From: Dehalococcoidia bacterium
Lineage (GTDB): Bacteria; Chloroflexota; Dehalococcoidia; SZUA-161; SpSt-899
Direction: 5' to 3'
Assembly (NCBI GenBank): GCA_041300025.1
Contig: JBGLNL010000001.1
Coordinates: 1,598,005-1,662,004 of the forward strand
Length of the DNA: 64,000 nucleotides
Shown here: positions 1-64,000 of the stretch, piece by piece
Layout of the letters: each line of letters begins with the position of its first letter
Position numbering within the stretch: position 1 is the stretch's first letter
Program-made: the position numbers and the translations under genes
Notes under the pieces: generated by a model
Seen by the model: only the letters and a program-made list of their open reading frames with translations
Told to the model about the DNA's origin: nothing
The model's database searches: none

Positions 1-1468
1 GCTGCTCATCGACTACTGCCAATGCCAGTCGCTTGAATACCACTTTCTGCTGGATAATGGCCTGAGTTCCGATGAGAATATCCACTTCACCTTCCGACAC
101 CTTCTGCTGAAGTTCCTTTTTCCCTTTCTGGCGGATACTGCCCGTCATCAATCCCACGGTAATGGGTCGATCAAGAACGGACTCGAAGGAGCGGATGATA
201 CCTTCGCCACCGCGGTTTCCCAGCAACTGGCAGATGCCATTGAAATGCTGTTCGGCCAGTATCTCGGTGGGGGCCATCATGGCTGCCTGAGCGCCTCCGG
301 CGACGGCTGCCAGCATTGCCGCAGTGGCAACCACCGTCTTCCCGCTGCCAACATCCCCGTGGAGCAATCTGCTCATGGGTTTGTCCCCCGCGAGATCGGC
401 TTTGACCTCGCTCAAGGCTCGTTTCTGCGCCGGGGTAAGATCGAAAGGCAGGCTGGCCACAAATTTCGCCAGATAACGGGTGCCTGCACCCAGTTCGATT
501 CCTTTTGATCCTTCCTGACGTTCACGCTTTCTGGAAAGTACTCCGATCTGGATGAGGAAAAGCTCATCGAAGGCAAGCCGCCGTCTGGCAGCAAAACATG
601 AAGGCTCGTCCTGAGGGTAATGAGCCTGCCGGATTGCCTCCTGCAGCCCTGTCAGCCGGACATTCTTTCTGACTGCCTCCGGCAAAAAATCTTCCAGTTG
701 AGGAAGGTATAAATCGAGGGCCTGTTTAACCAGCCGGCGCATCTGGCGGGGGTAGAGGCCTTCCGTGAGCGGATAAACGGGAATAAACTGGCCTGAGGGG
801 AGGGCATCCTCCCGGCTGAGGATTTCGTAGGAATTCGGCTGGAATGTTCTGTTGCCCTGCCAAATGGTTGCCCTGCCGCTGATAATCAATCTGGTGTTGG
901 GAGTAAATTTCTGCAGCAGGTAAGGCTGGTTGAAAAAGGGAATTTTCATCGTGGCGGTATCGTCACCGACGATCACCTCGATAATATCCATTCGACGGGC
1001 TCGTTTCTTTGTTGCCTGCCACACCTTAACCACGATGGTTTGTTCAACTTCGGGTTCCAGTTTGGCGATGGGAGTGGGCGAACTGTAATCTATGTGGCGT
1101 CTGGGGAAAAAATAAAGAAGATCCCGAACGGTGGCTACGCCCAGCTTTTCGAACTTGAGGAGCAATTTAGCGCTTATTCCCTTAAGCACGGTGACGGGAG
1201 AATCGAGTGAAGCCGGAGTCGTCACGCTCTTTTTGGGGCTGACGGATTTTTGAGCAACATTCGGGACAATGCCCAATATGGAATCGATCCACTTTTCGCG
1301 CTCTGCCGGGGTCAATTCACGGTAACTCGGATAGGGCAGGCGAATCCTTTCGGGGTATTCCTTATAGAACCGGGTCAGGAACTTATCGAGGCCGCCGCTC
1401 ACCGCTTTGTCATCAAAGCCTCTGGATCGCTCAAATTTCAGGATTTTCTGAAGCTGTTCGAAATCCAA
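1..1468 (-). CDS. recG: ATP-dependent DNA helicase RecG; the 3' end runs off the left edge of the window
   Basis: Manual reverse translation gives LHGDVGSGKTVVATAAMLAAVAGGAQAAMMAPTEILAEQH (Walker A and helicase motifs I/Ia). It also gives the wedge-domain N-terminus LKGISAKLLLKFEKLGVATVRDLLYFFPRRH. The gene is absent from the ORF track because it has no stop in the window. The frame stays open upstream of GTG 1225 to at least TTG 1468, so the start is uncertain (1225 or 1468). Confidence 0.85.
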   Translation of the reverse strand, partial: MDFEQLQKILKFERSRGFDDKAVSGGLDKFLTRFYKEYPERIRLPYPSYRELTPAEREKWIDSILGIVPNVAQKSVSPKKSVTTPASLDSPVTVLKGISAKLLLKFEKLGVATVRDLLYFFPRRHIDYSSPTPIAKLEPEVEQTIVVKVWQATKKRARRMDIIEVIVGDDTATMKIPFFNQPYLLQKFTPNTRLIISGRATIWQGNRTFQPNSYEILSREDALPSGQFIPVYPLTEGLYPRQMRRLVKQALDLYLPQLEDFLPEAVRKNVRLTGLQEAIRQAHYPQDEPSCFAARRRLAFDELFLIQIGVLSRKRERQEGSKGIELGAGTRYLAKFVASLPFDLTPAQKRALSEVKADLAGDKPMSRLLHGDVGSGKTVVATAAMLAAVAGGAQAAMMAPTEILAEQHFNGICQLLGNRGGEGIIRSFESVLDRPITVGLMTGSIRQKGKKELQQKVSEGEVDILIGTQAIIQQKVVFKRLALAVVDEQ

Positions 1469-1491
1469 TTTTCCCGCTTCGGGTCCGGCGA

Positions 1492-2343
1492 TCAGGAGAA
1501 TCGGGAATTTTTTTCGATGATCCCTATAGCGATTGCCCCGGGCCCCAGATATGTTCCGATCACCGGGCCGATTCTGGACTGGTATATTTTTTCTTTGTCA
1601 AATACGGGTGACATCCTCTCGGTGAAGGCGGCAGCTTCTTCGGGAATCGTACTGTGCAGGATAGTCATCTCTTCGATGCCGGAAAACTCCTGCACCATTT
1701 CAAAAAGCCGGGCTAATGCCTTCTTCTGAGTTCGGGCTTTACCTTTCGGCTGCACCTCTCCCTCTCCCGTACCTATGAGTGGCTTGATGCTCAGCAGCGT
1801 GCCCATGAGTGCCTGAGCCTTGCCGATGCGTCCGCCCTTGTGCAGGTATTCCAGCGTATTGACCATGCCGAAGAAATGGGTGCGCGGAATAATTTCACGC
1901 GTTATCCTGAGAGCTTCTTCGAGGTTTGCCCCATTCTGAGCTGCCCTTGCTGCCTTGATTACGATAAGTCCCAGCCCCATCGAGGCCTGAAGGGAATCGA
2001 CTATTTCGATCCGGCAATTAGAATTCATCGCGTCTCGAGCCAGCAGGGCTGAACTGAGGGTACCGCTGAGTTTGGGAGAGATGTGAATGGAAATAATCTC
2101 ATCCGTCTGTTTGCTCAGCAAGTTATAAACTTCGGCAAAAGCGGCGGGGGTGGGCTGGGAAGTGGTGGGAAGGGACTTGCTGTCAGCCAGTTTCCGGTAG
2201 AATTCATCGGCTTTCAGGTCCACCCCGTCAAGATAAGTATCTCTGCCAAAATTTACGCTCAGGGGAACAACGGTTATTCCCAGTGATTGTACTATCGATT
2301 CGGGCAGATCGGCGGTACTGTCGGTCACTACTTTTACCGTCAA
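1492..2343 (-). CDS. DegV family fatty-acid-binding protein
   Basis: 283-aa ORF. The N-terminus VKVVTDSTADLPESIVQSLGITVVPLSVNFGRDTYLDGVDL and TSQPTPAAFAEVY are typical of the DegV family. Confidence 0.85.
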   Translation of the reverse strand: MTVKVVTDSTADLPESIVQSLGITVVPLSVNFGRDTYLDGVDLKADEFYRKLADSKSLPTTSQPTPAAFAEVYNLLSKQTDEIISIHISPKLSGTLSSALLARDAMNSNCRIEIVDSLQASMGLGLIVIKAARAAQNGANLEEALRITREIIPRTHFFGMVNTLEYLHKGGRIGKAQALMGTLLSIKPLIGTGEGEVQPKGKARTQKKALARLFEMVQEFSGIEEMTILHSTIPEEAAAFTERMSPVFDKEKIYQSRIGPVIGTYLGPGAIAIGIIEKNSRFS

Positions 2344-2735
2344 AAAATGCTCCCCTCACTCTGCGGGGAATTCGAATCCCTGTTTACATCTTGAAAGTGC
2401 TTAACAATTTTTCGGTTTTTTCAGCTTCGTTGATGAGCGAACTGCAAGTATGGATCGTTAACAATGGCGGCCAGTCGTCTGGTTTGGGAGTAGTAATACC
2501 GAAGTAATACTTGGTACTGAAAATCCTTCTAATGGGGTATGGAAGCACATTTGATCTGCTGTTATTCTTTAAATGAATGGAAAGGATTTGGTTCCCTGAT
2601 AACCCGAGGGGCAGAGATCCATGCTTTATCGGCCAGCGACAAGGCTTATGATATCAATCAACAGGTGGCTTCTCATGAACACACTTGGAGAAATCGGTTT
2701 GAGGAATCAGCCCGCATGGAAATGAAGGAGGATCG

Positions 2736-4097
2736 ATGGTTTCGAAATTAAAAAACCAGCTTATTGAGATCGTCGGAGAGCGATGGCTTACCGACGATCC
2801 CTGGGAACTGTGCGGCTATGCCCGGGCCTGGAGCTACGAGCCTCATCGACGCCCGGAAATCGTGGTTACTCCGGCAACTACTCAGGAAGTCTCGGAGATC
2901 ATGAAACTGGCCAACGAGACACTCACACCGGTGAATGTCCGCGCCGGCGGTACTACCAATACGGGGGCATCCATCCCGCGCGAAGGCGGTATCACCCTGG
3001 ACCTGAATCGGATGAATGCCCCTATCGAGATGGATGAGGATTCGCAGACCTTCACGGCGCAGGGCGGTGTAACGGTCTACAAGATCATCAAAGACCTTTA
3101 CCGTGGGGGTTGGAAGATCCCATGGAGGCCCGAGTTCGGTAACGCCGTCACCCTTGCTGCGTGGGTAAATTTCAATGGTATGGGTGTGGGCGCTTCGGTC
3201 TACGGCCGGGTAGCCGATTTTGTAGTCGGCCTCGAAGTGGTTCTTCCCACCGGAGAGATCGTGCGGACCGGTTCTTCAAGTTTCGGCAAAGCAGCTAAGT
3301 TCACCCGATATCAGGGGACCGGGCCAGACCTGACCGGCCTTTTCATCGAGTCGCTGGGTACTATGGGTGTCATCACTGAGGTCTACATGCGAATGTACCG
3401 CATCCCGGAAGCTCAGGCTCAGGTCGACTTCGCTTTCGAAGATGAGGACACCATCCAGGAAGCTATCAAAAGGCTTGTCGAGGCTAATATTTCTTACGCT
3501 ATTTGCGTGACAGATGAGCAGATGAGCATCACCAATCGGCTTCCGCCACCCCCGGGCAAATGGGTTCTTTCCCTGCTCGCCGAAGGATGGCAGGAAGAAG
3601 TGGATTTCAGAATCCGGAAGGCTAAAGAAATCGTGGCAGCATGCGGCGGCAGGGAGTTTCCGCCGGGCGCCCGGGCTGCCGAGTGGGGTTCAGCAGCTTC
3701 TATATCTTTGCCGTATGAGCCCTCTCGAAGGCAAGTATCCTGCGGTGGCTTCCATCCCATTCAGGCTACGAGGGATATCTTCAACGCCTACAACGAGGTG
3801 GGCGAGAAGTACGGGCTCAGGAGGGGAATGGGCTGGTGGGTCTGTGCGAACTACTGCAATCAATTCCCCATTTACGTCTATGACGAAGAAACAGATACGG
3901 ACACGATCTTCAAAATGGTTGGGGAAGTCCATGGGCGCTGGATTGAGGCAGGTTATGTTCCTGACTACCCCGGCCCGTTCCCAAACATGACTCCCCACAT
4001 TGCCCGGCCTTACTTGGAACTCTACCGCCGGGTGAAAAAGATGATCGATCCAAATAATATTATGCACCGTGGCATGAAGCCGGATGTGGCAGACTAA
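2736..4097 (+). CDS. FAD-binding oxidoreductase (GlcD / D-lactate dehydrogenase-like)
   Basis: 453-aa ORF. It carries a PCMH-type FAD-binding N-domain pattern (VVTPATTQEVSEIMKLANETLTPVNVRAGGTTNTG ... ITLDLNRMN). It is followed directly by an Fe-S CCG-domain partner. Confidence 0.8.
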   Translation: MVSKLKNQLIEIVGERWLTDDPWELCGYARAWSYEPHRRPEIVVTPATTQEVSEIMKLANETLTPVNVRAGGTTNTGASIPREGGITLDLNRMNAPIEMDEDSQTFTAQGGVTVYKIIKDLYRGGWKIPWRPEFGNAVTLAAWVNFNGMGVGASVYGRVADFVVGLEVVLPTGEIVRTGSSSFGKAAKFTRYQGTGPDLTGLFIESLGTMGVITEVYMRMYRIPEAQAQVDFAFEDEDTIQEAIKRLVEANISYAICVTDEQMSITNRLPPPPGKWVLSLLAEGWQEEVDFRIRKAKEIVAACGGREFPPGARAAEWGSAASISLPYEPSRRQVSCGGFHPIQATRDIFNAYNEVGEKYGLRRGMGWWVCANYCNQFPIYVYDEETDTDTIFKMVGEVHGRWIEAGYVPDYPGPFPNMTPHIARPYLELYRRVKKMIDPNNIMHRGMKPDVAD

Positions 4098-4106
4098 GGA
4101 GGCATC

Positions 4107-5285
4107 ATGGATTACCCGAAACTCAATGAATATCATTTGAAATTATGGAATGACCAGGCCTGCGGCGTCTGCCAGCGAGGACCGTGGACGCCCTATCCGC
4201 CGCGAGGCCCGGCGCCAGATCGGCTGTGTCCCACTTGGGAACACTATCGCCGGATCTCTTACAGCGCACAGGGCTGGATTCAGGCGGGCCGGACGCTGCT
4301 GGAAGGCAAGCTGGAGATGGAGCCTCGATTTGTTGATTATGTATATGCCTGTAACCTCTGCGGTTCATGTACCAACTCCCGATGCGTAGTGGCCGGAGAT
4401 CAGGTGAATATAATCAAGGCATGGCGCGAGGATTTGGTGAATCTGGGATACGGGCCAACCGCTCCCTGGAAAAAGGATGCCGAACTGATCGAAAGAAGCG
4501 GCAACCGGTTTGGACGTAATCAGGCAGATCGGGCCAAATGGGCAGACGGGATGAATCTCCCCGGAAAAGCCGATGTTGTGTTCTTTGCCGGGTGTGTGGC
4601 CTCCTTCCGCAAGCCGGAACTGGCACAGGCAACGGCAAAGGTTCTCAAAGCCGGGGGTGTCGACTTCGCCATATTAGGCGAAAATGAATTCTGCTGCGGC
4701 AATCCGCTGGAACAATCCGGGCAAGCAAAGGCCTATGAGGAAGTTGCCAGGAGAAATGTGGCTGCTTTACAGGAAGCCGGTGCTAAAACAGTAGTAACCG
4801 CCTGTGCCTGCTGCTTCCATAATCTGGCGGTACAATATCCAAAGGTGGTTGGTAAACTGCCGTTTAAGGTGATCCATCAGGTGGAGTTGCTCTCGCAACT
4901 GGTGGCCGAAGGCAGGATTAAGCCGGTCAAAGCCCCTGCTGGAAAGATGACATACCAGGACCCCTGTCACCTGGTTCGGATGGGAGCTAAGATATACAAC
5001 GAACCGAGGTCGGTGATCCAGTCTGTTCCGGGAATGGACTATGTCGAGATGGAAGCCAGCAAGCGAGCATCCTGGTGCTGCGGACGAAATCCGGTGGAAC
5101 AGCCGGAACTGGCGATGACCACCGGGCAATACCGGATAGAGGATGCCCAGTCGGCCGGTGCTGAGACCATCCTCACGGCCTGCTCTTTCTGTAACTGGAG
5201 TTTGGGGCGGGCGGCGAAGGACATGGAGACTAATGTGAGGATTATGTCAATAGACCAGATGCTGACCGAATCGATGGGAATGTAG
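4107..5285 (+). CDS. Fe-S oxidoreductase with two cysteine-rich CCG domains (GlcF/HdrD-like)
   Basis: 392-aa ORF. Cys clusters CNLCGSC, FFAGCVASF...EFCCGNP and YQDPCHLVR...WCCG match the 4Fe-4S plus tandem CCG architecture. Confidence 0.8.
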   Translation: MDYPKLNEYHLKLWNDQACGVCQRGPWTPYPPRGPAPDRLCPTWEHYRRISYSAQGWIQAGRTLLEGKLEMEPRFVDYVYACNLCGSCTNSRCVVAGDQVNIIKAWREDLVNLGYGPTAPWKKDAELIERSGNRFGRNQADRAKWADGMNLPGKADVVFFAGCVASFRKPELAQATAKVLKAGGVDFAILGENEFCCGNPLEQSGQAKAYEEVARRNVAALQEAGAKTVVTACACCFHNLAVQYPKVVGKLPFKVIHQVELLSQLVAEGRIKPVKAPAGKMTYQDPCHLVRMGAKIYNEPRSVIQSVPGMDYVEMEASKRASWCCGRNPVEQPELAMTTGQYRIEDAQSAGAETILTACSFCNWSLGRAAKDMETNVRIMSIDQMLTESMGM

Positions 5286-5298
5286 TGACCTGTTTGTT

Positions 5299-5406
5299 TA
5301 AGGAACCTCTGATCAACCCCCTGTATCCCCCAATCATGGGGGAAGATCGAAGCTGGGGGGACACCCCCAGACCCCCGAAGTCACCACTTATTCAGAGGTT
5401 CCCTAA
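5299..5406 (+). repeat. MITE-like dispersed element, copy A (full length, reference copy)
   Basis: The termini TAAGGAACCTCTGA (5299-5312) and TCAGAGGTTCCCTAA (5392-5406) are inverted repeats. The core has G5/C5 hairpins (cccccaatcatggggg, ggggggacaccccc). Related copies occur at 8 other sites in the window. Confidence 0.8.
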
Positions 5407-5453
5407 TAAACCCTTAAACTGTTAAACTATCAACTGAAAACAAATATCTGCCC

Positions 5454-5960
5454 GTGCAGCGAATTTTCTCAAGTATATCTATCTACCAAGAGGCTTGTCA
5501 AGTAAAAAAAATAGATTCAGTAATTCAAAACTCATCCCTTCCAGTTGTGCTGTACAACAATCCTGAAATTCATCGAGGGAAAATGCTGCCACTTTCCATT
5601 GTTTCAAAATATGCGGTCCATCCCAGAATAATCGGCATCAAAGACAGTTCCGGGGATTGGGAATATTTTCTTAAGCTGCTTGAGTTGCGTTCGGAAAGCT
5701 TTTCGATATTGCAGGGGAAAGAATCATCCATTCTGCCATCGCTGCTGGCCGGTGCGAATGGAATAGTTGCCGGAACGGCTAACGTCAACCCCGGGCTTTT
5801 TGCGAAAATTCTGTCTCATCAAGATGAGGAAACGATGCGCCAGATCACGGAGTTAAAGGATGAACTGAAGGAACTTGCCGAGAAACCGATTCCGGCACTT
5901 AAGCAAAAACTGGTCCATCTCGGAGTCATCAATTCTGCAGAGATTCTGGTTAAGCTATAG
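5454..5960 (+). pseudogene. 5'-truncated dihydrodipicolinate synthase / N-acetylneuraminate lyase family gene (C-terminal ~170 aa only)
   Basis: LPVVLYNNPEIHRGKMLPL...IIGIKDSSGDWEYF...GANGIVAGTANVNP matches the C-terminal two thirds of DapA-family aldolases. About 100-120 N-terminal residues are missing. The segment is AT-rich and lies directly after MITE copy A. Confidence 0.6.
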
Positions 5961-7238
5961 GGATTGATAAATAATTTTCCCCGCCAAAACCGTGGCAAAT
6001 ATCTTTCCCCGAAGAGTTTCCCCTGCCAGCGGTGTGTTCCTGCCTTTGGAAGCGAATTTTTGGGGATCAACAATCCACTCAGCATGGGGATCAAAAACAG
6101 TGATATCCGCTTCTGATCCAGCCCTCATATTGCCGATTTCAGCAATTCCCAGTATTCGTGCCGGTTCAGCCGTCAATTTAGAAATCAGAGTCGGCAGAGC
6201 GATTTCACCCCGGTGAACGAGACCCATCAAACTGCCCAGTGCTGTCTCAAATCCGCTGATCCCAAAGGCCGCTCGTTCGAAATGGCAATCCTTATCCGCT
6301 TGCGTATGGGGGGCATGATCCGTAGCTATAATATCGATAGTCCCGTCGTTCAGGCCTTCAACCAGAGCTTCCCTGTCCTGCTCTGTACGCAAAGGAGGAT
6401 TCACCTTGGCGGCTGTACCGACGGTAGCCACCATTTCCTCAGTCAAAGTGAGATGATGAGGTGTTGCCTCGGCTGTTACCCTGACTCCCTGCCGCTTGCC
6501 CTGCCTGATCAAATCCACGGAAACGGCAGTGCTCGCATGCGCGATATGAATCCAGCCACCGGTCTTCTTTGCCAGTTCGATATCCCGTTCGACCATGCAC
6601 TCCTCGGCAACAGGCGATATCCCCTTGAAACCAAGCCAAACTGATAAGCTACCTTCGTTCATGGAGCCACCCTGCGAAAGCCCGGTATCTTCACAATGAT
6701 CGATGATAGGAACATTCAGCAACCTGCTATAATCAAGGGCCAAGCTCATTATTTTGGCCTCGAAGACAGGGCTGCCGTCATCGCTGAAAGCCACCGCTCC
6801 AGCTTTATGTAAAGTTGTTAAGTCGGCCAATCGCGCACCTTTTCGACCCTCAGTAATCGCTCCAATCGGCAGAACGCGAACGGCACCCTCTCGTTCGGCT
6901 ATATTCAGAATTTGCCTGACCATTTCGGGGGTTGCAATCGGAGGCTCCGTGTTCGGCATGCAGCAAACGGTAGTAAACCCGCCTCTGGCCGCTGCCGCTG
7001 TTCCGGTGGCAATAGTTTCCTTTTCCTCAAATCCCGGCTCGCGGAGATGGCAATGCAAATCAACAAAACCCGGACACACGACCATGCCCGCAGCATCCAG
7101 CACCGGGCAGCCTTCAGGAAGCGCAGTTATCGAATCTCCGATTTGAGCAATCTTGCCATCAGCGACCAGAACATCGCCAAACCGATCAATCCCTTGTGAA
7201 GAATCGATTATCCGCCCGTTTTTAATCAGCAAGTTCAT
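5955..7238 (-). CDS. pyrC: dihydroorotase
   Basis: 427-aa ORF with FVDLHCHLREPGFEEKETIATGTAAAARGGFTTVCCMPNTEPP and ATDHAPH motifs of the amidohydrolase/dihydroorotase family. Confidence 0.85.
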   Translation of the reverse strand: MNLLIKNGRIIDSSQGIDRFGDVLVADGKIAQIGDSITALPEGCPVLDAAGMVVCPGFVDLHCHLREPGFEEKETIATGTAAAARGGFTTVCCMPNTEPPIATPEMVRQILNIAEREGAVRVLPIGAITEGRKGARLADLTTLHKAGAVAFSDDGSPVFEAKIMSLALDYSRLLNVPIIDHCEDTGLSQGGSMNEGSLSVWLGFKGISPVAEECMVERDIELAKKTGGWIHIAHASTAVSVDLIRQGKRQGVRVTAEATPHHLTLTEEMVATVGTAAKVNPPLRTEQDREALVEGLNDGTIDIIATDHAPHTQADKDCHFERAAFGISGFETALGSLMGLVHRGEIALPTLISKLTAEPARILGIAEIGNMRAGSEADITVFDPHAEWIVDPQKFASKGRNTPLAGETLRGKIFATVLAGKIIYQSL

Positions 7239-7340
7239 TCCTGCAACCTATCAAGCTTGCGGTGATTATAACATGCCGACCAGTCGTTCCGAAAGTTGGA
7301 CAAATTGATAGTCTTTCTGTTACTATTAAACGTCGACTGC

Positions 7341-7369
7341 TTGACATTCTCATCTGGGAATGATTAAAT
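7341..7369 (+). promoter_or_regulatory. candidate sigma70-type promoter upstream of rpsL
   Basis: TTGACA (7341-7346), a 17-nt spacer, then TTAAAT (7364-7369), about 50 nt upstream of the rpsL start. Confidence 0.35.
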
Positions 7370-7418
7370 CTGATATTGTTGAGTTCACAACTATACTATT
7401 AAGAAAGGGGCGAAAGTA

Positions 7419-7838
7419 TTGCCAACAGTTAACCAGCTAGTAAAAAAGGGCCGGAAGAGCGTGAGCAAGCATACCAAGAGTCCGGCGCTGCAGTATTCAT
7501 ACAGCTCGCTCACGGGGAGAACCAGACGAGATACGAGAGGATCGCCGCAACGGCGGGGTGTGTGCCTGCAGGTCAAGACGATACCGCCTAAAAAACCCAA
7601 TTCGGCATTGCGTAAGGTGGCCAGGGTTCGGCTAACAAACGGGATAGAAATTACGGCATACATCCCGGGCGAGGGGCACAACCTTCAGGAACACTCGGTG
7701 GTTCTGGTGCGCGGCGGACGAGTACCGGATCTGCCCGGTATCCGCTATCACATTATCAGGGGTGCTTTAGATACTGAAGGAGTAGCTGGTCGGCAGACCA
7801 GCCGCAGCAAGTACGGAGCCAAGCGACCCAAAAAATAG
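7419..7838 (+). CDS. rpsL: 30S ribosomal protein S12
   Basis: [12 protein letters not shown]...[37 protein letters not shown]; TTG start. Confidence 0.95.
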
Positions 7839-7876
7839 CCCTTTCCTTTGCCACGGAAGAGAAATCTTAAACGAGG

Positions 7877-7912
7877 AGCTTCCGTCATCACTGACATGAT
7901 GGAAGCTTTTTC
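7877..7912 (+). terminator. hairpin plus T-run between rpsL and rpsG (terminator/attenuator-like)
   Basis: agcttcc (7877-7883) pairs with ggaagct (7901-7907), with inner tcat/atga pairing, followed by ttttt. Confidence 0.3.
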
Positions 7913-7934
7913 GATGCAATAAGGGGTGCCAAAA

Positions 7935-8405
7935 ATGCCAAGAAGAGGAAAAATTACCAAACGTGTGATACTTCCCGACGTGAAGTACAACAGCGAAAAG
8001 CTGGCCAAATTCATCAATAAGGTCATGCTCGCCGGCAAGAAAAGCACAGCCGAGCGAATAGTGTACGATATGATGGATAAAGTGGGAGAGCAAACCAAAC
8101 GGGACCCGATGGAAGTAATTGAGGAAGCATTCCAGAACACCACGCCTCTTATGGCTGTCAAGCCGCGCCGAATCGGGGGAGCCACTTATCAGGTTCCTAC
8201 GGAAGTGTCCCCGGCCACCGGTTTAGCTTTATCAATGAGATGGATCATAGGCACTGCCAGGGCCCGAAAAGGCAAGCCTATGGCAGAGAAACTGGCACAA
8301 GAAATAATAGATGCTTCTAAAAACGAAGGGGCCACCGTCAAGAAACGCATCGAGACTCACAAGATGGCCGAAGCAAACAGGGCATTTGCACATTACAGAT
8401 GGTAA
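7935..8405 (+). CDS. rpsG: 30S ribosomal protein S7
   Basis: [44 protein letters not shown]. The ATG at 7935 is preferred over the track GTG at 7926. Confidence 0.95.
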
Positions 8406-8412
8406 TTCAGGC

Positions 8413-8631
8413 ATGGTAAAAGCACAGACTGAGACAAAAATGATGTCGCGCGATATCCGGTTGGAACGAATACGCAATATCGGGGTCATAGCCCATATCG
8501 ATGCAGGGAAAACCACCGTCACCGAAATGATCTTGCATCATAGCGGACGCACCTACAAAATCGGGCGGGTTGACGATGGAACGGCCGAGATGGACTGGAT
8601 GGACCAGGAGCGAGAACGCGGCATTACCATT
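8413..8631 (+). pseudogene. fusA: elongation factor G, 5' fragment only (about 70 codons)
   Basis: [54 protein letters not shown], then homology stops abruptly at 8631 (the ORF continues GPPPC-stop). Confidence 0.85.
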
Positions 8632-8791
8632 GGCCCACCCCCGTGCTGAGCAGGATCATCACCAGCATGCCCGAAATGTGTCCCCAGTAAGGCCTGGCGT
8701 AGTTGAGTACGCGCAGAAGCAGTTCTTTGGTTACCTTGGGCTGATCATCGCCCGAACGCATGTAAGCATGCAAGCCGCTGCCGTGGAACAT
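8632..8791 (-). pseudogene. ABC exporter (MsbA-like permease/ATPase), N-terminal fragment only
   Basis: Manual reverse translation gives [53 protein letters not shown]. This is typical of the start of ABC exporter TMDs. It is cut off exactly where the fusA fragment ends. Confidence 0.5.
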
Positions 8792-8920
8792 GGTTTCTTC
8801 TCCAGTCTAAAAATTTTGAGTCTGATTAGGTATCGAACCACGCAACTATAAAACCATCCGGTCAAATGCGCAACTGGATGAAAAGGGAGAATGATGAATT
8901 CCTGAATGTGTGGTGTTTGA

Positions 8921-9769
8921 TCAGCGAGATTGATAAATTTCCACCCACTCGTTTACAAGATCGGGTAACCTTTCAATTACTTCGCGACCGAATAAAGCTT
9001 CATCAGTATAGCCCATGTGAAGCATATCGATAATTCGACACAAATAAGATTTTCCCTGTTCCCACCATGTATCATGCGCGTCAACAATCAAATAATGCTT
9101 TACATCTATGCCTTCATGTTCACGGAGTTCTTCCAATTCCATACCATCCAACAAAGACTCATAAATACCATCAGCAACACGACTACCGAAAGTTGTTGTG
9201 TAATAGTATTCCTTGATTTCCCAAATGGCTATAGGATTTACACTACTTGGAAAAGCCCCGTCAACACGACGAGCCAATGTTCGTACAGGTAAGTTGTCGT
9301 TGGTAACAATTGTCAGTTGGTGAGGATCATAATCGCATGGCAAGCCATTTGCGTTTGCTTCAACAAGCATATTCACAAGCCCTGTCAAATAGGCTGGTGT
9401 TTTCATATTTCCTTTTTGCTTGTTCATGGGAATAGGGCAAGATGGTCGCAGACCTTTGTAGAACTTTTTGAAAATTCTCCTTGCCTCAGTTACATTCATC
9501 AAGTTCGGTTCAATAAATGTATTGATAATATCGGCGCGATAAGCAAAATAATCTTGCAAAATTTTCCCGAAGTTTCTGTTTGAAATTGTTTGTGAACGTA
9601 ATCGAGAAAAATCAATTTCAAACTTTTTGAGTTTGGATTGGATTTCTTCTGGATTAGGAACCTTTATCCGGGATGTTGATTTCTCTGTATAGCCGACTTC
9701 CTGGCTAATCAGGCGAACACTTGCCCAAAAGTTCTTCGGCAGATGCAAAAATTCGTTACTTGGTTTCAT
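8921..9769 (-). CDS. putative type II restriction endonuclease (PD-(D/E)xK-like)
   Basis: 282-aa ORF whose start overlaps the C-protein gene end by 14 nt. It is divergent from a Dam-family methylase. It carries a candidate catalytic motif VDGAF-x11-WEIKEY. I recognise no family by eye. Confidence 0.5.
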   Translation of the reverse strand: MKPSNEFLHLPKNFWASVRLISQEVGYTEKSTSRIKVPNPEEIQSKLKKFEIDFSRLRSQTISNRNFGKILQDYFAYRADIINTFIEPNLMNVTEARRIFKKFYKGLRPSCPIPMNKQKGNMKTPAYLTGLVNMLVEANANGLPCDYDPHQLTIVTNDNLPVRTLARRVDGAFPSSVNPIAIWEIKEYYYTTTFGSRVADGIYESLLDGMELEELREHEGIDVKHYLIVDAHDTWWEQGKSYLCRIIDMLHMGYTDEALFGREVIERLPDLVNEWVEIYQSR

Positions 9770-10007
9770 CCAGCCTTTCCTCCAATATTTTTACAAAGTC
9801 TTCCAGTGAAATTCCCATGAGTTGGCAAATTCTTCGTAATTCGAGGATATCCAGGTTTCGTGTTCCGGCTTCATATTTGCTGACAAATGATTGAGGAACG
9901 CCAAGTTGTTCTGCCATATCAACTTGCCGTATTGCGTTTTTTCCCCTCAATTCTCTTAAGAGCAACAGGAGTTTCTCGCGTTGGCGGGTTTGATCGGGAA
10001 TTTTCAT
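9756..10007 (-). CDS. XRE-family HTH protein; likely R-M controller (C) protein
   Basis: 83 aa. The HTH is IRQVDMAEQLGVPQSFVSKYEAGTRNLDILELRRICQLMGISL. It lies immediately upstream of, and overlaps, the endonuclease gene. A palindromic operator lies 8 nt upstream. Confidence 0.7.
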   Translation of the reverse strand: MKIPDQTRQREKLLLLLRELRGKNAIRQVDMAEQLGVPQSFVSKYEAGTRNLDILELRRICQLMGISLEDFVKILEERLDETK

Positions 10008-10014
10008 GGTTGAC

Positions 10015-10037
10015 TAATATCCCAAAATGGGATATTA
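10015..10037. promoter_or_regulatory. perfect palindrome (candidate C-box operator) in the divergent C/R - M intergenic region
   Basis: TAATATCCCA-AAA-TGGGATATTA: 10-bp perfect arms with a 3-nt spacer. It lies between the C start (10007) and the M start (10068). A TATAGT -10-like hexamer sits at 10055-10060. Confidence 0.5.
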
Positions 10038-10067
10038 TTATCCTGGAAAGATGGTATAGTAAAGCCT

Positions 10068-10973
10068 ATGAAAGAAGTTAAAGACACAGCACAACTCTAT
10101 TTATTTGAGACGCAGGTAAACAAGAAACGCTTAGTTGAGCCATTTAATATGTCACTCCTTAAATGGATTGGCAGCAAACAGCGCATGGCTCATGAAATCA
10201 TCTCATATTTTCCTATTGAGTTCGGCAAGTACTTTGAGCCATTTCTCGGCAGCGGTGGGATTTTAGGCACCCTTGCTCCTAAAGTTGCAATCGCCTCGGA
10301 TACATTTTCACCACTCATCGAAATCTGGCAAACCTTGAAAATATCTCCATCCACAGTGAAAGAGTGGTACAGGGAGCGTTGGCAGAAAATGATGAATGGA
10401 GATAAGGTAGAAATTTATGAACAGATCAAGGCTTCCTACAATTCAAAACCAAATGGCGCAGATTTACTGTTCTTGACACGTTCCTGTTACGGCGGCGTGG
10501 TCAGGTTTAGAAAAGCTGATGGATATATGTCAACACCTTGCGGCATTCATAAGCCAATTGCACCTGAAACCTTTTCCCTTAGAGTGAACGAATGGTACAA
10601 ACGAGTTGCAGGGACAACCTTTTTCCAATTGGATTATGAAGAGGCAATGAGCCTGGCCAAACCTGGTGACCTTGTTTATTGTGACCCTCCTTACGCTCAT
10701 AGTCAAGCGATTTTGTATGGGGCACAGTCCTTCAGTTTGGAACACTTGTTAAGTGTAATCGAAAAATGTAAAGAACGGGGCGTATATGTTGCCTTGAGCA
10801 TTGATGGTACAAAACGATCTGGAAATATGATCTGTGATTTACCGATTCCTAATGGATTATTCGAACATGAAATGCTTATTGACATTGGGCATTCCATGTT
10901 AAAAAGATTCCAGATGAATGGAAAGACACTAGAGGGGGAAAAAGTGTCTGATAGGTTACTGCTAACTTACTAA
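10068..10973 (+). CDS. DNA adenine methyltransferase, D12 (Dam/EcoRV) class
   Basis: LKWIGSKQRMAHEI, motif I FEPFLGSGGILG and motif IV YCDPPY, in the order typical of Dam-family N6-adenine methylases. Confidence 0.85.
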   Translation: MKEVKDTAQLYLFETQVNKKRLVEPFNMSLLKWIGSKQRMAHEIISYFPIEFGKYFEPFLGSGGILGTLAPKVAIASDTFSPLIEIWQTLKISPSTVKEWYRERWQKMMNGDKVEIYEQIKASYNSKPNGADLLFLTRSCYGGVVRFRKADGYMSTPCGIHKPIAPETFSLRVNEWYKRVAGTTFFQLDYEEAMSLAKPGDLVYCDPPYAHSQAILYGAQSFSLEHLLSVIEKCKERGVYVALSIDGTKRSGNMICDLPIPNGLFEHEMLIDIGHSMLKRFQMNGKTLEGEKVSDRLLLTY

Positions 10974-10999
10974 ACTACCACCCATAAACGGAGATCATT

Positions 11000-11161
11000 A
11001 TGAATAAATTCCGCCCTTACCTACTGGATGTGGTGATCGGCCTGATTTTTATCTTGCTGCCCGGCATACGGGGATATGCAAACTGGCAAATCCATGAATA
11101 TGCACTCATCGTTCTGATCTACGGGTACATCGTTTATCTCCACCACAGAAAATACATGTGA
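11000..11161 (+). CDS. small hydrophobic protein (53 aa), hypothetical
   Basis: Manual translation MNKFRPYLLDVVIGLIFILLPGIRGYANWQIHEYALIVLIYGYIVYLHHRKYM, with two predicted TM stretches. It is below the ORF-track size cutoff. Confidence 0.3.
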   Translation: MNKFRPYLLDVVIGLIFILLPGIRGYANWQIHEYALIVLIYGYIVYLHHRKYM

Positions 11162-11174
11162 ACTTGCATACAAA

Positions 11175-11202
11175 GGCTCGGTGGGAACTTTGCCACCGAG
11201 CC
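11175..11202 (-). terminator. rho-independent terminator-like hairpin downstream of the 11210-11692 ORF
   Basis: ggctcggtgg / ccaccgagcc: a 10-bp perfect stem with an 8-nt loop, followed on the minus strand by TTTGTAT. Confidence 0.5.
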
Positions 11203-11209
11203 TGGTTAT

Positions 11210-11692
11210 TTACGAAACGCCGAAGAAACTCGAAGGCTTCTTGGGGAACAGGATGTTCAGCAGCAGGCGGATCTCATCGTTCCGGTACCAGCAATCTACA
11301 AGGACGCTTTTCAGTTCATCGAGTGTAGCATGGCCGAACACCAGGCGCAGGAAGGTCAGGTTTGGGAAGCCTGCCTGGCCCTCATCACGCGGCTTCGGCT
11401 GCCAGGACTCGATCCCGGCCAGGGTGCCCTTTTCCCAGGCCATACGCACGCCGCTGCGGTACAGGCTGACCTCCAACTTGCCACTGTAACCGACGGCAAT
11501 CGACTCTGCCAGCCGCCGCTCCAGGACCGGCTTGATATGCATCAGGAAGGCCGGCAGGTCCGGCACGCGGATGTACCAGGCATACGGCTGGCGGACGCGC
11601 GGCAGGGCCTCGCGCAACACCTCATAGGCCGGGTGCTCCAATCCCAGCCAGAAGGCATAAGCTGTCCGGGGTTTCTCTTCCTTTGACAACAT
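11210..11692 (-). CDS. C-terminal fragment of a GNAT-associated (Eis/SCP2-like) protein; hypothetical
   Basis: 160-aa GC-rich ORF (a spot line is about 70% G+C). My recollection is that AWYIRVPDLPAFL...GKLEVSLY resembles the C-terminal domains of GNAT acetyltransferases. The N-terminal acetyltransferase domain is absent. Confidence 0.35.
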   Translation of the reverse strand: MLSKEEKPRTAYAFWLGLEHPAYEVLREALPRVRQPYAWYIRVPDLPAFLMHIKPVLERRLAESIAVGYSGKLEVSLYRSGVRMAWEKGTLAGIESWQPKPRDEGQAGFPNLTFLRLVFGHATLDELKSVLVDCWYRNDEIRLLLNILFPKKPSSFFGVS

Positions 11693-11716
11693 ACTACCGC
11701 CTGTTTTCCACAGGTA

Positions 11717-11917
11717 TTGAAACGTTCATGGATGATCGGTGATGCCTGGACCGATATTCAAGCCGGTCAATCAGCTGGAGTACGGGGAACGATCATCCTA
11801 AAAACCGGGCGTGGAACAGACCAGCTAACTCTGCCAATACCGGACGATGTGGCTGATTTTCTTGTCTGCGACAATCTGTTACAGGCAATTGAAATCATCC
11901 TGGAGAAAGATTCTTAA
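11717..11917 (+). pseudogene. HAD phosphatase (GmhB-like, D,D-heptose 1,7-bisphosphate phosphatase), C-terminal fragment
   Basis: SWMIGDAWTDIQAGQSAGVRGTIILKTGRG is the HAD motif III/IV region. The N-terminal DxD region is missing and an in-frame stop lies immediately upstream. Confidence 0.6.
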
Positions 11918-11929
11918 CGATCGATGATC

Positions 11930-12544
11930 TCAGTCACCCAGTACATCCATGGATAGTTTCGCACTCGCATCCGGCAGGTTGACGCCAATGAACGGCTGGT
12001 CTTTGATGGTCCGAACGATCATATGCTCTAACATCAAGTGAACATCTTCAACATGTTCGATGATGGTGCTGTTGACATGGATGTGGGTATCCACCATCTG
12101 CCCGAGACGACCGCCGTCAAAACCGGTAAATCCAATGGTGGTCACTCCGTATTTCTGCGCCTCTTCAACCGCATGGATGACATTCTTCGAGTTGCCGCTG
12201 GCAGAAATGGCAATGACGATATCATCGGGTCTGATTAAATTAATCAATTGCTGGGAAAAAACATTCTCGTATCCTTCGTCATTGGCATACGCTGAAAATA
12301 TTTCCATGTTGTCGGTCAATCCGATCGCACGGAAGTGTGGCAGTCCATCACACCGTGTATTCTTTGCCAGGTCGCACACGAAATGTGATGCAGTCGAGGC
12401 TGAACCGCCATTTCCCATGATGAACACCTGACTGCCCTGCATGCGAGCGTGTTGCAATATATGGATCACATCAGAGATGAGAGATTGGGGTAATTGACTC
12501 ATAGTCTGTTGTAAAGTTGATATGTAATTTTGGATATATTCCAT
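11930..12544 (-). CDS. gmhA: SIS-domain sedoheptulose-7-phosphate isomerase
   Basis: 204 aa; VFIMGNGGSASTASHFVCDLAK and ISASGNSKNVIHAVEEAQKYGVTTIGFTGFDGG. Confidence 0.8.
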   Translation of the reverse strand: MEYIQNYISTLQQTMSQLPQSLISDVIHILQHARMQGSQVFIMGNGGSASTASHFVCDLAKNTRCDGLPHFRAIGLTDNMEIFSAYANDEGYENVFSQQLINLIRPDDIVIAISASGNSKNVIHAVEEAQKYGVTTIGFTGFDGGRLGQMVDTHIHVNSTIIEHVEDVHLMLEHMIVRTIKDQPFIGVNLPDASAKLSMDVLGD

Positions 12545-12573
12545 TATGCTCTACCTTTCTCTATACATTACTT

Positions 12574-13554
12574 TTAAGAACGACGATAATTGAAGATGAT
12601 CTTTGTTCCATCCGCTTCCAGCCTAAAGGGAAGTTCCTGCAACCCATTCAATGCGGCGCGGACCTTGCTCTGACGTTCGTAGGGAACATATAACAAAAGA
12701 AACCCCCCTCCACCAGCGCCGGCGATCTTTCCGCCGATGGCGCCAGCACTCCTGGCCGCATCGTACATCTCATTAATGGTACCGTTGCTAACGGTTCCAG
12801 CCAGGCGTTTCTTTAATTCCCAGGATTGGTGCATACACTCACCAAGGGCGTCAAAGTTTTCCTTACATACATAATCACGTGCCTGATATGCCATTTGCTT
12901 GATCTCGCGCAATTCGCGCATACGATCCTTGATATTGCTCTTTTGTTCGGTAAGGATCGATGAAGCACTGCGGCTGACGCCTGTAAAGAACAATATGAAG
13001 TTGTCATTAAAAGCCCGTCGGGCATCAGCAGAGATGCTGATCTTTTCTACTTTGACTTCGCCGTCAGGCATAAATTCGAAAAAACGCAGACCGCCATATG
13101 CCGCAATATACTGATCTTGAATCCCGATGGGCTTTTTCAGGGTCTCAATCTCTATTGCACAGGCTTCGCGCGCCAGCCCTTCTGCGGAAGCGATCTCGCC
13201 CTGATAGGCATACATGGCGTTCAAAGCCCCGACCGTAACTGTGCTCGATGACCCCAATCCTGATCCCTCTGACGGGATGTCACCCATGGTGGTGATTTCC
13301 ACACCGCTCTTAATCCCTGTAAGCCGGAGCGCCTCCCGGATCAATTCATGCTGGATCTCATCGACTCCATCAACCATCTCTGTGCGTGTATAGCCCACAC
13401 GTAGTTTTTCATCGAACCTTTCCTTGATCGTAAGAAAGATGAATTTATCGATCGCCGAGGTTAAAACACAGCCTCCCTCCTCCATAAAATAGGAGGGGAA
13501 ATCCGTGCCCCCGCCAAAGAAACTGATGCGCAGTGGCGTTTGAACGATGATCAA
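12574..13554 (-). CDS. GHMP-family sugar kinase (D-glycero-D-manno-heptose 7-phosphate kinase-like)
   Basis: [22 protein letters not shown] and [15 protein letters not shown] (GHMP motif). The TTG at 13554, with GGAG 8 nt upstream, is preferred over the track start at 13581. Confidence 0.75.
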
Positions 13555-13588
13555 GAATACATCTCCAACCCTTTGAAGCAAGCCGTTT

Positions 13589-13672
13589 TCATATCAAAAC
13601 CTTCTTCAAGGAAGAACCCAAAACATTTGAACCGATGAAACCGGCTCCGCCGGTTATCAATATTTTCGACAT
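13589..13672 (-). pseudogene. stub of an NAD-dependent epimerase/dehydratase (first ~16 codons)
   Basis: MSKILITGGAGFIGSN (Rossmann GxxGxxG), then non-homologous sequence and a stop after 27 codons. Confidence 0.45.
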
Positions 13673-13699
13673 ATATATGATTTCCTGTTGTGGATTTAT

Positions 13700-14782
13700 T
13701 TAATATGCCCCACGGCGTTTGATAACTGCAGGGACCGTTTGGAACAGAATTTGAAGATCAAGCCAGATGCTCCAATTTCGGATGTAATACATATCAAGAC
13801 GTACGCGTTCTTCGTAGGAAACATCCGAGCGTCCGCTGACCTGCCATACACCGGTCATCCCCGGCAGTACAGTTAACAGGTTCATATCAAACTGCTTATA
13901 CATGGAAACTTCCTCCGGCGAGATCATGCGTGGACCGACCAGAGACATTTCACGTTTGAGGACGTTGAACAACTGTGGAAATTCATCCAAACTGAATTTC
14001 CGTAGAAATGCTCCGATCCGGGTAATACGGGGATCAACCTTCAATTTGTGGTTTCTCGCCAGTTCTTCCTTCATTTCAGGATGCTGTGCCAGGATCTCAT
14101 CACCATTGATCACCATTGTACGGAACTTATAGGCGTGGAACTGTTTCCCGTTCAAGCCCATCACCAATCGTTTATGGATGATGGGACCCGGGGAACTCCA
14201 CTTCACCATGAGTGCTACAACCAGCAAAAACGGTGACAAAACAAGCAAACTTCCCAACGCCAAAATATAATCGAGCGCAAACTTCAGGATGGTATCAGAA
14301 CCCGTCAACCTCACCTTGTTTACATACACCAGAGGCACGTAGGCAAATTCGTTGATCGTCAAACCAGTGGTAAGTATCTCATACAACCCCGATGACATAC
14401 GAATATTGACCTTGTCTGATACGCCATACTTTCGAAATATCTCAAGCAGATAGTCCCGTGTAGAGATTGCACTTGAAGCCAGGATTACCTCGCCAACATT
14501 ATAGCGTTCAATGATCTCGCCAAGTTGTTCCACAGTTCCCAAAGACACGAGATCGTGAAATAATGGAAAGGTTACTGGTGTTTTCTTGTCCACGAAACCG
14601 ACCAGGTGCAAACCCGATGTCTCCCATTTCAATAATTGCTCTGCCAGCCAACGTCCTTCCTGGTTTGCGCCAACGATAACTGCAGGGGTAAGGAAAAAAC
14701 CATGTTTACGAAGAGAATAGACCAGTCGCCGCAACCAAAAGCGCGACACTGCAACGAAGAAGAACGTAAACATCCAGGTCAT
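13700..14782 (-). CDS. polyprenyl-phosphate glycosyl-1-phosphate transferase (WbaP/bacterial sugar transferase family), N-terminally short
   Basis: KRLVMGLNGKQFHAYKFRTMV...DEFPQLFNVLKREMSLVGPR...LPGMTGVWQVSGRSD...LDMYYIRNWSIWLDL. Most of the usual N-terminal TM bundle is missing. The track ORF (to 14893) overlaps the asnB fragment. Confidence 0.8.
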   Translation of the reverse strand: MTWMFTFFFVAVSRFWLRRLVYSLRKHGFFLTPAVIVGANQEGRWLAEQLLKWETSGLHLVGFVDKKTPVTFPLFHDLVSLGTVEQLGEIIERYNVGEVILASSAISTRDYLLEIFRKYGVSDKVNIRMSSGLYEILTTGLTINEFAYVPLVYVNKVRLTGSDTILKFALDYILALGSLLVLSPFLLVVALMVKWSSPGPIIHKRLVMGLNGKQFHAYKFRTMVINGDEILAQHPEMKEELARNHKLKVDPRITRIGAFLRKFSLDEFPQLFNVLKREMSLVGPRMISPEEVSMYKQFDMNLLTVLPGMTGVWQVSGRSDVSYEERVRLDMYYIRNWSIWLDLQILFQTVPAVIKRRGAY

Positions 14783-16044
14783 CAACACAGGGGCTTGTAG
14801 TTGCGCAAGGCAACCAGGTTGGGGATGATCGACTCGTACGTGACCACGAAATTCCCGCTGCCCATGGTGCCCTCGATCGCGCCCCGAATGCATTGCTCGA
14901 AGTAGGCGATCAGGTAGCGGGTATAACCTCCGAAGATCTCGTCGCCTCCCTGGCCTCCCAACACAACCTTGCGATGCCGGGCGGCAAGTTGGGAAACCAT
15001 ATACTGCGGGAAGGATCCGGGGCCTGCCACCGGGTAATCGAGGTGGTAGATGACTTTACGGATATGCTCGACAAAATCAGCCGCCGTAATATCCACTTCA
15101 TACAGGTCAAAGCCGCGCCATTCCGCCAGGGTACGGGCATACTGGCTCTCATCATAAGCCGCCCCATACGATGCGAACTTCCCTGTAAAGCCGATCATCG
15201 CCCCTGGCTCCTGCTGCCCCACCGCCAGGGATGCCACCGCACTGGAATCCAATCCGCCGCTGACGTAGGCGCCGACCGGCACATCGCTGCGCAGGTGTAG
15301 CGCGACCGATTCTTCGAGGAGAGCTCGCAACTTTTCCTCGAAATACCTGGCCGTATGGTGATAGTCCGGCTCATAATAGACTTCCCAATAACGTTCGATC
15401 TGCACCCGGCTATTGGATACCAGCAAGAAATGGGCTGGCAGGAGTTCCTGGATGCCCTTGAAGAGGGTCTTGCCAGCCAGACAGAACTGGAAGGTAAGAT
15501 AATCCTTGAAACCATCCAGATCGGTTTCGATCTGCTCGACAAACGGCAAGAGTGCTTTGACCTCGGATGCAAAATAGAAGATGCCATCCACGGTTGTGTA
15601 ATAGAATGGCTTGATGCCAAAGCGGTCGCGGGCGCAGAAGAGGGATTGCTTTCCTTCATCCCATAGGGCAAAGGAGAACATGCCGCGTAAGTGATTGACG
15701 CAATCGGTCCCCCATTTGTGATAGGCATACAGGATCACTTCGGTATCGGATGTGGTATTGAAATTTTCAACACCCAATTCCTGTCGCAACTCGATGTAGT
15801 TATATACCTCACCGTTGAACACGATCCAGTTGCCGCCCTGGTCACACATGGGCTGGTCACCCGTTGCCAGGTCGATGATGCTCAAACGCCGGTGGGCCAG
15901 GCCAACATGGCCGCCCGGCTGCCGCCAGGTGCCCTGGCCATCCGGGCCGCGGTGTCGCTGCAACTCGTTCATGATGTTCAGGCGATGATCCAAATCCGGT
16001 ATCGGCTCCCCGGATAAGCAAACGGCACCAGCTATTCCACACAT
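14782..16044 (-). CDS. asparagine synthase (glutamine-hydrolysing) family amidotransferase, 3'-truncated
   Basis: The MCGIAG N-terminal nucleophile, SGGLDSS PP-loop and GGQGGDEIFGGY are present. It ends about 150-200 residues short of normal AsnB-family length. Confidence 0.8.
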   Translation of the reverse strand: MCGIAGAVCLSGEPIPDLDHRLNIMNELQRHRGPDGQGTWRQPGGHVGLAHRRLSIIDLATGDQPMCDQGGNWIVFNGEVYNYIELRQELGVENFNTTSDTEVILYAYHKWGTDCVNHLRGMFSFALWDEGKQSLFCARDRFGIKPFYYTTVDGIFYFASEVKALLPFVEQIETDLDGFKDYLTFQFCLAGKTLFKGIQELLPAHFLLVSNSRVQIERYWEVYYEPDYHHTARYFEEKLRALLEESVALHLRSDVPVGAYVSGGLDSSAVASLAVGQQEPGAMIGFTGKFASYGAAYDESQYARTLAEWRGFDLYEVDITAADFVEHIRKVIYHLDYPVAGPGSFPQYMVSQLAARHRKVVLGGQGGDEIFGGYTRYLIAYFEQCIRGAIEGTMGSGNFVVTYESIIPNLVALRNYKPLC

Positions 16045-16057
16045 CTTCTCTTACTCC

Positions 16058-16086
16058 ATGATCAATCCCCCTGCCTAAAGGGGGGG
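16058..16086 (+). repeat. possible partial copy (left part) of the MITE-like element, copy I
   Basis: catgatcaatccccctgcctaaagggggg resembles ctgatcaaccccctgtatcccccaatcatggggg of copy A. The match is weak. Confidence 0.35.
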
Positions 16087-16235
16087 AACTACGAGGGCAT
16101 AGCTAAGGTATTGTTGATTGAATTCCAAATATCCGTTGGAACTTACCCCTATCTTGAAAGAAATAGAACAATCCTTATCTGATGAGTTACTGCCTCTTAG
16201 TAAATAGCCAAAACAAGGTAAAACAAACCTTACTA

Positions 16236-17057
16236 CTACTTATAGGCTGTTATGTATAAATCCAAGCCCAAAAGACGGGCTATGTTATGCAGAAATCGTT
16301 TGCGATCTAAGTAATATTTTTTGAATAAATAATATGAATCAAAATTCTGAATGTCAATTTTTATCTTGGAATAGTTTCTAAAATATCTCTTTACTTCATG
16401 GGGCGAAACAAAATCCGTATAGGGATTGGCTTTGCCTTTGGTGTTGAGGTCGTATCGGGTACGCATAAATTCCGAATAGCTCACCCTACGTTCTTCTTTA
16501 AGGCTTTGTTTCCAATAACTAATGGGTATCTCGATAATCTGTCGGAAAGATAAACGATTGTAAACCATGATCAGAGATTTCCCCCCTTTCCCGAGAACCC
16601 GATAAGCTTCGGCAATACAGCGAGGAAGATTACCAGTATGGTGGATGGTTCCAATACTGAATATAAAGTCAAAATAATCATTGGGAAATGGGATATCTAG
16701 TGCGCTACCCTGCTTAATTCTTTCGTCAAGATTATTAATCCCTAATAAACCCAACCGGTGTCTTGCCATTCCGACAGGTCCATCTGCGATATCAAGACCA
16801 TAATAATCACAACCTTTCGAGGCCAACAACTGGCTCAAAGAGCCATACCCTAAACCAATTTCGAGAACCTTAGAACCTTGTAGATTTTCCATATCAACAT
16901 ATTTTTTAAGATAGGGATACATATCGAAATAATACGTATCAAACCGGTTAAGGTTTTCAGCTGAATGATCTGTAATGCCTAATGCTTTTGCCAAAGATGT
17001 ACTACACAATTCATCCCAAAATTCAATATTTTTTGCATCAATTTCACTTTGTGACAC
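16236..17057 (-). CDS. class I SAM-dependent methyltransferase
   Basis: 273 aa; motif I VLEIGLGYGSLSQLLASKGCDYYGLDI. The segment is AT-rich. Confidence 0.7.
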   Translation of the reverse strand: MSQSEIDAKNIEFWDELCSTSLAKALGITDHSAENLNRFDTYYFDMYPYLKKYVDMENLQGSKVLEIGLGYGSLSQLLASKGCDYYGLDIADGPVGMARHRLGLLGINNLDERIKQGSALDIPFPNDYFDFIFSIGTIHHTGNLPRCIAEAYRVLGKGGKSLIMVYNRLSFRQIIEIPISYWKQSLKEERRVSYSEFMRTRYDLNTKGKANPYTDFVSPHEVKRYFRNYSKIKIDIQNFDSYYLFKKYYLDRKRFLHNIARLLGLDLYITAYK

Positions 17058-17159
17058 GAGTACTCTCCTATCGGAAGCCAGATAATATCAAACAATCTAG
17101 CATATTCCACTTCTATTGGATCATAAATTCTCACCAATCATTCGGTATGAAGAATTTCC

Positions 17160-17708
17160 TTACGTACACATTATTTTGATAACTTTCCGAAGAGCAGATA
17201 ACACAGGGCTGATCAAGCACACCACAAACTTCCGCCCCGGAAACGGATATCTTGGCACCGTCTTGAGGAGCACTCTGAACTTTCGCTTGATTAGATTCTT
17301 TCCAAGGATGGAGGAAACCAGGGAAAGCTCTTCATCAGTTAGGCAGGGATTCATACCAGCATGGTGAAATTCTTTGTCAAGCTCTTTTATGTGCTGTTGA
17401 TAGCTATACTGACCTGAGGCAATTAAGTCACGATAAGAATTCTCGGTTAGTTCACGGCGTACAGAGTTATCACGAAACAGATGAATTACTTCATCAAAAT
17501 TACTCCAATCTTTCTTCAGTGGAATGTAATGCACCATTGGCCGCAAGATACCAGAATATCTACCCTCATAAAGAATTTGGCAGGTGCGGGAAGCTGCCGC
17601 TTCAAAGTGTCGAGGGCTAATGGTACGATAGTATATGTTGTCCTCATAAGAGGAAATCAAACTTTCCAAACCTTCATCAAAAAAAGTATCCGTCTGATAA
17701 TGTTCCAC
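17160..17708 (-). CDS. glycosyltransferase-like (CgeB/DUF3880-like) C-terminal fragment
   Basis: SPRHFEAAASRTCQILYEGRYSGILRPMVHYIPLKKDWSNFDEV resembles the C-terminal part of CgeB-type glycosyltransferases (from memory). It has a GTG start, and the frame is open upstream without homology. Confidence 0.35.
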   Translation of the reverse strand: MEHYQTDTFFDEGLESLISSYEDNIYYRTISPRHFEAAASRTCQILYEGRYSGILRPMVHYIPLKKDWSNFDEVIHLFRDNSVRRELTENSYRDLIASGQYSYQQHIKELDKEFHHAGMNPCLTDEELSLVSSILGKNLIKRKFRVLLKTVPRYPFPGRKFVVCLISPVLSALRKVIKIMCT

Positions 17709-17975
17709 AAGACGTTCATACTCATGCCGAATGGTATCTTCAATGTCGACTATGGAAACACCCGCCTCAACACCTAAAACCGCCCGGCCTAGAACAAATA
17801 TACCTTTTTATGAGCTATCTTGATAAGCATTTAAAATTTTTAAGGCCGAGCTTAGGATTCCACGTTCCGGGACGAGGTATTTTTCGGCTGCTTCCCGAAG
17901 GGTATCGAGTAACCGGTTGAAAGCTTTATTAGAATTGCTCATGATAATTTCCTGTAATATTCCATCTGTGGCGCA

Positions 17976-18980
17976 TTATAAGCCGTCCGGCCCCAGCCGT
18001 GGGGAATCAGGGCAACAATTTTCAGCAATTTCATAGACGTTTTTGTTTCTGCGATTGCGGATGACGGACGCTATTACGGCAACAAACAGTACGAAAACGA
18101 CCACGCCCAGCGCGATCGCCGTTGGCATCTTGTAAAAATGCTCGATCAGCATCTTAACGCCTACGAACATCAGGATGATGACGAGCCCATATTTGAGGTA
18201 GTGGAAAAGCGGCATGATGCCGGCCAGCGCAAAATAGAGCGACCGCAGTCCGAGGATGGCGAAGATATTCGATGTGTATATGATGAATTTATCGGTTGTT
18301 ATGGAAAAGGCTGCCGGTATCGAATCCAGAGCAAAGACTAAGTCAGTCGTTTCGATGACCACAACTGCGATAAGGAGCGGCGTGGCCACACGCTTACCGA
18401 GCTGCTTTATAAAGAACTTATCGCCATCATAACAATCGGTGACGCCGACAAACCTGCGCAGGAGTTTCAGTAGTGGATTCTTATCCGGGTGCATTTCTCT
18501 TTCTTTCTGGAAGGCCATTCTGAGAGCGGCGATCACCAGAAGTGCCCCGAAGACGTAGAAGGCCCAGTCGAATCGTTCCAGCAGTTCTGCTCCCACCTCG
18601 ATGAATCCCAGCCGCAGCACTATTGCGCCGATGACTCCCCAGAAAAGGACCTTGTGCTGGTAGGCTAAGGGCACGGAGAAGAAGGAAAAGACCATGAGGA
18701 AGACGAATAGATTATCTACGCTGAGCGATTTCTCGATCAGGTAGCAGGTGAGATAATTCAGAGCCGGGTCGCTGCCGCGCCACAGCCACAGTCCCAGATT
18801 GAAGAGGAGTGCCAGAGTGATCCAGAAGGCGGTCCACAGCAGCGATTGTTTGATAGTGATGGTCTGAGACTTGCGGTGGAATACCTTCATATCCATAACG
18901 AGCAATACGGCTATGATAGCTCCGAATGCCAGCCATGCCCACAGCGGCATTTCAGTTGAGGTTACAATTTCATTATCCAT
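17976..18980 (-). CDS. TerC family integral membrane protein
   Basis: 334 aa and multi-TM; YLTCYLIEKSLSVDNLFVFLMVF and FALDSIPAAF are TerC signatures. Confidence 0.85.
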   Translation of the reverse strand: MDNEIVTSTEMPLWAWLAFGAIIAVLLVMDMKVFHRKSQTITIKQSLLWTAFWITLALLFNLGLWLWRGSDPALNYLTCYLIEKSLSVDNLFVFLMVFSFFSVPLAYQHKVLFWGVIGAIVLRLGFIEVGAELLERFDWAFYVFGALLVIAALRMAFQKEREMHPDKNPLLKLLRRFVGVTDCYDGDKFFIKQLGKRVATPLLIAVVVIETTDLVFALDSIPAAFSITTDKFIIYTSNIFAILGLRSLYFALAGIMPLFHYLKYGLVIILMFVGVKMLIEHFYKMPTAIALGVVVFVLFVAVIASVIRNRRNKNVYEIAENCCPDSPRLGPDGL

Positions 18981-19048
18981 GGCATGCTTATTTCAGCAAT
19001 CTCGACAATTATGGATGATTCATGGCGGGTTGGCAAGATGGGAATTGA

Positions 19049-19091
19049 TACTCCAGACCCCCGAAGCACCACTTGTTCACAAGGTGCCTTA
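19049..19091 (+). repeat. partial (right-end) copy of the MITE-like element, copy G
   Basis: tccagacccccgaagcaccacttgttcacaaggtgccttag versus copy A cccagacccccgaagtcaccacttattcagaggttccctaa. The stop codon of the downstream minus-strand ORF lies in its terminal TTAG. Confidence 0.6.
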
Positions 19092-20897
19092 GATAGCTTC
19101 CACTTTTACCGGAATCCCGTCCAGCATAACCATCCCGGCAAAGGGTTCAAGCTTGGTCCAATCATCATCGGTGATCAGATTAACGTTCACTCCGCGCTTT
19201 TCCACAGCCATCTGGGGCACGTTCTGAACCGTCCGGCCCCAGCCGTGGGGAATCCAGATAACCCCTTTCATCAGCTCATCGGTTACCTTCGCCGATATTT
19301 CTATGGAGCCGACTTTGCTGGAAACCCGCACCGTTTGACCGTCTGTAATATCCAGTTCACCGGCATCCTGTGGATTCACATAGCAGTAATTTGTCTCGCC
19401 CCGGACGTGAATCCAGCTATTGATAGTTTCCACTTTCCGGCCGCTGATAAGCGAAAGGGGATATTCGTCGTTCTGCGGAACCTTATATTCCCGCAGCTTT
19501 TCCAGTTCCGGTAGATATTCATCGGGAAGAAGGCAGATACGCCTGTCGGGCAGGTTGATTGCATCGGGAATCAGGACGTCATGACGGCCTTCTTTCAGGA
19601 ATATGCCTCGCTTTGAGAGGTGCATTTCTTCGAACTTTGCCTGATCCTCGCCGGGGAACAGCATTTTGAGAACCTCGAACGGATTTTTACCCAGAGTGGG
19701 AATGCCCATTTTTTCACTCAGCAGGTTGAATATCTCCCATTCGTCTTTGACCTCTCCTTCGGGCTCGACCACCGCCGGTGAGTAGTGAACGAACCCCATC
19801 GGATTGAAGGCCGCCATAAAGTGTGAATACTCTTCTCTCTCTAAAAAAGTGGTAGCCGGCAGAATGTAATCCGCCAGCGTGCCGGTATCGTTCATGAATA
19901 CGTCGATGGAGACCAGAAGGTCAAGATTCTTCAGTGCCTTTTCCAGTTTTCCTGCGTTGGGAAGGCTGATGAGCGGGTCGCCGGACATAACCAGCATGGC
20001 GCGAATCTGGCCTTCTCCCGGCGTGAGAATCTCATCTGCCAGCGTAGCTGCGGGCATGCAGCTTACAACCGCCGGAAAGTTGCCAATCCGGCTGCGCCTG
20101 GGTTCGTCCTGTTCGGTCAGATCGTTGAGCCGGGCAATATTATAGAATCCGGCTGAATATCGGTTTCCCCGCTTATCAATATTGCCGGTGATGAAATTGA
20201 GCGTATCTACGGCCCATGCTTTTAACGTGGCAAAAGGCCCGCGGTCCGTCCCCACACGGCCGTAAACGGATGCTCCGCCTCTGGCTGAAGCGGCGAGGAA
20301 ATCCTCGGTCATTTTGATTATTTCCTCTTTTGCGATACCGGTAACGCCAGCTATTTTATCGAGATCCTTTCCAAACCCTGCGGCTACTCGACGCAATTTA
20401 TCAAAACCGGTGGAGTATTTCTCGATAAATTCCCTGTCTTCCCGGTGATTTTTCAGGATGTAATGGATCATCCCCATCAGGAGATAGATATCGCTGTTCG
20501 GCCGGATGAAATGGTGTTCCCCAATTGCTTTGGCCGCCTCCGTCTTTCTGGGATTAATCCAGACAATTTTGCATCCGCGAGCCTGCATTTCTTTCAGTTT
20601 CTCCAGTGGATGCGCGCAGTTGACAAAGGTGAAGTGTGAAGCCAGTGGATTGCTTCCCATCACCAGAAAATAGTCGATTGTATCGAGGGCCGGAAAGATA
20701 ATGGTAAACGAGGAACCGTAGAATCTTTTTGAATGGGCAAACTTATTAGAGCAATCCTGAGTGCCGGGCCCGTACGAGTTCCGGGTTCCGATGAAATTCA
20801 TGAAGGCACCGGAATACAAAACTGCTGAATAGGAATAGGCCAGCACGTTACCCATGTAAGCGCCGATGGAATCGGGCCCGTGTTTTGTTTTTATTTC
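19089..20897 (-). CDS. molybdopterin (bis-MGD) oxidoreductase catalytic subunit, 5'-truncated
   Basis: KHGPDSIGAYMGN..., VMGSNPLASH, KIVWINPRKTEAA and the C-terminal beta-barrel domain DGQTVRVSSKVGSIEISAKVTDELMKGVIWIPHGWG are present. The N-terminal 4Fe-4S domain is missing. Homology ends at about 20897, where the obg fragment begins. Confidence 0.75.
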   Translation of the reverse strand, partial: EIKTKHGPDSIGAYMGNVLAYSYSAVLYSGAFMNFIGTRNSYGPGTQDCSNKFAHSKRFYGSSFTIIFPALDTIDYFLVMGSNPLASHFTFVNCAHPLEKLKEMQARGCKIVWINPRKTEAAKAIGEHHFIRPNSDIYLLMGMIHYILKNHREDREFIEKYSTGFDKLRRVAAGFGKDLDKIAGVTGIAKEEIIKMTEDFLAASARGGASVYGRVGTDRGPFATLKAWAVDTLNFITGNIDKRGNRYSAGFYNIARLNDLTEQDEPRRSRIGNFPAVVSCMPAATLADEILTPGEGQIRAMLVMSGDPLISLPNAGKLEKALKNLDLLVSIDVFMNDTGTLADYILPATTFLEREEYSHFMAAFNPMGFVHYSPAVVEPEGEVKDEWEIFNLLSEKMGIPTLGKNPFEVLKMLFPGEDQAKFEEMHLSKRGIFLKEGRHDVLIPDAINLPDRRICLLPDEYLPELEKLREYKVPQNDEYPLSLISGRKVETINSWIHVRGETNYCYVNPQDAGELDITDGQTVRVSSKVGSIEISAKVTDELMKGVIWIPHGWGRTVQNVPQMAVEKRGVNVNLITDDDWTKLEPFAGMVMLDGIPVKVEAI

Positions 20898-21506
20898 GAG
20901 AAAAGAGAACTGGTTCTAGACCTGAAGTTGCTGGCTGACGTGGGATTGCTGGGACGGCCGAATGTTGGTAAATCGACCCTTATTAACAACGTTTCTGCCG
21001 CTAAGTCAAAAGTCGATAGCTATCCGTTTACCACATTGGAGCCAAAGCTGGGGGTGGTAGAGATGGGATATGAGTCATTCGTCATTGCGGATATTCCGGG
21101 ACTAATAGAAGGGGCTCATGCCGGGCACGGACTGGGACATAATTTCCTGAGACATATAGAGCGCACCCGGGTTTTAATTCATATTATCGATGGAACCACA
21201 CAGAACCCTCTGGCGGACTTTGAGGAAATAAATCGGGAACTCTTTCTTTTTAACTCTCTGCTCAAGGAGAAGCCCCAGATTGTGGCGGTGAACAAGATTG
21301 ATATTTCTTCGGTTCGGGAAAGCGTGCGGGAATTGGAGACAAACCTTGCCGGGATTGGGGTTCCGGTGTACTTTATTTCTGCGGCAACCGGGGAGGGTGT
21401 GCCCGACCTTATGAATAAGACCCTGGAAATTTTGAGTAAAGTCAATCCCCCTCCAATGGAAGAGAAAAAGGAATTCAGGGTATTTCGGCCAAAGCCCATC
21501 AACTAA
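20898..21506 (+). CDS. obg: GTPase Obg, GTPase domain only (N-terminal Obg fold missing)
   Basis: EKRELVLDLKLLADVGLLGRPNVGKSTLINNVSAAKSKVDSYPFTTLEPKLGVV...IADIPGLIEGAHAGHGLGHNFLRHIERT. Confidence 0.85.
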   Translation, partial: EKRELVLDLKLLADVGLLGRPNVGKSTLINNVSAAKSKVDSYPFTTLEPKLGVVEMGYESFVIADIPGLIEGAHAGHGLGHNFLRHIERTRVLIHIIDGTTQNPLADFEEINRELFLFNSLLKEKPQIVAVNKIDISSVRESVRELETNLAGIGVPVYFISAATGEGVPDLMNKTLEILSKVNPPPMEEKKEFRVFRPKPIN

Positions 21507-21515
21507 GGTAATTGC

Positions 21516-22118
21516 GTGAGGATAGGACTTCTCGGGGGCACTTTCGATCCGATCCACCTGGGACATCTCGCTATAGCCGAGGATGTGAGGATGAAACTCG
21601 GGCTGGATCGGGTGGTATTTATTCCCGCCGGAAATCCGTGGTTTAAGTCGAATCAGGAGATATCTGCAGGAGAGCATCGGCTGGAGATGGTGAAACTGGC
21701 TATAGCCCCCAATCCGCACTTTGAGGTCTCCGGGCTGGAAATGGAGCGGCCGGGGCCTTCTTACACCGTCGATACCGTCAAAGCTTTAAAAGAAGAATCT
21801 GGCGCTGAGGACGAGTTATACTTTATCGCTGGCGCGGATGCTGTCATGGATATACCTCACTGGAAGAAACCGGAGGAGCTTGTGGCTCTGTGCCGGATCG
21901 TCGGTGTGAACAGGCCGGGTGCCCCAGCGATCGACGTAGAGGCGCTGAAATCCCGGCTGCCGGCGATTTCAAATTCCCTGATAGTAGTTGATGTGCCACA
22001 GGTCGATATCGGTTCTACAGCGGTCAGAGCGATGGTCAGGAGCGGTCGATCCATCAAGGGCGTGGTGCCGGCGGCGGTAGAACGTTATATCATTGAGCAC
22101 AAGTTATATCTATCCTGA
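21516..22118 (+). CDS. nadD: nicotinate-nucleotide adenylyltransferase
   Basis: MRIGLLGGTFDPIHLGHLAIAE...; 200 aa. Confidence 0.9.
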   Translation: MRIGLLGGTFDPIHLGHLAIAEDVRMKLGLDRVVFIPAGNPWFKSNQEISAGEHRLEMVKLAIAPNPHFEVSGLEMERPGPSYTVDTVKALKEESGAEDELYFIAGADAVMDIPHWKKPEELVALCRIVGVNRPGAPAIDVEALKSRLPAISNSLIVVDVPQVDIGSTAVRAMVRSGRSIKGVVPAAVERYIIEHKLYLS

Positions 22119-22135
22119 ATACGCAGGAGGGACAA

Positions 22136-22699
22136 TTGGGATTTTTAGAAGAGATTGAGCGGTTAAAGGAACTGGTTATAGAAAAATCATTCCGGTATGG
22201 ATATTTCACCCTGTCTTCAGGGCAGGAAAGCCTGTATTACTTCGATGGGCGGCTCACAACCCTTTCTCCAGAGGGGGCGTTTCTTGTAGGAAGGAGGGTT
22301 TTCTCATTAGTGCGGGAAGCTGGTGTCGATGCGGTCGGTGGGCCTACTCTGGGTGCAGACCCCATTGTCGCGGCGGTGGCGCTGATCAGCTATCAGGAAG
22401 GACACCCCGTTCCTGCTTTCATCGTAAGAAAGGAACCCAAAAAGCACGGCACTCAGCGGCACATTGAAGGGGATTTCCCTGAAGGAGGGACGGTGGCCAT
22501 TGTGGATGACGTGATAACCTCCGGCGGATCGATTCTGCGGGCTATAGAGGTGGTGGAAGCGGCGGGGGGGCGAGTTGGCAAGGTAATCGCCCTGTTGGAT
22601 CGCCAGCAGGGCGGCTCCGATGAACTACGCAGTCGTGGTTACAGCTTCATTTCCCTTTTTATTGCTGATGAAAAAGGGAATGTGAGCATAAGTTTGTAA
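22136..22699 (+). CDS. pyrE: orotate phosphoribosyltransferase
   Basis: FTLSSGQESLYYFD and the PRPP loop VAIVDDVITSGGSI. Confidence 0.9.
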   Translation: MGFLEEIERLKELVIEKSFRYGYFTLSSGQESLYYFDGRLTTLSPEGAFLVGRRVFSLVREAGVDAVGGPTLGADPIVAAVALISYQEGHPVPAFIVRKEPKKHGTQRHIEGDFPEGGTVAIVDDVITSGGSILRAIEVVEAAGGRVGKVIALLDRQQGGSDELRSRGYSFISLFIADEKGNVSISL

Positions 22700-23911
22700 T
22701 CAGCTTGCGATCACCGTGGGCCCTTCGCCGAAAGGCTCGTCGGGAACTAGGGATTCCTCCGGCTTATCAATCAGAGCAATTGAAGCCACGCTATCGCCTT
22801 TGTTGAGCCTTATTGTCCTTACCCCCTGAGTGCTGCGCCCGAACTTGGATATCCCTTTCAGCAGGGTCCGTATAATGGTTCCGTTTTTGGTGGTTACCAT
22901 TAACTGCTGGTTCAGGTCTACCACCGCAGCGTCTTTTACCGGGCCGGTTTTTTCGTTTACAAGGTGGGCCCGTATCCCACTACCGCCGCGGATTTGCTGG
23001 CGGTATTCGTCTACAGGAGTGCGTTTCCCGTACCCGTTCTGGGTGACTGTCAGCACGAATGCGTTGGGGCGAATAATATCCATGGCTACCGCCCGGTCAT
23101 CGCCGATTAGCCGGATGCCGCGAACCCCTCCGCTGGTTCGTGAGGCGGTGCGCAGTTTGTCAACTGAAAATCTGATGGACTGCCCTTTACGTGTGACGAT
23201 AATAGCATCATTTTCCTGGGTTGCAGCCTTTACCGAGATCAGGCTATCGCCCTTTTCAACATTCATCGCTATGATCCCGGTACTTCGGATAGCGGAGAAC
23301 CGTTTGAGTTCGGATTTTTTAACCTCCCCTTTTTCGGTGGCCATGACAATGAAACCATCCTCCGGGAAATTAGAGGCCGACATTATAGCGGTGATATGCT
23401 CATTGTTTTCTATGGGAATCAGATTTATTATGGGCAATCCTTTGGCCTGGCGGGTGCTTTCCTGGGGCAACTGATAGCATTTGAGGCGGAAGACCCGACC
23501 TCTGGTGGTGAAGAAAAGCAGGGTATCGTGGGTATCGGTGATGAGCAGATGGCGCACATCATCGGTTTCCTGCACCTTCATCCCGCTGACCCCCTTGCCT
23601 CCCCTGTGCTGGGTCCGGTATGTATGGCTGGGCAACCGTTTGACATATCCGCGGTCGCTCACGGTAACCACTACCTGCTGATGGGCTATCAGTTCCTCGT
23701 CGGTGAAACCCCCTATCTCCTCGTCATTTAACTCTGTACGGCGCTCATCACCATACTTTTCACTGATTCTGAGCATTTCTTCCTTGATGAGATAATCGAT
23801 TTTTCGGGGATTGGCGAGCAGGTCTTCCAGATAAGCGATGGTCTGTAAAAGTTCGGCGTATTCGTCGTCGATTTTCTGCCTTTCCATTGCTGCCAGCCGG
23901 CGCAGTTGCAT
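22700..23911 (-). CDS. gyrA: DNA gyrase subunit A, 3' part (end of the coiled-coil/tower region plus the C-terminal beta-pinwheel domain)
   Basis: [61 protein letters not shown], then repeated GyrA-CTD blades ([78 protein letters not shown]). It is part of track ORF 22700..24775. Confidence 0.9.
23813..23911 (-). repeat. 99-bp segment identical (reverse complement) to 53158-53256
   Basis: Base-by-base comparison by eye finds a 99/99 match. It encodes [33 protein letters not shown] in both copies. Confidence 0.9.
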
Positions 23912-24775
23912 AGCCCCATGCAATACTCCATCGCTTCCGAGCATCAATGTAGCGCAGTGCTCTTGCCCATCGAGCCCTCTCCCTGCCGCTTCAACCCCGA
24001 CGAGTTTGACCTTCTCATCTTCGAGGAAGGCATGGAAAATTCCTATGGCATTGCTTCCGCCACCGACGCAGGCCACAATGTAATCGGGAAGCCGGTTATA
24101 TTTTGAAAGTATCTGCTCCCTGGTCTCCCTGCCGATGATCGATTGCAAATCTCTCACCATCATCGGATACGGGTGCGGGCCCACGACCGATCCGATCAAA
24201 TAATGGGTGGTGCGCACGTTGGTTACCCAGTCGCGAATGGCCTCGTTGATGGCGTCCTTCAGTGTGCGGCTCCCTGAAAGCACCGGCCGGACCTCGGCTC
24301 CCAGTATTTTCATGCGGAAGACGTTGGAAGATTGTCGATGAATATCCTCTTCCCCCATGTAGACGATGCATTCGAGCCCGAGCAGGGCGCAAATGGTGGC
24401 TGTAGCCACGCCATGCTGACCGGCTCCGGTTTCGGCAATGATGCGCTTCTTGCCCATGCGCCGGGCCAGTAGCCCTTGTCCGAGAGCGTTGTTTATCTTG
24501 TGAGCGCCGGTGTGGGCCAGATCCTCCCGTTTAAGCAGGATTTTAGCCCCGCCCATTTTTTGTGAGAGCCTTTTGGCGTAATAAAGCGGTGTGGGTCTGC
24601 CCACATATTCACGGCATAGATCGTTGAATTCATCCCAGAAGCCATGGTCCTTGCGGGCTTCCTCATATGCCTGATTGAGTTCTTTTAAGGCCGGCATCAG
24701 TGTTTCCGGGACGAATTTTCCACCCCAGATACCAAAGTGCCCTCTTTCATCTGGTAGTTTTGTTTTCAAATTCAT
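23912..24775 (-). CDS. trpB: tryptophan synthase beta chain, 5' 288 codons only, fused in frame to the gyrA 3' part
   Basis: [55 protein letters not shown], ends ...GSDGVLHGA. About the C-terminal 100 residues are missing. Confidence 0.9.
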
Positions 24776-24851
24776 TTTCCTGGTGCCTCTCTCAAGATTT
24801 GAGGGTTGTGTTTATCTGGATCGTATTTCATTTTGGCATGCTGGCATGGGT

Positions 24852-25457
24852 TCAAAATTCTGAGCACTTACATTTGAGGATGAAATCCTGCATTTTCCGA
24901 TGGTCTTTCTTCCCCGGTTCCCGCTCGACCCCGCTGGCAACGTCCACAGCGTAAGGTTGCGCTATCCTGATGGCCTCGGAAACATTATCCGGTGTCAGGC
25001 CTCCTGCCAGTATCACCCGCCCGTAATCCCTCAGTTTTCTGGCGATTGGCCACAGTTTTTCCGGCGGGGTATCAGAGCCTTTTTGTTTATCTATCATGAA
25101 GGCTGCCACCTGATAGCGCTGGGCCTCCTCAAATGACGTCAGGGTTTCTGGCGTGAAGGTCTTAATGACTTTAGGAAATAGTTCGGCACAAAATTCTGGC
25201 CCCTCATCGTGATGAAGCTGGGCTATGTCAAGTCCACAGTTTGCCATGATCGATTTTATTTCCGGAAGAGGATGCCCCATGAAAACGCCTACTTTGGTCA
25301 CGAATGGCGGCAGTTCGGTTATGATTAGGTTAGCCGTCTCTGGGGTCACCTGCCGGGCACTATGGGCAAAGATGAATCCCAGCGCGTCTGCGCCGAACTC
25401 CACAGCGGCCAGCGCATCTTCCAGATTGGTTATTCCGCAAATCTTTACCTTTATCAT
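24852..25457 (-). CDS. trpF: phosphoribosylanthranilate isomerase
   Basis: MIKVKICGITNLEDALAAVEFGADALGFIF; 201 aa; located between trpC and trpB. Confidence 0.85.
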   Translation of the reverse strand: MIKVKICGITNLEDALAAVEFGADALGFIFAHSARQVTPETANLIITELPPFVTKVGVFMGHPLPEIKSIMANCGLDIAQLHHDEGPEFCAELFPKVIKTFTPETLTSFEEAQRYQVAAFMIDKQKGSDTPPEKLWPIARKLRDYGRVILAGGLTPDNVSEAIRIAQPYAVDVASGVEREPGKKDHRKMQDFILKCKCSEF

Positions 25458-25573
25458 GATAATATCTCAACCGCCGAGTTCGCAAAGGACGCAGAGCAAG
25501 CTGGTTTTGGCTGCCTATCCAACCATCGACTACTTATTCCTCGGCGAACTCCGTGTTCTCTACGGTGAGCAAT

Positions 25574-26344
25574 TTATCCGAGTAACTCCTTGATCTTTGC
25601 TGCCGGATCAGGGCTTTTGACCAGCACCTCTCCCACCAGTATGGCGTTCACTCCGGCTGTCTCAAGTTTTTCGACATCTTCCCTGGATATAATACCGCTT
25701 TCGCTGACCAAAATCTTATTTATCGGGATAAAGGGACGCAATTCAAGCGTTGTCTGTAAGCTGACGCTGAAATCTGCCAGATTGCGATTATTGATGCCGA
25801 TGATCTTCGGGTCAAGTTCCAGGATTTGCTCCAGTTCCTCTCGATTATGTACCTCGATCAGTGCAGTCATGGCCAGTTCGTTTACCAGCCGATAGAGCCG
25901 GGTCAACTCTTTAATTGGGAGGGCAGCAGCGATCAGCAGCACGATGTCGGCCCCGATGGCTCTGGCTTCCCATATCTGATACGGGTCGACGATGAAATCC
26001 TTGCGCAGGATCGGCACTTTAACAGCTTGCCGGACAGCTTCGAGATCGCCTGTACTTCCCTTGAAGTATTCCGTTTCGGTCAGCACGGATATGGCTGAGG
26101 CCCCGCCCTTTTCGTATGTTCTTGCCAGAGCTACTGGATCAAGGTCAGGAGCCAGCAATCCTCTGGAAGGGGAAGCACGTTTGATTTCAGCGATCAGGTT
26201 GATCCCCGGTTTGCTCAGGACCGCAGTAGCATCTTTGGGGGATTGCTGGCTCAGGCATATGGATTTCAACTCATCCAGTGGACGTTTTGCCTTTCGAGCC
26301 TTCAATTGCTTGCGGGTGGTGTCGATAATTTCGTCCAGAATCAT
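25574..26344 (-). CDS. trpC: indole-3-glycerol phosphate synthase
   Basis: LIAEIKRASPSRG, SVLTETEYFKGS, ILRKDFIVDPYQI, GINNRNL. Confidence 0.9.
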   Translation of the reverse strand: MILDEIIDTTRKQLKARKAKRPLDELKSICLSQQSPKDATAVLSKPGINLIAEIKRASPSRGLLAPDLDPVALARTYEKGGASAISVLTETEYFKGSTGDLEAVRQAVKVPILRKDFIVDPYQIWEARAIGADIVLLIAAALPIKELTRLYRLVNELAMTALIEVHNREELEQILELDPKIIGINNRNLADFSVSLQTTLELRPFIPINKILVSESGIISREDVEKLETAGVNAILVGEVLVKSPDPAAKIKELLG

Positions 26345-26871
26345 TTTTGCTGTGTCTCTTCCCCGGTTGTCTTTCGCTCTGCCAGAGTACGGTATCCGAT
26401 ATAGATAAGGATGACCAGTCCCAGCGCCACTCCTATGAACCGTGCGGTGTTATTCAGATCGGGTTGGGAGATGGCATAGATTATGATCCCCAGACCGCCG
26501 ATCGTCATCCCCGGTTTGAGGATATCCAGCCGCAGCTTGAGTTCCAGTCCCAGTATTATGCAAAGAAGGCCGATGGGATAGGCGATGAAGAAAATTGTCT
26601 GATGATGGTCTACCATGTTATCATTGTGGGTTTCCCATGCCTGCTGATTCAGTTCGTTCCATTCCTTCCATTTGGCTTCGCTTGCTTCCTGCTCGGCCTT
26701 CAATTGCGCATAATCCTCGCTTTCGGCCGGTGGTTCGATATCAGGGTAGGGTCTGATCAGATATTCTGGTGGCTGACCGATATCGGAAAGTTCCGGAGGC
26801 TCGTAGAAGGCGTCAATGCCGAAGGAAACTGACATGATCAGAAAGGCTGCTATGATCAGAGCATAGACCAC
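26341..26871 (-). CDS. hypothetical membrane protein
   Basis: 176-aa ORF with a GTG start, an N-terminal TM, an acidic/coiled middle and three C-terminal TM stretches. Its stop overlaps the trpC start by 4 nt. Confidence 0.4.
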   Translation of the reverse strand: MVYALIIAAFLIMSVSFGIDAFYEPPELSDIGQPPEYLIRPYPDIEPPAESEDYAQLKAEQEASEAKWKEWNELNQQAWETHNDNMVDHHQTIFFIAYPIGLLCIILGLELKLRLDILKPGMTIGGLGIIIYAISQPDLNNTARFIGVALGLVILIYIGYRTLAERKTTGEETQQK

Positions 26872-26967
26872 CTTGATTGCGTTGGTAATGCTGTTTTTCC
26901 GTGGACATTCACATTGAATATAACCGTGGAATAGGGCTTGATAACAGACATCAAGCTGATGCAGTAA

Positions 26968-28104
26968 TCAAATAGAAATCATTTCAATAAAGGTTTCAAT
27001 CCGGGTGCGCTGAGGCCCGATCTCAACAGGATAATAATCCGATTCCACCTTTAGCATCCTGACTCCCATTTCAGCCTCAGTGATTTTCTGAAAATATGAT
27101 GACTGGACATCATATCCGTCCCGGTACATCAGCTGATACCAGAGAATACCATTTGCGGAGAACTCCCCGGCCATCTTTCTGAAAAAGTCGACCCTTTCTT
27201 TGGTGGGCCTCGACCAGGCGGGGGGCAGCCTTCTGGTGAAGTATCTATCGCTTAAGGCCTGCATCAAATCCCCGTTGGTATTCACGGGTTCCCAGTAGTG
27301 CCTCATCCCTTCGGCAAATTCCTCCATGACAATAGCAGCTCCTGATTCCTCGGTCAGGTCGAATATCTTATCATCTCCCATAGCCAGAGTCGATCCGATC
27401 AGCAATAGACGGGTCAGGGGCCGCGCACCTTCCTTTCCCTTTAGCTCATCGTAGATCGATTCCAGGCACTTTATGAGTGTGGGCATGTCAGCCAGATAAG
27501 AGGCATGATTTAACCAGGCGAAATCCCGGCCGCTTATCGGGGGAGCTTCCAATTTACGCAATTCGCCGATTGCCCCCAGCAGTGCCCTCATCCGGTTATA
27601 TTGCCCTATTGCTTCTTTGAGTTTAGAATCCTCAATTTTGTTGCCGGTGATTTCCTCCAGTTTCTCTTTCAAAAGGTACAAGCCTTCGAGGTAATACCGT
27701 GTTACGTCCTCTTCTTTATCGTGGGGGACTCCATACCTGAAGGTTTTAATATCAGTGTAGAAATCGAAAGAATCGGCCAGCGCTCGCACGTTGACGTCGG
27801 TTATCGGGGCCACCAGCAAATCGATGATCCGGTAGAGCGAATCCTCTTCCAGCATATAGTGTCCGATCTGCGATCGGCAAAAGGTATCGATCCAGCGGGG
27901 AAGGTAGCTGGCGCTTTCGGCCACTGCCTTGGAACTGCCTCCCCTGACCAAACCGACAGGCAATGCCCCGGCCGCATAGACCAGTTCTTCCGGCATGAAT
28001 CCTCCGGGCACATAGCCAATTATCCTTGTCCCTTTTTCCCGTGCCTGCTTCAATTCAAAAGGACGTCCGGCCAAGTGTTCCTTAAGTTCGTTCATCGCAT
28101 CCAT
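26968..28104 (-). CDS. 2-hydroxyacyl-CoA dehydratase family protein (HgdB/BcrC-like subunit)
   Basis: 378 aa; GTRIIGYVPGGFMPEELVYAAGALPVGL and the C-terminal GILWYQLMYRDGYD...PQRTRIETFIEM pattern of the HGD-D family. Confidence 0.7.
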   Translation of the reverse strand: MDAMNELKEHLAGRPFELKQAREKGTRIIGYVPGGFMPEELVYAAGALPVGLVRGGSSKAVAESASYLPRWIDTFCRSQIGHYMLEEDSLYRIIDLLVAPITDVNVRALADSFDFYTDIKTFRYGVPHDKEEDVTRYYLEGLYLLKEKLEEITGNKIEDSKLKEAIGQYNRMRALLGAIGELRKLEAPPISGRDFAWLNHASYLADMPTLIKCLESIYDELKGKEGARPLTRLLLIGSTLAMGDDKIFDLTEESGAAIVMEEFAEGMRHYWEPVNTNGDLMQALSDRYFTRRLPPAWSRPTKERVDFFRKMAGEFSANGILWYQLMYRDGYDVQSSYFQKITEAEMGVRMLKVESDYYPVEIGPQRTRIETFIEMISI

Positions 28105-28119
28105 TGTTGAATCCTCCCG

Positions 28120-29547
28120 CTAGGCCCGTTTAATATCCCTTGATATTCTCACCGTCTCGGCGAAGGTTTCCATCCGGCTCCTGAACTGTTCCGCCGGGTA
28201 ATCCCTGGGATCGTATCCGCCCCATTCCAGCACAATGGAAGGAATCCCTAATTCATCTGAAATGGCCTTCCTGATCATCAGCGGGGTTATGGAATACGGG
28301 CGGCATCCCAGTGGATAGAATTCGATGGCACCATCGAGATCGAAAGCCTTACAGGAATTGACATTGTATCTGATGTTGGAATAGGCGGTGCATGGCGGCG
28401 CATTCCGATAAACCGATTTAGCGATGATCTCCATCAAATCATTGTATGTATTGGCATCCGGTTCTTCTGGCGGAAGATAGTCCAGCAGCGCCAGCGGCAC
28501 AGCCAAACCCAGTTCCTCTATCATCTGGTAAACATCCGGCTGCCCCGGAAATCTGAAAGCCAGATACACGCGCGGAGAACCTTTGGGCACAACCCCCTTA
28601 CCCTCTTTTGCCAGACGCTTTAAATCTTTGGCCAGCGCCATAGCTGCCTGCTGATACTGCTTGCGGTGCTGCAGGGTGGTGAACTGAGCAAAGTAGACCA
28701 GATCCAGATTGGCCTGACTGATAGGCTGCGGGTCGGCAGCTACCATAATATCGGCCAGTGCCTTGTGAAAAAAGTATGTTTTGGCCATGTCCTTAAATCC
28801 GGCCATTACCGCTTCTTGGGGGAACGGTACGCCGCAGACCTCTTCGATCCTTTCTTTGATCTTATGCATCCGGCCGGCTACCAGTTCCACCTGACGCTTT
28901 GATGGCATTTCGCCATACTGCCAGTCGCAGCAACCGTCGAGATAGACTACCGGTATGCCGTAGAGGTCCTCCAGTAACTGGTCTGCCTCGGCAGCCTGAT
29001 CGCAAATATACTGCGAAGTAATTATCAAATCAGGCTTCGGGATGAGCCCGCTGGCTATTACGCCCACGTGCATCTGCCAGAGACCGCAATGGGCTCTGGC
29101 TGGAGGGAGTCCAAGGCTCTCGCCAGCTTCCAGAAAAGGCGCCAGCTTGCCGAAGATACCGCCGAGGACAATCATGAAGGTCTGAGAAACTGGAGTGGCG
29201 AAATGAACATCTTCGCAGGCAGTTACGCCACCCATATTGAGCACGCAGTTAGCCCCGGGCCATTCCGAGTAAATTATCTTTTTCTTTTCTTCACCGGCCA
29301 TCATGGTATCGACCAGTTCCTTAACCCATACGCCGAGGAGCAACCTTACCGGTTCCAGATCGACGGCATAGAATCGCCTGATCCGATCAACGCCCCGTTC
29401 GATATCCTCTTCTGTCAGGCCCAGTTTAGCGAAAGCTTGCTGCACCCGGTTTTTTTGTTCGGATATTTCATCGGGTGAATAGCCACAAAGGCTCAAGAAT
29501 TCATCATACATAATCACCATCTCCTTTGCCAGATAAGCTGAAATCAA
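28120..29547 (-). CDS. 2-hydroxyacyl-CoA dehydratase family protein (larger subunit)
   Basis: 475 aa. It is adjacent and co-oriented with 26968..28104, and its C-terminus (AIEFYPLGCRPYS...IPSIVLEWGGYDPRDY...FRSRMETFAE) has the same family pattern. Confidence 0.65.
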   Translation of the reverse strand: MISAYLAKEMVIMYDEFLSLCGYSPDEISEQKNRVQQAFAKLGLTEEDIERGVDRIRRFYAVDLEPVRLLLGVWVKELVDTMMAGEEKKKIIYSEWPGANCVLNMGGVTACEDVHFATPVSQTFMIVLGGIFGKLAPFLEAGESLGLPPARAHCGLWQMHVGVIASGLIPKPDLIITSQYICDQAAEADQLLEDLYGIPVVYLDGCCDWQYGEMPSKRQVELVAGRMHKIKERIEEVCGVPFPQEAVMAGFKDMAKTYFFHKALADIMVAADPQPISQANLDLVYFAQFTTLQHRKQYQQAAMALAKDLKRLAKEGKGVVPKGSPRVYLAFRFPGQPDVYQMIEELGLAVPLALLDYLPPEEPDANTYNDLMEIIAKSVYRNAPPCTAYSNIRYNVNSCKAFDLDGAIEFYPLGCRPYSITPLMIRKAISDELGIPSIVLEWGGYDPRDYPAEQFRSRMETFAETVRISRDIKRA

Positions 29548-29715
29548 CAGCGCGCCTGTGCCGGGTCTCTTGCTACATTAACATTCGTGCCATAATGCTT
29601 TCCCACATTCTCCAGAGATAGAAACAGTGCCCTAATTATATACTTTTCGCATGCCAGTAAGTCAATGACCAATTGCCAGCAAGATGATCCGACTATAATA
29701 CGTCAGCATCTCAAG

Positions 29716-29818
29716 AAACGAGTGAATAAGTGGTGAATCCGGGGGGAATTGTGATTATCCCCCCAGCCTCAACTATTCTCAGAGGCTGGGGGGATACGGT
29801 TGGCTAATCAGAGGTTCC
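29716..29818 (-). repeat. MITE-like element, copy D (full length, diverged core, one degenerate end)
   Basis: The reverse complement reads GGAACCTCTGATTAGCC...tatcccccc...ggggggat...ccccccggattcaccacttattca. One end is an intact TCAGAGGTTCC (29808-29818). Confidence 0.7.
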
Positions 29819-29843
29819 CTCTGTATATATTACAAACGCTTAA

Positions 29844-30185
29844 ATGACTTTCCCATACCTTATAATCGCGGCAGCAACCCAATTTCTATTCAAGACGGGC
29901 AATACCGCGTTTATCGTAACCAACAAAAGCAACGGCGCAACCCGCGCCACCGTTAGGCCAGAAGACGTTTTGATATCCCTTGAACCCGTTCACTCAAGTG
30001 CCCGAAACACTTTCGCTGGGAAAATTACTCGCATTAATGATAAAGGTTCAACTCTCTATATAACCGTGGACCTGCCGCCGGAGATTTCAGCACTCATCAC
30101 CCGGAACTCCTTCAGAGAGATGGGGTTAACAGCAGGTATGCAGGTCTACGTTACTTTCAAGGCATCGTCGATGCATGTTTTCTAG
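29844..30185 (+). pseudogene. TOBE-domain C-terminal fragment of a molybdate/tungstate ABC ATPase (ModC/WtpC-like)
   Basis: VRPEDVLISLEPVHSSARNTFAGKITRINDKGSTLYITVDLPPEISALITRNSFREMGLTAGMQVYVTFKASSMHV. There is no ATPase domain upstream, only MITE copy D. Confidence 0.6.
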
Positions 30186-30222
30186 CATGCAAGAAAAATT
30201 TCTTAAGGAGGCTATATTGTCA

Positions 30223-31269
30223 ATGTCTGGCAGAAACAAGGTCAAATTCCTCTCCCTTTTCCTGTCTATCCTACTGGCTATCAGTACGCTCGTAGCTTGC
30301 GCTCAACCTGCGGCAACACCATCTCCGGTACCAACTTCTCCCCCTGTGACTACACCCGCCACGCCACCCTCCACTCCTAACCCATCTGTTGAGTTCTCCG
30401 GTAAACTCCCCATTTTCAATGCCGGAAGCCTAACCGTGCCATGGGATGCTGTAAACAAAGAATACAACAAAATCTATCCGAAAGTAGAGATACTGAGTGA
30501 GGCGGGTGGTAGTGCGACAACTATCAGAAAGGTCACAGAGCTGCACAAGGAGTGCGGCGTAATTGGCTCGGCAGATTATAAAATTGTCCCACAGCTAATG
30601 TTCCCGGATTACGCGGACTGGTACATCATCTTTGCTTCAAACCAGATGGTACTCTGTTATACGGAGAAATCCAAATACGGTAATGAGATAAATGCCGATA
30701 ACTGGTACCAGATTCTACAGAGAGAAGGGGTGACTTACGGGCGAAGCGACCCTGACCAGGATCCCTGCGGCTACCGCACCCTGATGGTCTGGCAGTTAGC
30801 CGAAAAACACTATAATGTACCTGGTATCCACGACAAACTGTATGGTGCCAAGGGCGATACTATGAGAGCAAAATCCGTCGACCTCATTGCTCTTCTCCAG
30901 TCGGGCGACCTGGACTACGCTTTTGAGTACGATTCAGTAGCTAAACAGCAAAACCTCAAGTATGTCTCCCTGCCGGCAAAAATTAACCTCTCCAGCGCCG
31001 AGTTTGAGAGCTTCTATGCCCAGGCGAAAGTGAGCATAAAGGGAGCTAAACCTGGTGAAACCATTAACCTTGTAGGTGAGCCAATTCTCTACGCGGTAAC
31101 CATCCCCAAGAATTTCCCGAATCAACAGATGGCTATTAGCTGGGTTGATTTCCTGCTCAGTGATAAGGGTATAGCTGCCATGGAAGCTACGGGCCAGAGT
31201 GCAACCAAACCGGCGGTAGCTAGTGACAAGAGTAAACTGCCGGAGGCGCTGAAAAAATACGTGAAATAA
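30223..31269 (+). CDS. wtpA: tungstate/molybdate ABC transporter substrate-binding lipoprotein (WtpA family)
   Basis: Lipobox LVAC, a Pro/Thr-rich linker, and SDPDQDPCGYRTLMVWQLAE. The ATG at 30223, preceded by AAGGAGG, is preferred over the track start at 30175. Confidence 0.75.
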   Translation: MSGRNKVKFLSLFLSILLAISTLVACAQPAATPSPVPTSPPVTTPATPPSTPNPSVEFSGKLPIFNAGSLTVPWDAVNKEYNKIYPKVEILSEAGGSATTIRKVTELHKECGVIGSADYKIVPQLMFPDYADWYIIFASNQMVLCYTEKSKYGNEINADNWYQILQREGVTYGRSDPDQDPCGYRTLMVWQLAEKHYNVPGIHDKLYGAKGDTMRAKSVDLIALLQSGDLDYAFEYDSVAKQQNLKYVSLPAKINLSSAEFESFYAQAKVSIKGAKPGETINLVGEPILYAVTIPKNFPNQQMAISWVDFLLSDKGIAAMEATGQSATKPAVASDKSKLPEALKKYVK

Positions 31270-31347
31270 TCCGACTTAAGTCCCGGGGGCTCCATCGCGG
31301 GGCCTCCGGGAGCCAGTCATTCAAGCTAAATGGGTTGCTTTGCCTTT

Positions 31348-31557
31348 TTAGTCCACGCCAATCATTACATTGGAGGCTTTGATGATAGCGTATACCGCTT
31401 TGCCAGAAGCCAGCCCCAGCTTTTCTGCTGATTCCTTAGTAATAATTGAGACTATTTCGCCCCCTCCAGGTAACTCGACTACGACTTCAGTATTTACTAC
31501 TCCGGGTTTAACCGTTTTAACCTTGCCTTTTAATATGTTGCGAGCACTAATCTTCAT
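31348..31557 (-). CDS. mop: molybdopterin-binding (Mop/TOBE) protein, 69 aa
   Basis: MKISARNILKGKVKTVKPGVVNTEVVVELPGGGEIVSIITKESAEKLGLASGKAVYAIIKASNVMIGVD. The longer track ORF (to 31755) has a non-homologous N-terminal extension. Confidence 0.8.
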   Translation of the reverse strand: MKISARNILKGKVKTVKPGVVNTEVVVELPGGGEIVSIITKESAEKLGLASGKAVYAIIKASNVMIGVD

Positions 31558-31680
31558 CGGCTTTGTCCCCCCTTTCTGTTTATTAACATCAGGCCCTGAC
31601 TTTATAACTACATTATACTCTGTCATCAAGGTTGGAGGAAGCAGTTGATATAAGATTATGTGAATGTGAGATATGGTGGA

Positions 31681-32163
31681 ATGAATATTATCAGCTATAA
31701 GGCAATCGGGCTCATCCATACGCCTTTCACTGAGCCAAAGGGGACACCTATACAACCTACTGCCGGCCTAGGAATAGAAGGTTCAGTTGAGTTATTCCCT
31801 GAATACGTTGAAGGTCTCAAAGATATCAGTGGTTTTTCTCACGTTTTTCTGATTTATCATATGCATCTTGCAAAGCCGTCGCTCATTGTGAAGCCATTTT
31901 TAGATGATGCTGTTCATGGCATCTTTTCCACAAGATCGCCGGGTCGCCCGAATACAATTGGGTTTTCTGTCGTACGACTCATTAGTGTTGAAACAAATAT
32001 CCTGCGCATTCAAGACCTAGATATTATCGACAATACGCCGCTTCTAGATATCAAGCCTTTCGTGCCGGAATTTGATATAAGAACTGCTGAAAAGGTAGGA
32101 TGGTATAAAAATAAAGTTGAACGGTTCAAGATAGTCAGAGACGATGGTAGATTCATTGCCTAA
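31681..32163 (+). CDS. TsaA/TrmO (YaeB, UPF0066) family SAM-dependent methyltransferase
   Basis: IGLIHTPFTEPKGTPIQP, FSHVFLIYHMH, RSPGRPNTIGFSVVRL, DIIDNTPLLDIKPFVPEFD. Confidence 0.8.
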   Translation: MNIISYKAIGLIHTPFTEPKGTPIQPTAGLGIEGSVELFPEYVEGLKDISGFSHVFLIYHMHLAKPSLIVKPFLDDAVHGIFSTRSPGRPNTIGFSVVRLISVETNILRIQDLDIIDNTPLLDIKPFVPEFDIRTAEKVGWYKNKVERFKIVRDDGRFIA

Positions 32164-32203
32164 TCGTATTGAGAATGCTGTATAGAGCAATGGAAAATCG
32201 AAA

Positions 32204-32668
32204 ATGAAGAATTTTAATGAAGCTGATAAAAACAGGAAGCAGGCAAGGATTCAAACACAAGAAAACCCCGGCAACCTCTCCAAAGAATCACTCTTACATC
32301 TAGAAGGCGTGATAAAAGCATCGTTGAAAGATGGATATTTGTCCTGCCCCCTCGCTTGGGCAATAGCTAAAAAGTCCAATGTCTCCAAGATTGCCGTTGG
32401 GGATATTGCTGATAAATTGGGTGTTCGCATAACCAATTGTCAGCTTGGATGTTTTAAAATAGAGAAGACCCCGTATGACAAATCATCTCGTAATAATATC
32501 AATAGCGAAGTTATTACCGTGATTAAAACCTCAAAAGAAAGCAATCAGCTTACTTGCGCCAAAGTGTTTGATCTGGCCCGGCAATATAGGTTAAAGCCAA
32601 TGGTTATAGCAGATGAAATAAATTCTATGGGGTTGAAGATTCGCAGTTGCCAGTTGGGTTGCTTTTAG
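32204..32668 (+). CDS. hypothetical protein with a tandem internal duplication, each half ending in CQLGCF
   Basis: YLSCPLAWAIAKKSNVSKIAVGDIADKLGVRITNCQLGCF and QLTCAKVFDLARQYRLKPMVIADEINSMGLKIRSCQLGCF. Confidence 0.5.
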   Translation: MKNFNEADKNRKQARIQTQENPGNLSKESLLHLEGVIKASLKDGYLSCPLAWAIAKKSNVSKIAVGDIADKLGVRITNCQLGCFKIEKTPYDKSSRNNINSEVITVIKTSKESNQLTCAKVFDLARQYRLKPMVIADEINSMGLKIRSCQLGCF

Positions 32669-32841
32669 TCTTCCATCCTGACGTTATAGCGGAAGAGAAT
32701 AGATCGCTGAATGTGCTAGAATCATTCCTTGATTTCCTGACTTCTTCAGTGGTCATGATATGAGTGGATGAGATCTTTTGAGAATTGGGGGATTTTGGTT
32801 CACTCGCTACTTGCTATTTCCCCAGAGTAACTACAAAGGTA

Positions 32842-32871
32842 TTGACTAATCTTATCTCTTCCTGGTATACT
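32842..32871 (+). promoter_or_regulatory. candidate sigma70-type promoter for the 32909-35663 operon
   Basis: TTGACT (32842-32847), an 18-nt spacer, then TATACT (32866-32871). Confidence 0.35.
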
Positions 32872-32908
32872 TGATGTTACGTGAAAATTTAACGAAAAGG
32901 GATATATC

Positions 32909-33328
32909 ATGAATGCAATGAAATTATTATTATATTCGGCGATGACATTCATCATCATGCTTGGGGCTGGAATCGCACAGGAAACCTATGAGCCAATACC
33001 CAAGGCGGGAAAAAAATACTGGATTGGTAAAGAGTATTATTTCAAGTATAGCTTTGATAAAAAACCCCGACTGGGCACACTGATCGTGAAGATTCAACTT
33101 TTCAATAAAGATGGAAAAAGAGACACCACATTGACTATCAACGGCAATTCCGGTATGCCCTCGATGAAGGGCCACCATGATTCCGGCGACATCCTTTTCA
33201 AATTAAATAAAAAAGGGGATTATCTGCTGCCGGTCGATGTGGTGATGCCTGGTGACTGGGAAGTCAAAATAACTTTCATCAAAGAGAATAAGCCAATTTT
33301 CCGGGGAAGCGTGAAATTTGATATATAA
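32909..33328 (+). CDS. secreted YtkA/FixH-like domain protein
   Basis: Signal peptide, then NGNSGMPSMKGHHDSG...GDYLLPVDVVMPGDWEVKITF, typical of YtkA-like domains. Confidence 0.55.
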   Translation: MNAMKLLLYSAMTFIIMLGAGIAQETYEPIPKAGKKYWIGKEYYFKYSFDKKPRLGTLIVKIQLFNKDGKRDTTLTINGNSGMPSMKGHHDSGDILFKLNKKGDYLLPVDVVMPGDWEVKITFIKENKPIFRGSVKFDI

Positions 33329-34292
33329 AGCCCTGCTGACAGGAATGCTCTGTTACATGCTCATACCGGATTTATCCCATGGCGGTGATCATCTGCTTTA
33401 TTTCGAAGCACAGGGCATTAGCGGATATTCGCAGCGTGAGGACGAAGTCATCTTCTATTCCCGGAGTCAGGAGGATGTCATGCAGAAGCCCTCATTGGGA
33501 TTTGATTATCTGCAACGTCTTTCCCATCAATCCGGTGACTTCGGCGCTGTGGCCATTCAGGCGCGGGTGGCATATGACGATGATAATTTCGAATTTCAGC
33601 TCTATAATGCATATTTGAAACTCAAACACAAGAGCACGGACATCTGGCTGGGTCATAACCGCCCGGCGCTGGGGCTATCATCCTATTTTGACAGCCATGG
33701 ATTGGTGCTCAGTACGCTTGCGATGAATCATTTTGGCTTCGACCGGGACTGGGGTATCGGAGTGTTCAGGAATTTTCTGTGGGGAGATGCGGGTATTTCC
33801 CTGACGACCGGTTCCGGAATGCCGCTGCATTTCAAGGGGAATTATCTGTTTTCAATCAGAGTATCCAGGGGCATATTAAATCAGGAAAATTATAACTCAG
33901 GGTTTTCCCTGTCTTATGGCAAACTCCTGGACACGATGGGATATCATCTGATGGAAGATGAGACGGAACCATTTGCAATCACCGGAGTGGATTTCACCTA
34001 TCTGTGGAATCAATTTGAAAACCGTTTCGAGATCATGGCGGGTAAGAACAGAGCTCAGAATTCCTTTGCCTTCTTCTATAGATTCGGGATCAACCTGCTG
34101 AATGAAGGGCGTCTGAAATTTGAAGCTCAGCCGGTTTACCTCAAAATGGGAGCTGAACACACCTGCGAGATCTCGATGGGATCCGCTTTCATCGTCTCGG
34201 GGGATGTAACCGTCAGAACGATGTACCATTTTGATTATCCCGGGGATGACCATAAAATCATCTTTCAGTTGTATTACTATCGAAAAGTGTAG
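33318..34292 (+). CDS. hypothetical secreted protein, beta-rich (outer-membrane barrel-like)
   Basis: 324 aa with an N-terminal hydrophobic segment, alternating aromatic/polar strands and an aromatic-rich C-terminus (FQLYYYRKV). I recognise no family. Confidence 0.4.
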   Translation: MIYKALLTGMLCYMLIPDLSHGGDHLLYFEAQGISGYSQREDEVIFYSRSQEDVMQKPSLGFDYLQRLSHQSGDFGAVAIQARVAYDDDNFEFQLYNAYLKLKHKSTDIWLGHNRPALGLSSYFDSHGLVLSTLAMNHFGFDRDWGIGVFRNFLWGDAGISLTTGSGMPLHFKGNYLFSIRVSRGILNQENYNSGFSLSYGKLLDTMGYHLMEDETEPFAITGVDFTYLWNQFENRFEIMAGKNRAQNSFAFFYRFGINLLNEGRLKFEAQPVYLKMGAEHTCEISMGSAFIVSGDVTVRTMYHFDYPGDDHKIIFQLYYYRKV

Positions 34293-34300
34293 GAGCGGAC

Positions 34301-34951
34301 ATGAAGAGATGTATGCTGGTTATGGTTCTGATCACTGCTGTCATGGGTCTTCAGACTACCCTCCGGGCAGCCGTAGGCTGTGATTTGAACGACCCGGATA
34401 GAGATGTCGCCCGTCTTTTTCCCGGTTCTTCCGGTTATAAGACGCTGTATGTATCGATAGACAAAAAAGGCGAAGGGTCGCTTTTACGCGAAATCGAAAA
34501 ACGGTTGGGAGATAAATTTCAGGGTTTGTACGAAACAATCGATGTACCTTATACCATTTATGAAATCTATCAGGGGAAAGAGAAGATTGGGTACATTCAT
34601 GGCGTGAATCAGAAAGGTCAGTACGGTGGCATTCAGGTATTTCTATCGCTTGACCTTGAAGGGAATATCAGATCTTTCTATTTTCAAAAGCTCACGTCCA
34701 GAGCTGCCAAAGAACTGCGGAATCCCGAATTTGCCAAACAGTTCAAGGGGCTCAATCTTTTGGATTTCTATCCTTACGATGTGGTCTCCGGCAAAGGGAA
34801 AACCCCGAACAAAGTGGATGCCATTATAAATCCGGCACCCAAAGCGGATTTTGATTTCAGAGCCGCCCTCCGGGCGACCAAGAAAAATCTGATCTTAATG
34901 GACGAATTTGTCCTCGGAAACAGGTACATCAAATATTTCAAATCGGAGTGA
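34301..34951 (+). CDS. secreted FMN-binding (FMN_bind/NosR-RnfG-like) domain protein
   Basis: Signal peptide; GYIHGVNQKGQYGGIQVFLSLDLEGNIRSFYFQKLTS...FAKQFKGL. Confidence 0.5.
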   Translation: MKRCMLVMVLITAVMGLQTTLRAAVGCDLNDPDRDVARLFPGSSGYKTLYVSIDKKGEGSLLREIEKRLGDKFQGLYETIDVPYTIYEIYQGKEKIGYIHGVNQKGQYGGIQVFLSLDLEGNIRSFYFQKLTSRAAKELRNPEFAKQFKGLNLLDFYPYDVVSGKGKTPNKVDAIINPAPKADFDFRAALRATKKNLILMDEFVLGNRYIKYFKSE

Positions 34952-34961
34952 TGAGATTACC

Positions 34962-35663
34962 ATGCTGAATCTATATAAAGTGTCATATAAAAATCTATTG
35001 CGCAAAAAGACCCGGACCATCCTCACCATCATGGGGATCGCGTTGTCGGCCTGGGTTCTCGCCAGTCTTTTAGGATTTAACAAAGGATATGAAATCTCCC
35101 TGAATCGCGATATCGACAACATGGGGTTTCAACTGCTGGTAACGGCAAAAGGATGTCCTTATGAAGCTGCGACGTTGATGTTGAAAGGAGGAACCGGCCT
35201 CAGGTATATGGATGAATCGATTTCAGATTCAATCATGACGCATTCTGAAGTGGAAAAGGTAACACCGATGCTGATGCAAGCGGTGTTCGATCCGAATAAG
35301 GGGGAAAGCGGCGGAATCACGGCTTATCTGGGCGTGGATCCCTTTACCTTTCCAGGGATGAAGAGCTTCCTGGAGTTCAAACAGGGCGGATGGTTTACGA
35401 ATCCGGACGCCATGGAAACGGTCATGGGATTTGAAGCCGCGGAACTGGAACAGCGGGAGGTGGGCGATTTGCTGTTGATCGCCGAGAAAGAATTGGAAGT
35501 CAAAGTGGTGGGAGTTCTCAAGCGAACCGGAACACAGGACGACGGAACGATCTTCCTGCCCATCCGGACGGTACAGAAAATCTTTGGCAGGAATGGCGAA
35601 TTGACCGGGCTCGGAATCAAGGTTAAAAAAGAAGCCAATATCAAGTATTACCTCAATTACTAA
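34962..35663 (+). CDS. MacB/FtsX-type ABC permease, N-terminal TM plus periplasmic domain only (3'-truncated)
   Basis: MLNLYKVSYKNLLRKKTRTILTIMGIALSAWVLASLLGFNKG... The C-terminal FtsX 3-TM domain is absent and the ORF ends in AT-rich sequence. Confidence 0.65.
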   Translation: MLNLYKVSYKNLLRKKTRTILTIMGIALSAWVLASLLGFNKGYEISLNRDIDNMGFQLLVTAKGCPYEAATLMLKGGTGLRYMDESISDSIMTHSEVEKVTPMLMQAVFDPNKGESGGITAYLGVDPFTFPGMKSFLEFKQGGWFTNPDAMETVMGFEAAELEQREVGDLLLIAEKELEVKVVGVLKRTGTQDDGTIFLPIRTVQKIFGRNGELTGLGIKVKKEANIKYYLNY

Positions 35664-35799
35664 ATATTTAGGAATACTTTACTTTCTCTAAATAAATTTA
35701 TTAACAATAAGGATTATAATTTTTCCTGTTCAGACATTCTTGATACCATAGCTAATATGCGTAGATCGCCTTGAACTACTAAAGCATATGAACCGAGAC

Positions 35800-35818
35800 A
35801 GATCGGAAGAGCACACGT
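35800..35818 (+). other. Illumina TruSeq adapter sequence (19-nt exact match)
   Basis: AGATCGGAAGAGCACACGT equals the first 19 nt of the standard TruSeq read-through adapter AGATCGGAAGAGCACACGTCTGAACTCCAGTCA. It sits exactly where homology of the 35819-36055 gene fragment stops. Confidence 0.85.
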
Positions 35819-36055
35819 GCGGTTATCGCGTAGAACCTTGCTCAAAATTTCACAGACTTTTTTGGGAGAATTAGATTTGAGCCGTTGATAATAAAGATGC
35901 TCGTATAAACCAGGACGCTTGTAAAGCTCTCCGTAATCGTGAAAGCGCAACTTAACTTCCTGTTCGTTTTCGTTGAAATAGAAAAAAGACTCGTCCTGAT
36001 TGAGTTTATGCGGCTCTGTGACGGGGAACCTGATGTTGTATTTTTGATGATTCAT
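35819..36055 (-). pseudogene. N-terminal fragment (~78 codons) of a putative SAM-dependent methyltransferase-family protein
   Basis: MNHQKYNIRFPVTEPHKLNQDESFFYFNENEQEVKLRFHDYGELYKRPGLYEHLYYQRLKSNSPKKVCEIL, with GGAGG upstream of ATG 36055. The track ORF continues through the adapter into unrelated sequence. The family call is from memory. Confidence 0.4.
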
Positions 36056-36318
36056 TCTAACCTCCTGTTGAAATTGTCGAAAAGATGCTTGCCCACGGAA
36101 TTGTGACACAACGATATTTTGTGGGCCATTCCTTTTTTTGTCAATTCACCTTTTGCCCGAATTATAGCACAGTTTTTCTGAACAGATAAAAACGTTACCA
36201 CCCTTTTGCCACATCTAAGCTTTATTCTTTATTCCCTGGAAGCTTAAAAAAGCGAAATCGGGGTGTCGTTTGTAATTGACAAATTCAACAGCTAGGGACA
36301 GGTTTCAGAGACCCGCCC

Positions 36319-37500
<1,182 letters not shown>

Positions 37501-38358
37501 TTAAATCCAGAAATTAATACACATAGCCAGGAAGATCACTCCCAGATAGGGGAAGGAAGATATTTTGTAAAGCCGCCACGAGTCCTTCGATTCCATATTT
37601 CGCACCAGCCGTAAGCCGGCCAGTAACATAATATCTCCGGTAACATTGGCGATGGCGAAAAAGAACCAGCCGAAGCCGGCCACATGCCACAGGAGCAGGG
37701 ATACAGCATACAATACGATCGAGAGGAAAAAGAGGAGCTTTATGGAGCGGGGGTTTTGCATCGTAAGGGGGAAAAAGGCGATGTTCGCTTTGATGTACTC
37801 CTCGCGCCGGGCGATCATCACGCTCCAGACATGCAGCGGAATCCAGGCTGCAATTAGCAGGCACATGAACAGGATGGTCCAGTCAATATCCGTTGTAATG
37901 GCCAGATATCCGATCAGGACCGGCGCACATCCGGCGATCATTCCCTGGAAAACGCACATTGCCCGCTTGCGGTAGACCACCGAAGCGATCGTGCCGGCAA
38001 GCCCGGAAACGAAACACAGCGGATGGAGAAACCAGGCAAGGATCAGCGCAATTACCACCAGTCCGATAGCCAGTGGGAGCATTTTTTCCGGGGGGTAGAT
38101 TCGCCGGGTGGGAAGCGCTCTTCCGCAGGTTCGCAGCATCTGCACATCGACATTACGGTCGAGATAGTTTGTAAGTCCGTTGCATCCCGCGCTGCCCAGC
38201 AAAACAGCTACGAACACCCCGGCTAATGGCCAGCCAGCCGGCGAGCCCTCCGCTGCAATGACTGCGGCACAGAGTCCGATGTAAGTCAGCAGCGCAGTCT
38301 CACGAGGTTTGAGAACATCGAAATAATTCCAGAGGGCCCTCATGGCAGTTTCCCGCAT
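37501..38358 (-). CDS. UbiA-family prenyltransferase (heme o synthase-like)
   Basis: 285 aa and about 8-9 TM; N-terminus YFDVLKPRETALL and NYLDRNVD (Asp-rich motif). Confidence 0.7.
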   Translation of the reverse strand: MRETAMRALWNYFDVLKPRETALLTYIGLCAAVIAAEGSPAGWPLAGVFVAVLLGSAGCNGLTNYLDRNVDVQMLRTCGRALPTRRIYPPEKMLPLAIGLVVIALILAWFLHPLCFVSGLAGTIASVVYRKRAMCVFQGMIAGCAPVLIGYLAITTDIDWTILFMCLLIAAWIPLHVWSVMIARREEYIKANIAFFPLTMQNPRSIKLLFFLSIVLYAVSLLLWHVAGFGWFFFAIANVTGDIMLLAGLRLVRNMESKDSWRLYKISSFPYLGVIFLAMCINFWI

Positions 38359-38395
38359 TCAATGATACTCGATGGCAGCGGAAGCTGTCAAAAGA

Positions 38396-38782
38396 CTACG
38401 AATCTTTCTGAGGCGGCTTGAGCTCAGAATCCGGCGGGTTTATGCCGCTGATATACGCATGGATGATATCATGACGGCGCAGGCATCCCAGTATTCTGGA
38501 GGGGTCTTTGCGATCGACTACCGGGATACGCCCGAAGTCCCTGGCTCCTACCCTGAGCAAAGCCTGATGAAGTGTCTGATCGGGATAAGCCACCACGAGT
38601 GATTTGGCCGGAGTGGCGATATCTTTCACGACCAGATTATGAATATCGGCGCCTTCCTTCCGGGTTCCGGTATGGATGTCCGTAAGGGTAACGATCCCCT
38701 GAAGCCGTCCTTCCGTATCTACTACAGGGAAACCAAGGTGCCCTGTTTGTTCCATATGTCTCAATGCTTCGACAACCGGCAT
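38396..38782 (-). CDS. CBS-domain pair; probably the C-terminal fragment of a larger protein
   Basis: GFPVVDTEGRLQGIVTLTDI and GRIPVVDRKDPSRILGCLRRHDII. The frame is open upstream without a start codon, and homology collides with the plus-strand dehydratase fragment. Confidence 0.55.
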   Translation of the reverse strand: MPVVEALRHMEQTGHLGFPVVDTEGRLQGIVTLTDIHTGTRKEGADIHNLVVKDIATPAKSLVVAYPDQTLHQALLRVGARDFGRIPVVDRKDPSRILGCLRRHDIIHAYISGINPPDSELKPPQKDS

Positions 38783-38789
38783 ATCGGGA

Positions 38790-39307
38790 GACGATTCAAC
38801 GATCTGCTTGCCGAGGTTCTGGATGAACTTCGTTTGGCCGAAGGCATCAAAGACTATCGTGCCCGTCTCATTCTCGTAGGCGGCATAGTCGATGACCCCG
38901 AATACATAGATATCATCGAAGATCAGGGTGGCCTGGTAGTGACGGATTCGATTTGTTTCGGCTCCCGGAATTTCTGGGTGGATGTGGACGCAAGCGCTGA
39001 TGATCCGCTGACGGCGCTTGCTCAGTATTATGTGGCGGATCGGCCTTCATGTCCGCGAACGTTTGGCTTGCACGAGAAGCGCACCGATTACATCAGAAAA
39101 ATGATAGGCGAATTTCGGGTTGATGGCATTATCTTCCAGCGCCTGACCTTCTGCGACGTATGGGGATTCGAGCAGTTCCCTCTCACCAATGACTTCAAAG
39201 AATGGAAAACCCCTTACTTAATGATGGACAGGGAGTATAAGCTAAGCGCCGTGGGCCAGTTAAGAACCAGAGTTCAGGCATTCCTGGAAACACTGGGAGG
39301 CATATGA
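38790..39307 (+). pseudogene. 2-hydroxyacyl-CoA dehydratase family subunit, C-terminal ~170 aa only
   Basis: RARLILVGGIVDDPEYIDIIEDQGGLVVTDSICFGSRNFW...DYIRKMIGEFRVDGIIFQRLTFCDVWGFE...GQLRTRVQAFLETL. The N-terminal half is absent and the exact 5' limit is uncertain (38785-38850). Confidence 0.65.
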
Positions 39308-40602
39308 TGGATGCAAAAACCGAAAAGAGCCTGGAGCGAACCCGCGAGGACATCGCCGTTTACACTTCCATAATCGAGATGATGGAACTGGTTCCCGGTG
39401 ATATGAATCACCTCTACATTCCAACCATGAAAAACATGATCAGGCAGGCAAACAGGATTATAGAATGTATCGAGACCGGCGAGCCGTTTGCCGCCAGTTC
39501 CTTCAGCAATCCCACCGAGATTTTCACCGCCATGGATTTGAACTGGTATTTCCCTTTCAAACAGGCATTTGCGGGGGGCGTGCCTAATCCCCACATGATA
39601 GACGACCTTAAAGGACTCGACGTCATGCCGGTGCCATCCGATATTTGCACCCTCGTCCGGCTGGCTCTCTATTATCTGGATCAGGGACTCCTGCCCAAAC
39701 CCACCGTTTATCTCGGTATCGTTGAGCCGTGCGATGGTATCGTGGGCGTGCACGAAGCGATGAGAACGCACCCCGACTGGCGTGATGTTCCCACCTGGGC
39801 GCCCGACACCATCTACTGGGGAGACGAGAGGGCGTTCGAATACATGGGCAATGGGCTCAAGGACATGGTGAGATTTCTGACCGAGCACACCGGAAAGCGA
39901 CTCGATCTGGATCGGCTGCGGGAGGTGGTCGAAGAATCAAACCGGCAATATCTGCTATGGCAGGAACACGCCGAGCTAAAGCGGGCGGTGCCATGTCCGC
40001 ACAGCTACTTAATGGGAATGCAGTGCTTTTACCAGACAAACTTCGAAGGAGGCGGCAGGCCCGAAACCACGAAGTGGTTTGCTGACCTTGTAGCTGATGC
40101 TGAGAAACGGGTAGAGGAGAACAAACCGGAAGTCGGGAACCAGAAAATCAGAATCCTGTGGTTCGATATCCCGCCGGTCTGGTTTGAGGAATTATTCGGA
40201 TGGATGGAACAGGAATGGGGAGCGATCATCGTTATGGATATGGTGAGTTTCTGCCCCTACCAGTTAATAGATACCAAAAACGAGGATACCATTTTCAGGG
40301 GACTGGCCAGGCGGGTTATGATGGATCCCCCGATGGTCAGGCAGGCGCGAGGATATGCCGATAATTTCCTCAATGATCTCACCAGGATCGTGAGGGATTA
40401 CAAAATCGATTGCGTCATCTGGCCCGGACACATCGGGCATAAAGACGGTGCGGCCAGCGCGAGCCTCATGAGGGAACGCTGTCGTCAACTCGACGTTCCC
40501 TTCCTGCATATCGGAATGGACCAGTTCGACAAGCGCTATATGGGCCCGGATGAGGTCAAAGCCAAGATATCCCAGTTCTTCACGGCAATGGGTCTGGGTT
40601 AA
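39304..40602 (+). CDS. 2-hydroxyacyl-CoA dehydratase family protein
   Basis: 432 aa. Its start overlaps the preceding fragment by 4 nt. EPCDGIVGVHEAM and DCVIWPGHIGHKDGAASASLMRERCRQLDVPFLHIGMDQFD are family-typical. Confidence 0.7.
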   Translation: MMDAKTEKSLERTREDIAVYTSIIEMMELVPGDMNHLYIPTMKNMIRQANRIIECIETGEPFAASSFSNPTEIFTAMDLNWYFPFKQAFAGGVPNPHMIDDLKGLDVMPVPSDICTLVRLALYYLDQGLLPKPTVYLGIVEPCDGIVGVHEAMRTHPDWRDVPTWAPDTIYWGDERAFEYMGNGLKDMVRFLTEHTGKRLDLDRLREVVEESNRQYLLWQEHAELKRAVPCPHSYLMGMQCFYQTNFEGGGRPETTKWFADLVADAEKRVEENKPEVGNQKIRILWFDIPPVWFEELFGWMEQEWGAIIVMDMVSFCPYQLIDTKNEDTIFRGLARRVMMDPPMVRQARGYADNFLNDLTRIVRDYKIDCVIWPGHIGHKDGAASASLMRERCRQLDVPFLHIGMDQFDKRYMGPDEVKAKISQFFTAMGLG

Positions 40603-40631
40603 AGAAACAGGCCATGCAAAAGAGGTGAATT

Positions 40632-41603
40632 ATGTGGATGACAAAAATTACTGAAATGCTAGGAATTAAATACCCTATTATTCAGGGTGCTTTCGGTACC
40701 TTCGGCACAGCCGATTTCGCTGTTCCTGTCTCCGAGGCCGGCGGGCTGGGGATGATCACGGCGGGAGGTTTTGGAACCCCGAAAAGATTCCGCGAGGAAC
40801 TCAGAAAGGCCAAATCAATGACGGACAAGCCATTGGCGGTGAATCTTACCATCATGGGCTGCCCCGAAATTGAGAAGATGCGGGATGTAATCATCGAAGA
40901 GGGCGGAATCGTGGCTGTTGAGACAGCGCCGATGCGGGCTGATTTTCTGGGAAAACCGCTTCAGGAACATGGGATCAAATGGATACACAAGGTCGGCAGC
41001 GTCAAGCATGCACTATCAGCCGAGCGTCAGGGAGCCGATGCGGTGGTCATCGTGGGGTTGGAAGGGGCCGGGTTCAAGGCTATGGATCAGGTTACTACGA
41101 TGGTCAACATCCCGTGGGCAGTAAGGCTTCTTAAGGTTCCTATCATCGCTGCCGGTGGTATAGGGGATGGACGCGGACTTATGGCGGCCCTCATGCTGGG
41201 CGCGGAGGCTGTATATATGGGAACGGCATTCATGACCACTCAGGAATGCCCGATTTCAGCCAGATACAAGCAGTTCCTGGTTGATGCCGACCCGACCAAT
41301 CAAACCATCCGCTCCAAGTGTCTGACTCCACCGAACTCGGATGAGCTGGCCAAACTGATGGCCCAAAAGGATAAGTTGCCGGAACACGAATGGCTGTGGA
41401 AGCTGGAACAGGTCATGGTTGGCGGCACGGCCAAAGACCTGCCTCCTGATATGGCGGCAGAGGGACTGGAAGCGGAAGTGCTGCGCTCGGTGCCGGGTTC
41501 ACTGGCGGTCGGGGTCTTAAACGATATCCCGACAATTAAGGAATTCATTGACAGGACGATCAGCGAGGCAGATGAAATTCGGCGGAAATGGGCATTTCTG
41601 TAG
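40632..41603 (+). CDS. NAD(P)H-dependent flavin oxidoreductase (nitronate monooxygenase / FabK-like)
   Basis: LGIKYPIIQGAFGTFGTADFAVPVSEAGGLGMI and IIAAGGIGDGRGLMAALMLGAEAVYMGTAF. Confidence 0.8.
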   Translation: MWMTKITEMLGIKYPIIQGAFGTFGTADFAVPVSEAGGLGMITAGGFGTPKRFREELRKAKSMTDKPLAVNLTIMGCPEIEKMRDVIIEEGGIVAVETAPMRADFLGKPLQEHGIKWIHKVGSVKHALSAERQGADAVVIVGLEGAGFKAMDQVTTMVNIPWAVRLLKVPIIAAGGIGDGRGLMAALMLGAEAVYMGTAFMTTQECPISARYKQFLVDADPTNQTIRSKCLTPPNSDELAKLMAQKDKLPEHEWLWKLEQVMVGGTAKDLPPDMAAEGLEAEVLRSVPGSLAVGVLNDIPTIKEFIDRTISEADEIRRKWAFL

Positions 41604-41627
41604 ATTACACTAAAAGGGGATTGAACA

Positions 41628-41730
41628 ATGGCGGAAACTGCTAAAGGAGCTGTTTATAAGGGGCTGGGACAACCTTTTGAGATTAAGGAGTTCCCCGTCC
41701 CCGATCCCGAACCGGGGGCAATCCTGGTGA
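41628..41730 (+). pseudogene. N-terminal stub (~33 codons) of a zinc-type alcohol dehydrogenase (MDR family)
   Basis: MAETAKGAVYKGLGQPFEIKEFPVPDPEPGAILV, then homology stops where msrA sequence starts in another frame. Confidence 0.5.
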
Positions 41731-42183
41731 TGTTTCTGGGGCATGGAGTATCATTTCTCCAGTGCCCCCGGAGTGATCTCGACACGGGTTGGATATACCG
41801 GCGGGCATACCCGAAATCCAGCATACGAGGAAGTATGCAATCATACCACCGGGCACGTCGAAGCTGTTGAGGTGACCTTCGATCCGGCAAGAACTTCATA
41901 CGAGGAACTGGCCCGGCTTTTCTTCAATATCCACGATCCGACTCAGGTGAACCGGCAGGGCCCGGATATTGGGGAGCAGTACAAGTCGGCTATTTTCTAT
42001 CTGAATGAGGAACAAAAGCGAATCGCCGAATCACTCATCGAGATATTGGAAGGGAAGGGTTACAACGTTGCCACCGAGCTGATTCCGGCTTCCGATTTCT
42101 GGGAGGCTGAGGGATATCATCAGGATTACTACGAAAAGAAGGATGGCCAGCCCTATTGCCATACTTATACAGAAAGGCTTTAG
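41731..42183 (+). CDS. msrA: peptide-methionine (S)-S-oxide reductase, lacking its first ~10 codons and start codon
   Basis: Begins CFWGMEYHFSSAPGVISTRVGYTGGHTRNPAYEEVCNHTTGHVEAVEVTFDP (the active-site GCFWG is cut). An in-frame TGA lies immediately upstream at 41728. Confidence 0.85.
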   Translation, partial: CFWGMEYHFSSAPGVISTRVGYTGGHTRNPAYEEVCNHTTGHVEAVEVTFDPARTSYEELARLFFNIHDPTQVNRQGPDIGEQYKSAIFYLNEEQKRIAESLIEILEGKGYNVATELIPASDFWEAEGYHQDYYEKKDGQPYCHTYTERL

Positions 42184-42212
42184 GATGGCACTTTTCTCAG
42201 TTGAGCATGGCT

Positions 42213-42443
42213 CTAATTGGAGAGAATGCGCCACAGTATCCGGCGGTTCTCCTCGGGCATAGCGGTTAAAACCGGCATCGGGTCCACGATTACATTCAGG
42301 CAGTCTGTGCATAGCCCTTCAAACCAGACATACAATTTGCCGTTAATCATCGAGAGGTTGAGGCCTAGATTCAGGGATTTGCCGCATTTCGGGCAGCACA
42401 TATTTTCTCCATATGTTGTTTTGTCCGCATTATAATTTTCCAT
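42213..42443 (-). CDS. small zinc-ribbon protein, hypothetical
   Basis: 76 aa with CCPKCG ... CTDC. Confidence 0.35.
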   Translation of the reverse strand: MENYNADKTTYGENMCCPKCGKSLNLGLNLSMINGKLYVWFEGLCTDCLNVIVDPMPVLTAMPEENRRILWRILSN

Positions 42444-42625
42444 TCTGCACCTCCCTTATCTTTTTAGCTGTAATCTGCTTACAGGTTAATTATCTCTGCT
42501 TTCTAAAGTAGAGTATGTGACCTGAGTCACGCCTGTTGCGCTTGGGCCAAAATGTAACAGGTTTGTAATATTTTCTGCCGCGGTTTTATGACTAATCTAT
42601 ATCCCGTCAGCTATTGTTGTATATG

Positions 42626-42659
42626 TAAAGGAACCTGAGAATAAGCGGTGACTTCGGGG
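42626..42659 (-). repeat. partial (right-end) copy of the MITE-like element, copy F
   Basis: TAAAGGAACCTGAGAATAAGCGGTGACTTCGGGG versus the reverse complement of the copy A right end TTAGGGAACCTCTGAATAAGTGGTGACTTCGGGGG. Confidence 0.6.
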
Positions 42660-42707
42660 TTCTGATTACAAGATTCCCGACCATTTTTGAGAGGTTACTA
42701 ATTTATT

Positions 42708-43253
42708 ATGCTGAGTGGCAATCGGATTGCGATGCTGGTCGAAGAAGGCTTTGAGGAATCGGAGTTGATCGGCCCCATGCAGGCGCTTAAAGATGCCGGG
42801 GCTAAGGTTATATTGATTGGCAGCGGTTCGCAGGAAAGCTACAATGGTAAGAGAAACACGTTCCTGGTAAAGCCCAATGCGAACGCGGATGAAGTGAGCG
42901 CTACGGATTTCGATGCCATCATTATTCCCGGGGGAAAGGCTCCGGAGAAAATGCGCCTGCATGGGGCTATGATAGATCTGGTCAGGGAAGCTTACGAATC
43001 CGGGGAAATAGTGGCGGCGATATGTCACGGGCCGCAGCTTCTCGTTTCAGCCGGCATTATCAGGGGTAGAAGGGTTACATCATGGCCATCGGTGGCTGCT
43101 GAATTGCGCAATGCCGGGGCTGAATGGGTCGATGAGCCGGTAGTTCAGGATGGAAACATTATTACGGCGCGCAAACCGGCCGATATTCCCAAGTTTAACA
43201 TAGCGATTATTGAAGCATTGAAAAAGCGATACGCAAAAAGCTCCTCTGAATAG
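42708..43253 (+). CDS. DJ-1/PfpI family protein
   Basis: DAIIIPGGKAPEKM and nucleophile elbow VAAICHGPQLL. Confidence 0.85.
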   Translation: MLSGNRIAMLVEEGFEESELIGPMQALKDAGAKVILIGSGSQESYNGKRNTFLVKPNANADEVSATDFDAIIIPGGKAPEKMRLHGAMIDLVREAYESGEIVAAICHGPQLLVSAGIIRGRRVTSWPSVAAELRNAGAEWVDEPVVQDGNIITARKPADIPKFNIAIIEALKKRYAKSSSE

Positions 43254-43321
43254 TGACCTTTATCACAGATTGAAGGTATCATTCGTGATAGAGTCTTCTA
43301 TGAATAACAAGGAGGGGAAAA

Positions 43322-43738
43322 ATGACGAAAGTGAAAGAAATTATTAACAGTGCTGTTGAATCGGTATCACCTTCCGATACAATAGCAGATGTCGCTAAAA
43401 AGATGACGGATTCTTCCCTGCAGGTCTTGCCTGTGTGTAAAGACGGTAGATTTCGTGGTATCATCACTGAAAGTGATATAGTATCGTATCTCGTAGCTAA
43501 GGATTACGATCCCGGCCATGCATGTGCCGAGTCAATAATGACCAACCATATTCCCAAAGTTCCGGCTGGTTCTGATATAATCGATGCCGCCAAAATTATG
43601 GCAAACCATGGAATTTCTTATTTGCCGGTGGTTGGCAACGGGGGAAAATTTGTCGGCTTACTCACCATAGGCGACCTGGCCAGAGAAAGTCTGGCACTGG
43701 CCAGTATAGTTCTTGCCAGCCTTAAGAAGGATATTTGA
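43322..43738 (+). CDS. CBS-domain pair protein
   Basis: 138 aa; LPVCKDGRFRGIITESDI and LPVVGNGGKFVGLLTIGDL. Confidence 0.8.
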   Translation: MTKVKEIINSAVESVSPSDTIADVAKKMTDSSLQVLPVCKDGRFRGIITESDIVSYLVAKDYDPGHACAESIMTNHIPKVPAGSDIIDAAKIMANHGISYLPVVGNGGKFVGLLTIGDLARESLALASIVLASLKKDI

Positions 43739-43981
43739 ATGGTCAAGGCAGAGGAAATCAAAATCTATTTAACATCCACCTGCCCGCACTGCAGGAGAGC
43801 CAGAGGCTTTCTGGTTGAAAATGGGGTCAAATTTGAGGAATTTGATGTACTTGATGATCATAATGCACGTGAAGAGATGATTAAAAAATCGGGGCAGATG
43901 GGTGTGCCAGTGATAATTATAGATGGGCAGGTGACTATCGGGTTCAACCCGGTGGTTTTGAAGGAAAGATTGGGACTTTAA
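43739..43981 (+). CDS. glutaredoxin-like protein (YruB/NrdH-like)
   Basis: 80 aa; CPHC active site, GVPVIIIDGQ. Confidence 0.75.
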   Translation: MVKAEEIKIYLTSTCPHCRRARGFLVENGVKFEEFDVLDDHNAREEMIKKSGQMGVPVIIIDGQVTIGFNPVVLKERLGL

Positions 43982-43996
43982 TTAGAGAGGGTAATA

Positions 43997-44572
43997 ATGA
44001 AAGTGCTCGGAATAGCAGGCAGTCCACGCCGCGGAGGGAATACAGATATCCTGTTAGAACAGGCAATGGAGGGGGCGAAGAGCGCCGGTGCTGATATCCA
44101 GACCATCGTTATTTGCGATCTCAATATTGCCCCATGCCGGCACTGCGATGGATGCCTGAAAACCGGCAGGTGTGTTATTGATGATGATATGCAGTCAGTA
44201 TATCCGAAGCTCAGAGAGGCTGATCGGCTGATTCTTGCTTCCCCGATGTTTTTTATGGGAATCACGGCCCAGGCTAAGGCGATGATCGATCGATGCCAGG
44301 CGCTCTGGGCACTCAAATATGAGCTGAAGCAACCGGTTGCCTTGAATACTGCCGGAGAGCGCAAAGGGCTGTTCATTTCGGTCGGGGGGACTGGTTTTAC
44401 CAGTCAGTTCGAAGCCTCGCGGCCGGTTATCAAAAGCTGGCTTACGACTATAGATGCGTTTCTGGTTGACGAATTGCATTATTCAAAGGTTGATGAAAAA
44501 GGGGCGATCAGGCATCATGCTACAGCCCTGCAGGATGCCTTTGAAGCGGGGAAAAGGCTTGTTGAAGATTAG
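43997..44572 (+). CDS. NADPH-dependent FMN reductase / iron-sulfur flavoprotein family
   Basis: MKVLGIAGSPRRGGNTD, Cys cluster CRHCDGCLKTGRC, ASPMFFMGITAQAK. Confidence 0.75.
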   Translation: MKVLGIAGSPRRGGNTDILLEQAMEGAKSAGADIQTIVICDLNIAPCRHCDGCLKTGRCVIDDDMQSVYPKLREADRLILASPMFFMGITAQAKAMIDRCQALWALKYELKQPVALNTAGERKGLFISVGGTGFTSQFEASRPVIKSWLTTIDAFLVDELHYSKVDEKGAIRHHATALQDAFEAGKRLVED

Positions 44573-47490
44573 TGCGTGGAATAAAAGCGGATCTCTAAGG
44601 GTGAAATTCCAGGCGGCCGGTCAGGAACTGTTTAAAGAGACCGCCGGCGATATCTCTTTTGCCCTGCACAATTTAGAATTAGAGAAAGAGCGGGCGCAGG
44701 CGGAAGATAAAATCAAGGCTCAAAACGAAGCAATACAAGTACAATTATACGAAATCGAGCAGGCCAACATTGAGCTCAAACAAGCCCAGAAAAAACTCCT
44801 CAATAGCAACCAGATTATCCGTGAGAGCGAAGAGAAATACCGTAATCTGATCGAAAACGCCGGTGTCCCCATCATATATTTTGCCCGTAACGGCCGCATC
44901 CTGACCATCAATGCCATTGCTGCCAAAAATCTCAAGGGGGAGCCCAGTAACTATATTGGTAAATCAATATATGACCTTTTCCCCAAAGTGGCGGATGGCA
45001 TCATGGAAAGACTAAGGGAAGTGATCAGAACAGAGTCCATCAAAGAATATGAAGATTTCTTTGAACTACCCATCGGCAAGTTCTGGTTCTTAACAGATAT
45101 GTACCCCGTTAAAGACTCCAGCGGCAAAACCTTTGCCGTTCAGGTTATTGCCCGGGATATTACCGAACAAAAGCGGGCAAGAGAGGCCCTTAGCCTGGCT
45201 GAGGAAAAACTGCGCCTTATATTTGATAGCATCAAAGATGGTATCACCATCAGCGATCTGGAGGGGAATATTATCGATTCGAACCAGGAAGGGCTCAGGA
45301 GACACGGATTCAAAAGTATAGATGAACTGAAGGGAATGAAAGGATTTGATTTCATTTCCGAAAGGGATCGGGAAAAGGCCGTCAAGGATATGGAAAATGC
45401 CCTCTCCGATGAGAGTTCCGCCCATTTGGTTGAGTACAATTTGAAAGGCCCGGATGGAGGCGAAATACCGGTGGAGGCAACCGCGGCTCTACTGCGTGAT
45501 AGTTCGGGTAATCCAATCGCTTTCATCAATGTTACCAGGGATATCACCGAACGCAGGAAAGCAGAGGAAGCAGTCAGAAAAAGCGAGGAACGCTTTCACG
45601 CTTTGCTCGATAAATCCTCAGATGGAATTGCCGTCATTAATGCGGACGGGACATTTAGCTATGAAGGCCCCGTCAATGATCGCATATTGGGTTATACGGC
45701 AGATGATACAGTTCTAACCTCAATATTTGATACGATCCATCCGGATGACCAGTCCAGTCTAAGCGAAGATTTTGCCCGCCTGATCAAAAAATCGGGTGAC
45801 ACCATTACCGGCACTTATCGGGCCCGTCATAAAGACGGCTCCTGGCGCACGATCGAGGCTGTCGCCAGAAATCTTATGGATGATCCTATCGTCAAAGGAA
45901 TTGTTGTGAACTTCCGCGATGTTACTGAGAGACAGCAGGCTGAGGAAGCTGTTAAGGCCAGCGAGCAAAAATTCAGAGAGATATTTAATAACGTAAATGA
46001 TGAAATCATGTACATCGACAGTGCCGGTAACGTTATCAACGTAAACAGGAGGGTCGAGGATATTTTTGGCTACGAGCCTCAGGAGGTCATCGGAAGGAAT
46101 TTTGCAGAGTTCGGGTCTGTTTTTGGTGAGGATATAGAAAGAATCGCCAAAATGTTTTCTGAGGTCATCGCATCGGGAGAAACCAGACTCATTGAACTAA
46201 AGGGAAAGCGCAAAGACGGAAGTACCGTTTATGTGGAAGTAAGCCCAAGTATTATCAAAAACAACTCGGATATCGAGGGAATGCTGATCGTCGTGCGCGA
46301 TATTACCGAACGCAAGCAGGCTGAAGAACTTTTTGCCACTCTGGCCACCAATTCCCAGATAGGAAGCTACATCATTCAGGACGGGGTTTTCCGTTTCGCA
46401 AACCCGGTATTTCTGCGCGATCTCGGTCTTACCGAAGAAGATTTAATTGGGAAAACCCCTATTGATATCGTCCATCCTGATGATAGAGAGCGAGTCCGGC
46501 AGGAAGCAATAAAAATGCTCAAAGGTGAGAATAAATTTGGTTATGAATTCAAAGCCATCGACAGACACGGCAATGTCAGACACGCGTATGAGAAGGTAAC
46601 CAGCATCGAATATCAGGGGAAAAGGGCGGTACTGGGAAGTTATATGGATATCACGGAGAAAAAAAGGACGGAAGAAAAACTCGATCAATATCGAGTTGAA
46701 CTGGAACAGCGCCTGGGCGAATTGCAAGAAGCATATGAGAAACTCCAGGGAATGGACAAGCTCAAAGACAAATTTCTTTCCACAGTCTCGCACGAGTTGC
46801 GGACTCCGCTGACTTCGATAAAGAGCTTCACAGAGATTCTCCTTACCTACGATAACGACCGGGAAACCCAAAAGGAATTTCTCAATACCATTAATGACGA
46901 AAGCGACAGACTCACCCGTCTGATCAACGATTTTCTGGATATTTCCAAGATTGAATCCGGGCGACTGCAATGGGAAAACACACTGGTAAAAGTTCTCGAT
47001 ATTATTAAATCAGCAGTTGAATCAGCCGAACCCGTAGCTGCCAAGACAAAACTTACCGTCACCATAGAATCGGAACTTGATTTGCCGCTTGTGTTGGTAG
47101 ACAGGGACAGGCTCACTCAGGTCATAACCAATCTACTCGATAATGCCATTAAATTCACCCCTGAAGAGGGCCGTATCACCATAAAATCAGAACTAATGAA
47201 AAGCCGTAAATCCCCGACTGAACCAGATATGATCAAGGTTAGCATCATTGATACGGGAATAGGCATTGCCCCCGAAGATCAGGGCCGCGTTTTTGAGAAG
47301 TTCGCTCAAATAAACAGCGGCCTGGTGGCCAAGCCGAAGGGAACCGGGCTGGGGTTAACAATTTCCAGAGAAATCGTGGAGCATTTCGGCGGGACAATCT
47401 GGGTAGAAAGCGAATTGGGTAAAGGCAGCACCTTCGCCTTTACAATACCGGTGCCGGAAAAATCAGAGGCAAACACAATAATAACAAAAA
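44558..47490 (+). CDS. cytoplasmic multi-PAS sensor histidine kinase (start uncertain, possibly 5'-truncated; no own stop)
   Basis: Five PAS modules, each ending in a DITE(R/Q/K)K-type boundary. H-box LSTVSHELRTPLTSI; HATPase_c DNAIKFT...GTGLGLTISREIVEHFGGTIWVESELGKGSTFAFTIP. The track ORF 44454..48230 continues into a deacetylase domain. Confidence 0.8.
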
Positions 47491-48230
47491 AAACCAGCAT
47501 ATACGAACTCTGCCGGGCGATGAAGACCCGGGAGGTGCTGACGTTTCGGGATTACGTCACCCGGCAGGATTTGCCCGAGAAATACGTTATCTTAAGGCAC
47601 GATGTAGATAGAAAGCCGGGCAATGCCCTGCGGATGGCGAAGCTGGAACATGAACTGGGTATTCAAAGCACCTATTACTTCAGGATGAAGCCGCATACCT
47701 TCAAACCGGATATCATCCGACAGATTGCAGATATGGGGCACGAGATCGGGTACCATTACGAGACGCTGGATAAAGCCAAAGGCGACCCAAAACGAGCCAT
47801 AGACATATTTGATGCAGAACTTGGCGAGTTCAGGACAGTGTGCACGGTGGACACCATATGCGCCCACGGCAATCCGCTTACCAAATGGAACAACGAATCA
47901 ATCTGGGATCAATACAGTTATTCGGTTTATGGGATTAGTGGCGAGGCTTTTTCGGTTCAAGACAATAAGATTTGTTATTTCACTGATACCGGTAGGACTT
48001 GGAATTGGAAATATCGTAGAAAAGATATCGTATCGAATGCGCTCGGAGATGATGCTGAAGTAGTGGGCACTGACGATTTGATCGATTTTATTAGTAGAGG
48101 AAATACAGATATAATTTACATTGGAGCCCATCCGGAGCGGTGGAATGACGGAATATTTGGATGGAGCGCTCGACTGCTGGAAGATAAAGCAATGAATATT
48201 GGCAAACGGCTGGTATTTGCATTTCGATAG
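47491..48230 (+). CDS. polysaccharide deacetylase-like (CE4-related) domain, lacking its own start codon
   Basis: LTFRDYVTRQDLPEKYVILRHDVDRKPGNALRMAKLEHELGIQSTYYFR...GHEIGYHYE. It normally occurs as a stand-alone protein in glycan clusters. Here it is in frame with the kinase. Confidence 0.6.
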
Positions 48231-48303
48231 TCAAACTGGATCCTTTTGTTTCACTTAAGCGAAGAAATAGAATGATAGTATCACACTGTGAGGAATCTAG
48301 AAT

Positions 48304-49572
48304 TTGAAGATATGTATTCTCTCGTTTACTAATCTCCGAACCGACGGAGGTGAAGCCCGACGAATATTAAAGGAGATGAGGACTCTGGCAGAAGCGGGAT
48401 TTGATGTAAAAGCGATTGGCCTGCTAACAGATCAAGCCCTCCCAAAAACAGAAACATATTATGGAGCCACAATTGAAAGGGAGAGATCCTTTGTGCATTT
48501 TGACCGTACATTTCAGAAAGAATCGCCGAATAGGTCCTTTTTCAGCAGTATAAGGAGGGCTTACACGCTCGTTGCCCACAACACTCTGGCTTCCTCGATA
48601 ACCCTTTTCAAGTTAGGATGGAAAGAAAACGCTGACGTCTATCACTGCTTCAATATATATTCACTATTCCCGGGATTCCTGTTTAAACTGATAAAAAGAA
48701 GGAAACTCGTCTATGATGCCGCTGAGGTCCCCCACTTAAATATCAGAAGGATTTCAGCCCTCGGTATATTTGCGAAGCCATTAAGCCAGATAGTCGGCGT
48801 GATTGAAACAAGCATGGCATCATACGCGAATATAGTGTTCACCATTCCAAGCGTTAATGACGAATATTACAAACGATTTGAAAAGGTGAATAAAAACACA
48901 ATTGTACTCAGAAACACACCTCCGACAGAATGGGGAAGGGTTGAAAACGGTTCTATTGTGTTGAAGGACTACCCGGATCAAAAGATACTGCTTTATATTG
49001 GTACCTTTACCAGAGCTAAAGGTATAATGAAAATGGTTCAGGCTTTCGAAATTGTGCATCGCCAGTTAGAGAAAGTTAAGTTCGTACTGGTAGGATCTTT
49101 CGATGAAATAAAGGCGTATGATAATGTAAAAGAGGAATTTATGGCCTATACAAAGGACCACGACCTCGAAAATTACATTAAGATTACTGGTTTTGTAAAT
49201 TGGAGTAAGATACCAGAGTATCTCAGCGCTGCAGATATCGCACTTCAGGTCTATCAGCCCGATCCCATATTTATGCAAAGCCAAGGGTCTTCTTCACTAC
49301 CGGAATACATGTCGGCTTCATTACCGATAGTCGTCAACGATTTTCCGAACTATCGAGACATAGTTGAGGGTTATAACTGCGGTATCACCGTCGATCCCAC
49401 GGATGAACGGAAAATAGCCAATGCCATTCTACGATTATTGAATGACGACGAGTTACGTCAGACACTCGGCCAAAACAGCCGAAAGGCATTTGAGAATGAG
49501 TTCAATTGGGGATTGGAGGAGAAGAAACTGATCAAAGCATACCAGACGATTCTCCCCATACGCGCAAATTGA
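48304..49572 (+). CDS. glycosyltransferase family 4 (GT-B, group 1)
   Basis: 422 aa with a TTG start, N-terminus MKICILSF...GGEARRI and the C-terminal E-x7-E region SQGSSSLPEYMSASLPIVVND. Confidence 0.75.
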   Translation: MKICILSFTNLRTDGGEARRILKEMRTLAEAGFDVKAIGLLTDQALPKTETYYGATIERERSFVHFDRTFQKESPNRSFFSSIRRAYTLVAHNTLASSITLFKLGWKENADVYHCFNIYSLFPGFLFKLIKRRKLVYDAAEVPHLNIRRISALGIFAKPLSQIVGVIETSMASYANIVFTIPSVNDEYYKRFEKVNKNTIVLRNTPPTEWGRVENGSIVLKDYPDQKILLYIGTFTRAKGIMKMVQAFEIVHRQLEKVKFVLVGSFDEIKAYDNVKEEFMAYTKDHDLENYIKITGFVNWSKIPEYLSAADIALQVYQPDPIFMQSQGSSSLPEYMSASLPIVVNDFPNYRDIVEGYNCGITVDPTDERKIANAILRLLNDDELRQTLGQNSRKAFENEFNWGLEEKKLIKAYQTILPIRAN

Positions 49573-49593
49573 TTCAAGGAAGGAAAAGTCGCT

Positions 49594-50382
49594 ATGAAAT
49601 TGGTGGTTATTGGGCTTGATGGTGCCGGATTTGAATTGATCGATCGATGGATTGACACCGGCTATCTCCCAAATCTGGCCAAAATCAAAGAAAAAGGCGT
49701 TTGGGCTGATATGCGCAGTGTTTTACCTGCAGTCACATCGCCAAATTGGAAATGCTATTCCACCGGTAAGAATCCGGGTAAAACGGGATCATTTGGATGG
49801 GCCAATATCAACTGGAACGAAAGAAGGATTTACTTTCCCGCTAAAAGAGTCACTTCGCACAGAGAAATCTGGGATTACCTTAGTAATGCTGGATTGAGAG
49901 TTGGGGTAGCAGGAATGCCTACTACCTTTCCGCCAAAGAAAGTTAATGGTTTTCTCATAGCCGGTGGTGAAGCACCATCGAAGGGTTTTACATATCCATC
50001 CAATTTGGAAAAGGAATTAAGGGGTTACGGTTGGGATCGTGACCCACAAATTATGCCAGATATAAACAGGGACCGCGCCGCAATGGAAATACATAATACA
50101 ATAAGCAGGCAATTTACTGCGGTCTTAGATCTGGCAGCAAAGTATAACGTGGATTTTCTCAATCTCTCAATCTTTTCTATTAATATTCTTCACCATTTTC
50201 TCTGGGATAGAGAGGAAACCAGAAAAGGGTGGCAAATCATCGACCAGCAACTGGGAGGAATTCTCAACAGTGGATTCAATATCTTCCTAATGTCTGATCA
50301 TGGCTCTAACAAAATAGAACAGGTATTTAACGCTAATACCTGGCTGGAAAAAGAGGGTTATCTGAAGTCCAATCTTGGCTGG
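49594..50382 (+). CDS. alkaline phosphatase / type I phosphodiesterase-nucleotide pyrophosphatase family protein, 3'-truncated
   Basis: MKLVVIGLDGAGFELI...LPAVTSPNWKCYSTGKNPGKTG...LMSDHGS. Homology ends at about 50382, where MITE copy B begins. The track ORF reads through the repeat to 50568. Confidence 0.65.
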
Positions 50383-50483
50383 GCTTGTGATCAACCCCCT
50401 GTATCCCCCAATCATGGGGGAAAATTGAAGCTGGGGGACGCCCCCAGACCCCCGAAGTCACCACTTAATCAGAGGTTTCTTAG
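50383..50483 (+). repeat. MITE-like element, copy B (near full length; left end degenerate)
   Basis: Differs from copy A at roughly 7 positions over about 93 nt by eye. The right end TCAGAGGTTTCTTAG contains the nfi stop codon on the other strand. Confidence 0.8.
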
Positions 50484-51148
50484 ATACTCTTCCCTCCGGC
50501 AACCTGATGGGCCAGCCGTGTCGGTTCCGGAAGGCGGTATCCTCTCCCGCAATTTAATACCCATTTAACAGCCGATTCCAGGCTTATCATGTTCCCGATG
50601 GAAATATAAAGCGGCTTCACATTTGTTCGGGTTCGCAGCACAACCCCTATGGTTTCACTGCCATCCACAAGCTCAACCCGATCCCCCCGCTCGGGCCCAA
50701 CCTTGCCATGTTCACCGCACAAACGCGATTTGGCACAGCCGATGGTCCGCACATCCAGCAATAACCCCAGATGCGAAGCCAGCCCAAATCTTCTGGGATG
50801 AGCGATTCCCTGCCCGTCCACCATAATCAAATCGGGGATGCTGGTGAGTTTTTCAAAGGCATCAAGGATGACGGGGGCTTCTCGGAAGGAAAGTAGACCC
50901 GGGATGTAAGGTAGTTCTATGGGGCGTTCTGCTAACCGGCTTTCCACCGATTTAAGGCCGGGATATTCGAGCACCACTATTGCTGCACGAACGATATTCC
51001 GGGATCGAGGCACCGAAACATCCACCCCTGCCACCAGCGTCACTCCCTCTATCTCACCTTCTCGCACTACCCTTCCGGCCAATTCCTGCTGAATTGAAAT
51101 AGCCTCAGAGGCGGGTATCTGCCACTCATGCAAATGCCGCGCTTTCAC
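50480..51148 (-). CDS. nfi: endonuclease V (deoxyinosine 3' endonuclease)
   Basis: VAGVDVS, PGLLSFREAP, MVDGQGIAHPRRFGLASHLG, IGCAKSRL. Confidence 0.85.
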   Translation of the reverse strand: MKARHLHEWQIPASEAISIQQELAGRVVREGEIEGVTLVAGVDVSVPRSRNIVRAAIVVLEYPGLKSVESRLAERPIELPYIPGLLSFREAPVILDAFEKLTSIPDLIMVDGQGIAHPRRFGLASHLGLLLDVRTIGCAKSRLCGEHGKVGPERGDRVELVDGSETIGVVLRTRTNVKPLYISIGNMISLESAVKWVLNCGRGYRLPEPTRLAHQVAGGKSI

Positions 51149-51158
51149 AAACTTGGAA

Positions 51159-51698
51159 TCAATCCTGGAAATATTCCTTCACCACATCGAATTCATCGGG
51201 CAATAGACCAATAATGACAGGGAACATAGCTACCTGGAAAGTGGCCAATGCCGATCCGTCCACGGTGTTTTCCACCGATTCACTACTTATAATGCCCCCG
51301 GGCAGATAATCTTCCCCCAGAGCCCCGTATTTGGCTACCATCGCCATAATAAAGGAACAAATCAGCCAAACAGTTATGAAAACGAGGGCTGCCCCGGCGA
51401 GCTTTTCAACCATACCAAGAAAAACCATTTTAAGCATTTTCTGCAAAACGAAAGCCAAAAAATACATAACAGCAAATACAGCTATGAATATAGCTAGAAA
51501 AGCCACAATGTGAGCCCAGGCCTCGCTATCGATGCTGTCATCAAGCAAGTCCGCCAGGTACCCGTGCAATGCGCAAGCCAGGATAACTCCAAACAATGCC
51601 CCGACTAACGGCAGCACCATCTTAACCAGACCGATTTTGTACCCCACGAAAGTGGGGATCACCAGAGCAAGGATAATGACAATATCAAGCCAGTTCAT
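51159..51698 (-). CDS. CvpA family membrane protein
   Basis: MNWLDIVIILALVIPTFVGYKIGLVKM, 4 TM. The ATG at 51698 is preferred over the track start at 51734. Confidence 0.65.
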   Translation of the reverse strand: MNWLDIVIILALVIPTFVGYKIGLVKMVLPLVGALFGVILACALHGYLADLLDDSIDSEAWAHIVAFLAIFIAVFAVMYFLAFVLQKMLKMVFLGMVEKLAGAALVFITVWLICSFIMAMVAKYGALGEDYLPGGIISSESVENTVDGSALATFQVAMFPVIIGLLPDEFDVVKEYFQD

Positions 51699-51888
51699 AG
51701 CCGCCTTCCCGACAATATCAAGCCACAAAAACAATCCTGAAATTATGAATAATCGGGCTTCATATTACAAGACGTATTTGCTTCTCCTTTTGTTCTCTCA
51801 AATCCCTGAGGCTGACATGCCTTTCCCTTGACCTTTCCTTCCGTATTGGATACACTCCACTTAGAAGTCGCTGAAAGTGGGGAAATAA

Positions 51889-53262
51889 ATGGAAATCGGA
51901 ACAGTCAAGCAAGTTACCCTTGAAGATGAAGTAAGAAGCGCATATCTTGATTACGCCATGAGCGTGATCGTCTCCCGGGCTCTGCCCGATGCCCGTGACG
52001 GGATGAAGCCCGTACAAAGGCGAATTCTCTACGGGATGAACGATCTCGGCGTCGCCTATAATACCCCCTTCAAGAAGAGCGCGCGTATTGTTGGTGAGGT
52101 CATGGGTAAATATCACCCTCATGGCGATTCAGCCATATACGATGCCATGGTACGTATGGCACAGGATTTCTCCATGCGCTACCCCCTTGTCGACGGCCAG
52201 GGGAACTTCGGGAGCATGGATAACGATCCTCCCGCAGCTATGCGTTACACCGAGGCCCGTATTTCCCGGATCGCCGGAGAAATGCTGGCTGATATCGAAA
52301 AGGAAACCGTCAACTTTTCCCCCAACTTCGATGACTCGCTTCAGGAACCGACTGTCCTCCCCACCCAGATACCCAACCTACTGCTCAACGGAGCAGCAGG
52401 GATTGCGGTAGGCATGGCAACGAACATTCCGCCGCACAACCTTAGAGAGCTGGCCGAAGCTATCGCCTTTCTGATCGACAACCCGGAGGTCTCCACTGAG
52501 GAACTGATTCCCCTGGTACCGGGGCCGGATTTCCCCACAGGCGGTACTATCCTCGGCCGGGAAGGAATTTATCATGCCTATACTACCGGACGGGGAAAGA
52601 TTGTTCTGCGGGCCAAAAGCCATACGGAAGAGATCGGGAAAGGACGATGCCAGATAGTGGTTACCGAGCTTACCTACCAGACAAACAAATCAGCGCTGGT
52701 GGCCAAAATAGCCGAACTGGTGAAGGACAAAAGAATCGACGGAATCAGCGAGATCCGCGACGAGTCCGATCGAAAAGGAATCCGGATCGTAATCGAACTG
52801 AGAAAGGATAGCCACCCTGATCACATATTGAATAACCTCTATAAAAACACCGTTATGCAAACCGCATTCCATGTCAATATGCTGGCGCTGGTGGACGGCC
52901 AGCCGAGGGTGCTTAACCTTAAATCGGCCCTTCGCCAATACATCAATTTCCGCCACGAGGTCATTACCCGCCGTTCCAAATTTGATTTGCGTAAGGCCCA
53001 GGAACGCTCTCATATACTGGAAGGACTAAAAATCGCTCTCGACAGGATAGATGAGATAATTACCACTATCAGGGAATCAGAGAGTACCGAAGCAGCCAGG
53101 AATGCCCTGATGGAGAATTTCTCCCTCTCTCAATTGCAGGCCCAGGCAATTCTGGAAATGCAACTGCGCCGGCTGGCAGCAATGGAAAGGCAGAAAATCG
53201 ACGACGAATACGCCGAACTTTTACAGACCATCGCTTATCTGGAAGACCTGCTCGCCGGTTGA
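51889..53262 (+). CDS. gyrA: DNA gyrase subunit A, 5' part (456 codons of gyrA, then G-stop)
   Basis: [71 protein letters not shown] (active-site region). It ends ...YLEDLLAG-stop immediately after the 99-bp repeat. Confidence 0.9.
53158..53256 (+). repeat. 99-bp segment identical (reverse complement) to 23813-23911
   Basis: 99/99 identity by eye. It is the last 33 gyrA codons of the 5' fragment and the first 33 gyrA codons of the 3' fragment. Confidence 0.9.
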
Positions 53263-53316
53263 AAAATAGTTTTCATAATAGCCTTTCAATAGGGAAATGG
53301 GAAACATACCACTTAG

Positions 53317-53473
53317 CAGGCTGTCCGAAAACTCCTATGTATGTCATTCTGAACATAGTGAAGAATCTTTTTTGAAGCTGAGCCTCGGAGATTCTTCGTC
53401 ATAAATTCCTCAGAATGACACGTGTTTTGATATTTTCGGACAGCCTGTTGGATTCCGGCTCGGAGGCCGGAAT
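53317..53473. repeat. long nested inverted-repeat (hairpin) element plus an adjacent short hairpin
   Basis: Perfect arm pairs: caggctgtccgaaaa (53317-31) with ttttcggacagcctg (53433-47); tgtcattctga (53342-52) with tcagaatgaca (53410-20); gaagaatct (53360-68) with agattcttc (53389-97). Then ttccggc-tcggag-gccggaa (53453-72). Confidence 0.7.
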
Positions 53474-53507
53474 GGCATATCATATTTAGTTGCCGATTTA
53501 ATAACTT

Positions 53508-53553
53508 CCCATATGATTGGGGGATCACAGAGGGTTGAGCAGAGGCTCCTTAG
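53508..53553 (-). repeat. partial (left-end) copy of the MITE-like element, copy H
   Basis: The reverse complement CTAAGGAGCCTCTGCTCAACCCTCTGTGATCCCCCAATCATATGGG aligns with the copy A left end TAAGGAACCTCTGATCAACCCCCTGTATCCCCCAATCATGGGGG. Confidence 0.65.
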
Positions 53554-53589
53554 TTGACGGGTTAATAATTTGAAGAGGGCGCCAGCCAT

Positions 53590-54495
53590 ATGAAAAAAAC
53601 GATATGGATTTTAGTTCTTACGGTACTGTTGCTCATGGTGGCTTTCGGCGTAACTTGTGATGATGAGGGCAGTCAATCTGATGCAGGCGGGAAAATTGGC
53701 GTAGTGGTAACTCTCCTTCCCCAAGCCGAGTTCGTGGAGAAGGTCGGCGGGGACAATGTTGAATTAACCGTAATGGTGCCGCCGGGGGCGAGTCCGCATA
53801 CGTATGAACCGACTCCCGGTCAGATGGTGGCTCTTTCCAGGGCGGATATGTACGCGAAAGTAGGTTCCGGGGTTGAATTTGAGAACGTATGGATGGGAAA
53901 AATAATTAAGCAGAATGAGGATATGCTTGTGGTTGATTGCTCGGAAGGTGTCACATTGCTTGAAATGGGTGCGCCGGATGAACATGATGAGGCTGATCAC
54001 GATCATGGGGGAAATGACCCGCATATCTGGATGTCCCCTGAAAATGCCATGATAATGGTGGAAAATATCTGTGCCGGCTTAGTTCAGATCGATCCCGAAA
54101 ACCGGCTTTATTATGAATCAAATAGGGATGCCTATCTTGCAGAACTTGCGCAACTTGATCAGGAGATCGAAAAAGGGCTTGAGGATGTGACCAACCGGAT
54201 TTTCATGGTATATCATCCTGCTTTCGGATATCTTGCCCATCGTTATGATTTGACCATGCTCACGATTGAAGAAGAAGGCAAAGAACCGACCGCATCGGGG
54301 CTGGCTCACCTCATGGATCAGGCGGAAGTATATGATATCAAAGTAATTTTCGCCGGACCCCAGTTCGATCCAAAGAGCGCCGAGACGATCGCGGATGATA
54401 TCGGCGGCCGGGTGGTAATGATCGATTCGCTGGCACGCGATTATATTTTGAATTTGCAGAAGATCAAAGAAACGTTGATCGAAGCAATGGAATAA
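53590..54495 (+). CDS. metal (Zn/Mn) ABC transporter substrate-binding protein, TroA/ZnuA family
   Basis: Signal peptide, PPGASPHTYEPTP, His/Asp-rich loop DEHDEADHDHGGNDPHIW, VYHPAFGYL. Confidence 0.85.
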   Translation: MKKTIWILVLTVLLLMVAFGVTCDDEGSQSDAGGKIGVVVTLLPQAEFVEKVGGDNVELTVMVPPGASPHTYEPTPGQMVALSRADMYAKVGSGVEFENVWMGKIIKQNEDMLVVDCSEGVTLLEMGAPDEHDEADHDHGGNDPHIWMSPENAMIMVENICAGLVQIDPENRLYYESNRDAYLAELAQLDQEIEKGLEDVTNRIFMVYHPAFGYLAHRYDLTMLTIEEEGKEPTASGLAHLMDQAEVYDIKVIFAGPQFDPKSAETIADDIGGRVVMIDSLARDYILNLQKIKETLIEAME

Positions 54496-54558
54496 CAAAG
54501 ATGCCCTGAGTCATTTCTGTTGCCAGTTTGGGCGAATATCTATACAATGAACGCATAT

Positions 54559-55326
54559 ATGTCAGAGACAAAACAAAAACCAATCGTGGAATTCAAGGAT
54601 GTGTGGGTCCAGTATAATGGCCTTACCATACTGCAGGGTATCAATATGGTTATCGAGCCGAACGATTTTCTCGGCATCATCGGGCCCAACGGTGGTGGCA
54701 AAACGACATTGCTCAAGCTGATACTTGGCCTGATTAAGCCGAGTCGCGGCAGGGTTATCGTCTTTGGGGATTCCCCGCAAAAAACAAGAAAACACATCGG
54801 CTATGTTCCCCAGCATAATCTGTTTGACCGTGATTTTCCTGTAAGTGTCTGGGAAGTTGTTATGATGGGGCGCAACGGCCGGGCAGGCCTGTTTACCCGG
54901 TACGGCAGGGACGATAAAAGTGCCGCTGAACGGGCATTGCAGATGGTCGGGATGATGGCATTCAAAGACAAGCAGATCGGGAAGCTTTCCGGAGGAGAGC
55001 AGCAGCGGGTGTTTATCGCGCGGGCACTGGTGACCGATCCTGAAATGCTGCTTCTCGATGAACCAACGGCCAGCGTGGATCCGGCGATGCAGACAGAATT
55101 CTACGAGATGCTCGATGGGTTGAAATCGCAAATGGCGATTGTGCTGGTATCCCATGACCTGAGCGCTGTCTCGGTTCATGTCGATAAAATTGCCTGCCTT
55201 AATCAGGAACTTTTCCATCATGGTTCCGGCCAGATCGAAGCCGAGGTTCTGGAGGCAGCTTATAAGTGCCCGATTCAAATGATCACCCACGGAGTGATTC
55301 CGCATCGCGTGCTGAAGGAGCATTGA
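54559..55326 (+). CDS. metal ABC transporter ATP-binding protein (ZnuC-like)
   Basis: Walker [10 protein letters not shown], signature LSGGEQQR, Walker B LLLDEP. The ATG at 54559 is preferred over the track start at 54520. Confidence 0.85.
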
Positions 55327-55330
55327 TTTT

Positions 55331-56206
55331 ATGTTCGAATGGCTCGATCATGATTTTATGCAGCGGGCGGTGATGGCCGGGCTGCTGATTTCAGTGGCCT
55401 GCGGCGTCATCGGTGTGTATGTGGTGGTGAATCGCATCGTTTTTTTGAGCGGTGGAATTTCCCACGCCGCTTTTGGCGGGATCGGGATCGGATATTATGC
55501 CGGCATCGATCCGGTGATGGGCGCTCTTTACTTCAGTCTGGCGACTGCCTTCGGGATCGGAGTTCTCTCAAAAAAAAGCCGGTTGCCGGAGGATGCGGTT
55601 ATTGGGATTGCGTGGGCGGTGGGAATGGCGCTGGGAATCCTCTTCGTCGATATGACACCCGGCTATACCGGCGATCTGATGAGCTACCTCTTCGGCAGCA
55701 TTTTGCTAATTGAAGATTCTGATCTGATTCGGATGCTGATCCTGGATGGCGTCATCCTGATCATTGTTATCGTAATGTACAAGGAGCTTCTGGCGCGTTC
55801 GTTCGATGAAGAGTTCAGTACGGTGGTCGGAACCCCTGTCAGGATATTGTATCTGCTGGTTCTGGCGATGGTGGCGTTGAGCGTCGTGCTGATGGTCAAA
55901 CTGATCGGGATCATCCTGGTAATTGCGCTGCTGACAGTGCCGGCTGTCATTGCCAAACAGTTCACCTACAATCTCAAAAAAATGATGGCGCTAGCTGTCG
56001 TTTTCTGCGCGGGGATCACTTTTTTCGGGTTGTGGCTTTCCTATGAACTGGATGTAGCTTCAGGGGCTACGATCATCCTGTTTGGCGGGGGTATACTCTG
56101 CCCCCGAAGTCACCACTTATTCAGAGGTTCCTTAATTCGGGGATTAGAAAAACTGCAGGTTTATCACCGGTTCTACAAAAAAATCCGGGCAGCAGTTACC
56201 TGTTAA
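55331..56206 (+). CDS. metal ABC transporter permease (ZnuB-like); native C-terminus obscured by a repeat
   Basis: Multi-TM ABC-3 family pattern. From about 56086 the ORF is read from MITE copy E (..[18 protein letters not shown]..). Confidence 0.8.
56086..56135 (+). repeat. partial (right-end) copy of the MITE-like element, copy E
   Basis: gggggtatactctgcccccgaagtcaccacttattcagaggttccttaa. The last 31 nt before the terminal TTAA are identical to copy A. Confidence 0.75.
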
Positions 56207-57026
56207 TACCATCGGGATTCCCGGCAGGGGGCAAATCCGGTCCGGATGGCAGTTTGCGGTAGAGGTATACCAGTAATCCGATGGCCACTATTATCACAAT
56301 CAGCGATACCACCTGAGCCTGCTGCAACCCGAGGAATGCATCCTCGTTCGTTCTGAGAAAACTGATGAGAAAACGCCCCAATGAATAGACGGAAATATAT
56401 ATAAGGTAAATCGCTCCCGGCGGCCTGATTTTCTTTCTGATCAACCACAGGAATGCGAAAACCAGCAGGTCGAACAGCAGTTCGTATATCTGAGTGGGAT
56501 GAACGGCGATCCCCCTGGCAAATGTTTCATCAAACCCATAGGAATCCGGATGAGTCCACATCGTGCCCCACGGCAAATCGGTGGAAGTTCCGTAGCAACA
56601 GCCATTGAGAGTACAACCAATCCTGCCTACCGCCTGCGCCAGAATCAGCCCGAAAGCGCAAACATCGCACAAACGCCCGATCGGTATACCCCTGATTTTG
56701 GCATACATCACCCCTACAATGGTCCCCCCGAGGATCGCCCCAAAGACGCCCATCCCCTCACCCCCCACAATCTCCCCCGGGTTATCCATAAAATAGCTCC
56801 ATCTGTCAAAAACGTGGATAAGCCTGGCCCCGATAATCCCGCCGGGTACAGCCCAAATTGCCATGGAAAGTATATTATTCTGGGTCACGCGGCCAATCCC
56901 TTCTTTCCGCGCCAGCAGCATCGGCACAGCAACCCCGGTGAGAACCGCCAGAGCAACCATAATCCCATACCAGCGCACTTCCAGCGAACCTATCTCAAAC
57001 AGTATGGGGTCGATTCCTATTTCCAA
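56196..57026 (-). CDS. lgt: prolipoprotein diacylglyceryl transferase
   Basis: [39 protein letters not shown]. Confidence 0.9.
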
Positions 57027-57191
57027 TGTCTCTCCATCTTCTGGTTCTTTTCGGCTATATCGAACAGTTTATTAAACAAACTTCCTGCTCTTCCCACTTA
57101 TTCATAACTCACGGAAAGATTCCGGAGAAAAGCTTCACTCTCGCTGGAAGAGGAAAAACCCTCTGAGTCAAGGGGCTTAAAGGCTCGCCTC

Positions 57192-57283
57192 TGGCGGAGG
57201 GAGTGGGATTCGAACCCACGATCAGGTTTAACCCCGATAAGCGCTTAGCAGGCGCCCGCACTAGACCACTATGCGATCCCTCC
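57192..57283 (-). tRNA. tRNA-Ser (anticodon GCU), CCA encoded
   Basis: The reverse complement is GGAGGGATCGCATAGTGGTCTAGTGCGGGCGCCTGCTAAGCGCTTATCGGGGTTAAACCTGATCGTGGGTTCGAATCCCACTCCCTCCGCCA. It folds with a 7-bp acceptor stem, anticodon loop CTGCTAA, a long variable arm and T-arm GTGGG-TTCGAAT-CCCAC. Confidence 0.9.
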
Positions 57284-57428
57284 CGTTGGCAAACTATACC
57301 ATTATAAAGCAAAGAGGCTATTTTTCAAAGAGCCACGGGGACAAATATATTCATTCTTGACAAAATACTATCCCACAGCATATTCTAATCGAAGTGGATT
57401 CACTATATACTGTCCATTTTCTTAAAGC

Positions 57429-59042
57429 ATGCTTTCAATGGTACTCAGCAGAATGCAAACAAAAGCGAGCCTCTTCGTCGAGTCAAAGGTGGCATCTATC
57501 TTGACCCGCTTGCAACCATTCCTTGCATCTCGAAGCATCGAGCCTTTTCTCGTTGGCGGATACGTCAGGAATGGCATCCTCGGAAAAACGAGCCATGATA
57601 TTGACCTCGCAGTTGACTGCGAAACTATCAATACTGCCATAGAGGCAGCCGATTTTTTGAACGGCAGGTTCGTGCTGCTCGATGAACTTCATCAGATTGC
57701 CAGAGTTGTCCTGATGCAAAACGACCAGAGATGGCATCTCGATTTTGCCGCCACCAGAGGATCCATCGAAGAGGACTTAACCAAGCGCGACTTCACCATC
57801 GACTCAATAGCCGTAAACCTAACACAGCTTGAGGCAGGATGGAATCAGGTGGAATGCATCGATCCGCTGGAAGGTATCGGCGATCTCGAAAGAAAGCTCA
57901 TCCGGGCTACAAATGAATCCATATTCAGGGATGATCCGGCCCGCCTTTTGCGCGCGTTCCGGCTGGCAGCCGAATTCGGGTTCTCCATCGAACCTCAAAC
58001 TGAAAAACTCATTGAACGCGATGGCGAACTGATTGCCAGCGTCAGTGGGGAAAGGATTCGGGAGGAACTCGGGCGTATCCTCGAAACAGATCAAACCACA
58101 GCATCGCTGCGGCAAATGGACCGGCTGGGATTTCTCGATTACCTCATACCGGAGCTTTCGGTCTGCAAAGGTGTCGAACAACCCAAAGAGCATTTCTGGA
58201 ATGTCTTTGACCATTCCATAGAAACAGTAGCAGCCACGGAGAGACTCCTGGCGGCATTGAAATCAGATGATGAGTTGCTCGATTCTTTTGCCTTCTCAAC
58301 TGAACTGGTTGAATACTTTGAGCAAAAGGCGGGCAACGGCCTTACCCGCAAGGCACTGATTAAACTGGCTGCCCTGCTGCACGACGTGGCAAAACCACAG
58401 GCAAAAAGCTTCGATGAGGAAAAAGGCAAAATGCGCTTTCTGGGACATGCTCAAGAGGGTGCCCGTATCGCCGGAAATATTCTGGAACGGTTTCGATTCA
58501 GTTCGCTGGAAAAGGAAATAGTAACCAGAGTGATCGACCAGCACATGAGGCCGGGGCATCTCAGCAACACCCCGGAACCACCGACACCTCGGGCTGTTTA
58601 CCGCTACTTCCGAGATAATTCTGATACAGGGATCGATACCCTCTTCCTCAGCCTCGCCGATCATTTAGCCACGCGAGGGCCTTCATTAGGAATAGAGAAC
58701 TGGCAAAAACATCTGGCAGTAACCGGGCAAATGCTCTACAGTTGGTTCAATGAAGAGACAGTAGTTTCGCCTCCGAAGCTTATAGATGGCCACACCCTGA
58801 TCGAAACACTGGGGATGTCACCGGGGCCAGAGATAGGCAAGTTGCTGGAAACCGTGCGGGAAGCTCAGGCTTCCGGGGAAATTAAAACCAGGGAAGAAGC
58901 CCTGGATATTGCTAGAAAGGAGTTCGACAAGAAACATGCGTCTTCCTGCCGGGGGTTTTGGGGGTGTCCCCCAACACAAACTTCCCCCATGATTGGGGGA
59001 TCGAGGGGGCTGAAAAAGAGTTTTCAGACAACCTGTACATGA
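57429..59042 (+). CDS. cca: CCA-adding enzyme / poly(A) polymerase family tRNA nucleotidyltransferase with HD domain; C-terminal tail read from a repeat
   Basis: LVGGYVRNGILGKTSHDIDLAV, RDFTIDSIA, ALLHDVAKP (HD). The last ~30 codons (SSCRGFWGCPPTQTSPMIGGSRG..) are MITE copy C sequence. Confidence 0.8.
   Translation: MLSMVLSRMQTKASLFVESKVASILTRLQPFLASRSIEPFLVGGYVRNGILGKTSHDIDLAVDCETINTAIEAADFLNGRFVLLDELHQIARVVLMQNDQRWHLDFAATRGSIEEDLTKRDFTIDSIAVNLTQLEAGWNQVECIDPLEGIGDLERKLIRATNESIFRDDPARLLRAFRLAAEFGFSIEPQTEKLIERDGELIASVSGERIREELGRILETDQTTASLRQMDRLGFLDYLIPELSVCKGVEQPKEHFWNVFDHSIETVAATERLLAALKSDDELLDSFAFSTELVEYFEQKAGNGLTRKALIKLAALLHDVAKPQAKSFDEEKGKMRFLGHAQEGARIAGNILERFRFSSLEKEIVTRVIDQHMRPGHLSNTPEPPTPRAVYRYFRDNSDTGIDTLFLSLADHLATRGPSLGIENWQKHLAVTGQMLYSWFNEETVVSPPKLIDGHTLIETLGMSPGPEIGKLLETVREAQASGEIKTREEALDIARKEFDKKHASSCRGFWGCPPTQTSPMIGGSRGLKKSFQTTCT
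58950..59027 (-). repeat. MITE-like element, copy C (core conserved, ends degenerate)
   Basis: The reverse complement contains gatcccccaatcatgggggaag....ttgggggacaccccca.aacccccg, matching the copy A core. Confidence 0.7.
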
Positions 59043-59149
59043 AACATTAGTGATGTCCTTTTATAATTGCCGGGTTAATAGCCGTGAACCTCGATGATAA
59101 GCATCATGAAAGATTTTGCTTGGAAAAGCGCCCGGTGTTAGAATAGAGT

Positions 59150-60637
59150 TTGAGTATGGATTCCGACCAGTTCAAATGCTTATTTAATCCGCGGTCTGTA
59201 GCGGTTATCGGCGCTTCCAACACTTTTGGGAAATGGGGTTTTAACATCTTCAATCGGGTGTTGGCCTCAAGTCCGGGACGGGCTGTTTATCCCGTTAACA
59301 GGGAATCATCAGAAGTGCTGGGTGTCCGGGCTTACGAAAGCATTACCGATGTCCCGGAACCGGTCGAACTTGCCGTAATTACTGTTCCCCCCAAATTCGT
59401 TCCCTATGTGATCTGTGATTGCGCCCGCAAAGGCGTGAAAGTTGCGGAGATCATCACTGCCGGTTTTGGGGAAGTCGGGGAAGAGGGAGAAGGGCAGGAG
59501 CGGGAGATGATTAAGGTAGCGGGCGCGAGCGGGATGCGCCTCGTAGGGCCCAATTCGATGGGCCATCTGGATACTCATGCTGATTTTTACACTTCTCCCT
59601 GGATAACCGGTGTCAAAAAGGGGGGTGTTGGCCTCATTTCACAGAGCGGAAATTTTGGCATTAATGTCATCCGGGCGGGTATGGCTATGGGGGTGGGCTT
59701 CTCCAAATTTATCAGCAGTGGAAACGAAGCCGATTTGAAGTTTGAAGATTATCTGGAACAGTTTGCTAACGACGAAAATACCAGAGTGATTATTGCCTAT
59801 GTGGAAGGATTGCGTCAGGGCCAGCGCTTTTTGAAGCTGGCTAAAGAGATAACCAAACGCAAACCTATAGTGATTCTGAAAGCCGGCAGAACCGGCTCCG
59901 GGGCCAGGGCAGCGCATTCGCATACGGCGACCCTTGCCGGAGAGGACCGGATATACGATGCGGTTTTCAGGCAGACCGGTGTAATCAGGGTTGATGGAAT
60001 CGATGAACTGATTGATACGGCGGGCACGCTTCTTCGCCAGCCGATTCCTGAAGGCAGAAAGGTAGGAATCCTGACCGGGGGAGGTGGTCCCGGTGTAATT
60101 GCCACCGACGCTTGCGAGCGTCTGGGTCTTGAGATAGCGGATATTTCCCGTTCCACGATTGAGAAGCTGAATGCGATTCTCCCCCCACGCTGGCCGCAGG
60201 CTAATCCGGTTGATATGGTGGGGGAGACCACTCTCACCTATCCATGCCTGCTGGAACTGATCGAGGATGAGAATGTCGATGCGGTATTGTCTCTGGCAGT
60301 TGGATTTGCCGATGCCATTCGAACGATCGTGATGGATTATGTCCATTCCGATATCTATGATGAGGTTGATCGTTTTATCAAGTCTGAAGAAAAGAGGGAA
60401 CTGGAACAATTAAAACAAGTGATCGAGCGGATGGATGCTCTGGGCAAACCCGTGTTTTTCTGCCCGCCATCCGGGATCGAGGACCTTTCAACCATCACTC
60501 ACCTTTCACAAAATGGAATCCTTACCTATCCGAGTATGGAGCGTGCGGCAAAGGCGCTGGCTCATCTGGCCGGTTACGGGGAATATCTGAGCACGTCACG
60601 ATTAAGTGATGAGGGTAACGAAGCGGCCGCCGGTTAG
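59150..60637 (+). CDS. ADP-forming acetyl/acyl-CoA synthetase family protein (CoA-binding plus CoA-ligase domains)
   Basis: PRSVAVIGASNTFGKWGFNIF, VPEPVELAVITVP, LVGPNSMG, ISQSGNFG, HSHTATLAG. Confidence 0.8.
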   Translation: MSMDSDQFKCLFNPRSVAVIGASNTFGKWGFNIFNRVLASSPGRAVYPVNRESSEVLGVRAYESITDVPEPVELAVITVPPKFVPYVICDCARKGVKVAEIITAGFGEVGEEGEGQEREMIKVAGASGMRLVGPNSMGHLDTHADFYTSPWITGVKKGGVGLISQSGNFGINVIRAGMAMGVGFSKFISSGNEADLKFEDYLEQFANDENTRVIIAYVEGLRQGQRFLKLAKEITKRKPIVILKAGRTGSGARAAHSHTATLAGEDRIYDAVFRQTGVIRVDGIDELIDTAGTLLRQPIPEGRKVGILTGGGGPGVIATDACERLGLEIADISRSTIEKLNAILPPRWPQANPVDMVGETTLTYPCLLELIEDENVDAVLSLAVGFADAIRTIVMDYVHSDIYDEVDRFIKSEEKRELEQLKQVIERMDALGKPVFFCPPSGIEDLSTITHLSQNGILTYPSMERAAKALAHLAGYGEYLSTSRLSDEGNEAAAG

Positions 60638-60698
60638 TGTTCAGTAATCAGAAAAAGTGGTATTATGGAGTTTAAAAATCGGCAATAAGGGGTAAATC

Positions 60699-61178
60699 AT
60701 GGAAGAGATTCTCAAGATACTCGAAGATGATGCCAGAACCACTCCCGAGCAGATTGCCACCATGACTGGCAAGAGCAGGAAAGAGGTAAAGGAATACATC
60801 CGTCAGGCCGAAAAAGACCGTACTATTGTCAAATACAAAACGATGGTCAACTGGGAGAAGCTTGGCAGAGAAGAAGTCTGGGCTATTATCGAAGTCAGGC
60901 TGCAACCGCAGCGTGAGGTGGGGTTTGATTCCGTGGCCGAGCGTATTTATCGTTTCCCCGAAGTCCGGTCAGCTTATCTGGTTTCCGGGGGATATGATCT
61001 GGCTGTCATGGTGACCGGTAAGACGATTCAGGAAGTAGCCGGATTTGTATCGCGGAAGCTGGCAACTCTGGAAATGGTGCAGGGAACGGCGACCCACTTT
61101 TTGCTGAAGCGTTATAAAGAGGATGGAGAAATACTCGAAGGTGAGGAAAAGCCTAAAAGGCAGCCGATGACCCTTTGA
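60699..61178 (+). CDS. Lrp/AsnC family transcriptional regulator
   Basis: 159 aa. N-terminal wHTH ILKILEDDARTTPEQIATMTGKSRKEVKEYI, and a C-terminal RAM-like domain VRSAYLVSGGYDLAVMV. Confidence 0.75.
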   Translation: MEEILKILEDDARTTPEQIATMTGKSRKEVKEYIRQAEKDRTIVKYKTMVNWEKLGREEVWAIIEVRLQPQREVGFDSVAERIYRFPEVRSAYLVSGGYDLAVMVTGKTIQEVAGFVSRKLATLEMVQGTATHFLLKRYKEDGEILEGEEKPKRQPMTL

Positions 61179-61321
61179 TTTGCCGGGATACGGTTATCAA
61201 AAAATCTTTACCTGTAGAACAATAGTCCTTGCCCCGGTAATACCACGGCACACCGTTCCCCGCAACTCGTTTTCGTCCGGATTTATTACCCTTTTTATCC
61301 AGTAACGGTCAAACACAAGAT

Positions 61322-61348
61322 GGGGGGCAGGTTGAAAACCTGCCCCCC
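61322..61348. terminator. strong GC hairpin, bidirectional terminator-like, downstream of the response-regulator gene
   Basis: ggggggcagg-ttgaaaa-cctgcccccc: a 10-bp perfect stem located 8 nt past the stop at 61356. Confidence 0.6.
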
Positions 61349-61355
61349 TTGGCCT

Positions 61356-61790
61356 TTATTTGGACATGACCATCTTTTCAAAATCCATCGGGAAGTAGGT
61401 ACCGTTATAGACTGCCCTTACCCCATCGACAAGTTGAGTGCTGGCGGCTTTTTTGGGTATGAATCCCAAAGCTCCGGCTTCCGCACAGACTTGCATGTTT
61501 TCCTCTTCATCGTATTGCGTAAGGATAAGGACCCTGGTTTGCGGATACTGTTTGACGATCTCTTTAGTTGCCTGAACTCCGCTCATAACCGGCATCATGA
61601 TATCGAGTAATGCCACATCGGGCATGAGCCGAGAGAGCTTATCGAGTGCTTCTTTGCCGTTACCGGCTTCACCCACCACCGCCATATCTTTTTGTAATGC
61701 CAGAACGGCGCATATTCCGTCGCGGACCATGGTGTGGTCATCCGCCACCAGCACTTTGATGATCTTTTCGATCTGTTCCACAATAGTCAT
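61356..61790 (-). CDS. response regulator receiver domain protein (NarL-type receiver, no output domain)
   Basis: MTIVEQIEKIIKVLVADDHTMVRDGICAVL...PDVALLDIMMPVMSG...VLILTQY...GALGFIPKKA. It has its own ATG at 61790, but the track merges it in frame with the upstream antiporter fragment. Confidence 0.7.
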   Translation of the reverse strand: MTIVEQIEKIIKVLVADDHTMVRDGICAVLALQKDMAVVGEAGNGKEALDKLSRLMPDVALLDIMMPVMSGVQATKEIVKQYPQTRVLILTQYDEEENMQVCAEAGALGFIPKKAASTQLVDGVRAVYNGTYFPMDFEKMVMSK

Positions 61791-62852
61791 CACGTTCGCA
61801 TTGACATGGCCGAAGTCCACCCCGATTGCGACGATGACAAGGGAAAACTCACTTATTTGAGCCAGATTGAGAGGCACCAGGAAACTTACCCGAATGCCTT
61901 TCCGCATAAAATAAAGTGGAGGAAACACAGTAATAAAGCGGCTGGCTATAAGGAAAAGGGAAGCCAAAAGAGACATGATGATGTTATGAGTGCTTGGCTC
62001 ATCCACTTTCATGCCCAGAGATACGAAAAACAGAATCAGGAAGAAAGAACGGATACTGGTAACCCTGTCACTTATCTCCTGTCTGTATGGGAATGCGGAA
62101 AGGCTGATACCGGCAATCAGTGCCCCCATCGCCCGGCTCAATTCAGCCACATCGCCTGAAATCCACGAAATCAGGAAACACCATCCCAGCGCGGTGACAA
62201 GGACAAGCTCAGGGCTCTTGGCAATGCCCCTGAACACGATCGGGAGAACAAAGCGGCTGGCCAGCACGCAACCTGCGATCAAAGCTGCTCCCTTGAGCAT
62301 GGACAAAGCCAGCTTGTAAACTTCCGGATTGGCCAGGTCAGGCTGTATAGTCAGGAAAATAATCGCCCAGATATCCTGTAAAACGAGTACTCCCAGAGTC
62401 AGCCGCCCGGGCAGAGTGTCAAGCTCGAACTTGTCATAGAGAATCTTGACCACAATCATGGTGCTGCTGAGGGCGAACGTGATCGATAAATACAGGGCAG
62501 CATATTTGCCGCCATCATCGAATCCGGGAAGATTGAAAAATGCCAGTCCAAGGGCAACGCACAAAGCAAACTGGAGAACTGCTGTGATCAGAAGTGATTT
62601 GCCGAAACGTCTGATCTTTCCGAGGTTCAATTCCAAACCAACCATGAACAGCAGGGCGATCAGGCCCAGTTCGGAACTGAAATCAATCACTTCCGGTTCG
62701 GTTACCCATTCAAGTCCAAGCTGAGGACCAATGAGAATACCCGCTATTATATATCCGAAAATAACCGGCTGACGAAGCAGATGGACGATATAACCCAAAA
62801 ATGCCGCAGCGACAATCGAGATCAAAACGCCATTGATTATTTCAGTTTCCAT
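61791..62852 (-). CDS. cation:proton antiporter (CPA2/Kef-type Na_H_Exchanger), 3'-truncated
   Basis: PVIFGYIIAGILIGPQLGL, ELGLIALLFMVGLELNL, LAQISEFSLVIVAIG. The last TM segments are missing and it runs in frame into the receiver domain. Confidence 0.75.
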
Positions 62853-62897
62853 ATTTACACATCTTTACCGAATACTACACCTTACATGCGACCAATT

Positions 62898-64000
62898 TCA
62901 ACGACAGGCTGTAACCCGGTAGACCTTCACCGGCTCCGATTTCCCCTTAAATGTTTGAGCCTCCAACTCTTCAACTTCCAAATATTCATGTGCCTGACTA
63001 TATGTTTCCGGCCCGATCCATATTTCATCACCAGGGGTAGCACTGCAAATTCGAGAGGCCAGGTTGACACTATCCCCGATAACCGTATATTCGACACGTC
63101 CGGCGGACCCCACATTACCGGCAATGGCCTTCCCCGTATTAATGCCTATGCCGAATTGCACTCTCAGGATTGATTCATCGCTTCGAGGTAGCGCCATCAA
63201 AGCTTGCTGAGCCTCTATCGCTGCTTTCACTGCGAGTCTGGCATGCTCCGCCTGAGCTTCGGGGGCATTCCACACAGCCATAATATTATCACCGGCAAAC
63301 TTATTAACCATGCCACCGTTCTGCAGGACTTTGTCGATTACAATGGAAAGATGCTCATTGAGCATACTGACAACGGAGTCGGGAGACATCTGCTCGCTCA
63401 TCTGGGTGAAATGGCGGATATCTGCAAAGAGCACAGTGACTTCCCGCGTCTCGCCTCCAAGATTGAGCTGGCCGTTATTAGCCAGATGGATAATCTCTCT
63501 GGCAACCTGAGGCGAAACGTATCGGCCAAAAAGGTTGCTGACAAATCGTTTATCTGATTGGCCAATAACAACAAGGCACATAACATGGGCGATGAAAAGC
63601 ACCAGTATAAGCGATAGCGGATATAACATATTGAGAATGTAACCCATATCGAAACTGATAAAAATGCCTGCCACGTAACCGATGAACAGGAGCAACAGCA
63701 ACGATATCCCCCATCGTAATTTCAAGTGTGGCAAAGCTAAAGCTATGATAACTACCAGTAATAGTAAAATCAACAATGTAATTATCTTACCCGCTTCGCT
63801 CAAGTATTGTTCCCTTAATATTGTGTCAGCCGCTGCCGCATGAATGAATACTCCCGGTATCTTCCCGGATTTTGTAGGGACTGCCCATGCATCAAGTTCG
63901 CCGGTGGCCGTCATCCCAATCAGCACCATCTTGTTTTTTACCAGCGAAGGGTCGAAATTGCCACTGATAACATCCCCATAAGAAATGTAATCGAATCCTT
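62898..64000 (-). CDS. CHASE2-domain adenylate/guanylate cyclase; the 5' end runs beyond the right edge
   Basis: Class III cyclase domain VTVLFADIRHFTQMSE...KFAGDNIMAVWNAP...IGINTGKAIAGNVGS..RVEYTVIGDSVNLASR. It is preceded by 3 TM segments and the end of a CHASE2 domain (KMVLIGMTATG...GVFIHAAAADTIL). The frame is open to position 64000. Confidence 0.85.
   Translation of the reverse strand, partial: GFDYISYGDVISGNFDPSLVKNKMVLIGMTATGELDAWAVPTKSGKIPGVFIHAAAADTILREQYLSEAGKIITLLILLLLVVIIALALPHLKLRWGISLLLLLFIGYVAGIFISFDMGYILNMLYPLSLILVLFIAHVMCLVVIGQSDKRFVSNLFGRYVSPQVAREIIHLANNGQLNLGGETREVTVLFADIRHFTQMSEQMSPDSVVSMLNEHLSIVIDKVLQNGGMVNKFAGDNIMAVWNAPEAQAEHARLAVKAAIEAQQALMALPRSDESILRVQFGIGINTGKAIAGNVGSAGRVEYTVIGDSVNLASRICSATPGDEIWIGPETYSQAHEYLEVEELEAQTFKGKSEPVKVYRVTACR

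What the first reader, a model, noticed from the sequence alone, without database searches (positions are those of the whole stretch)
1..64000. Window-wide mosaic: at least a dozen junctions where truncated genes abut with no intergenic DNA
Homology to well-known families stops abruptly and a different truncated gene begins at these junctions:
- 8631/8632: fusA 5' fragment against an ABC-exporter 5' fragment, tail to tail.
- About 11700: a GNAT-associated C-terminal fragment against a gmhB C-terminal fragment.
- About 13600: an epimerase stub.
- 14782: 3'-truncated asnB against a 5'-truncated sugar transferase.
- About 20897: a Mo-oxidoreductase against obg, both lacking 5' ends.
- 23911/23912: trpB against gyrA.
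- About 29830: a TOBE fragment.
- 35640-35820: a MacB fragment, AT-rich filler, an adapter, and a methyltransferase fragment.
- About 38790: a CBS fragment against a dehydratase fragment.
- 41730: an ADH stub against msrA.
- About 44575 and about 47490: both ends of the histidine kinase.
- About 50382, 53256, about 56086, about 58950 and about 61790.

Spot counts of single 60-nt lines range from about 37% G+C (line 9001) to about 70% (line 11401). A native bacterial chromosome would not carry this density of broken essential genes (fusA, gyrA, obg). The most economical reading is concatenated or chimeric short contigs, possibly from more than one organism. Every apparent fusion protein and every operon context in this window must be judged against this possibility.
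Basis: partly seen in the sequence, partly recalled or inferred. Interest (0 to 1): 0.7.

Follow-up and report, generated by a model that had tools for sequence, protein, structure and literature searches.

The report
Short assembly contigs glued end to end
The "mosaic" is real, but it is an assembly artefact: this 64-kb window is 22 separate ~3-kb contigs of a fragmented Dehalococcoidia metagenome bin, joined end to end without spacers in order of decreasing length, so every gene "fusion" or neighbourhood that crosses a joint is false.

Summary

- **Structure.** The window holds 22 contigs (2.84-3.13 kb) joined at 21 junctions, with no N spacers.
- **Pinned junctions.** Independent contigs of the same population (NCBI MAGs JBFYUM-JBFYUR, Logan and JGI assemblies, 98-100% identical) fix 13 junctions to within 1 base. 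These contigs run straight through each junction with the "broken" gene intact (gyrA 826 aa, trpB 400 aa, obg 331 aa, and others). Identity to the window falls from 56-60/60 to random at the junction.
- **Length order.** The nine exactly measured contig lengths fall strictly along the window: 3084, 3071, 3057, 3052, 3015, 2988, 2983, 2891, 2840.
- **True neighbours.** Two non-adjacent contigs share an exact 99-nt terminal overlap. Joining them rebuilds a full gyrA.
- **Adapter.** One contig ends in a 19-nt Illumina TruSeq adapter prefix.
16 of the 17 listed positions are true junctions, each within 52 nt or less. The "epimerase stub" near 13600 is a native gene relic, not a junction. Five junctions were missed.
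- **One organism or several.** Most segments share one composition and recur together in related MAGs. Five low-GC segments are unresolved.
- **Database impact.** The chimeric ORFs are already recorded in a public protein collection, from a single 1,771,430-nt NCBI sequence.

Biological interest is low. The result matters for quality control.

The parts
1..2370 (.). Contig a (partial; runs off the window start): recG 5' part and a complete DegV gene. The right end lies somewhere in 2343-2396.
   Evidence: Pfam. The end is inferred only from the length ordering and the DegV start at 2343.
2371..5496 (.). Contig b: FAD-binding oxidoreductase, CCG-domain protein and a REP-like repeat at 5299-5407. 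The right end lies in 5488-5505.
   Evidence: Pfam. The next gene (DHDPS) starts at profile position 120/289. The length ordering gives the same interval. The proteins lie on the 1,771,430-nt NCBI sequence.
5497..8632 (.). Contig c: 5'-truncated DHDPS-family gene, amidohydrolase, rpsL, rpsG and a fusA 5' fragment (3'-truncated).
   Evidence: L005 (JBFYUN010000246.1) matches window 6061-8632 at 99.5% and continues 196 nt further with fusA.
8633..11716 (.). Contig d (3084 nt; G+C 45% over the contig, about 40% in its 9-10.5-kb core): ABC-exporter 5' fragment (minus strand), DUF7690/DUF7687 protein, HTH protein and a Dam-type methyltransferase.
   Evidence: L001 and L002 are 100% identical to window 8702-11092 and 9897-11180. 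Pfam. The exporter N-terminus was read directly.
11717..14787 (.). Contig e (3071 nt): HAD 3' fragment, SIS isomerase, GHMP kinase, native epimerase stub, and a 5'-truncated sugar transferase.
   Evidence: L052 (Ga0105099_10008885) positions 781-3851 match window 14787-11717 at 99.8% and continue on both sides with a 515-aa transferase and a 184-aa HAD.
14788..17844 (.). Contig f (3057 nt): 3'-truncated asnB, a methyltransferase and an unknown ORF.
   Evidence: Pfam: Asn_synthase 1-146/354. The ends are fixed by the neighbouring contigs e and g.
17845..20896 (.). Contig g (3052 nt): first ~33 codons of a DUF1214-like gene, TerC, and a 5'-truncated molybdopterin oxidoreductase.
   Evidence: L012-L016 are colinear over window 17845-20897 at 99.0-99.4% and continue on both sides. 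The oxidoreductase is 689 aa there.
20897..23911 (.). Contig h (3015 nt): 5'-truncated obg, nadD-like gene, phosphoribosyltransferase, and the gyrA 3' part (minus strand).
   Evidence: L003 and L004 match at 99.6% and continue on both sides.
23912..26899 (.). Contig i (2988 nt): trpB 5' part (3'-truncated), trpF, trpC and a 186-aa gene.
   Evidence: L006 positions 585-3572 match window 26899-23912 at 98.7% and continue on both sides. trpB is 400 aa there.
26900..29882 (.). Contig j (2983 nt): two HGD-D-family dehydratase subunit genes.
   Evidence: Pfam. Closest GTDB genome: a Dehalococcoidia MAG, 85% nt identity.
29883..32857 (.). Contig k (~2975 nt): modC-like 3' (TOBE) fragment, a tungstate/molybdate binding protein, a TOBE protein and TrmO. 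The right end lies in 32850-32865.
   Evidence: L058 (Ga0105106_10013563) positions 3309-5949 match window 29883-32523 at 99.5% and continue to the left with a 366-aa ModC. The right end comes from the length ordering.
32858..35818 (.). Contig l (~2961 nt): unknown ORFs and a MacB-type permease that breaks off near 35650, then 136 nt at 29% G+C, then adapter.
   Evidence: Pfam: MacB_PCD 1-197/207 with no FtsX domain. Adapter at the contig end. The length ordering allows 35806-35848 for this joint.
35800..35818 (+). Illumina TruSeq Read-1 adapter prefix, AGATCGGAAGAGCACACGT (19 nt exact), marking the end of contig l.
   Evidence: By my own calculation the chance expectation is about 5e-7 per window.
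35819..38780 (.). Contig m (~2961 nt): unknown ORF, tgt, UbiA prenyltransferase and a CBS-pair gene. The right end lies in 38774-38786.
   Evidence: Pfam. The CBS/HGD-D homology boundary lies at 38750-38791, and the length ordering gives the stated interval.
38781..41730 (.). Contig n (~2950 nt): 5'-truncated HGD-D gene (profile 159-342/342), a second HGD-D gene, an NMO-family oxidoreductase and a short stub.
   Evidence: Pfam. The right end is fixed by contig o.
41731..44621 (.). Contig o (2891 nt): msrA part of msrAB (5'-truncated inside the GCFWG motif), DJ-1/PfpI, CBS, glutaredoxin and an FMN reductase.
   Evidence: L007-L011 match at 98.1-98.9% and continue on both sides: a 322-aa MsrAB upstream, and desulforedoxin plus a P-type ATPase downstream.
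44622..47505 (.). Contig p (~2884 nt): one open frame throughout, a PAS-rich histidine kinase lacking its 5' end. The right end lies in 47500-47512.
   Evidence: Pfam. The end comes from the length ordering.
47506..50383 (.). Contig q (~2878 nt): unknown ORF, a glycosyltransferase, and a 3'-truncated phosphodiesterase (700 aa in relatives). The right end lies in 50380-50387.
   Evidence: Pfam: Phosphodiest 1-248/342. Cluster relatives are 700 aa.
50384..53256 (.). Contig r (~2873 nt): starts in a REP-like repeat; endonuclease V, CvpA, and the gyrA 5' part (3'-truncated).
   Evidence: L003 positions 6467-9082 match window 53256-50641 at 98.5%. Pfam.
23813..23911 (-). The 99-nt end of contig h is the exact reverse complement of the 99-nt end of contig r (53158-53256). 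This is a de Bruijn-graph k-mer overlap between true genomic neighbours.
   Evidence: Merging the two contigs gives an 826-aa gyrA, 821/826 identical to the gyrA of L003, and 5,532 nt colinear with L003 at 99.1% without gaps.
53158..53256 (+). Partner of the 99-nt overlap, at the end of contig r.
53257..56099 (.). Contig s (~2843 nt): znuA, znuC and a znuB-like ABC-3 permease cut a few codons before its end. The right end lies in 56098-56100.
   Evidence: Pfam. The length ordering forces 56098-56100. Relatives carry a 277-aa permease against the 291-aa chimeric ORF here.
56100..58940 (.). Contig t (~2841 nt): starts in a REP-like repeat; lgt, tRNA-Ser(GCT), and a CCA-adding enzyme gene (3' end cut).
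   Evidence: Pfam. tRNA. Relatives carry 483-507 aa against the 537-aa chimeric ORF here.
58941..61780 (.). Contig u (2840 nt): starts in a REP-like repeat; an acetyl-CoA-synthetase-like (ADP-forming) subunit, an AsnC regulator, and a 5'-truncated response regulator.
   Evidence: L017-L021 match at 98.8-99.6% and continue on both sides. The regulator is 272 aa there.
61781..64000 (.). Contig v (partial; runs off the window end): 3'-truncated Na/H exchanger and a CHASE2 adenylate/guanylate cyclase.
   Evidence: Pfam.
22700..24775 (-). Artefactual 691-aa ORF reading from TrpB (contig i) in frame into the GyrA C-terminus (contig h).
   Evidence: Pfam. It exists in the public protein collection only as a singleton from a 1,771,430-nt NCBI sequence.
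44454..48230 (+). Artefactual 1258-aa ORF spanning three contigs: the tail of o, all of p and the head of q.
61356..62852 (-). Artefactual 498-aa ORF fusing a Na/H exchanger to a receiver domain, across the u|v joint.
   Evidence: Pfam. It is a singleton in the collection, from the same 1,771,430-nt sequence.
13589..13672 (-). Native 27-codon relic of an NAD-dependent epimerase gene, between the sugar transferase and the GHMP kinase. It is not a contig joint.
   Evidence: It is present in L052 (same population) and in L050 (76% nt relative with the same gene order). The epimerase reading frame continues well past the stub's stop in L041, as far as it was aligned.

Best explanation
The window is not one piece of chromosome. 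It is a run of 22 short contigs (about 3.13 down to 2.84 kb) from a fragmented short-read metagenome-assembled genome of an uncultured Dehalococcoidia-like population. The contigs were written one after another, in arbitrary orientation, in order of decreasing length, without N spacers.

Shown:
- Each joint is a contig end.
- The genes cut there are intact in the organism.
- ORFs that read across a joint are artefacts.

Inferred: why the assembler broke the genome at these places. Candidates are de Bruijn-graph branch points from strain variation (relatives differ by 0.4-1.9%), copies of a dispersed REP-like repeat (three contigs start in it), and an adapter-contaminated tip.

Also inferred, but strongly indicated: the concatenation is already present in the sequence as held by a public collection, an NCBI-derived 1,771,430-nt sequence.
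For: 1. **Collinearity stops at the joints.** Thirteen joints are crossed by independent contigs from five or more NCBI MAGs, Logan and JGI assemblies at 98.1-100% identity. Identity over 60 nt is 56-60/60 inside each joint and 6-21/60 (random) outside.
2. **The cut genes are intact elsewhere.** In those contigs gyrA is 826 aa, trpB 400 aa, obg 331 aa, msrAB 322 aa, the sugar transferase 515 aa, HAD 184 aa, modC 366 aa, the response regulator 272 aa and the Mo-oxidoreductase 689 aa.
3. **Lengths are sorted.** The exactly measured lengths are 3084, 3071, 3057, 3052, 3015, 2988, 2983, 2891, 2840, strictly decreasing. By my own calculation the chance of that order is 1/9!, about 3e-6. The ordering predicts narrow intervals for the other joints, and these contain independent marks: the adapter end at 35818 lies in 35806-35848, and the repeat start at 56101 sits next to 56098-56100.
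4. **Two contigs are true neighbours.** Window 23813-23911 is the exact reverse complement of 53158-53256 (99 nt). Merging the two contigs rebuilds an 826-aa gyrA colinear with L003.
5. **Adapter.** The TruSeq adapter prefix sits at 35800-35818.
6. **Already in a public collection.** The chimeric ORFs (691-aa TrpB-GyrA, 498-aa NhaP-REC, and others) occur in the 15-billion-protein collection only once each, from NCBI, on one sequence of 1,771,430 nt. Ordinary proteins from contigs b, c, d, f, h, j, k, n and s lie on that same sequence.
Against: - Eight of the 21 joints (a|b, b|c, k|l, l|m, m|n, p|q, q|r, s|t) are located only by the length ordering plus domain truncation, repeat or adapter marks. 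No independent contig crosses them.
- The a|b and k|l joints fall in intergenic DNA and have no mark of their own.
- No reads or contig table could be examined.
- Who concatenated the contigs (depositor, collection or scan pipeline) is inferred only from a recorded contig length.
Confidence: 0.97

Rival explanations
1. This is a genuine, contiguous chromosome region that is heavily rearranged or decaying, so the truncated genes are real pseudogenes and fusions.
For: One truncated gene is native: the epimerase stub at 13589-13672 is present in independent assemblies and in a relative only 76% identical.
Against: Single-copy essential genes are cut (fusA, gyrA, obg, trpB), yet they are intact in populations 98-99.6% identical. 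The two halves of gyrA lie 27 kb apart in the window with a perfect 99-nt overlap. Segment lengths are sorted. An adapter sits at one joint.
Confidence: 0.01
2. The bin is a mixture: at least one of the concatenated contigs comes from a different organism or from a mobile element that was binned wrongly.
For: - Contigs d, e, f, k and q have low G+C (0.44-0.47). Their tetranucleotide correlation to the rest of the window is 0.64-0.80. That falls inside the range of unrelated loci (0.34-0.83) and below the other 17 segments (0.85-0.92).
- The SIS protein of contig e shares a 90%-identity cluster with a protein of an Anaerolineales MAG.
- For contigs d and e, the only exact or near-exact copies found outside the source record were in Logan or JGI assemblies, not in the related NCBI MAGs.
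Against: - These segments carry polysaccharide-synthesis, restriction-modification-like and transporter genes, which are often atypical islands within one genome.
- Contig d occurs in Logan SRR28346263, whose accession is adjacent to the runs (SRR28346262, SRR28346267) in which core contigs were found.
- Exact proteins of contigs k and q are on other NCBI contigs of 6.9 and 38 kb.
- Seven core segments were found in the JBFYUM-JBFYUR MAG series, five of them in GCA_041300065.1 alone.
Confidence: 0.2
3. The contigs are separate records in the public deposit, and they were glued together only downstream, by the protein collection or by the scan that cut the window.
For: Nothing in the window itself says who did the joining. 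The look-up of encoding contigs never returned the source record.
Against: In the same collection, other NCBI MAGs keep their individual contig lengths (5002, 9082, 15944 nt, and so on). The window's proteins, including the ORFs that cross joints, are attributed to one NCBI sequence of 1,771,430 nt.
Confidence: 0.25
4. The joints are assembler misjoins (chimeric contigs) inside a few long contigs, not simple concatenation of separate contigs.
For: One internal break may be of this kind. The MacB gene stops near 35650, and 136 nt at 29% G+C plus adapter follow inside contig l.
Against: Misjoins would not be spaced at strictly decreasing intervals of 3084 down to 2840 nt. Nor would they place two true neighbours 27 kb apart while each keeps the full 99-nt overlap.
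Confidence: 0.02

Closest known systems
Multi-FASTA draft or MAG assembly concatenated into a pseudo-molecule, with contigs sorted by length
   Same: Segment lengths decrease strictly. Orientation is arbitrary. Genes are cut at both ends of almost every segment. True neighbours (contigs h and r) are far apart.
   Different: Usual practice inserts runs of N between contigs. Here there is none, so gene callers read across the joints and create chimeric proteins.
De Bruijn-graph contig ends sharing a k-mer overlap (final k of about 99-100, as in MEGAHIT, SPAdes or IDBA-UD settings)
   Same: The ends of contigs h and r share an exact 99-nt overlap inside gyrA. Relatives differ by 0.4-1.5% there, which fits a strain-variation branch point.
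   Different: Only one overlapping pair lies within this window. The assembler and its k cannot be identified from the sequence alone.
Adapter-contaminated contig tips (Illumina TruSeq read-through)
   Same: A 19-nt exact adapter prefix lies in the insert-to-adapter orientation at a contig end.
   Different: Only the first 19 nt of the adapter are present. The 136 nt before it are AT-rich, not colinear with the truncated MacB gene, and of unexplained origin.
Pseudogene-rich, decaying bacterial genomes (for example Mycobacterium leprae or recent endosymbionts; from general knowledge)
   Same: A high density of truncated genes.
   Different: In those genomes the breaks are shared by independent isolates and essential genes stay intact. 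Here the breaks are absent from populations 98-100% identical, and essential genes are cut.

Membership tests
Concatenated assembly contigs (artefact) | Collinearity with independent assemblies of the same population ends exactly at the joint, and the independent contig continues with different sequence. | tested here: met
   Met at 13 joints. Identity is 56-60/60 inside and 6-21/60 outside (alignments).
Concatenated assembly contigs (artefact) | Genes cut at the joints are full length in the organism. | tested here: met
   gyrA 826 aa, trpB 400 aa, obg 331 aa, msrAB 322 aa, modC 366 aa, sugar transferase 515 aa, HAD 184 aa.
Concatenated assembly contigs (artefact) | The segments follow a bookkeeping order (sorted by length) rather than a biological one. 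| tested here: met
   Nine exactly measured lengths decrease strictly from 3084 to 2840. Contigs h and r, true neighbours, are 27 kb apart and in opposite orientation.
Concatenated assembly contigs (artefact) | Assembler or library signatures at segment ends (k-mer overlap, adapter, repeats). | tested here: met
   A 99-nt exact overlap, the TruSeq prefix at 35800-35818, and three contigs that start in a dispersed repeat.
Concatenated assembly contigs (artefact) | No reads or read pairs span the joints; clipped reads occur at the joints. | not testable with these tools
   No read data are available.
Native rearranged or pseudogenised chromosome | The same junction is present in independent genomes or assemblies. 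| tested here: not met
   Absent at all 13 tested joints. The feature is met only for the epimerase stub at 13589-13672, which is therefore native.
Multi-organism chimera (mis-binned contigs) | Segments differ in composition and co-occur with different genomes. | tested here: inconclusive
   17 of 22 segments are homogeneous (r = 0.85-0.92). Contigs d, e, f, k and q are atypical (r = 0.64-0.80). Seven core segments were found in the JBFYUM-JBFYUR MAG series, five of them in one MAG. No linkage data exist for the atypical ones.

The most novel reading that the evidence does not exclude
The breaks may not be random. They could mark real features of this uncultured Dehalococcoidia population:
- Strain-level polymorphism inside core genes such as gyrA.
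- An apparently undescribed dispersed REP-like repeat, about 95-110 nt with G5/C5 hairpins, that has many intergenic copies per genome and no Rfam match at gathering thresholds.
- Low-GC islands (polysaccharide and restriction-modification-like genes), one of which keeps a conserved relic of an epimerase gene.

Separately, a public 1.77-Mb "single-sequence" genome record would then be an unflagged concatenation that has seeded chimeric proteins into databases.
Probability: 0.4. Interest if true: 0.25.

Novelty: not a real feature. Interest (0 to 1): 0.12.

Why it matters
It matters for quality control, not biology.

- **Anything crossing a joint is false.** Any operon context, gene fusion, giant ORF or pseudogene call in this window that touches one of the 21 joints is an artefact. 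Examples are the 691-aa TrpB-GyrA ORF, the 1258-aa histidine kinase and the NhaP-receiver fusion.
- **The artefacts have spread.** At least six joint-crossing ORFs are already in a 15-billion-protein public collection, and two of them form singleton "families".
- **The whole source record is suspect.** The same is probably true along the whole 1.77-Mb source sequence. Other windows from that record should be judged against contig-sized (≤3 kb here) blocks.
- **Within a contig, context is sound.** The data there are good: 98-100% identical to independent assemblies.

Tried and rejected
- **Exact 80-mer from contig h against GTDB representative genomes:** no match. The species has no identical representative there.
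- **Exact-protein contig look-ups that found nothing**: GHMP kinase, rpsG with the wrong start, tgt, the CCG protein and a 139-aa ORF. Joints a|b, b|c, k|l, l|m and m|n therefore stayed unpinned.
- **Concatenated 3,792-aa query against genome contigs**. It returned only relatives of contig j (Dehalococcoidia MAGs, 78-87% aa identity) plus distant glycosyltransferase hits. It gave a taxonomic hint but no joint.
- **Six-peptide query against JGI metagenomes**. The 80 kept hits were mostly distant sugar transferases. Two of them (L052, L058) were the same population and pinned three joints. Hits for contigs b, m, q and s were not among the 80 kept.
- **Paper search for the run and assembly accessions:** nothing found.
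- **Contigs e and f as true neighbours** (asnB followed by the sugar transferase on the same strand): rejected. The 320 nt upstream of the transferase in L052 hold no asnB 3' end.
- **l|m joint near 35650, at the MacB break:** rejected. It would make contigs k and l shorter than later contigs. The break is internal to contig l.
- **13-nt Nextera-like match at 40992:** chance level.
- **Rfam at gathering thresholds:** only tRNA-Ser was found. The repeat is not a known RNA family.

Full report
**1. The observation**

The window contains no N. Its G+C in 1-kb windows varies between 0.39 and 0.56. Pfam scans of the stop-to-stop reading frames next to the listed coordinates confirm that recognisable genes end abruptly:
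- fusA stops after GTP_EFTU positions 1-57 of 188, at 8631/8632.
- A 76-codon frame starting at 11687 holds only the C-terminal HAD sub-domain.
- asnB stops at Asn_synthase position 146 of 354.
- Obg lacks its N-terminal domain.
- A single 691-aa ORF (22700-24775, minus strand) reads TrpB (PALP 5-194 of 295) in frame into the end of the GyrA DNA_topoisoIV domain and the GyrA β-propeller.
- msrA begins inside its GCFWG motif at 41731.
- A gyrA 5' part ends at 53256, at DNA_topoisoIV 418 of 432.
- A 498-aa ORF fuses a Na/H exchanger to a receiver domain at about 61780.

An ABC-exporter N-terminus lies on the minus strand right after 8632. An Illumina adapter lies near 35800.

**2. What the junctions are**

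Exact-protein look-ups found contigs of closely related populations in several sources: NCBI MAGs (WGS prefixes JBFYUM, JBFYUN, JBFYUO, JBFYUP, JBFYUQ, JBFYUR), Logan assemblies of SRR28346262/63/67, and JGI metagenomes Ga0105099 and Ga0105106.

BLAST of these contigs against the window shows blocks of 98.1-100% identity that stop exactly at the proposed joints, while the foreign contig continues. Over the 60 nt inside each block end, 56-60 bases match. Over the 60 nt beyond it, 6-21 match, which is random.

This fixes 13 joints to within 1 base: 8632, 11716, 14787, 17844, 20896, 23911, 26899, 29882, 41730, 44621, 53256, 58940 and 61780.

In the independent contigs the cut genes are whole:

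| Gene | Length in independent contigs |
|---|---|
| gyrA | 826 aa |
| trpB | 400 aa (PALP 5-295/295) |
| obg | 331 aa, with GTP1_OBG domain |
| msrAB | 322 aa |
| Mo-oxidoreductase | 689 aa |
| response regulator | 272 aa |
| sugar transferase | 515 aa |
| HAD phosphatase | 184 aa |
| modC | 366 aa |

**3. Bookkeeping order**

The blocks whose two ends are both pinned measure 3084, 3071, 3057, 3052, 3015, 2988, 2983, then 2891, then 2840 nt. They decrease strictly along the window. By my own calculation the chance of that order is 1/9!, about 3e-6.

Assuming sorted lengths, the remaining joints are confined to narrow intervals, and each interval contains or borders an independent mark:

| Joint | Interval from length ordering | Independent mark |
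|---|---|---|
| l\|m | 35806-35848 | the adapter prefix ends at 35818 |
| s\|t | 56098-56100 | the dispersed repeat begins at 56101; ABC-3 homology ends at about 56083 |
| q\|r | 50378-50414 | phosphodiesterase homology ends at about 50380; repeat begins at 50388 |
| m\|n | 38774-38786 | CBS / HGD-D homology boundary |
| p\|q | 47500-47512 | just after the kinase HATPase domain |
| b\|c | 5488-5514 | DHDPS homology starts at profile position 120 |
| k\|l | 32850-32865 | none (intergenic) |
| a\|b | 2343-2396 | none (intergenic) |

In total there are 21 joints and 22 contigs.

**4. Assembler and library signatures**

A self-comparison found that 23813-23911 is the exact reverse complement of 53158-53256. 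The overlap is 99 nt, and both copies end precisely at joints. L003 and L004 show that these two contigs are neighbours in the genome. Merging them through the overlap gives an 826-aa gyrA that is 821/826 identical to the L003 copy. The merged scaffold is 5,790 nt, of which 5,532 nt are colinear with L003 at 99.1% without gaps. This is the signature of de Bruijn-graph contigs that end at a branch with k of about 99-100.

Contig l ends in the first 19 nt of the TruSeq Read-1 adapter.

Contigs r, t and u begin inside copies of a dispersed repeat, which is a classic cause of contig breaks.

**5. The one listed place that is not a joint**

The "epimerase stub" exists: ATG...[27 protein letters not shown]-stop, at 13589-13672 on the minus strand. 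However, L052, an independent JGI contig, is 99.8% identical across 11717-14787 without interruption.

The same stub, in the same gene order (sugar transferase, stub, GHMP kinase, SIS isomerase, HAD), is present in L050, a relative only 76% identical. In L041 the epimerase reading frame continues well past the stub's stop, as far as it was aligned. The stub is therefore an old, native remnant left when a heptose-pathway cassette replaced the epimerase gene.

A second internal oddity is the MacB-type permease. It breaks off near 35650, and 136 nt at 29% G+C plus adapter follow. The length ordering puts this inside contig l, so it is probably a chimeric or contaminated tip. I could not establish where the 136 nt come from.

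**6. One organism or several**

Seven contigs (c, g, h, i, o, r, u) were found in the JBFYUM-JBFYUR MAG series. Five of them (h, i, o, r, u) lie in GCA_041300065.1 alone.

Members of the same 90%-identity clusters are annotated "[Dehalococcoidia bacterium]" for proteins of contigs b, n and r. The nearest GTDB representative for contig j is a Dehalococcoidia MAG at 85% nt identity.

Tetranucleotide profiles give three ranges:
- 17 window segments correlate at 0.85-0.92 with the rest of the window.
- Loci from the related MAGs correlate at 0.86-0.93.
- Unrelated loci correlate at 0.34-0.83.

Contigs d, e, f, k and q are low in G+C and correlate at only 0.64-0.80. They carry restriction-modification-like, polysaccharide and transporter genes. 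The SIS protein of contig e clusters at 90% or more with an Anaerolineales MAG protein. They may be genomic islands or mis-binned contigs, and I cannot decide which. Exact proteins of contigs k and q do occur on other NCBI contigs of 6.9 and 38 kb.

**7. Where the concatenation lives**

Exact look-ups show that ordinary window proteins from contigs b, c, d, f, h, j, k, n and s are attributed to one NCBI sequence of 1,771,430 nt. So are six ORFs that read across joints: 691-aa TrpB-GyrA, 498-aa NhaP-REC, 324-aa phosphodiesterase plus tail, 457-aa gyrA 5' part plus tail, 291-aa ABC-3 plus tail, and 537-aa CCA enzyme plus tail. Two of them (the 691-aa and 498-aa ORFs) form singleton clusters; the others cluster with their full-length relatives.

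Other NCBI MAGs in the same collection keep their individual contig lengths. The most likely reading is that the source record itself is a gapless concatenation. That is an inference from a recorded length, not something I could inspect.

**8. Verdict**

16 of the 17 listed positions are true joints within 52 nt or less, five joints were missed, and one listed place is a native relic. The interpretation as concatenated short contigs is supported with high confidence (0.97).

Nothing here is a biological mosaic. Gene context is trustworthy only within each roughly 3-kb block. Interest is low except as a data-quality warning.

Noticed in passing
window 5299-5407, 50388-50477, 56101-56136, 58941-59035; partial copies at 53505-53552, 42630-42664, 19053-19079; many copies in L012/L013 (2856-3107, 5480-5862, 7251-7340), L017 (1309-1413, 8338-8426, 11080-11196), L006 4675-4781, L007 10399-10492: A dispersed intergenic repeat of about 95-110 nt. 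Its conserved core is ...TTTTTCA(A/G)CCCCCT..ATCCCCCAATCATGGGGGAAGTTT...GGGGGACACCCCCAGACCCCCG..., with two short G5/C5 hairpins. There are two 3'-end variants and both orientations occur. No Rfam family matches at gathering thresholds. It looks like a REP/MITE-type element of this Dehalococcoidia population. Three window contigs start inside it.
   Followed up: partly
window 13589-13672 (minus strand): A 27-codon relic of an NAD-dependent epimerase gene between the sugar transferase and a GHMP kinase / SIS / HAD (heptose-type) cassette. It is conserved in an independent contig of the same population and in a 76%-identical relative. In another relative (L041) the epimerase reading frame continues past the stub.
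   Followed up: yes
window 35650-35818: The MacB-type permease gene loses homology about 155 nt before the contig end. Then follow 136 nt at 29% G+C and the 19-nt TruSeq adapter prefix. The origin of the AT-rich stretch (chimeric library fragment or real insertion) is unknown.
   Followed up: partly
window 8921-10973: A low-GC (about 40%) cassette: a DUF7690/DUF7687 protein (282 aa), an 83-aa XRE-type HTH protein and a D12-class (Dam-like) N6-adenine methyltransferase (301 aa). It is 100% identical in Logan SRR28346263, and part of it in JGI 3300009082. It looks like a restriction-modification or defence module, possibly mobile.
   Followed up: no
window 22700-24775 (minus strand), 61356-62852 (minus strand), 49594-50568, 51889-53262, 55331-56206, 57429-59042: ORFs that read across contig joints are already stored in the public protein collection (P0034, P0035, P0036, P0039, P0045, P0048). 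All are attributed to one NCBI sequence of 1,771,430 nt. Two of them are singleton clusters. This is database pollution by chimeric proteins.
   Followed up: yes
window 19056-19086: A short variable spacer between TerC and the molybdopterin oxidoreductase: 31 nt here against 61 nt in the related MAG contigs (L012-L016). It lies next to a partial copy of the dispersed repeat.
   Followed up: no
window 26968-29547 and 38603-40602: Four genes or fragments of the HGD-D family (2-hydroxyacyl-CoA dehydratase / benzoyl-CoA-reductase-like subunits) on two different contigs, which points to several paralogous dehydratase systems in this organism.
   Followed up: no
window 57192-57283 (minus strand): tRNA-Ser (anticodon GCT), the only RNA gene detected in the window.
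   Followed up: yes

Follow-up and report, generated by a model that had tools for sequence, protein, structure and literature searches.

What is the short, hairpin-rich repeat at the beginning of this stretch of DNA, and how did it come to be scattered between the genes of a bacterium? The window, by which we mean the whole 64-kb stretch analysed here, lies on one contig of 1.77 Mb whose GC content is 49.4%, the Dehalococcoidia genome referred to as G000 in the following. An earlier note on the window had described nine dispersed copies or fragments and read them as a non-autonomous mobile or REP-like element family. The main part of that reading is supported by the genome-wide copies, a target duplication, a partner insertion sequence (IS) and orthologous empty sites. 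We consider it highly probable that the repeat is a MITE derived from an IS of the IS5 family (IS5 group), which keeps only the ends of the IS and encloses a foreign core.

The reference copy, copy A, is 101 bp long (5302-5402, plus strand) and has perfect 11-nt termini, GGAACCTCTGA and TCAGAGGTTCC. Its interior contains the hairpins CCCCC-AATCAT-GGGGG and GGGGGG-ACA-CCCCC, and the whole copy is predicted to fold into a TIR-closed hairpin with z = -4.3 for both strands. Perfect inverted ends had been recognized before; the TAA that had been included in them belongs to the target duplication and not to the element. When the loci of the window were checked by nhmmer and BLAST against the family consensus, eight of the nine proposed members were confirmed, and the weak fragment at 16058-16086 was dropped (not significant, E ~0.2). 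The locus described at 58950-59027, now 58941-59035, indeed carries the same core, but its termini, CAGGYTGTCYGAAAA, are those of a second family and not of the IS5 type. The loci, with L, U and E denoting the modules of the elements, are the following.

5298..5301, plus strand: left target-site copy TTAA of copy A, read directly; the family-wide flank logo is T-T-A-R

5302..5402, plus strand: copy A, type-1 MITE, L1-U1-U2-E1, with two G5/C5 hairpins; 109 bits (nhmmer), 99% to consensus

5403..5406, plus strand: right flank CTAA of copy A, one base off the left TTAA and hence an imperfect duplication

~50384..50479, plus strand: copy B, type-1 MITE with a degenerate left terminus (GGGCTTGTGATCAAC) and the right flank TTAG; 105.6 bits, 94.7% over 95 nt

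29716..29818, minus strand: copy C, type-1 MITE with recognisable termini and a diverged core; 39.4 bits, model positions 1-99

19033..19085, plus strand: right-half fragment, part of U2 and E1; model positions 40-98

42630..42678, minus strand: right-half fragment, E1 end; model positions 39-99

53498..53549, minus strand: left-half fragment, L1 and U1; model positions 1-51

56087..56131, plus strand: right-half fragment, E1 end, with 35 of 35 positions matching the consensus and TTAA adjoining at 56132-56135

58941..59035, minus strand: type-2 relative with the same U1-U2 core, terminus CAGGTTGTCTGAAAA and a truncated right end; 96.8% to the type-2 consensus over 95 nt

53317..53447, plus strand: M3 element with type-2 termini, CAGGCTGTCCGAAAA ... 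TTTTCGGACAGCCTG, without the G5/C5 core (G000 1651321-1651451)

Judged from its diverged core, copy C appears to be an old insertion. Several copies of the window adjoin incomplete or extended reading frames. Copy A is followed by a 5'-truncated DapA-like gene (window 5454-5960), a phosphodiesterase-like ORF runs into copy B (50383), and a ZnuB-like ORF runs into copy F (56086). Such gene fragments and ORF tails fit MITE-associated deletions or recombination, or mis-assembly.

How far does the family extend beyond the window? The genome scan with a hidden Markov model that the earlier note had proposed reveals many further copies. With a profile built from 33 full copies, nhmmer finds 156 matches in G000 (E<=1e-3), which are spread over the whole contig and account for 0.73% of its bases. 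Among these, 58 are near full length, 36 have the left end and the core but lack the right end, and another 30 represent right halves. The alignment places the start of the element at GGAACC, with TIRs that are conserved among the copies; the element is ~100 bp long and non-coding, with no element-specific ORF. The copies are 55% to 98% identical to the consensus, and for 48 of 49 G000 copies the nearest relative lies within G000. Since copies cluster by genome and cover this range of identities, amplification was evidently repeated and lineage-specific, taking place separately in each genome of the genus. Two copies, at G000:C1:735359-735458 and 867668-867767, have flanks that are near-identical on both sides for tens of bases, which indicates the duplication of a segment together with its MITE, and not two insertions.

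At least 20 of the 41 independent assemblies of relatives contain related copies, which are absent from most of the phylum. Only this order and a few further families of the class carry the full core; no match to it came from the complete genomes of family f6 (1.4-1.9 Mb), nor from most of the 400 genomes searched across the phylum. Other carriers are MAGs that bear the title 'Dehalococcoidia bacterium'. The concern that the repeat might be a contaminant shared across unrelated bins is not borne out by this distribution, which is limited to related Dehalococcoidia assemblies.

Could the family nevertheless be an artefact of assembly or binning? There is at least one suspicious join in the window, where the two pieces of a split gyrA gene share a perfect 99-nt inverted overlap, and several copies border gene fragments. 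Such an origin is contradicted for the family as a whole by the diverged copies at 156 places, by their recurrence in independent assemblies, and by orthologous sites that are filled in one genome and empty in another, with duplications that are clean, and we give it next to no credence.

What do the bases that border the element tell about its insertion? In aligned copies, the four bases outside each end read TTAA or TTAG, and the flank logo is T/C-T-A-R. Identical 4-mers stand on both sides in 25 of the 48 copies whose ends are resolved with exact boundaries, while shuffled pairing gives a mean of 11.5 and none of 10,000 shuffles reaches 25. Where TTAR is found on both sides, 16 copies are flanked by TTAG/TTAG and eight by TTAA/TTAA, and no mixed pair occurs (Fisher p = 1.4e-6). 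Flanks of this kind represent a direct duplication of 4 bp at a YTAR target. The suspicion of a target-site duplication was thus correct, while its length is 4 bp and not that of the TA or TAA first suggested. We also considered that the flanking bases extend the inverted repeat, which does not agree with the pattern of paired flanks. The 23 copies without matching flanks could be explained by decay, recombination between copies or mis-assembly.

A TA at both tips, together with a size and TIR length that resemble those of Correia elements, might equally suggest a Correia- or Stowaway-like MITE with a TA duplication, mobilised by a transposase of the IS630/Tc1-mariner type. In this case the base after the TA would not be expected to agree between left and right, but it does so in 24 of 24 copies, as expected for a duplication of 4 bp. 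Furthermore, the partner IS described below makes duplications other than TA (CAAA/CAAA) and belongs to the IS5 family according to both NCBIfam and Pfam. A TA-duplicating element is therefore very improbable here, and we return to the IS5-type MITE.

Is there evidence that the element has actually moved? To answer this, we located in G000 the flanks of MITE copies from two genomes of the same genus, G001 and G002. At locus L060, the filled site in G001 reads ...AAAG-TTAA-[element]-TTAA-GTAAAGACG, and G000 has a single TTGA there. Similarly, G001 carries an element at a site where G000 has a single CTAA (L073). At a third site (L077), G000 holds a 25-bp remnant ending in CAGGTTCC, which looks like decay by internal deletion. 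Taken at the level of sequence, these orthologous empty sites argue for mobility. Around copy A itself, synteny is broken in all four of the four same-genus MAGs.

Which transposase could have moved the element? No two termini of G000 that were found paired at a distance of 0.3-6 kb enclose a transposase. The cognate transposase with the same TIR for which the earlier note had called is found in two related genomes: G010 and G017 contain four loci at which MITE-type termini lie 1,159-1,162 bp apart around an ORF of 319-336 aa. The termini of this partner IS read GGAAYCTCTGA. Its 319-aa ORF (L021 1462-2421 in G010) matches NCBIfam transpos_IS5_4 (NF033581) with an E-value of 7e-102 and 340.6 bits against a cut-off of 140, and in Pfam it matches DDE_Tnp_1 (PF01609) and DUF772 (PF05598); its identity to annotated plasmid-borne IS5-family transposases does not exceed 57%. 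Elements of the IS5 group, as catalogued in ISfinder and TnPedia, are ~1-1.5 kb long with short terminal inverted repeats that begin with GG or GA, and the length and ends of the partner agree with these values. The copies of the partner IS are flanked by the 4-bp duplications CTAG/CTAG, TTAG/TTAG and CAAA/CAAA. IS5 of E. coli likewise makes 4-bp duplications of YTAR (PMC5009759).

The two ends of the partner IS are unlike each other, GGAACCTCTGATCAAG... and GGAATCTCTGAATAAGTGCTGA..., and this difference is mirrored in the MITE: its left end, GGAACCTCTGATCAAC, matches the former, and the reverse complement of its right end, GGAACCTCTGAATAAGTGGTGA, matches the latter. G000 retains a relic of the same IS (1329223-1329390), which comprises a TTAA, the terminus GGAACCTCTGAA and codons 6-61 of the transposase, and then breaks off. 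It is 79% identical to the partner in amino acids and ~80% in DNA. The relic is located directly downstream of a tRNA gene (G000:C1:1329223-1329470; L051 about 1720-1970, minus strand). Intact transposase copies occur only in G010 and G017 and fragments in G014, G020 and G036; no copy was found in the four same-genus MAGs and no intact one in G000. MAGs often fail to assemble IS copies.

Two further loci in G000 came out of these searches. The only strong match to PF01609 is an IS1634-like transposase of 554 aa, which is unrelated to the element. A unit of 1,791 bp (G000:C1:565091-566881; L003 2092-3882), the only one that paired termini at the searched distances delimit, is bounded by two inverted L1-type ends with CTAA/CTAA flanks and contains a 358-aa ORF for a multi-pass membrane protein, which has no same-genus counterpart, and no transposase. 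It may be a composite of MITE ends that moved as one, and its flanks are found on different contigs in relatives.

The partner IS also bears on the REP-like label that had been given to the repeat. A REP or REPIN mobilised by a RAYT (Y1/HUH) transposase would be hairpin-rich and intergenic like the elements here, and G000 does encode an IS200-like TnpA and a RAYT-like protein. However, REPs come without target duplication, and a 4-bp duplication is seen here both in the statistics and at the empty sites. Both Y1 genes are flanked by unrelated palindromes (of the CCCCGCYGCTTGCGGCGGGG and GCTTGAAGCCCGCCC types), no terminus or core of the family lies within 1.5 kb of either, and a DDE IS with identical ends exists. 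The label does not hold, and mobilisation by a RAYT has in our judgement only a slight chance of being correct. The Y1 loci themselves are of a different nature: the IS200-like tnpA (142 aa, G000:C1:1363119-1363481; L136) has CCCCGCYGCTTGCGGCGGGG hairpins on both sides, which are unrelated to the MITE, and is followed by a highly structured GC-rich stretch beginning GTGTGCC, while the RAYT-like ORF (1138063-1138233; L137) is invaded by GCTTGAAGCCCGCCC-type palindromes that translate as 'GLKPALNKKAYKPKRAG' and are likewise unrelated to the MITE.

Together, these observations suggest how an IS5-type MITE would have spread. The element keeps ~15 nt of one IS end (GGAACCTCTGATCAA) and ~22 nt of the other (TCACCACTTATTCAGAGGTTCC), between which lies the 60-nt foreign core of two G5/C5 hairpins. 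The DDE transposase of the autonomous 1.16-kb IS would bind these ends in trans, and insertion would take place at 5'-YTAR-3', mostly TTAA and TTAG in G000, with duplication of the 4 bp. Trans-mobilisation in G000 and the four same-genus MAGs would have to be placed in the past, because none of these genomes yielded an intact cognate transposase. The family in G000 is now probably immobile, as only the truncated relic of the IS is left.

Where does the interior of the element come from? It did not arise by simple internal deletion of the IS, since its core bears no relation to what lies inside the IS and is common to elements with other termini. G000 contains type-2 elements of ~122 bp that have the U1-U2 core between CAGGCTGTCYGAAAA ... 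TTTTCGGACAGCCTG and show no consistent target duplication. Conversely, the M3 family combines type-2 termini, CAGGCTGTCCGAAAA / TTTTCGGACAGCCTG, with a coreless interior in elements of ~131 bp; it is present at 53317-53447 of the window and in ~30 other places of G000. Its palindromes read GTCATTCTGA..GAAGAATC / GAGATTCTTCG..TCAGAATGACA. No target duplication was seen for M3, whose copies are often nested in other repeats. A scan for modules by blastn-short further showed that chimeras (L1-U1-U2-E2) and nested forms (L1-L2-U1-U2-E2-U2-E1) are frequent.

The same core reappears in a different bacterial family of the order, f2 (genomes G029, G034 and G037), where it lies between GAGATYGTTTAY ... 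RTAAACRATCTC (L080-L099, L112-L129). These elements are flanked by duplications of ~7 bp (one reads TCATTTC, another AAAAAC), and their copies often stand in tandem within one spacer. In their third hairpin, the stem is kept and the sequence changed (GCAGGA/TCCTGC versus GCAAAGGGGC/GCCCCTCTGC in type 2 of G000). Across the families the core is ~85-88% identical, and the termini share nothing. Compared at this level, the MITE interior is no remnant of the IS; it is a module that passes between several families of repeats. The core may be maintained by selection or merely exchanged via nesting and recombination, and the position of the copies relative to genes has some bearing on this choice.

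For the context statistics we used a crude ORF caller, which predicts 1,518 genes and 82% coding sequence. Essentially intergenic positions are occupied by 50 of the 58 near-full copies. In 12 of the 48 copies with resolved ends, the stop codon of the neighbouring gene falls within the duplication, compared to 12% of the eligible YTAR sites (p = 0.011). Since both TAA and TAG are part of YTAR, one copy in four coincides with the stop of the gene next to it. The E1 end abuts the stop in 11 of these 12 copies. An asymmetry of the target cannot explain this preference, since it holds 6:0 even for the palindromic TTAA.

A second asymmetry concerns orientation. Between co-directional genes, 32 copies lie opposite to the genes and nine in the same direction (p = 4e-4). 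The counts are 18 opposite versus 4 same for core-bearing elements without the E1 end and 16 versus 1 for right halves; pooled over all core-bearing classes in G000 they amount to ~14 same versus 66 opposite, where the three classes are not fully independent and compound elements can count in two. In G029, with a different family and different termini, 13 elements are opposite and 3 same, which per locus becomes 9 versus 3 and is not significant alone. The copies are thus strongly biased to place their G-rich strand in the sense of the adjacent genes. This strand has stops in all three frames within seven codons, while the other strand is open in two frames throughout. Predicted folding is also stronger for the G-rich sense, with -56.9 versus -47.4 kcal/mol (z ~-4.3 each). 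We infer that the orientation bias reflects selection at the level of the transcript or of translation.

Other causes and roles that would involve strand or position were considered as well. Replication cannot give an 80:20 distribution, as the gene-strand bias of individual regions is only ~55-60% and elements of both strands are intermingled along the genome. The role of a terminator, which had been suggested earlier, is not supported: there is no T-run, and a scan found no terminator-like site in copy A. An outward hybrid promoter from the L1 end, with TTGATC as -35, was rejected, with a correctly spaced -10-like hexamer in 5 of 48 copies compared to 2 of 48 on the other side. A G-quadruplex on the G-rich strand was set aside, two of the four G5 tracts being paired with C5 in the predicted hairpins. 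No Rfam match in the window reaches the gathering score, and the region 5250-5450 has none even at E<=1.

Could the core then be the part that matters, an essential module selected by the host or for itself, with the IS5 ends as one of several vehicles? Such a module might stabilise the RNA or serve as a processing site in the 3' UTR, it might keep translation from reading through, or it might be bound by a protein. The idea is favoured by the occurrence of the same 60-nt core with three unrelated types of terminus (IS5-type; CAGGCTGTCYGAAAA, without duplication; GAGATYGTTTAY, with ~7 bp in f2), by its identity between families whose termini share nothing, by an orientation bias that tracks the core in every class (same/opposite 9/32, 4/18 and 1/16, with a trend of 3/13 in G029), and by the stronger predicted fold of the G-rich sense. 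Against it stand the lack of an Rfam match even at E<=1, the invariant G5/C5 of the stems, which leaves no covariation to support a structure, and a bias in G029 that is not significant per locus (3 vs 9). Sharing of the core can also come from nesting and recombination among co-resident MITEs, whose nested forms are frequent. On balance, an essential module seems rather unlikely, though it would add to the MITE reading without contradicting it. Taken to its full extent, it would mean that the core is a functional cargo which at least three transposon-end systems in Dehalococcoidia captured independently, and whose orientation was kept by its action in the transcript, for example as a 3'-end protector, a processing signal or a three-frame translational stop module. 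We put this forward as a doubtful proposal; if true, several unrelated transposases would have spread one regulatory device through streamlined genomes. In either case, a shared core under different termini together with a bias of ~4:1 offers a concrete, testable setting in which to ask whether the interiors of MITEs can be selected.

What does the family, read as an IS5-type MITE, mean for the genomes that carry it? The split gyrA of the window is instructive. Its N-terminal 457 aa (PF00521) are encoded at 51889-53262 (plus strand), and the C-terminal beta-propeller (PF03989 x6) follows in frame behind a fragment of a PALP enzyme at 22700-24775 (minus strand); the perfect inverted overlap mentioned above lies at 23813-23911 / 53158-53256. 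This looks like a mis-join of the assembly or a ~29-kb inversion that breaks an essential gene. The split is ~240 bp from half-copy H, not in it, and inside a cluster of repeats; blocks of homology with relatives also end near repeats. Half-copies might be assembly errors, products of recombination between copies or results of adjacent deletions, and most of them are likely biological, since 30 right-half matches occur genome-wide. With ~0.7% of a small genome made up by the family, and with copies on stop codons, in ORF ends and beside gene fragments, the family needs to be masked, as automated annotation will otherwise produce spurious C-terminal tails and split genes in these uncultured Dehalococcoidia. 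Assembly is affected as well: where a repeat of 100 bp occupies more than 150 sites, breaks and mis-joins are to be expected in MAGs of the lineage.

As a case of a MITE outliving its IS, the family is a clear one: the IS is intact in sister genera, a relic in G000 and undetected in the four same-genus MAGs. We found no paper that links Dehalococcoidia with MITEs and no prior description of the family. The present analysis adds the partner IS and its relic, the target duplication of 4 bp at YTAR, the empty sites, the association with stop codons and the orientation bias.

How does the family compare with known systems? The closest are IS5 and the IS5 group, with which the partner shares a length of ~1.16 kb, a single DDE transposase, repeats starting with GGAA and the 4-bp YTAR duplication, while the host here is an uncultured lineage of Dehalococcoidia. 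MITEs derived from the IS5 group likewise keep only the IS ends; unlike in these, the interior here is not derived from the IS, and its hairpin core recurs in further local families of repeats. In Neisseria, Correia elements (CREE/NEMIS) are also abundant, ~100-150 bp long, TIR-bounded, intergenic and hairpin-forming MITEs in a host genome without an intact transposase, and they are co-transcribed with neighbouring genes, as the elements here may be. Correia elements duplicate TA. The family described here differs from them in its 4-bp YTAR duplication, in the IS5-type partner identified in relatives and in the lack of any sequence similarity. ERIC/IRU elements of enterobacteria and yersiniae are similar as intergenic inverted-repeat elements of ~127 bp. 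Their orientation relative to transcription, as De Gregorio et al. reportedly described in 2005, matters for the fate of the mRNA, a precedent for the bias that is known here from gene positions; they differ in having no identified IS partner and an unrelated sequence. Finally, the mosaics of short hairpin modules in BOX of pneumococcus and BIME of E. coli resemble the combinations L1/L2-U1-U2-E1/E2. BIME and REP are, however, associated with RAYT and cause no duplication, and the modules of BOX are different, whereas at least one of the combinations found here is a bona fide IS5-type MITE.

Follow-up and report, generated by a model that had tools for sequence, protein, structure and literature searches.

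An open reading frame of 691 amino acids at 22700..24775 on the minus strand of the window, i.e. the whole stretch of 64,000 nucleotides that was analysed, starts with 288 residues of TrpB and then continues in frame with residues 424-826 of GyrA. The beginning of GyrA is encoded 29 kb away on the other strand. The question raised by this locus is whether a real TrpB-GyrA fusion and a broken gyrA exist in the organism, or whether both were produced when the sequence was put together. The initial annotation held the second view, based on an exact overlap of 99 nt between the two gyrA fragments.

The 3' part of gyrA (22700..23911, minus strand) comprises codons 424-826 and the stop codon, in register with an 826-aa GyrA from a sister assembly, and these C-terminal 403 aa of the 691-aa frame contain six DNA_gyraseA_C blades according to Pfam. 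The 5' part (51889..53256, plus strand) comprises codons 1-456, including the AAMRYTE motif with the active-site tyrosine. It is read within a frame of 457 aa (51889..53262, plus strand) consisting of GyrA residues 1-456 followed by Gly-stop, and this protein covers positions 1-418 of the 432 positions of the Pfam profile DNA_topoisoIV (E = 3e-163). The translation agrees with the earlier statement that the missing N-terminus of 456 codons lies here and ends with the same 33 codons and a G-stop. In neither frame as written do the cleavage core and the C-terminal domain occur together. When 51889-53256 is joined to the reverse complement of 22700-23812, a protein of 826 aa is obtained, and it is only after this collapse of the overlap that the breakage-reunion domain with the catalytic tyrosine and the six-bladed C-terminal beta-pinwheel are found in one GyrA. 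The reconstructed protein is identical to the intact 826-aa sister GyrA (contig L087) at 821 of 826 positions, without gaps, so that the normal length predicted for the collapsed gene is borne out. A protein scan of the GTDB species representatives with GyrA returned distant relatives only (Dehalococcoidia and other Chloroflexota MAGs), at most 63% identical; this serves for a rough taxonomy but is uninformative on the join.

The overlap consists of two inverted arms, 23813-23911 (minus strand, GyrA codons 424-456) and 53158-53256 (plus strand). A repeat search and a base-by-base check both found them to be 100% complementary over 99 nt, as had been claimed. The pair is the sole long exact repeat found within the 64-kb window, and an exact match of 99 nt cannot be due to chance in 64 kb. 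String comparison places the end of identity at both edges of the 99-mer, the flanking 18 nt being unrelated. An exact scan of the GTDB species-representative genomes gave no match to the 99-mer. Both copies terminate where the alignments with sister sequences terminate, at 23911 and 53256, and similarity to the sisters is lost exactly at 23911/23912 and 53256/53257, in agreement with the proposal that both copies are contig ends.

Sister contigs were found through exact-protein look-ups of the genes flanking the junctions, and they share 98-99.6% nucleotide identity with the window. They include L085 (GCA_041299955.1, a 30-kb contig), L086 (GCA_041299985.1), L087 (GCA_041300065.1) and L088 (GCA_041300015.1). 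The look-up with the phosphoribosyltransferase led to four sister assemblies, of one species with the window, each with one intact 826-aa gyrA. A single contig in all four carries CTP_transf_like, Pribosyltran, the 826-aa GyrA (on the opposite strand), Colicin_V (cvpA) and Endonuclease_5 (nfi), and this order is the one predicted by collapsing the 99-nt overlap. From the alignment with L085, positions 8762-11777 of this contig correspond to window positions 20897-23912, and positions 11678-14546 correspond to window positions 53256-50388; the two stretches, hereafter blocks A and C, overlap on L085 by the 99 nt and one further base that matches by chance. The claim that the overlap allows two contigs to be ordered is confirmed by their adjoining on one contig. 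Judging from this collinearity, the block at 20897-23911 is followed in the real genome by the reverse complement of 50388-53256, with the 99 nt shared. L085 also puts the block at 44622-47504 about 3.9 kb past the nfi end of block C. The window lacks the intervening ~3.9 kb, where L085 has genes for a hypothetical protein, a PAP2 protein and a response regulator, along with 1.6 kb from the 5' end of the PAS kinase gene. The region of block A is probably near the replication origin, since dnaA is located ~1.7 kb upstream of it in the sister contigs.

The other portion of the chimeric frame is the 5' part of trpB (23912..24775, minus strand, codons 1-288). Over all 288 residues it is identical to the start of the TrpB (400 aa, residues 1-288) on the sister contig L001, in agreement with the 288 TrpB residues of the initial annotation. 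After residue 288 the sister protein continues with GARSYLLQD and the window with GAMQLRRL, and the TrpB of the window covers only positions 5-194 of the 295 in the Pfam profile PALP. L001 was found by the exact look-up of the trpF protein, and it carries trpC, trpF, the 400-aa trpB and then trpA. The window matches L001 over 26899-23912 only. This stretch is block B (23912..26899, 2988 nt), aligned to L001 positions 585-3572 at 98.7%. Its genes lie on the minus strand and form part of a trp operon; the first of them, upstream of the others, encodes 186 aa and is cut 2 nt into its start codon, and after it come trpC, trpF and codons 1-288 of trpB. Comparison of the sister alignments finds the 3' part of trpB and trpA absent from the window, and the copy in the window is not the complete PALP fold of ~400 aa beside trpA. 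It is cut by a contig end and is not a degenerate gene; in the organism itself, gyrA (826 aa) and trpB (400 aa) are single, ordinary genes.

Losses of similarity of the same kind recur along the window. From the ends of the sister alignments, block starts were determined to the base at 20897, 23912, 26900, 29882, 38792, 41729, 44622, 47505, 50388, 53257 and 56100. At these points, nine of them besides the gyrA junctions, the similarity of the window stops abruptly while the sister contigs run on. Block A (20897..23911, 3015 nt), of which copy 1 of the overlap is the final 99 nt, contains a 5'-truncated obg, CTP_transf_like (nadD-like), the phosphoribosyltransferase (pyrE-like) and, on the minus strand, the 3' part of gyrA. 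The block aligns in full length to L085-L089 at 99.2-99.6%, and all these alignments start at 20897 and stop at 23911 or 23912. Block B is followed by 26900-29881 (2982 nt), by three blocks within 29882-38791 (8910 nt in total, mean 2970, internal boundaries near 32850 and near 35820), and by 38792-41728 (2937 nt), 41729-44621 (2893 nt), 44622-47504 (2883 nt) and 47505-50387 (2883 nt). Block C (50388..53256, 2869 nt) starts inside a dispersed repeat of ~110 nt. Its minus strand carries nfi (endonuclease V) and cvpA, its plus strand the 5' part of gyrA, and copy 2 of the overlap makes up the final 99 nt of the block. In reversed orientation it matches L085 positions 11678-14546 at 98.1%, and it also aligns to L086-L089. 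Block D (53257..56099, 2843 nt) comprises the intergenic region downstream of fur and then znuA, znuC and znuB. It aligns to L002 positions 9668-12510 at 98.7%, and its first six bases, GGTTGA, are the Gly-stop of the truncated gyrA frame. The look-up with znuA led to L002 and L003, where znuA is preceded by fur and not by gyrA, and the similarity of the window to both begins at 53257.

The block lengths never increase from 3015 nt down to 2843 nt, and the boundary at 47505 was first forecast by this length rule and then confirmed to the base. The same rule requires further junctions, spaced by roughly 3.0-3.1 kb ahead of 20897 and by ~2.8 kb beyond 56100; examples would lie near 14850, near 17880 and at or before 58943. 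No N runs or spacers were found at the junctions in the window. This layout is that of a length-sorted contig file joined without spacers, and the suggestion that the window is stitched from contigs is supported by both the abrupt losses of similarity and the length-ordered blocks.

The boundaries near 32850 and 35820 are approximate, as the sister contigs diverge 90-180 nt before the expected block ends. They rest on the length rule, the ends of the sister alignments and an adapter remnant, because the exact-protein look-ups of cvpA with a TTG start, 36319..37485 and 37501..38358 returned no match. The remnant, identical over 19 nt to the Illumina TruSeq adapter (AGATCGGAAGAGCACACGT), occupies 35800-35818, the predicted block end. 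The ~160 nt before it (35643-35799) are AT-rich and diverge from the sister contig L095, which suggests either contaminating adapter sequence or the chimeric tail of a contig in the source assembly.

Genes at the block edges are truncated, and their Pfam profiles (obg, molybdopterin oxidoreductase, HGD-D, Asn_synthase and Phosphodiest) are partly covered. Obg lacks its N-terminal domain; the molybdopterin oxidoreductase starts at profile position 94 and the HGD-D protein at 159; Asn_synthase ends at position 146 of 354 and Phosphodiest at 248 of 342, the sister protein of the latter having 700 aa. A second chimeric frame, 44454..48230 on the plus strand (1258 aa), exceeds any single block and crosses the junctions 44621/2 and 47504/5. 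It encodes a fragment of a PAS/HisKA/HATPase_c sensor kinase, for which the sister protein has 1502 aa; its kinase domains reach to about residue 1001, and Pfam assigns nothing to the final ~230 residues.

The sequence around the reconstructed join also indicates why an assembly could break there. Aligned with five sister sequences, it separates them into two strain types, A (L085, L086 and L089) and B (L087 and L088), which are ~1-2% divergent and differ at many synonymous-looking sites. Base 53157, which precedes copy 2 and is the first base outside the 99-mer, differs between the two types, and this SNP provides a cause for a graph branch directly beside the shared k-mer. Over 23546-23849 and 52720-53157 the window itself is a mosaic: it is B-like up to 23729, A-like over 23769-23849, a stretch that takes in three SNPs inside the 99-mer, and B-like again from 53157. 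This B-A-B switch within ~400 nt points either to a third haplotype that arose by genuine recombination or to a strain-chimeric path of the assembly. Graphs also commonly break at repeats, and blocks start or end inside the dispersed ~110-nt repeat at 50388, at 56100, near 29820 and near 58945.

With these results, the locus is almost certainly an artefact of assembly and concatenation, in which contigs sorted by length were joined without spacers and blocks A and C are true neighbours linked by a k = 99 overlap. The source would be a fragmented metagenome-assembled genome of a Chloroflexota lineage near Dehalococcoidia, with closely related strains coexisting in the sample and causing graph branches beside the shared 99-mer. 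Strains that have the 99-mer in common and differ in the preceding base would give this vertex two incoming edges, and all edges would stop there. A de Bruijn assembler with k = 99 would then emit each adjacent contig with the shared vertex at its end. We account for the exact 99-nt overlap at two contig ends by such a branching vertex, kept at the end of each emitted contig. With the contigs written by decreasing length and joined without spacers, the sorting would have put the trp-operon contig (block B) beside block A. The 691-aa chimeric frame would then arise because the trpB fragment happens to match the gyrA fragment in strand and frame. Block D would have fallen beside block C in the same way and given the chance Gly-stop. 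The value of 99 is on the standard k list of MEGAHIT, was the default maximum of its early versions and is allowed in SPAdes. We infer the assembler type and the value of k from the overlap length only, as no paper on the sister assembly and run accessions was found in the literature; the concatenation step is likewise a deduction.

Overlaps between contigs of de Bruijn assemblers (SPAdes/metaSPAdes, MEGAHIT) have the properties observed here, being exact, of odd length, at both extreme ends and beside a polymorphic base. Collapsing the overlap of the window restores collinearity with the related genomes, and no difference in kind was found. The interpretation of an exact odd-length overlap at sequence ends as the mark of neighbouring de Bruijn contigs, and not of a rearrangement, was part of the initial annotation and draws support from the sister collinearity, the boundaries and the SNP at 53157. 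The chimeric frames are like those of drafts concatenated without spacers, in which unrelated truncated genes are read as one frame, and 44454..48230 is a second case. Concatenated drafts usually have N runs or a six-frame stop linker between the contigs, whereas the window has neither.

A mis-join made by a scaffolder or a binner inside the deposited record, and not by concatenation in file order, is very improbable. The lack of N spacers fits it as well, the joins being seamless whichever step made them. However, a scaffolder orders contigs by linkage and not by size, whereas eleven consecutive joins here follow non-increasing length, and the true neighbours A and C are found 29 kb apart in opposite orientation. 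Such an origin would alter who made the artefact, not that it is one.

One biological reading is that the chromosome of this strain was truly inverted or rearranged by recombination through the 99-bp inverted repeat, giving the TrpB-GyrA fusion and a truncated GyrA. The two 99-nt copies are inverted and the fusion is in frame without a stop codon, and two identical inverted copies 29 kb apart are also found in inversions mediated by inverted repeats (invertible segments, or inverted copies of IS elements and rRNA). Such an event is expected to leave reciprocal junctions with the 5' half of gyrA beside the 3' half of trpB, but the 5' half of gyrA abuts the fur-znuA spacer, and the 3' half of trpB is absent from the window together with trpA. 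The outer flanks of the two copies, the 5' part of trpB and the fur-znuA spacer, are unrelated to each other and to gyrA. Unlike in the known inversions, the similarity to relatives ends at the outer edge of each copy, there is neither a reciprocal junction nor a recombinase, and the repeat is an internal piece of a single-copy gene, in which a breakpoint would not duplicate 99 bp. The gene gyrA is essential in bacteria, yet the cleavage core and the C-terminal domain are here divided between the two fragments. Both genes are intact in the sisters at 98-99.6% identity, and similarity breaks off just as sharply at nine further points between length-sorted blocks. We regard an inversion as having hardly any chance of being correct. 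Equally slight is the probability that the junctions are real as written, with a rearranged chromosome, a TrpB-GyrA fusion and a separate N-terminal GyrA fragment overlapping it by 33 residues; ten other coincident and size-sorted breakpoints would then need a separate explanation.

The least credible reading, of next to no probability, is a naturally split gyrA with two polypeptides from distant loci and a 33-residue overlap: both halves are open reading frames and split essential genes occur in some reduced genomes, but the C-terminal half lacks its own start site and is read only as the continuation of trpB, the N-terminal half ends on a stop from an unrelated block, the overlap is identical in nucleotides and not merely in protein, four near-identical sister genomes have a single 826-aa gene, and, as with an inversion, the nine other breakpoints and the size order are left unexplained. 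Neither the TrpB-GyrA fusion nor the split gyrA is a biological feature.

For quality control, an assembly and concatenation artefact of this kind means that features spanning the junctions given above, or relying on adjacency across them, are artefacts too. Fused reading frames, operon structure, gene neighbourhood, skew profiles and long-range repeats are affected. For example, gene callers would report a false TrpB-GyrA protein of 691 aa and a false histidine kinase of 1258 aa.

Some other elements of the window were noted. The dispersed intergenic repeat of ~110 nt has a full copy at 5297-5407 and partial or diverged copies at 50388-50477, 56101-56136, 58952-59013, 29723-29818, 53505-53552 and 42630-42664, and it also occurs on the sister contigs L001, L002, L003, L085, L086 and L094. 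It has terminal inverted repeats of ~15 nt (AAGGAACCTCTGA / TCAGAGGTTCCTT) and two internal C5/G5 hairpins, with a predicted fold of -47.7 kcal/mol. The Rfam scan of the window returned no family for this repeat, and the element resembles a MITE or a REP element. A palindromic insertion of ~180 nt (GGCTGTCCGAAAA...TTTTCGGACAGCC) separates fur from znuA at ~53285-53465. L002 shares it with the window, whereas L003 lacks it. A direct repeat of 9 nt (ACAGCCTGT) borders it on both sides in L002, and the left copy of this repeat in the window differs at two bases. The insertion is a MITE-like polymorphism between strains. Paralogous genes of the HGD-D (2-hydroxyglutaryl-CoA dehydratase D-component) family were found at 26968-28104 (minus strand) and 38639-40602 (plus strand). 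Several such paralogues lie on different contigs, which suggests that dehydratases or benzoyl-CoA-reductase-like enzymes form an expanded family in this lineage of Chloroflexota. The sole RNA gene in the window, according to Rfam and ARAGORN, is a tRNA-Ser (anticodon GCT) at 57192-57283 on the minus strand.

Follow-up and report, generated by a model that had tools for sequence, protein, structure and literature searches.

A TruSeq adapter stub between two truncated genes as the likely mark of a hidden contig end in a Dehalococcoidia-type Chloroflexota MAG deposited as a single record

Two unrelated truncated genes meet at what appears to be an Illumina adapter in the window (the whole stretch of DNA that was analysed, 64 kb in length), which raises the question of whether the junction belongs to the organism or to its assembly. 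The window forms part of the single contig of its source assembly (hereafter the genome record; 1,771,430 bp, no N, 77.8% completeness, 49.4% GC). Coordinates of five digits or fewer are window positions, and larger ones, marked "genome", are positions in the genome record. Our reading, to which we give a probability of about 0.9, is that the site combines two assembly artefacts, in a MAG of Dehalococcoidia-type Chloroflexota deposited as one pseudo-contig, and that the adapter marks a hidden contig end. There are two separate breaks at the site, 35642|35643 and 35818|35819, with different causes.

The sequence AGATCGGAAGAGCACACGT at 35800–35818 on the plus strand is identical to the TruSeq Read-1 adapter over the first 19 bases of the latter (19/19), where the test for a read-through stub was exact identity with the 5′ start of the adapter AGATCGGAAGAGCACACGTCTGAACTCCAGTCAC. 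The twentieth base departs from the adapter (G instead of C). Base 35818 (T) fits both the adapter and the native methyltransferase gene, so the boundary is uncertain by 1 nt. No second match to AGATCGGAAGAGCACACGT with up to three mismatches was found elsewhere in the window, and no match was obtained in 100 dinucleotide shuffles of the window (0/100 shuffles). An earlier note on this DNA had named the 19-mer as the start of the TruSeq adapter and as a trace of untrimmed Illumina sequence, and the exact match together with its absence from the shuffles bears this out.

To the left of the site, the native part of the first piece (piece A; 33011–35642, plus strand) aligns without gaps and at 99.47% identity to positions 1–2632 of a 6,167-bp short-read MAG contig of the same species from another sample (L005; GCA_041309485.1, contig JBFYZN010000091.1). 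This identity ends at 35642, in agreement with the end of the truncated MacB gene that the earlier note had placed at about 35640. The truncated gene (34962–35642, plus strand) encodes codons 1–227 of 396 of a MacB-type ABC permease. The fragment starting at 34962 was matched in Pfam by MacB_PCD only (periplasmic core domain, profile 1–197 of 207), and the FtsX C-terminal transmembrane domain was absent from the window copy in the same search; the intact 396-aa sister permease in L005 has MacB_PCD plus FtsX. Judged by its domains, the window copy is a truncated fragment of a MacB/FtsX family member. L005 also encodes an upstream 216-aa protein identical to that of the window, and beyond the break it encodes, after the rest of the 396-aa permease, an ABC ATPase, a Na/alanine symporter and a sigma factor. 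No part of these 3.5 kb of L005 past the break occurs in the genome record. The native MacB 30-mer beside the break had no match in JGI metagenome contigs, and the exact chimeric 233-aa MacB product is not on record elsewhere. We infer, from piece sizes only, that piece A begins near 32840; alignments of relatives around this left end are lacking over 32669–32908, which is intergenic.

To the right of the site lies piece B (35819–38790; 2,972 bp), which is cut at both ends and carries the 5′ fragment of a methyltransferase gene, tgt, a UbiA-family prenyltransferase gene and a CLC/CBS channel gene of which the last 130 codons are present. The methyltransferase fragment (35819–36055, minus strand) comprises codons 1–79 of 260 of a class I SAM-dependent enzyme, and tgt (tRNA-guanine transglycosylase; 36319–37485, minus strand) is intact (Pfam TGT, E = 6.8e-164). 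A second short-read MAG contig of the same species, again from another sample (L006; GCA_041299895.1, 4,681 bp), has the gene order UbiA, TGT, methyltransferase (full 260 aa, class I SAM) and AhpC. The window from 38535 down to 35818 matches L006 1–2718 at 98.2% identity, and the window tgt is 99% identical to that of L006 (P0121). On this alignment, tgt anchors piece B to its native locus, and the methyltransferase fragment sits in its native place beside tgt, cut after codon 79. Neither the exact tgt product nor the exact UbiA product is on record elsewhere.

The point at which the methyltransferase gene breaks is sharply defined. The earlier note had observed that the minus-strand gene, which has a plausible start (MNHQKYNIRF...KVLRDNR), loses homology at the adapter edge, and alignment to relatives and to L006 places the break at 35818|35819. 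A full-length copy elsewhere in the genome record (genome 263339–264121, minus strand) and 13 family members all continue RIEM(S/T)ELRVLDLGAGNG in the alignment where the window gene breaks, and reading through the 19-mer yields the nonsense TCALPICLGS... in place of IEM(S/T)ELRVLDLGAGNG. The 79-codon fragment has no Pfam match and ends 10 codons before the SAM-binding motif VLDLGAGNG; both this motif and the Methyltransf domain are present at genome 263339–264121 and in L006. A check put forward in the earlier note, whether the 19-mer recurs in independent, adapter-free long-read assemblies, comes out in favour of the note as far as short-read MAG contigs go: L005 and L006, both of this kind, carry the respective gene intact and contain neither adapter nor filler.

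The continuation of the methyltransferase locus was located within the genome record itself. L006 2391–4681 matches genome 264211–261921, which lies 1.37 Mb from the window. The two places overlap in sequence, with 35818–36145 (328 bp) being 95.1% identical to genome 263884–264211. Measured against L006 over this overlap, the copy in the window carries 3 mismatches and the distant copy 17, and together they form the two arms of a strain-variant bubble at one native locus. Two other arrangements were considered. The copies are not two real methyltransferase paralogues: they share no more than 328 bp, and both fall within one locus on L006. Nor is 36145, where the duplicated stretch ends on the right, the point of a chimeric join, given that L006 is colinear through this position.

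The native methyltransferase gene has an adapter-like AGATCG.AGCACACG of its own within the codons for VLDLGAGNG, 25 nt past the break; on the plus strand of the LDLGAGNG codons (genome 263846–263859) it reads AGATCGAGCACACG, which equals the adapter core minus 4 nt. This motif may be a coincidence or, more speculatively, permissive adapter trimming may have thinned coverage there. Its having mediated the join by mis-priming or template switching is ruled out, as the 17 nt expected after the motif are absent from the window. Separately, matches to the 260-aa methyltransferase at 70–85% identity were labelled Cyanobacteria, Methylovulum, Nitrosovibrio, Planctomycetota, Polyangiaceae and Syntrophorhabdaceae, and such unusually high conservation over distant lineages suggests that the gene has often been transferred horizontally.

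The genome record as a whole consists of many short de Bruijn-graph contigs or scaffolds laid end to end with no spacers and is not a contiguous chromosome. Maximal exact repeats in the record are capped at 99–101 nt (26 of 99 nt, 6 of 100 nt, 3 of 101 nt and none longer), which is a signature of the terminal overlaps of de Bruijn-graph contigs with a final k of ~99–100. Edges of the 99-nt repeats coincide with an adapter stub at genome 880999 (site 1, described below), with the truncation junction 8631/8632 and with a synteny break at 23911/23912. The single contig L006 splits over two places in the record 1.37 Mb apart, and at least four places in the record are matched by a 17-kb stretch of L007, a related JGI contig of 65 kb. 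In four same-genus genomes, the sequence matching the window up to 38790 and that matching it from 38792 onwards are on different contigs, and a second synteny break against the same four genomes falls at 41728–41731, with its sides also on different contigs. Between these two breaks lies piece C (38791–41729; 2,939 bp), an unrelated locus that starts inside an HGD-D dehydratase gene. At the adapter-free junction 38790/38791, a CBS domain from profile position 14 abuts an HGD-D domain from position 170 of 342, which begins at the first codon past the junction. Lastly, GC skew per 10 kb, computed for this record alone, had a lag-1 autocorrelation of 0.12, random-looking runs of sign and no long-range structure.

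The order of the pieces appears to follow their size, although only approximately. The spacing of successive 99-mer copies, ~9.5 kb at 0.49 Mb, has dropped to ~2.5 kb by 1.75 Mb, and piece sizes in the window run from 2,972 to 2,939 bp and then through averages of ~2,887, 2,875 and 2,842 bp. Strict size sorting is rejected on account of local breaches (successive spacings of 6384, 8878, 6299, 6526 and 6728) and of the last ~17 kb, which are unordered. Boundaries were called from terminal 99-nt exact repeats with partners elsewhere and/or from sharp synteny breaks against same-genus genomes. By these criteria, further hidden boundaries in the window lie at 8632, 23911, 38790, 41729, 47505 or 47603, 53158 or 53256, and 58940. 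The pieces there measure ~2.84–3.07 kb, and no adapter was found on any of these further window boundaries.

Relatives in the order are represented by MAGs of 20–550 contigs, except for one other single-record incomplete genome (G026; same order, ~2.1 Mb, 70% completeness), which may be a concatenated MAG of like kind. A separate observation concerns L007, in which positions 2883–4653 are 93% identical to genome 1062022–1063792 while the surrounding genes are ~80% identical. This 1.8-kb stretch, without a called gene, sits between an integrase gene and a CLC channel gene; a conserved RNA gene is one possibility and a mobile element another.

The focal stub is one of four in the genome record. 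The 13-nt adapter core has four copies there versus ~0.05 expected, and a reversed control pattern of the core has none. Site 1 (genome 880999–881017, minus strand; 19 nt, Read-1) cuts an M20 peptidase gene and, on the far side, a B12/radical-SAM gene; native sequence abuts the stub on both sides, the flanks are on different contigs in relatives, and the stub abuts a terminal 99-mer (genome 880901–880999). Site 2, the focal site (genome 1633804, plus strand; 19 nt, Read-1), shares the stub length of site 1 and comprises the cut MacB gene, the 157-bp filler and the cut methyltransferase gene. Site 3 (genome 1703455–1703469, minus strand; 15 nt, Read-2 type) cuts an ImmA/M78 peptidase gene, and site 4 (genome 1761013–1761046, plus strand; full 34 nt, Read-1) has HGD-D gene fragments on both sides. 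The forward stubs (focal and site 4) end the piece at their left, and the reverse-complement stubs (sites 1 and 3) open the piece at their right, where the true contig ends are our inference and not taken from the original assembly. This orientation agrees with the pattern described for adapter contamination in microbial genome databases, in which forward copies are found at contig ends and the reverse complement at contig beginnings (PMC11536531).

Site 4 has a history of its own. Two relatives carry both flanks on contiguous sequence, and where they have ~176 nt of native DNA the genome record has the 34-nt adapter instead. The better reading is that true neighbours are separated here by a scaffold gap that was collapsed, so that not every adapter site is a random concatenation boundary. 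Site 4 lies in the unordered tail of the record. In these last ~17 kb some adjacent pieces are true neighbours with ~176–190 nt missing relative to two same-genus genomes, which looks like scaffold gaps from which the Ns were dropped. At site 3, an AT-rich (28–48% GC) gene for an ImmA/IrrE-type metallopeptidase adjoins a helix-turn-helix-like gene (genome ~1703470–1704718). Neither gene had a match in four same-genus genomes, and both genes probably belong to a prophage remnant or mobile element that this strain carries natively.

Between the MacB fragment and the adapter lies a filler of 157 bp at 28.7% GC (35643–35799), which ends directly at the adapter and whose AT content is reached by only 0.08% of same-size genome windows. 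The earlier note had described ~160 bp of very AT-rich sequence with no coding signal; length and composition were confirmed, while the lack of coding signal needs qualifying, in that one minus-strand frame resembles, over a short length, the final 27 codons of a gene (...LGSYALVVQGDLRILAMVSRMSEQEKL, then a stop) followed by AT-rich non-coding DNA. No second copy of the filler was found in the genome record. Searches by exact 32-mer and back-translated peptide pattern gave no match in species-representative genomes, nor did an exact 24-mer in JGI metagenome contigs or viral contigs, nor did blastn against plasmids and phages (a phage set that would include phiX174, which speaks against that source) or against 49 genomes of the same order. 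The filler is alien to its surroundings, and we read it as the 3′ end of a sequenced library insert.

The sequence of events that we propose is as follows. Short assembler pieces (final k ~99–100; ~3 kb near the site) were joined end to end, apparently in a rough order of decreasing size. Piece A is native up to 35642 in the MacB gene, its last 176 bases consisting of the 157-bp foreign insert and the 19-nt adapter. This tail may have arisen from a short library fragment that was read through into the adapter; in a coverage gap, with no competing sequence, such a read-through read would have extended the contig end. Piece B, which starts at 35819 inside the methyltransferase gene, is simply the next piece in the file; its true continuation lies 1.37 Mb away, and it was at the strain-variant bubble that the assembly broke. 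Pieces pasted end to end in this manner would make artefacts of both broken genes and of their apparent neighbourhood.

The part of this account that is the least firm is the origin of the MacB|filler junction (35642|35643). We lean, at somewhat better than even odds, towards a chimeric library molecule or read. The alternative, genuine DNA specific to the strain (for example, where an inserted element ends), is favoured less and we consider it rather unlikely. The filler would then be real population DNA, namely one edge of an AT-rich mobile element or island, as yet unsampled, that lies in, or replaces part of, the macB operon of the dominant strain, and only the adapter and the join to piece B would be artificial. 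At a final k near 99, an assembler could extend 157 bp beyond MacB only with reads that physically span 35642|35643, and a 150-nt read with 19 nt of adapter could presumably not have reached that junction, so that more than one fragment would be needed. This speaks for real DNA, whereas the operon is intact in the 99.5%-identical sister genome, and no match to the filler came from the 49 genomes of the order or from the other collections searched. Also in favour of real DNA, the genome record lacks the remainder of the macB operon; however, this absence means little because the bin is only 77.8% complete. The record does contain other AT-rich island DNA that is absent from relatives (e.g. the ImmA/XRE region at site 3), and the filler has one frame that resembles the 3′ end of a gene, yet 157 bp is too short for a terminal repeat or target-site duplication to be assessed. 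Should the filler be the edge of a mobile element, one of the two breaks would be biological, and the adapter and the methyltransferase join would still be artefacts.

A different role for the adapter was put forward in the earlier note, in which the adapter drove a chimeric join; that is, the assembler itself built a chimeric contig in which untrimmed adapter k-mers bridged two unrelated regions. Adapter sequence is a shared hub in assembly graphs, and at this site it stands at the meeting point of two unrelated truncated genes; both points count in favour of this version. Nevertheless, we regard it as quite improbable, since an adapter of only 19 nt cannot bridge at the final k of ~99 that is implied by the terminal overlaps, and a forward adapter directly before genomic DNA requires a second chimeric molecule. 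The adapter at site 4, between true neighbours, does indicate that certain adapter sites are internal to a scaffold or contig. Like junctions are, however, common without any adapter (38790/38791, 23911/23912 and 8631/8632), and piece B at 2,972 bp fits the size series (the four preceding pieces averaging ~2,977 bp, the next 2,939 bp), which a fused A+B of at least 5.8 kb would not. The adapter is thus not the cause of the join, because adapter-free junctions share the same anatomy and because the continuation of piece A is missing from the bin while that of piece B is found elsewhere in the record. What stands of the earlier claim is the untrimmed adapter, the artificial truncation of both genes, the alien filler and the non-biological neighbourhood; what lacks support is the word "driving". 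Finally, a native 19-mer resembling the adapter by chance has a negligible probability: although the AGATCG.AGCACACG of the native methyltransferase shows that partial resemblance arises naturally, the expectation is ~5e-7 per window (the arithmetic of the earlier note is right), the record holds four stubs, one of them of 34 nt, translation through the 19-mer is nonsense where the family has a conserved reading, and the two genes that the 19-mer interrupts are whole in sister assemblies, so that L005 and L006 refute this explanation for practical purposes.

We therefore return to an adapter-marked contig end hidden by concatenation, the value of which lies in quality control, without biological significance, and as a warning on this record. 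The genome record is used as a species-representative, yet it is a spacer-free string of several hundred short pieces, with ~8 or more hidden junctions in this 64-kb window alone. Owing to the spacer-free concatenation, no hidden junction can be trusted for calls of gene order, operons, pseudogenes or fusion proteins, or for repeat counts. At the focal site three false products result: a 233-aa "MacB" with a filler-encoded tail, a methyltransferase fragment of 113–131 aa that reads through the adapter, and a spurious macB/tgt neighbourhood. An exact-repeat length capped at the assembler k, together with adapter stubs that seem internal, offers a quick diagnostic for such records. Adapter read-through at contig extremities belongs to the class of contamination screened by NCBI VecScreen and FCS-adaptor.

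Three known kinds of artefact can be compared with the site. Chimeric fragments or reads that extend low-coverage contig tips are a candidate, with a real strain-specific junction as the less favoured alternative; the likeness consists of an abrupt switch, without microhomology, to a very different composition, with the contig ending soon after. The genome record resembles a concatenated MAG pseudo-molecule in being a single record with incomplete markers and scattered terminal k-overlaps, in which truncated genes abut without intergenic DNA, replication skew is lacking and native neighbours lie far apart. It differs in having no spacer Ns, in an order that appears to be roughly by size instead of random, and in a short tail that holds true neighbours with collapsed gaps of ~180 nt.

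The closest comparison is with Illumina adapter contamination at contig extremities, as described in a Moeller-lab study (BMC Genomics 2024; PMC11536531). Unlike such cases, the contig ends are here hidden by spacer-free concatenation, and because the pieces are concatenated without spacers the focal stub has the appearance of an internal feature that fuses two genes. A further difference is the 157-bp foreign insert between native sequence and adapter, which is absent at the other three stubs of the genome. In all else the likeness is close: the universal AGATCGGAAGAG core opens the focal stub and the Read-1-specific CACACGT comes after it, the stub faces outward from the end of a piece while reverse-complement copies stand at piece beginnings, stubs occur far above chance in one assembly, and the site coincides with a contiguity break. 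The site is ordinary adapter read-through contamination at a contig extremity and not a real biological feature.
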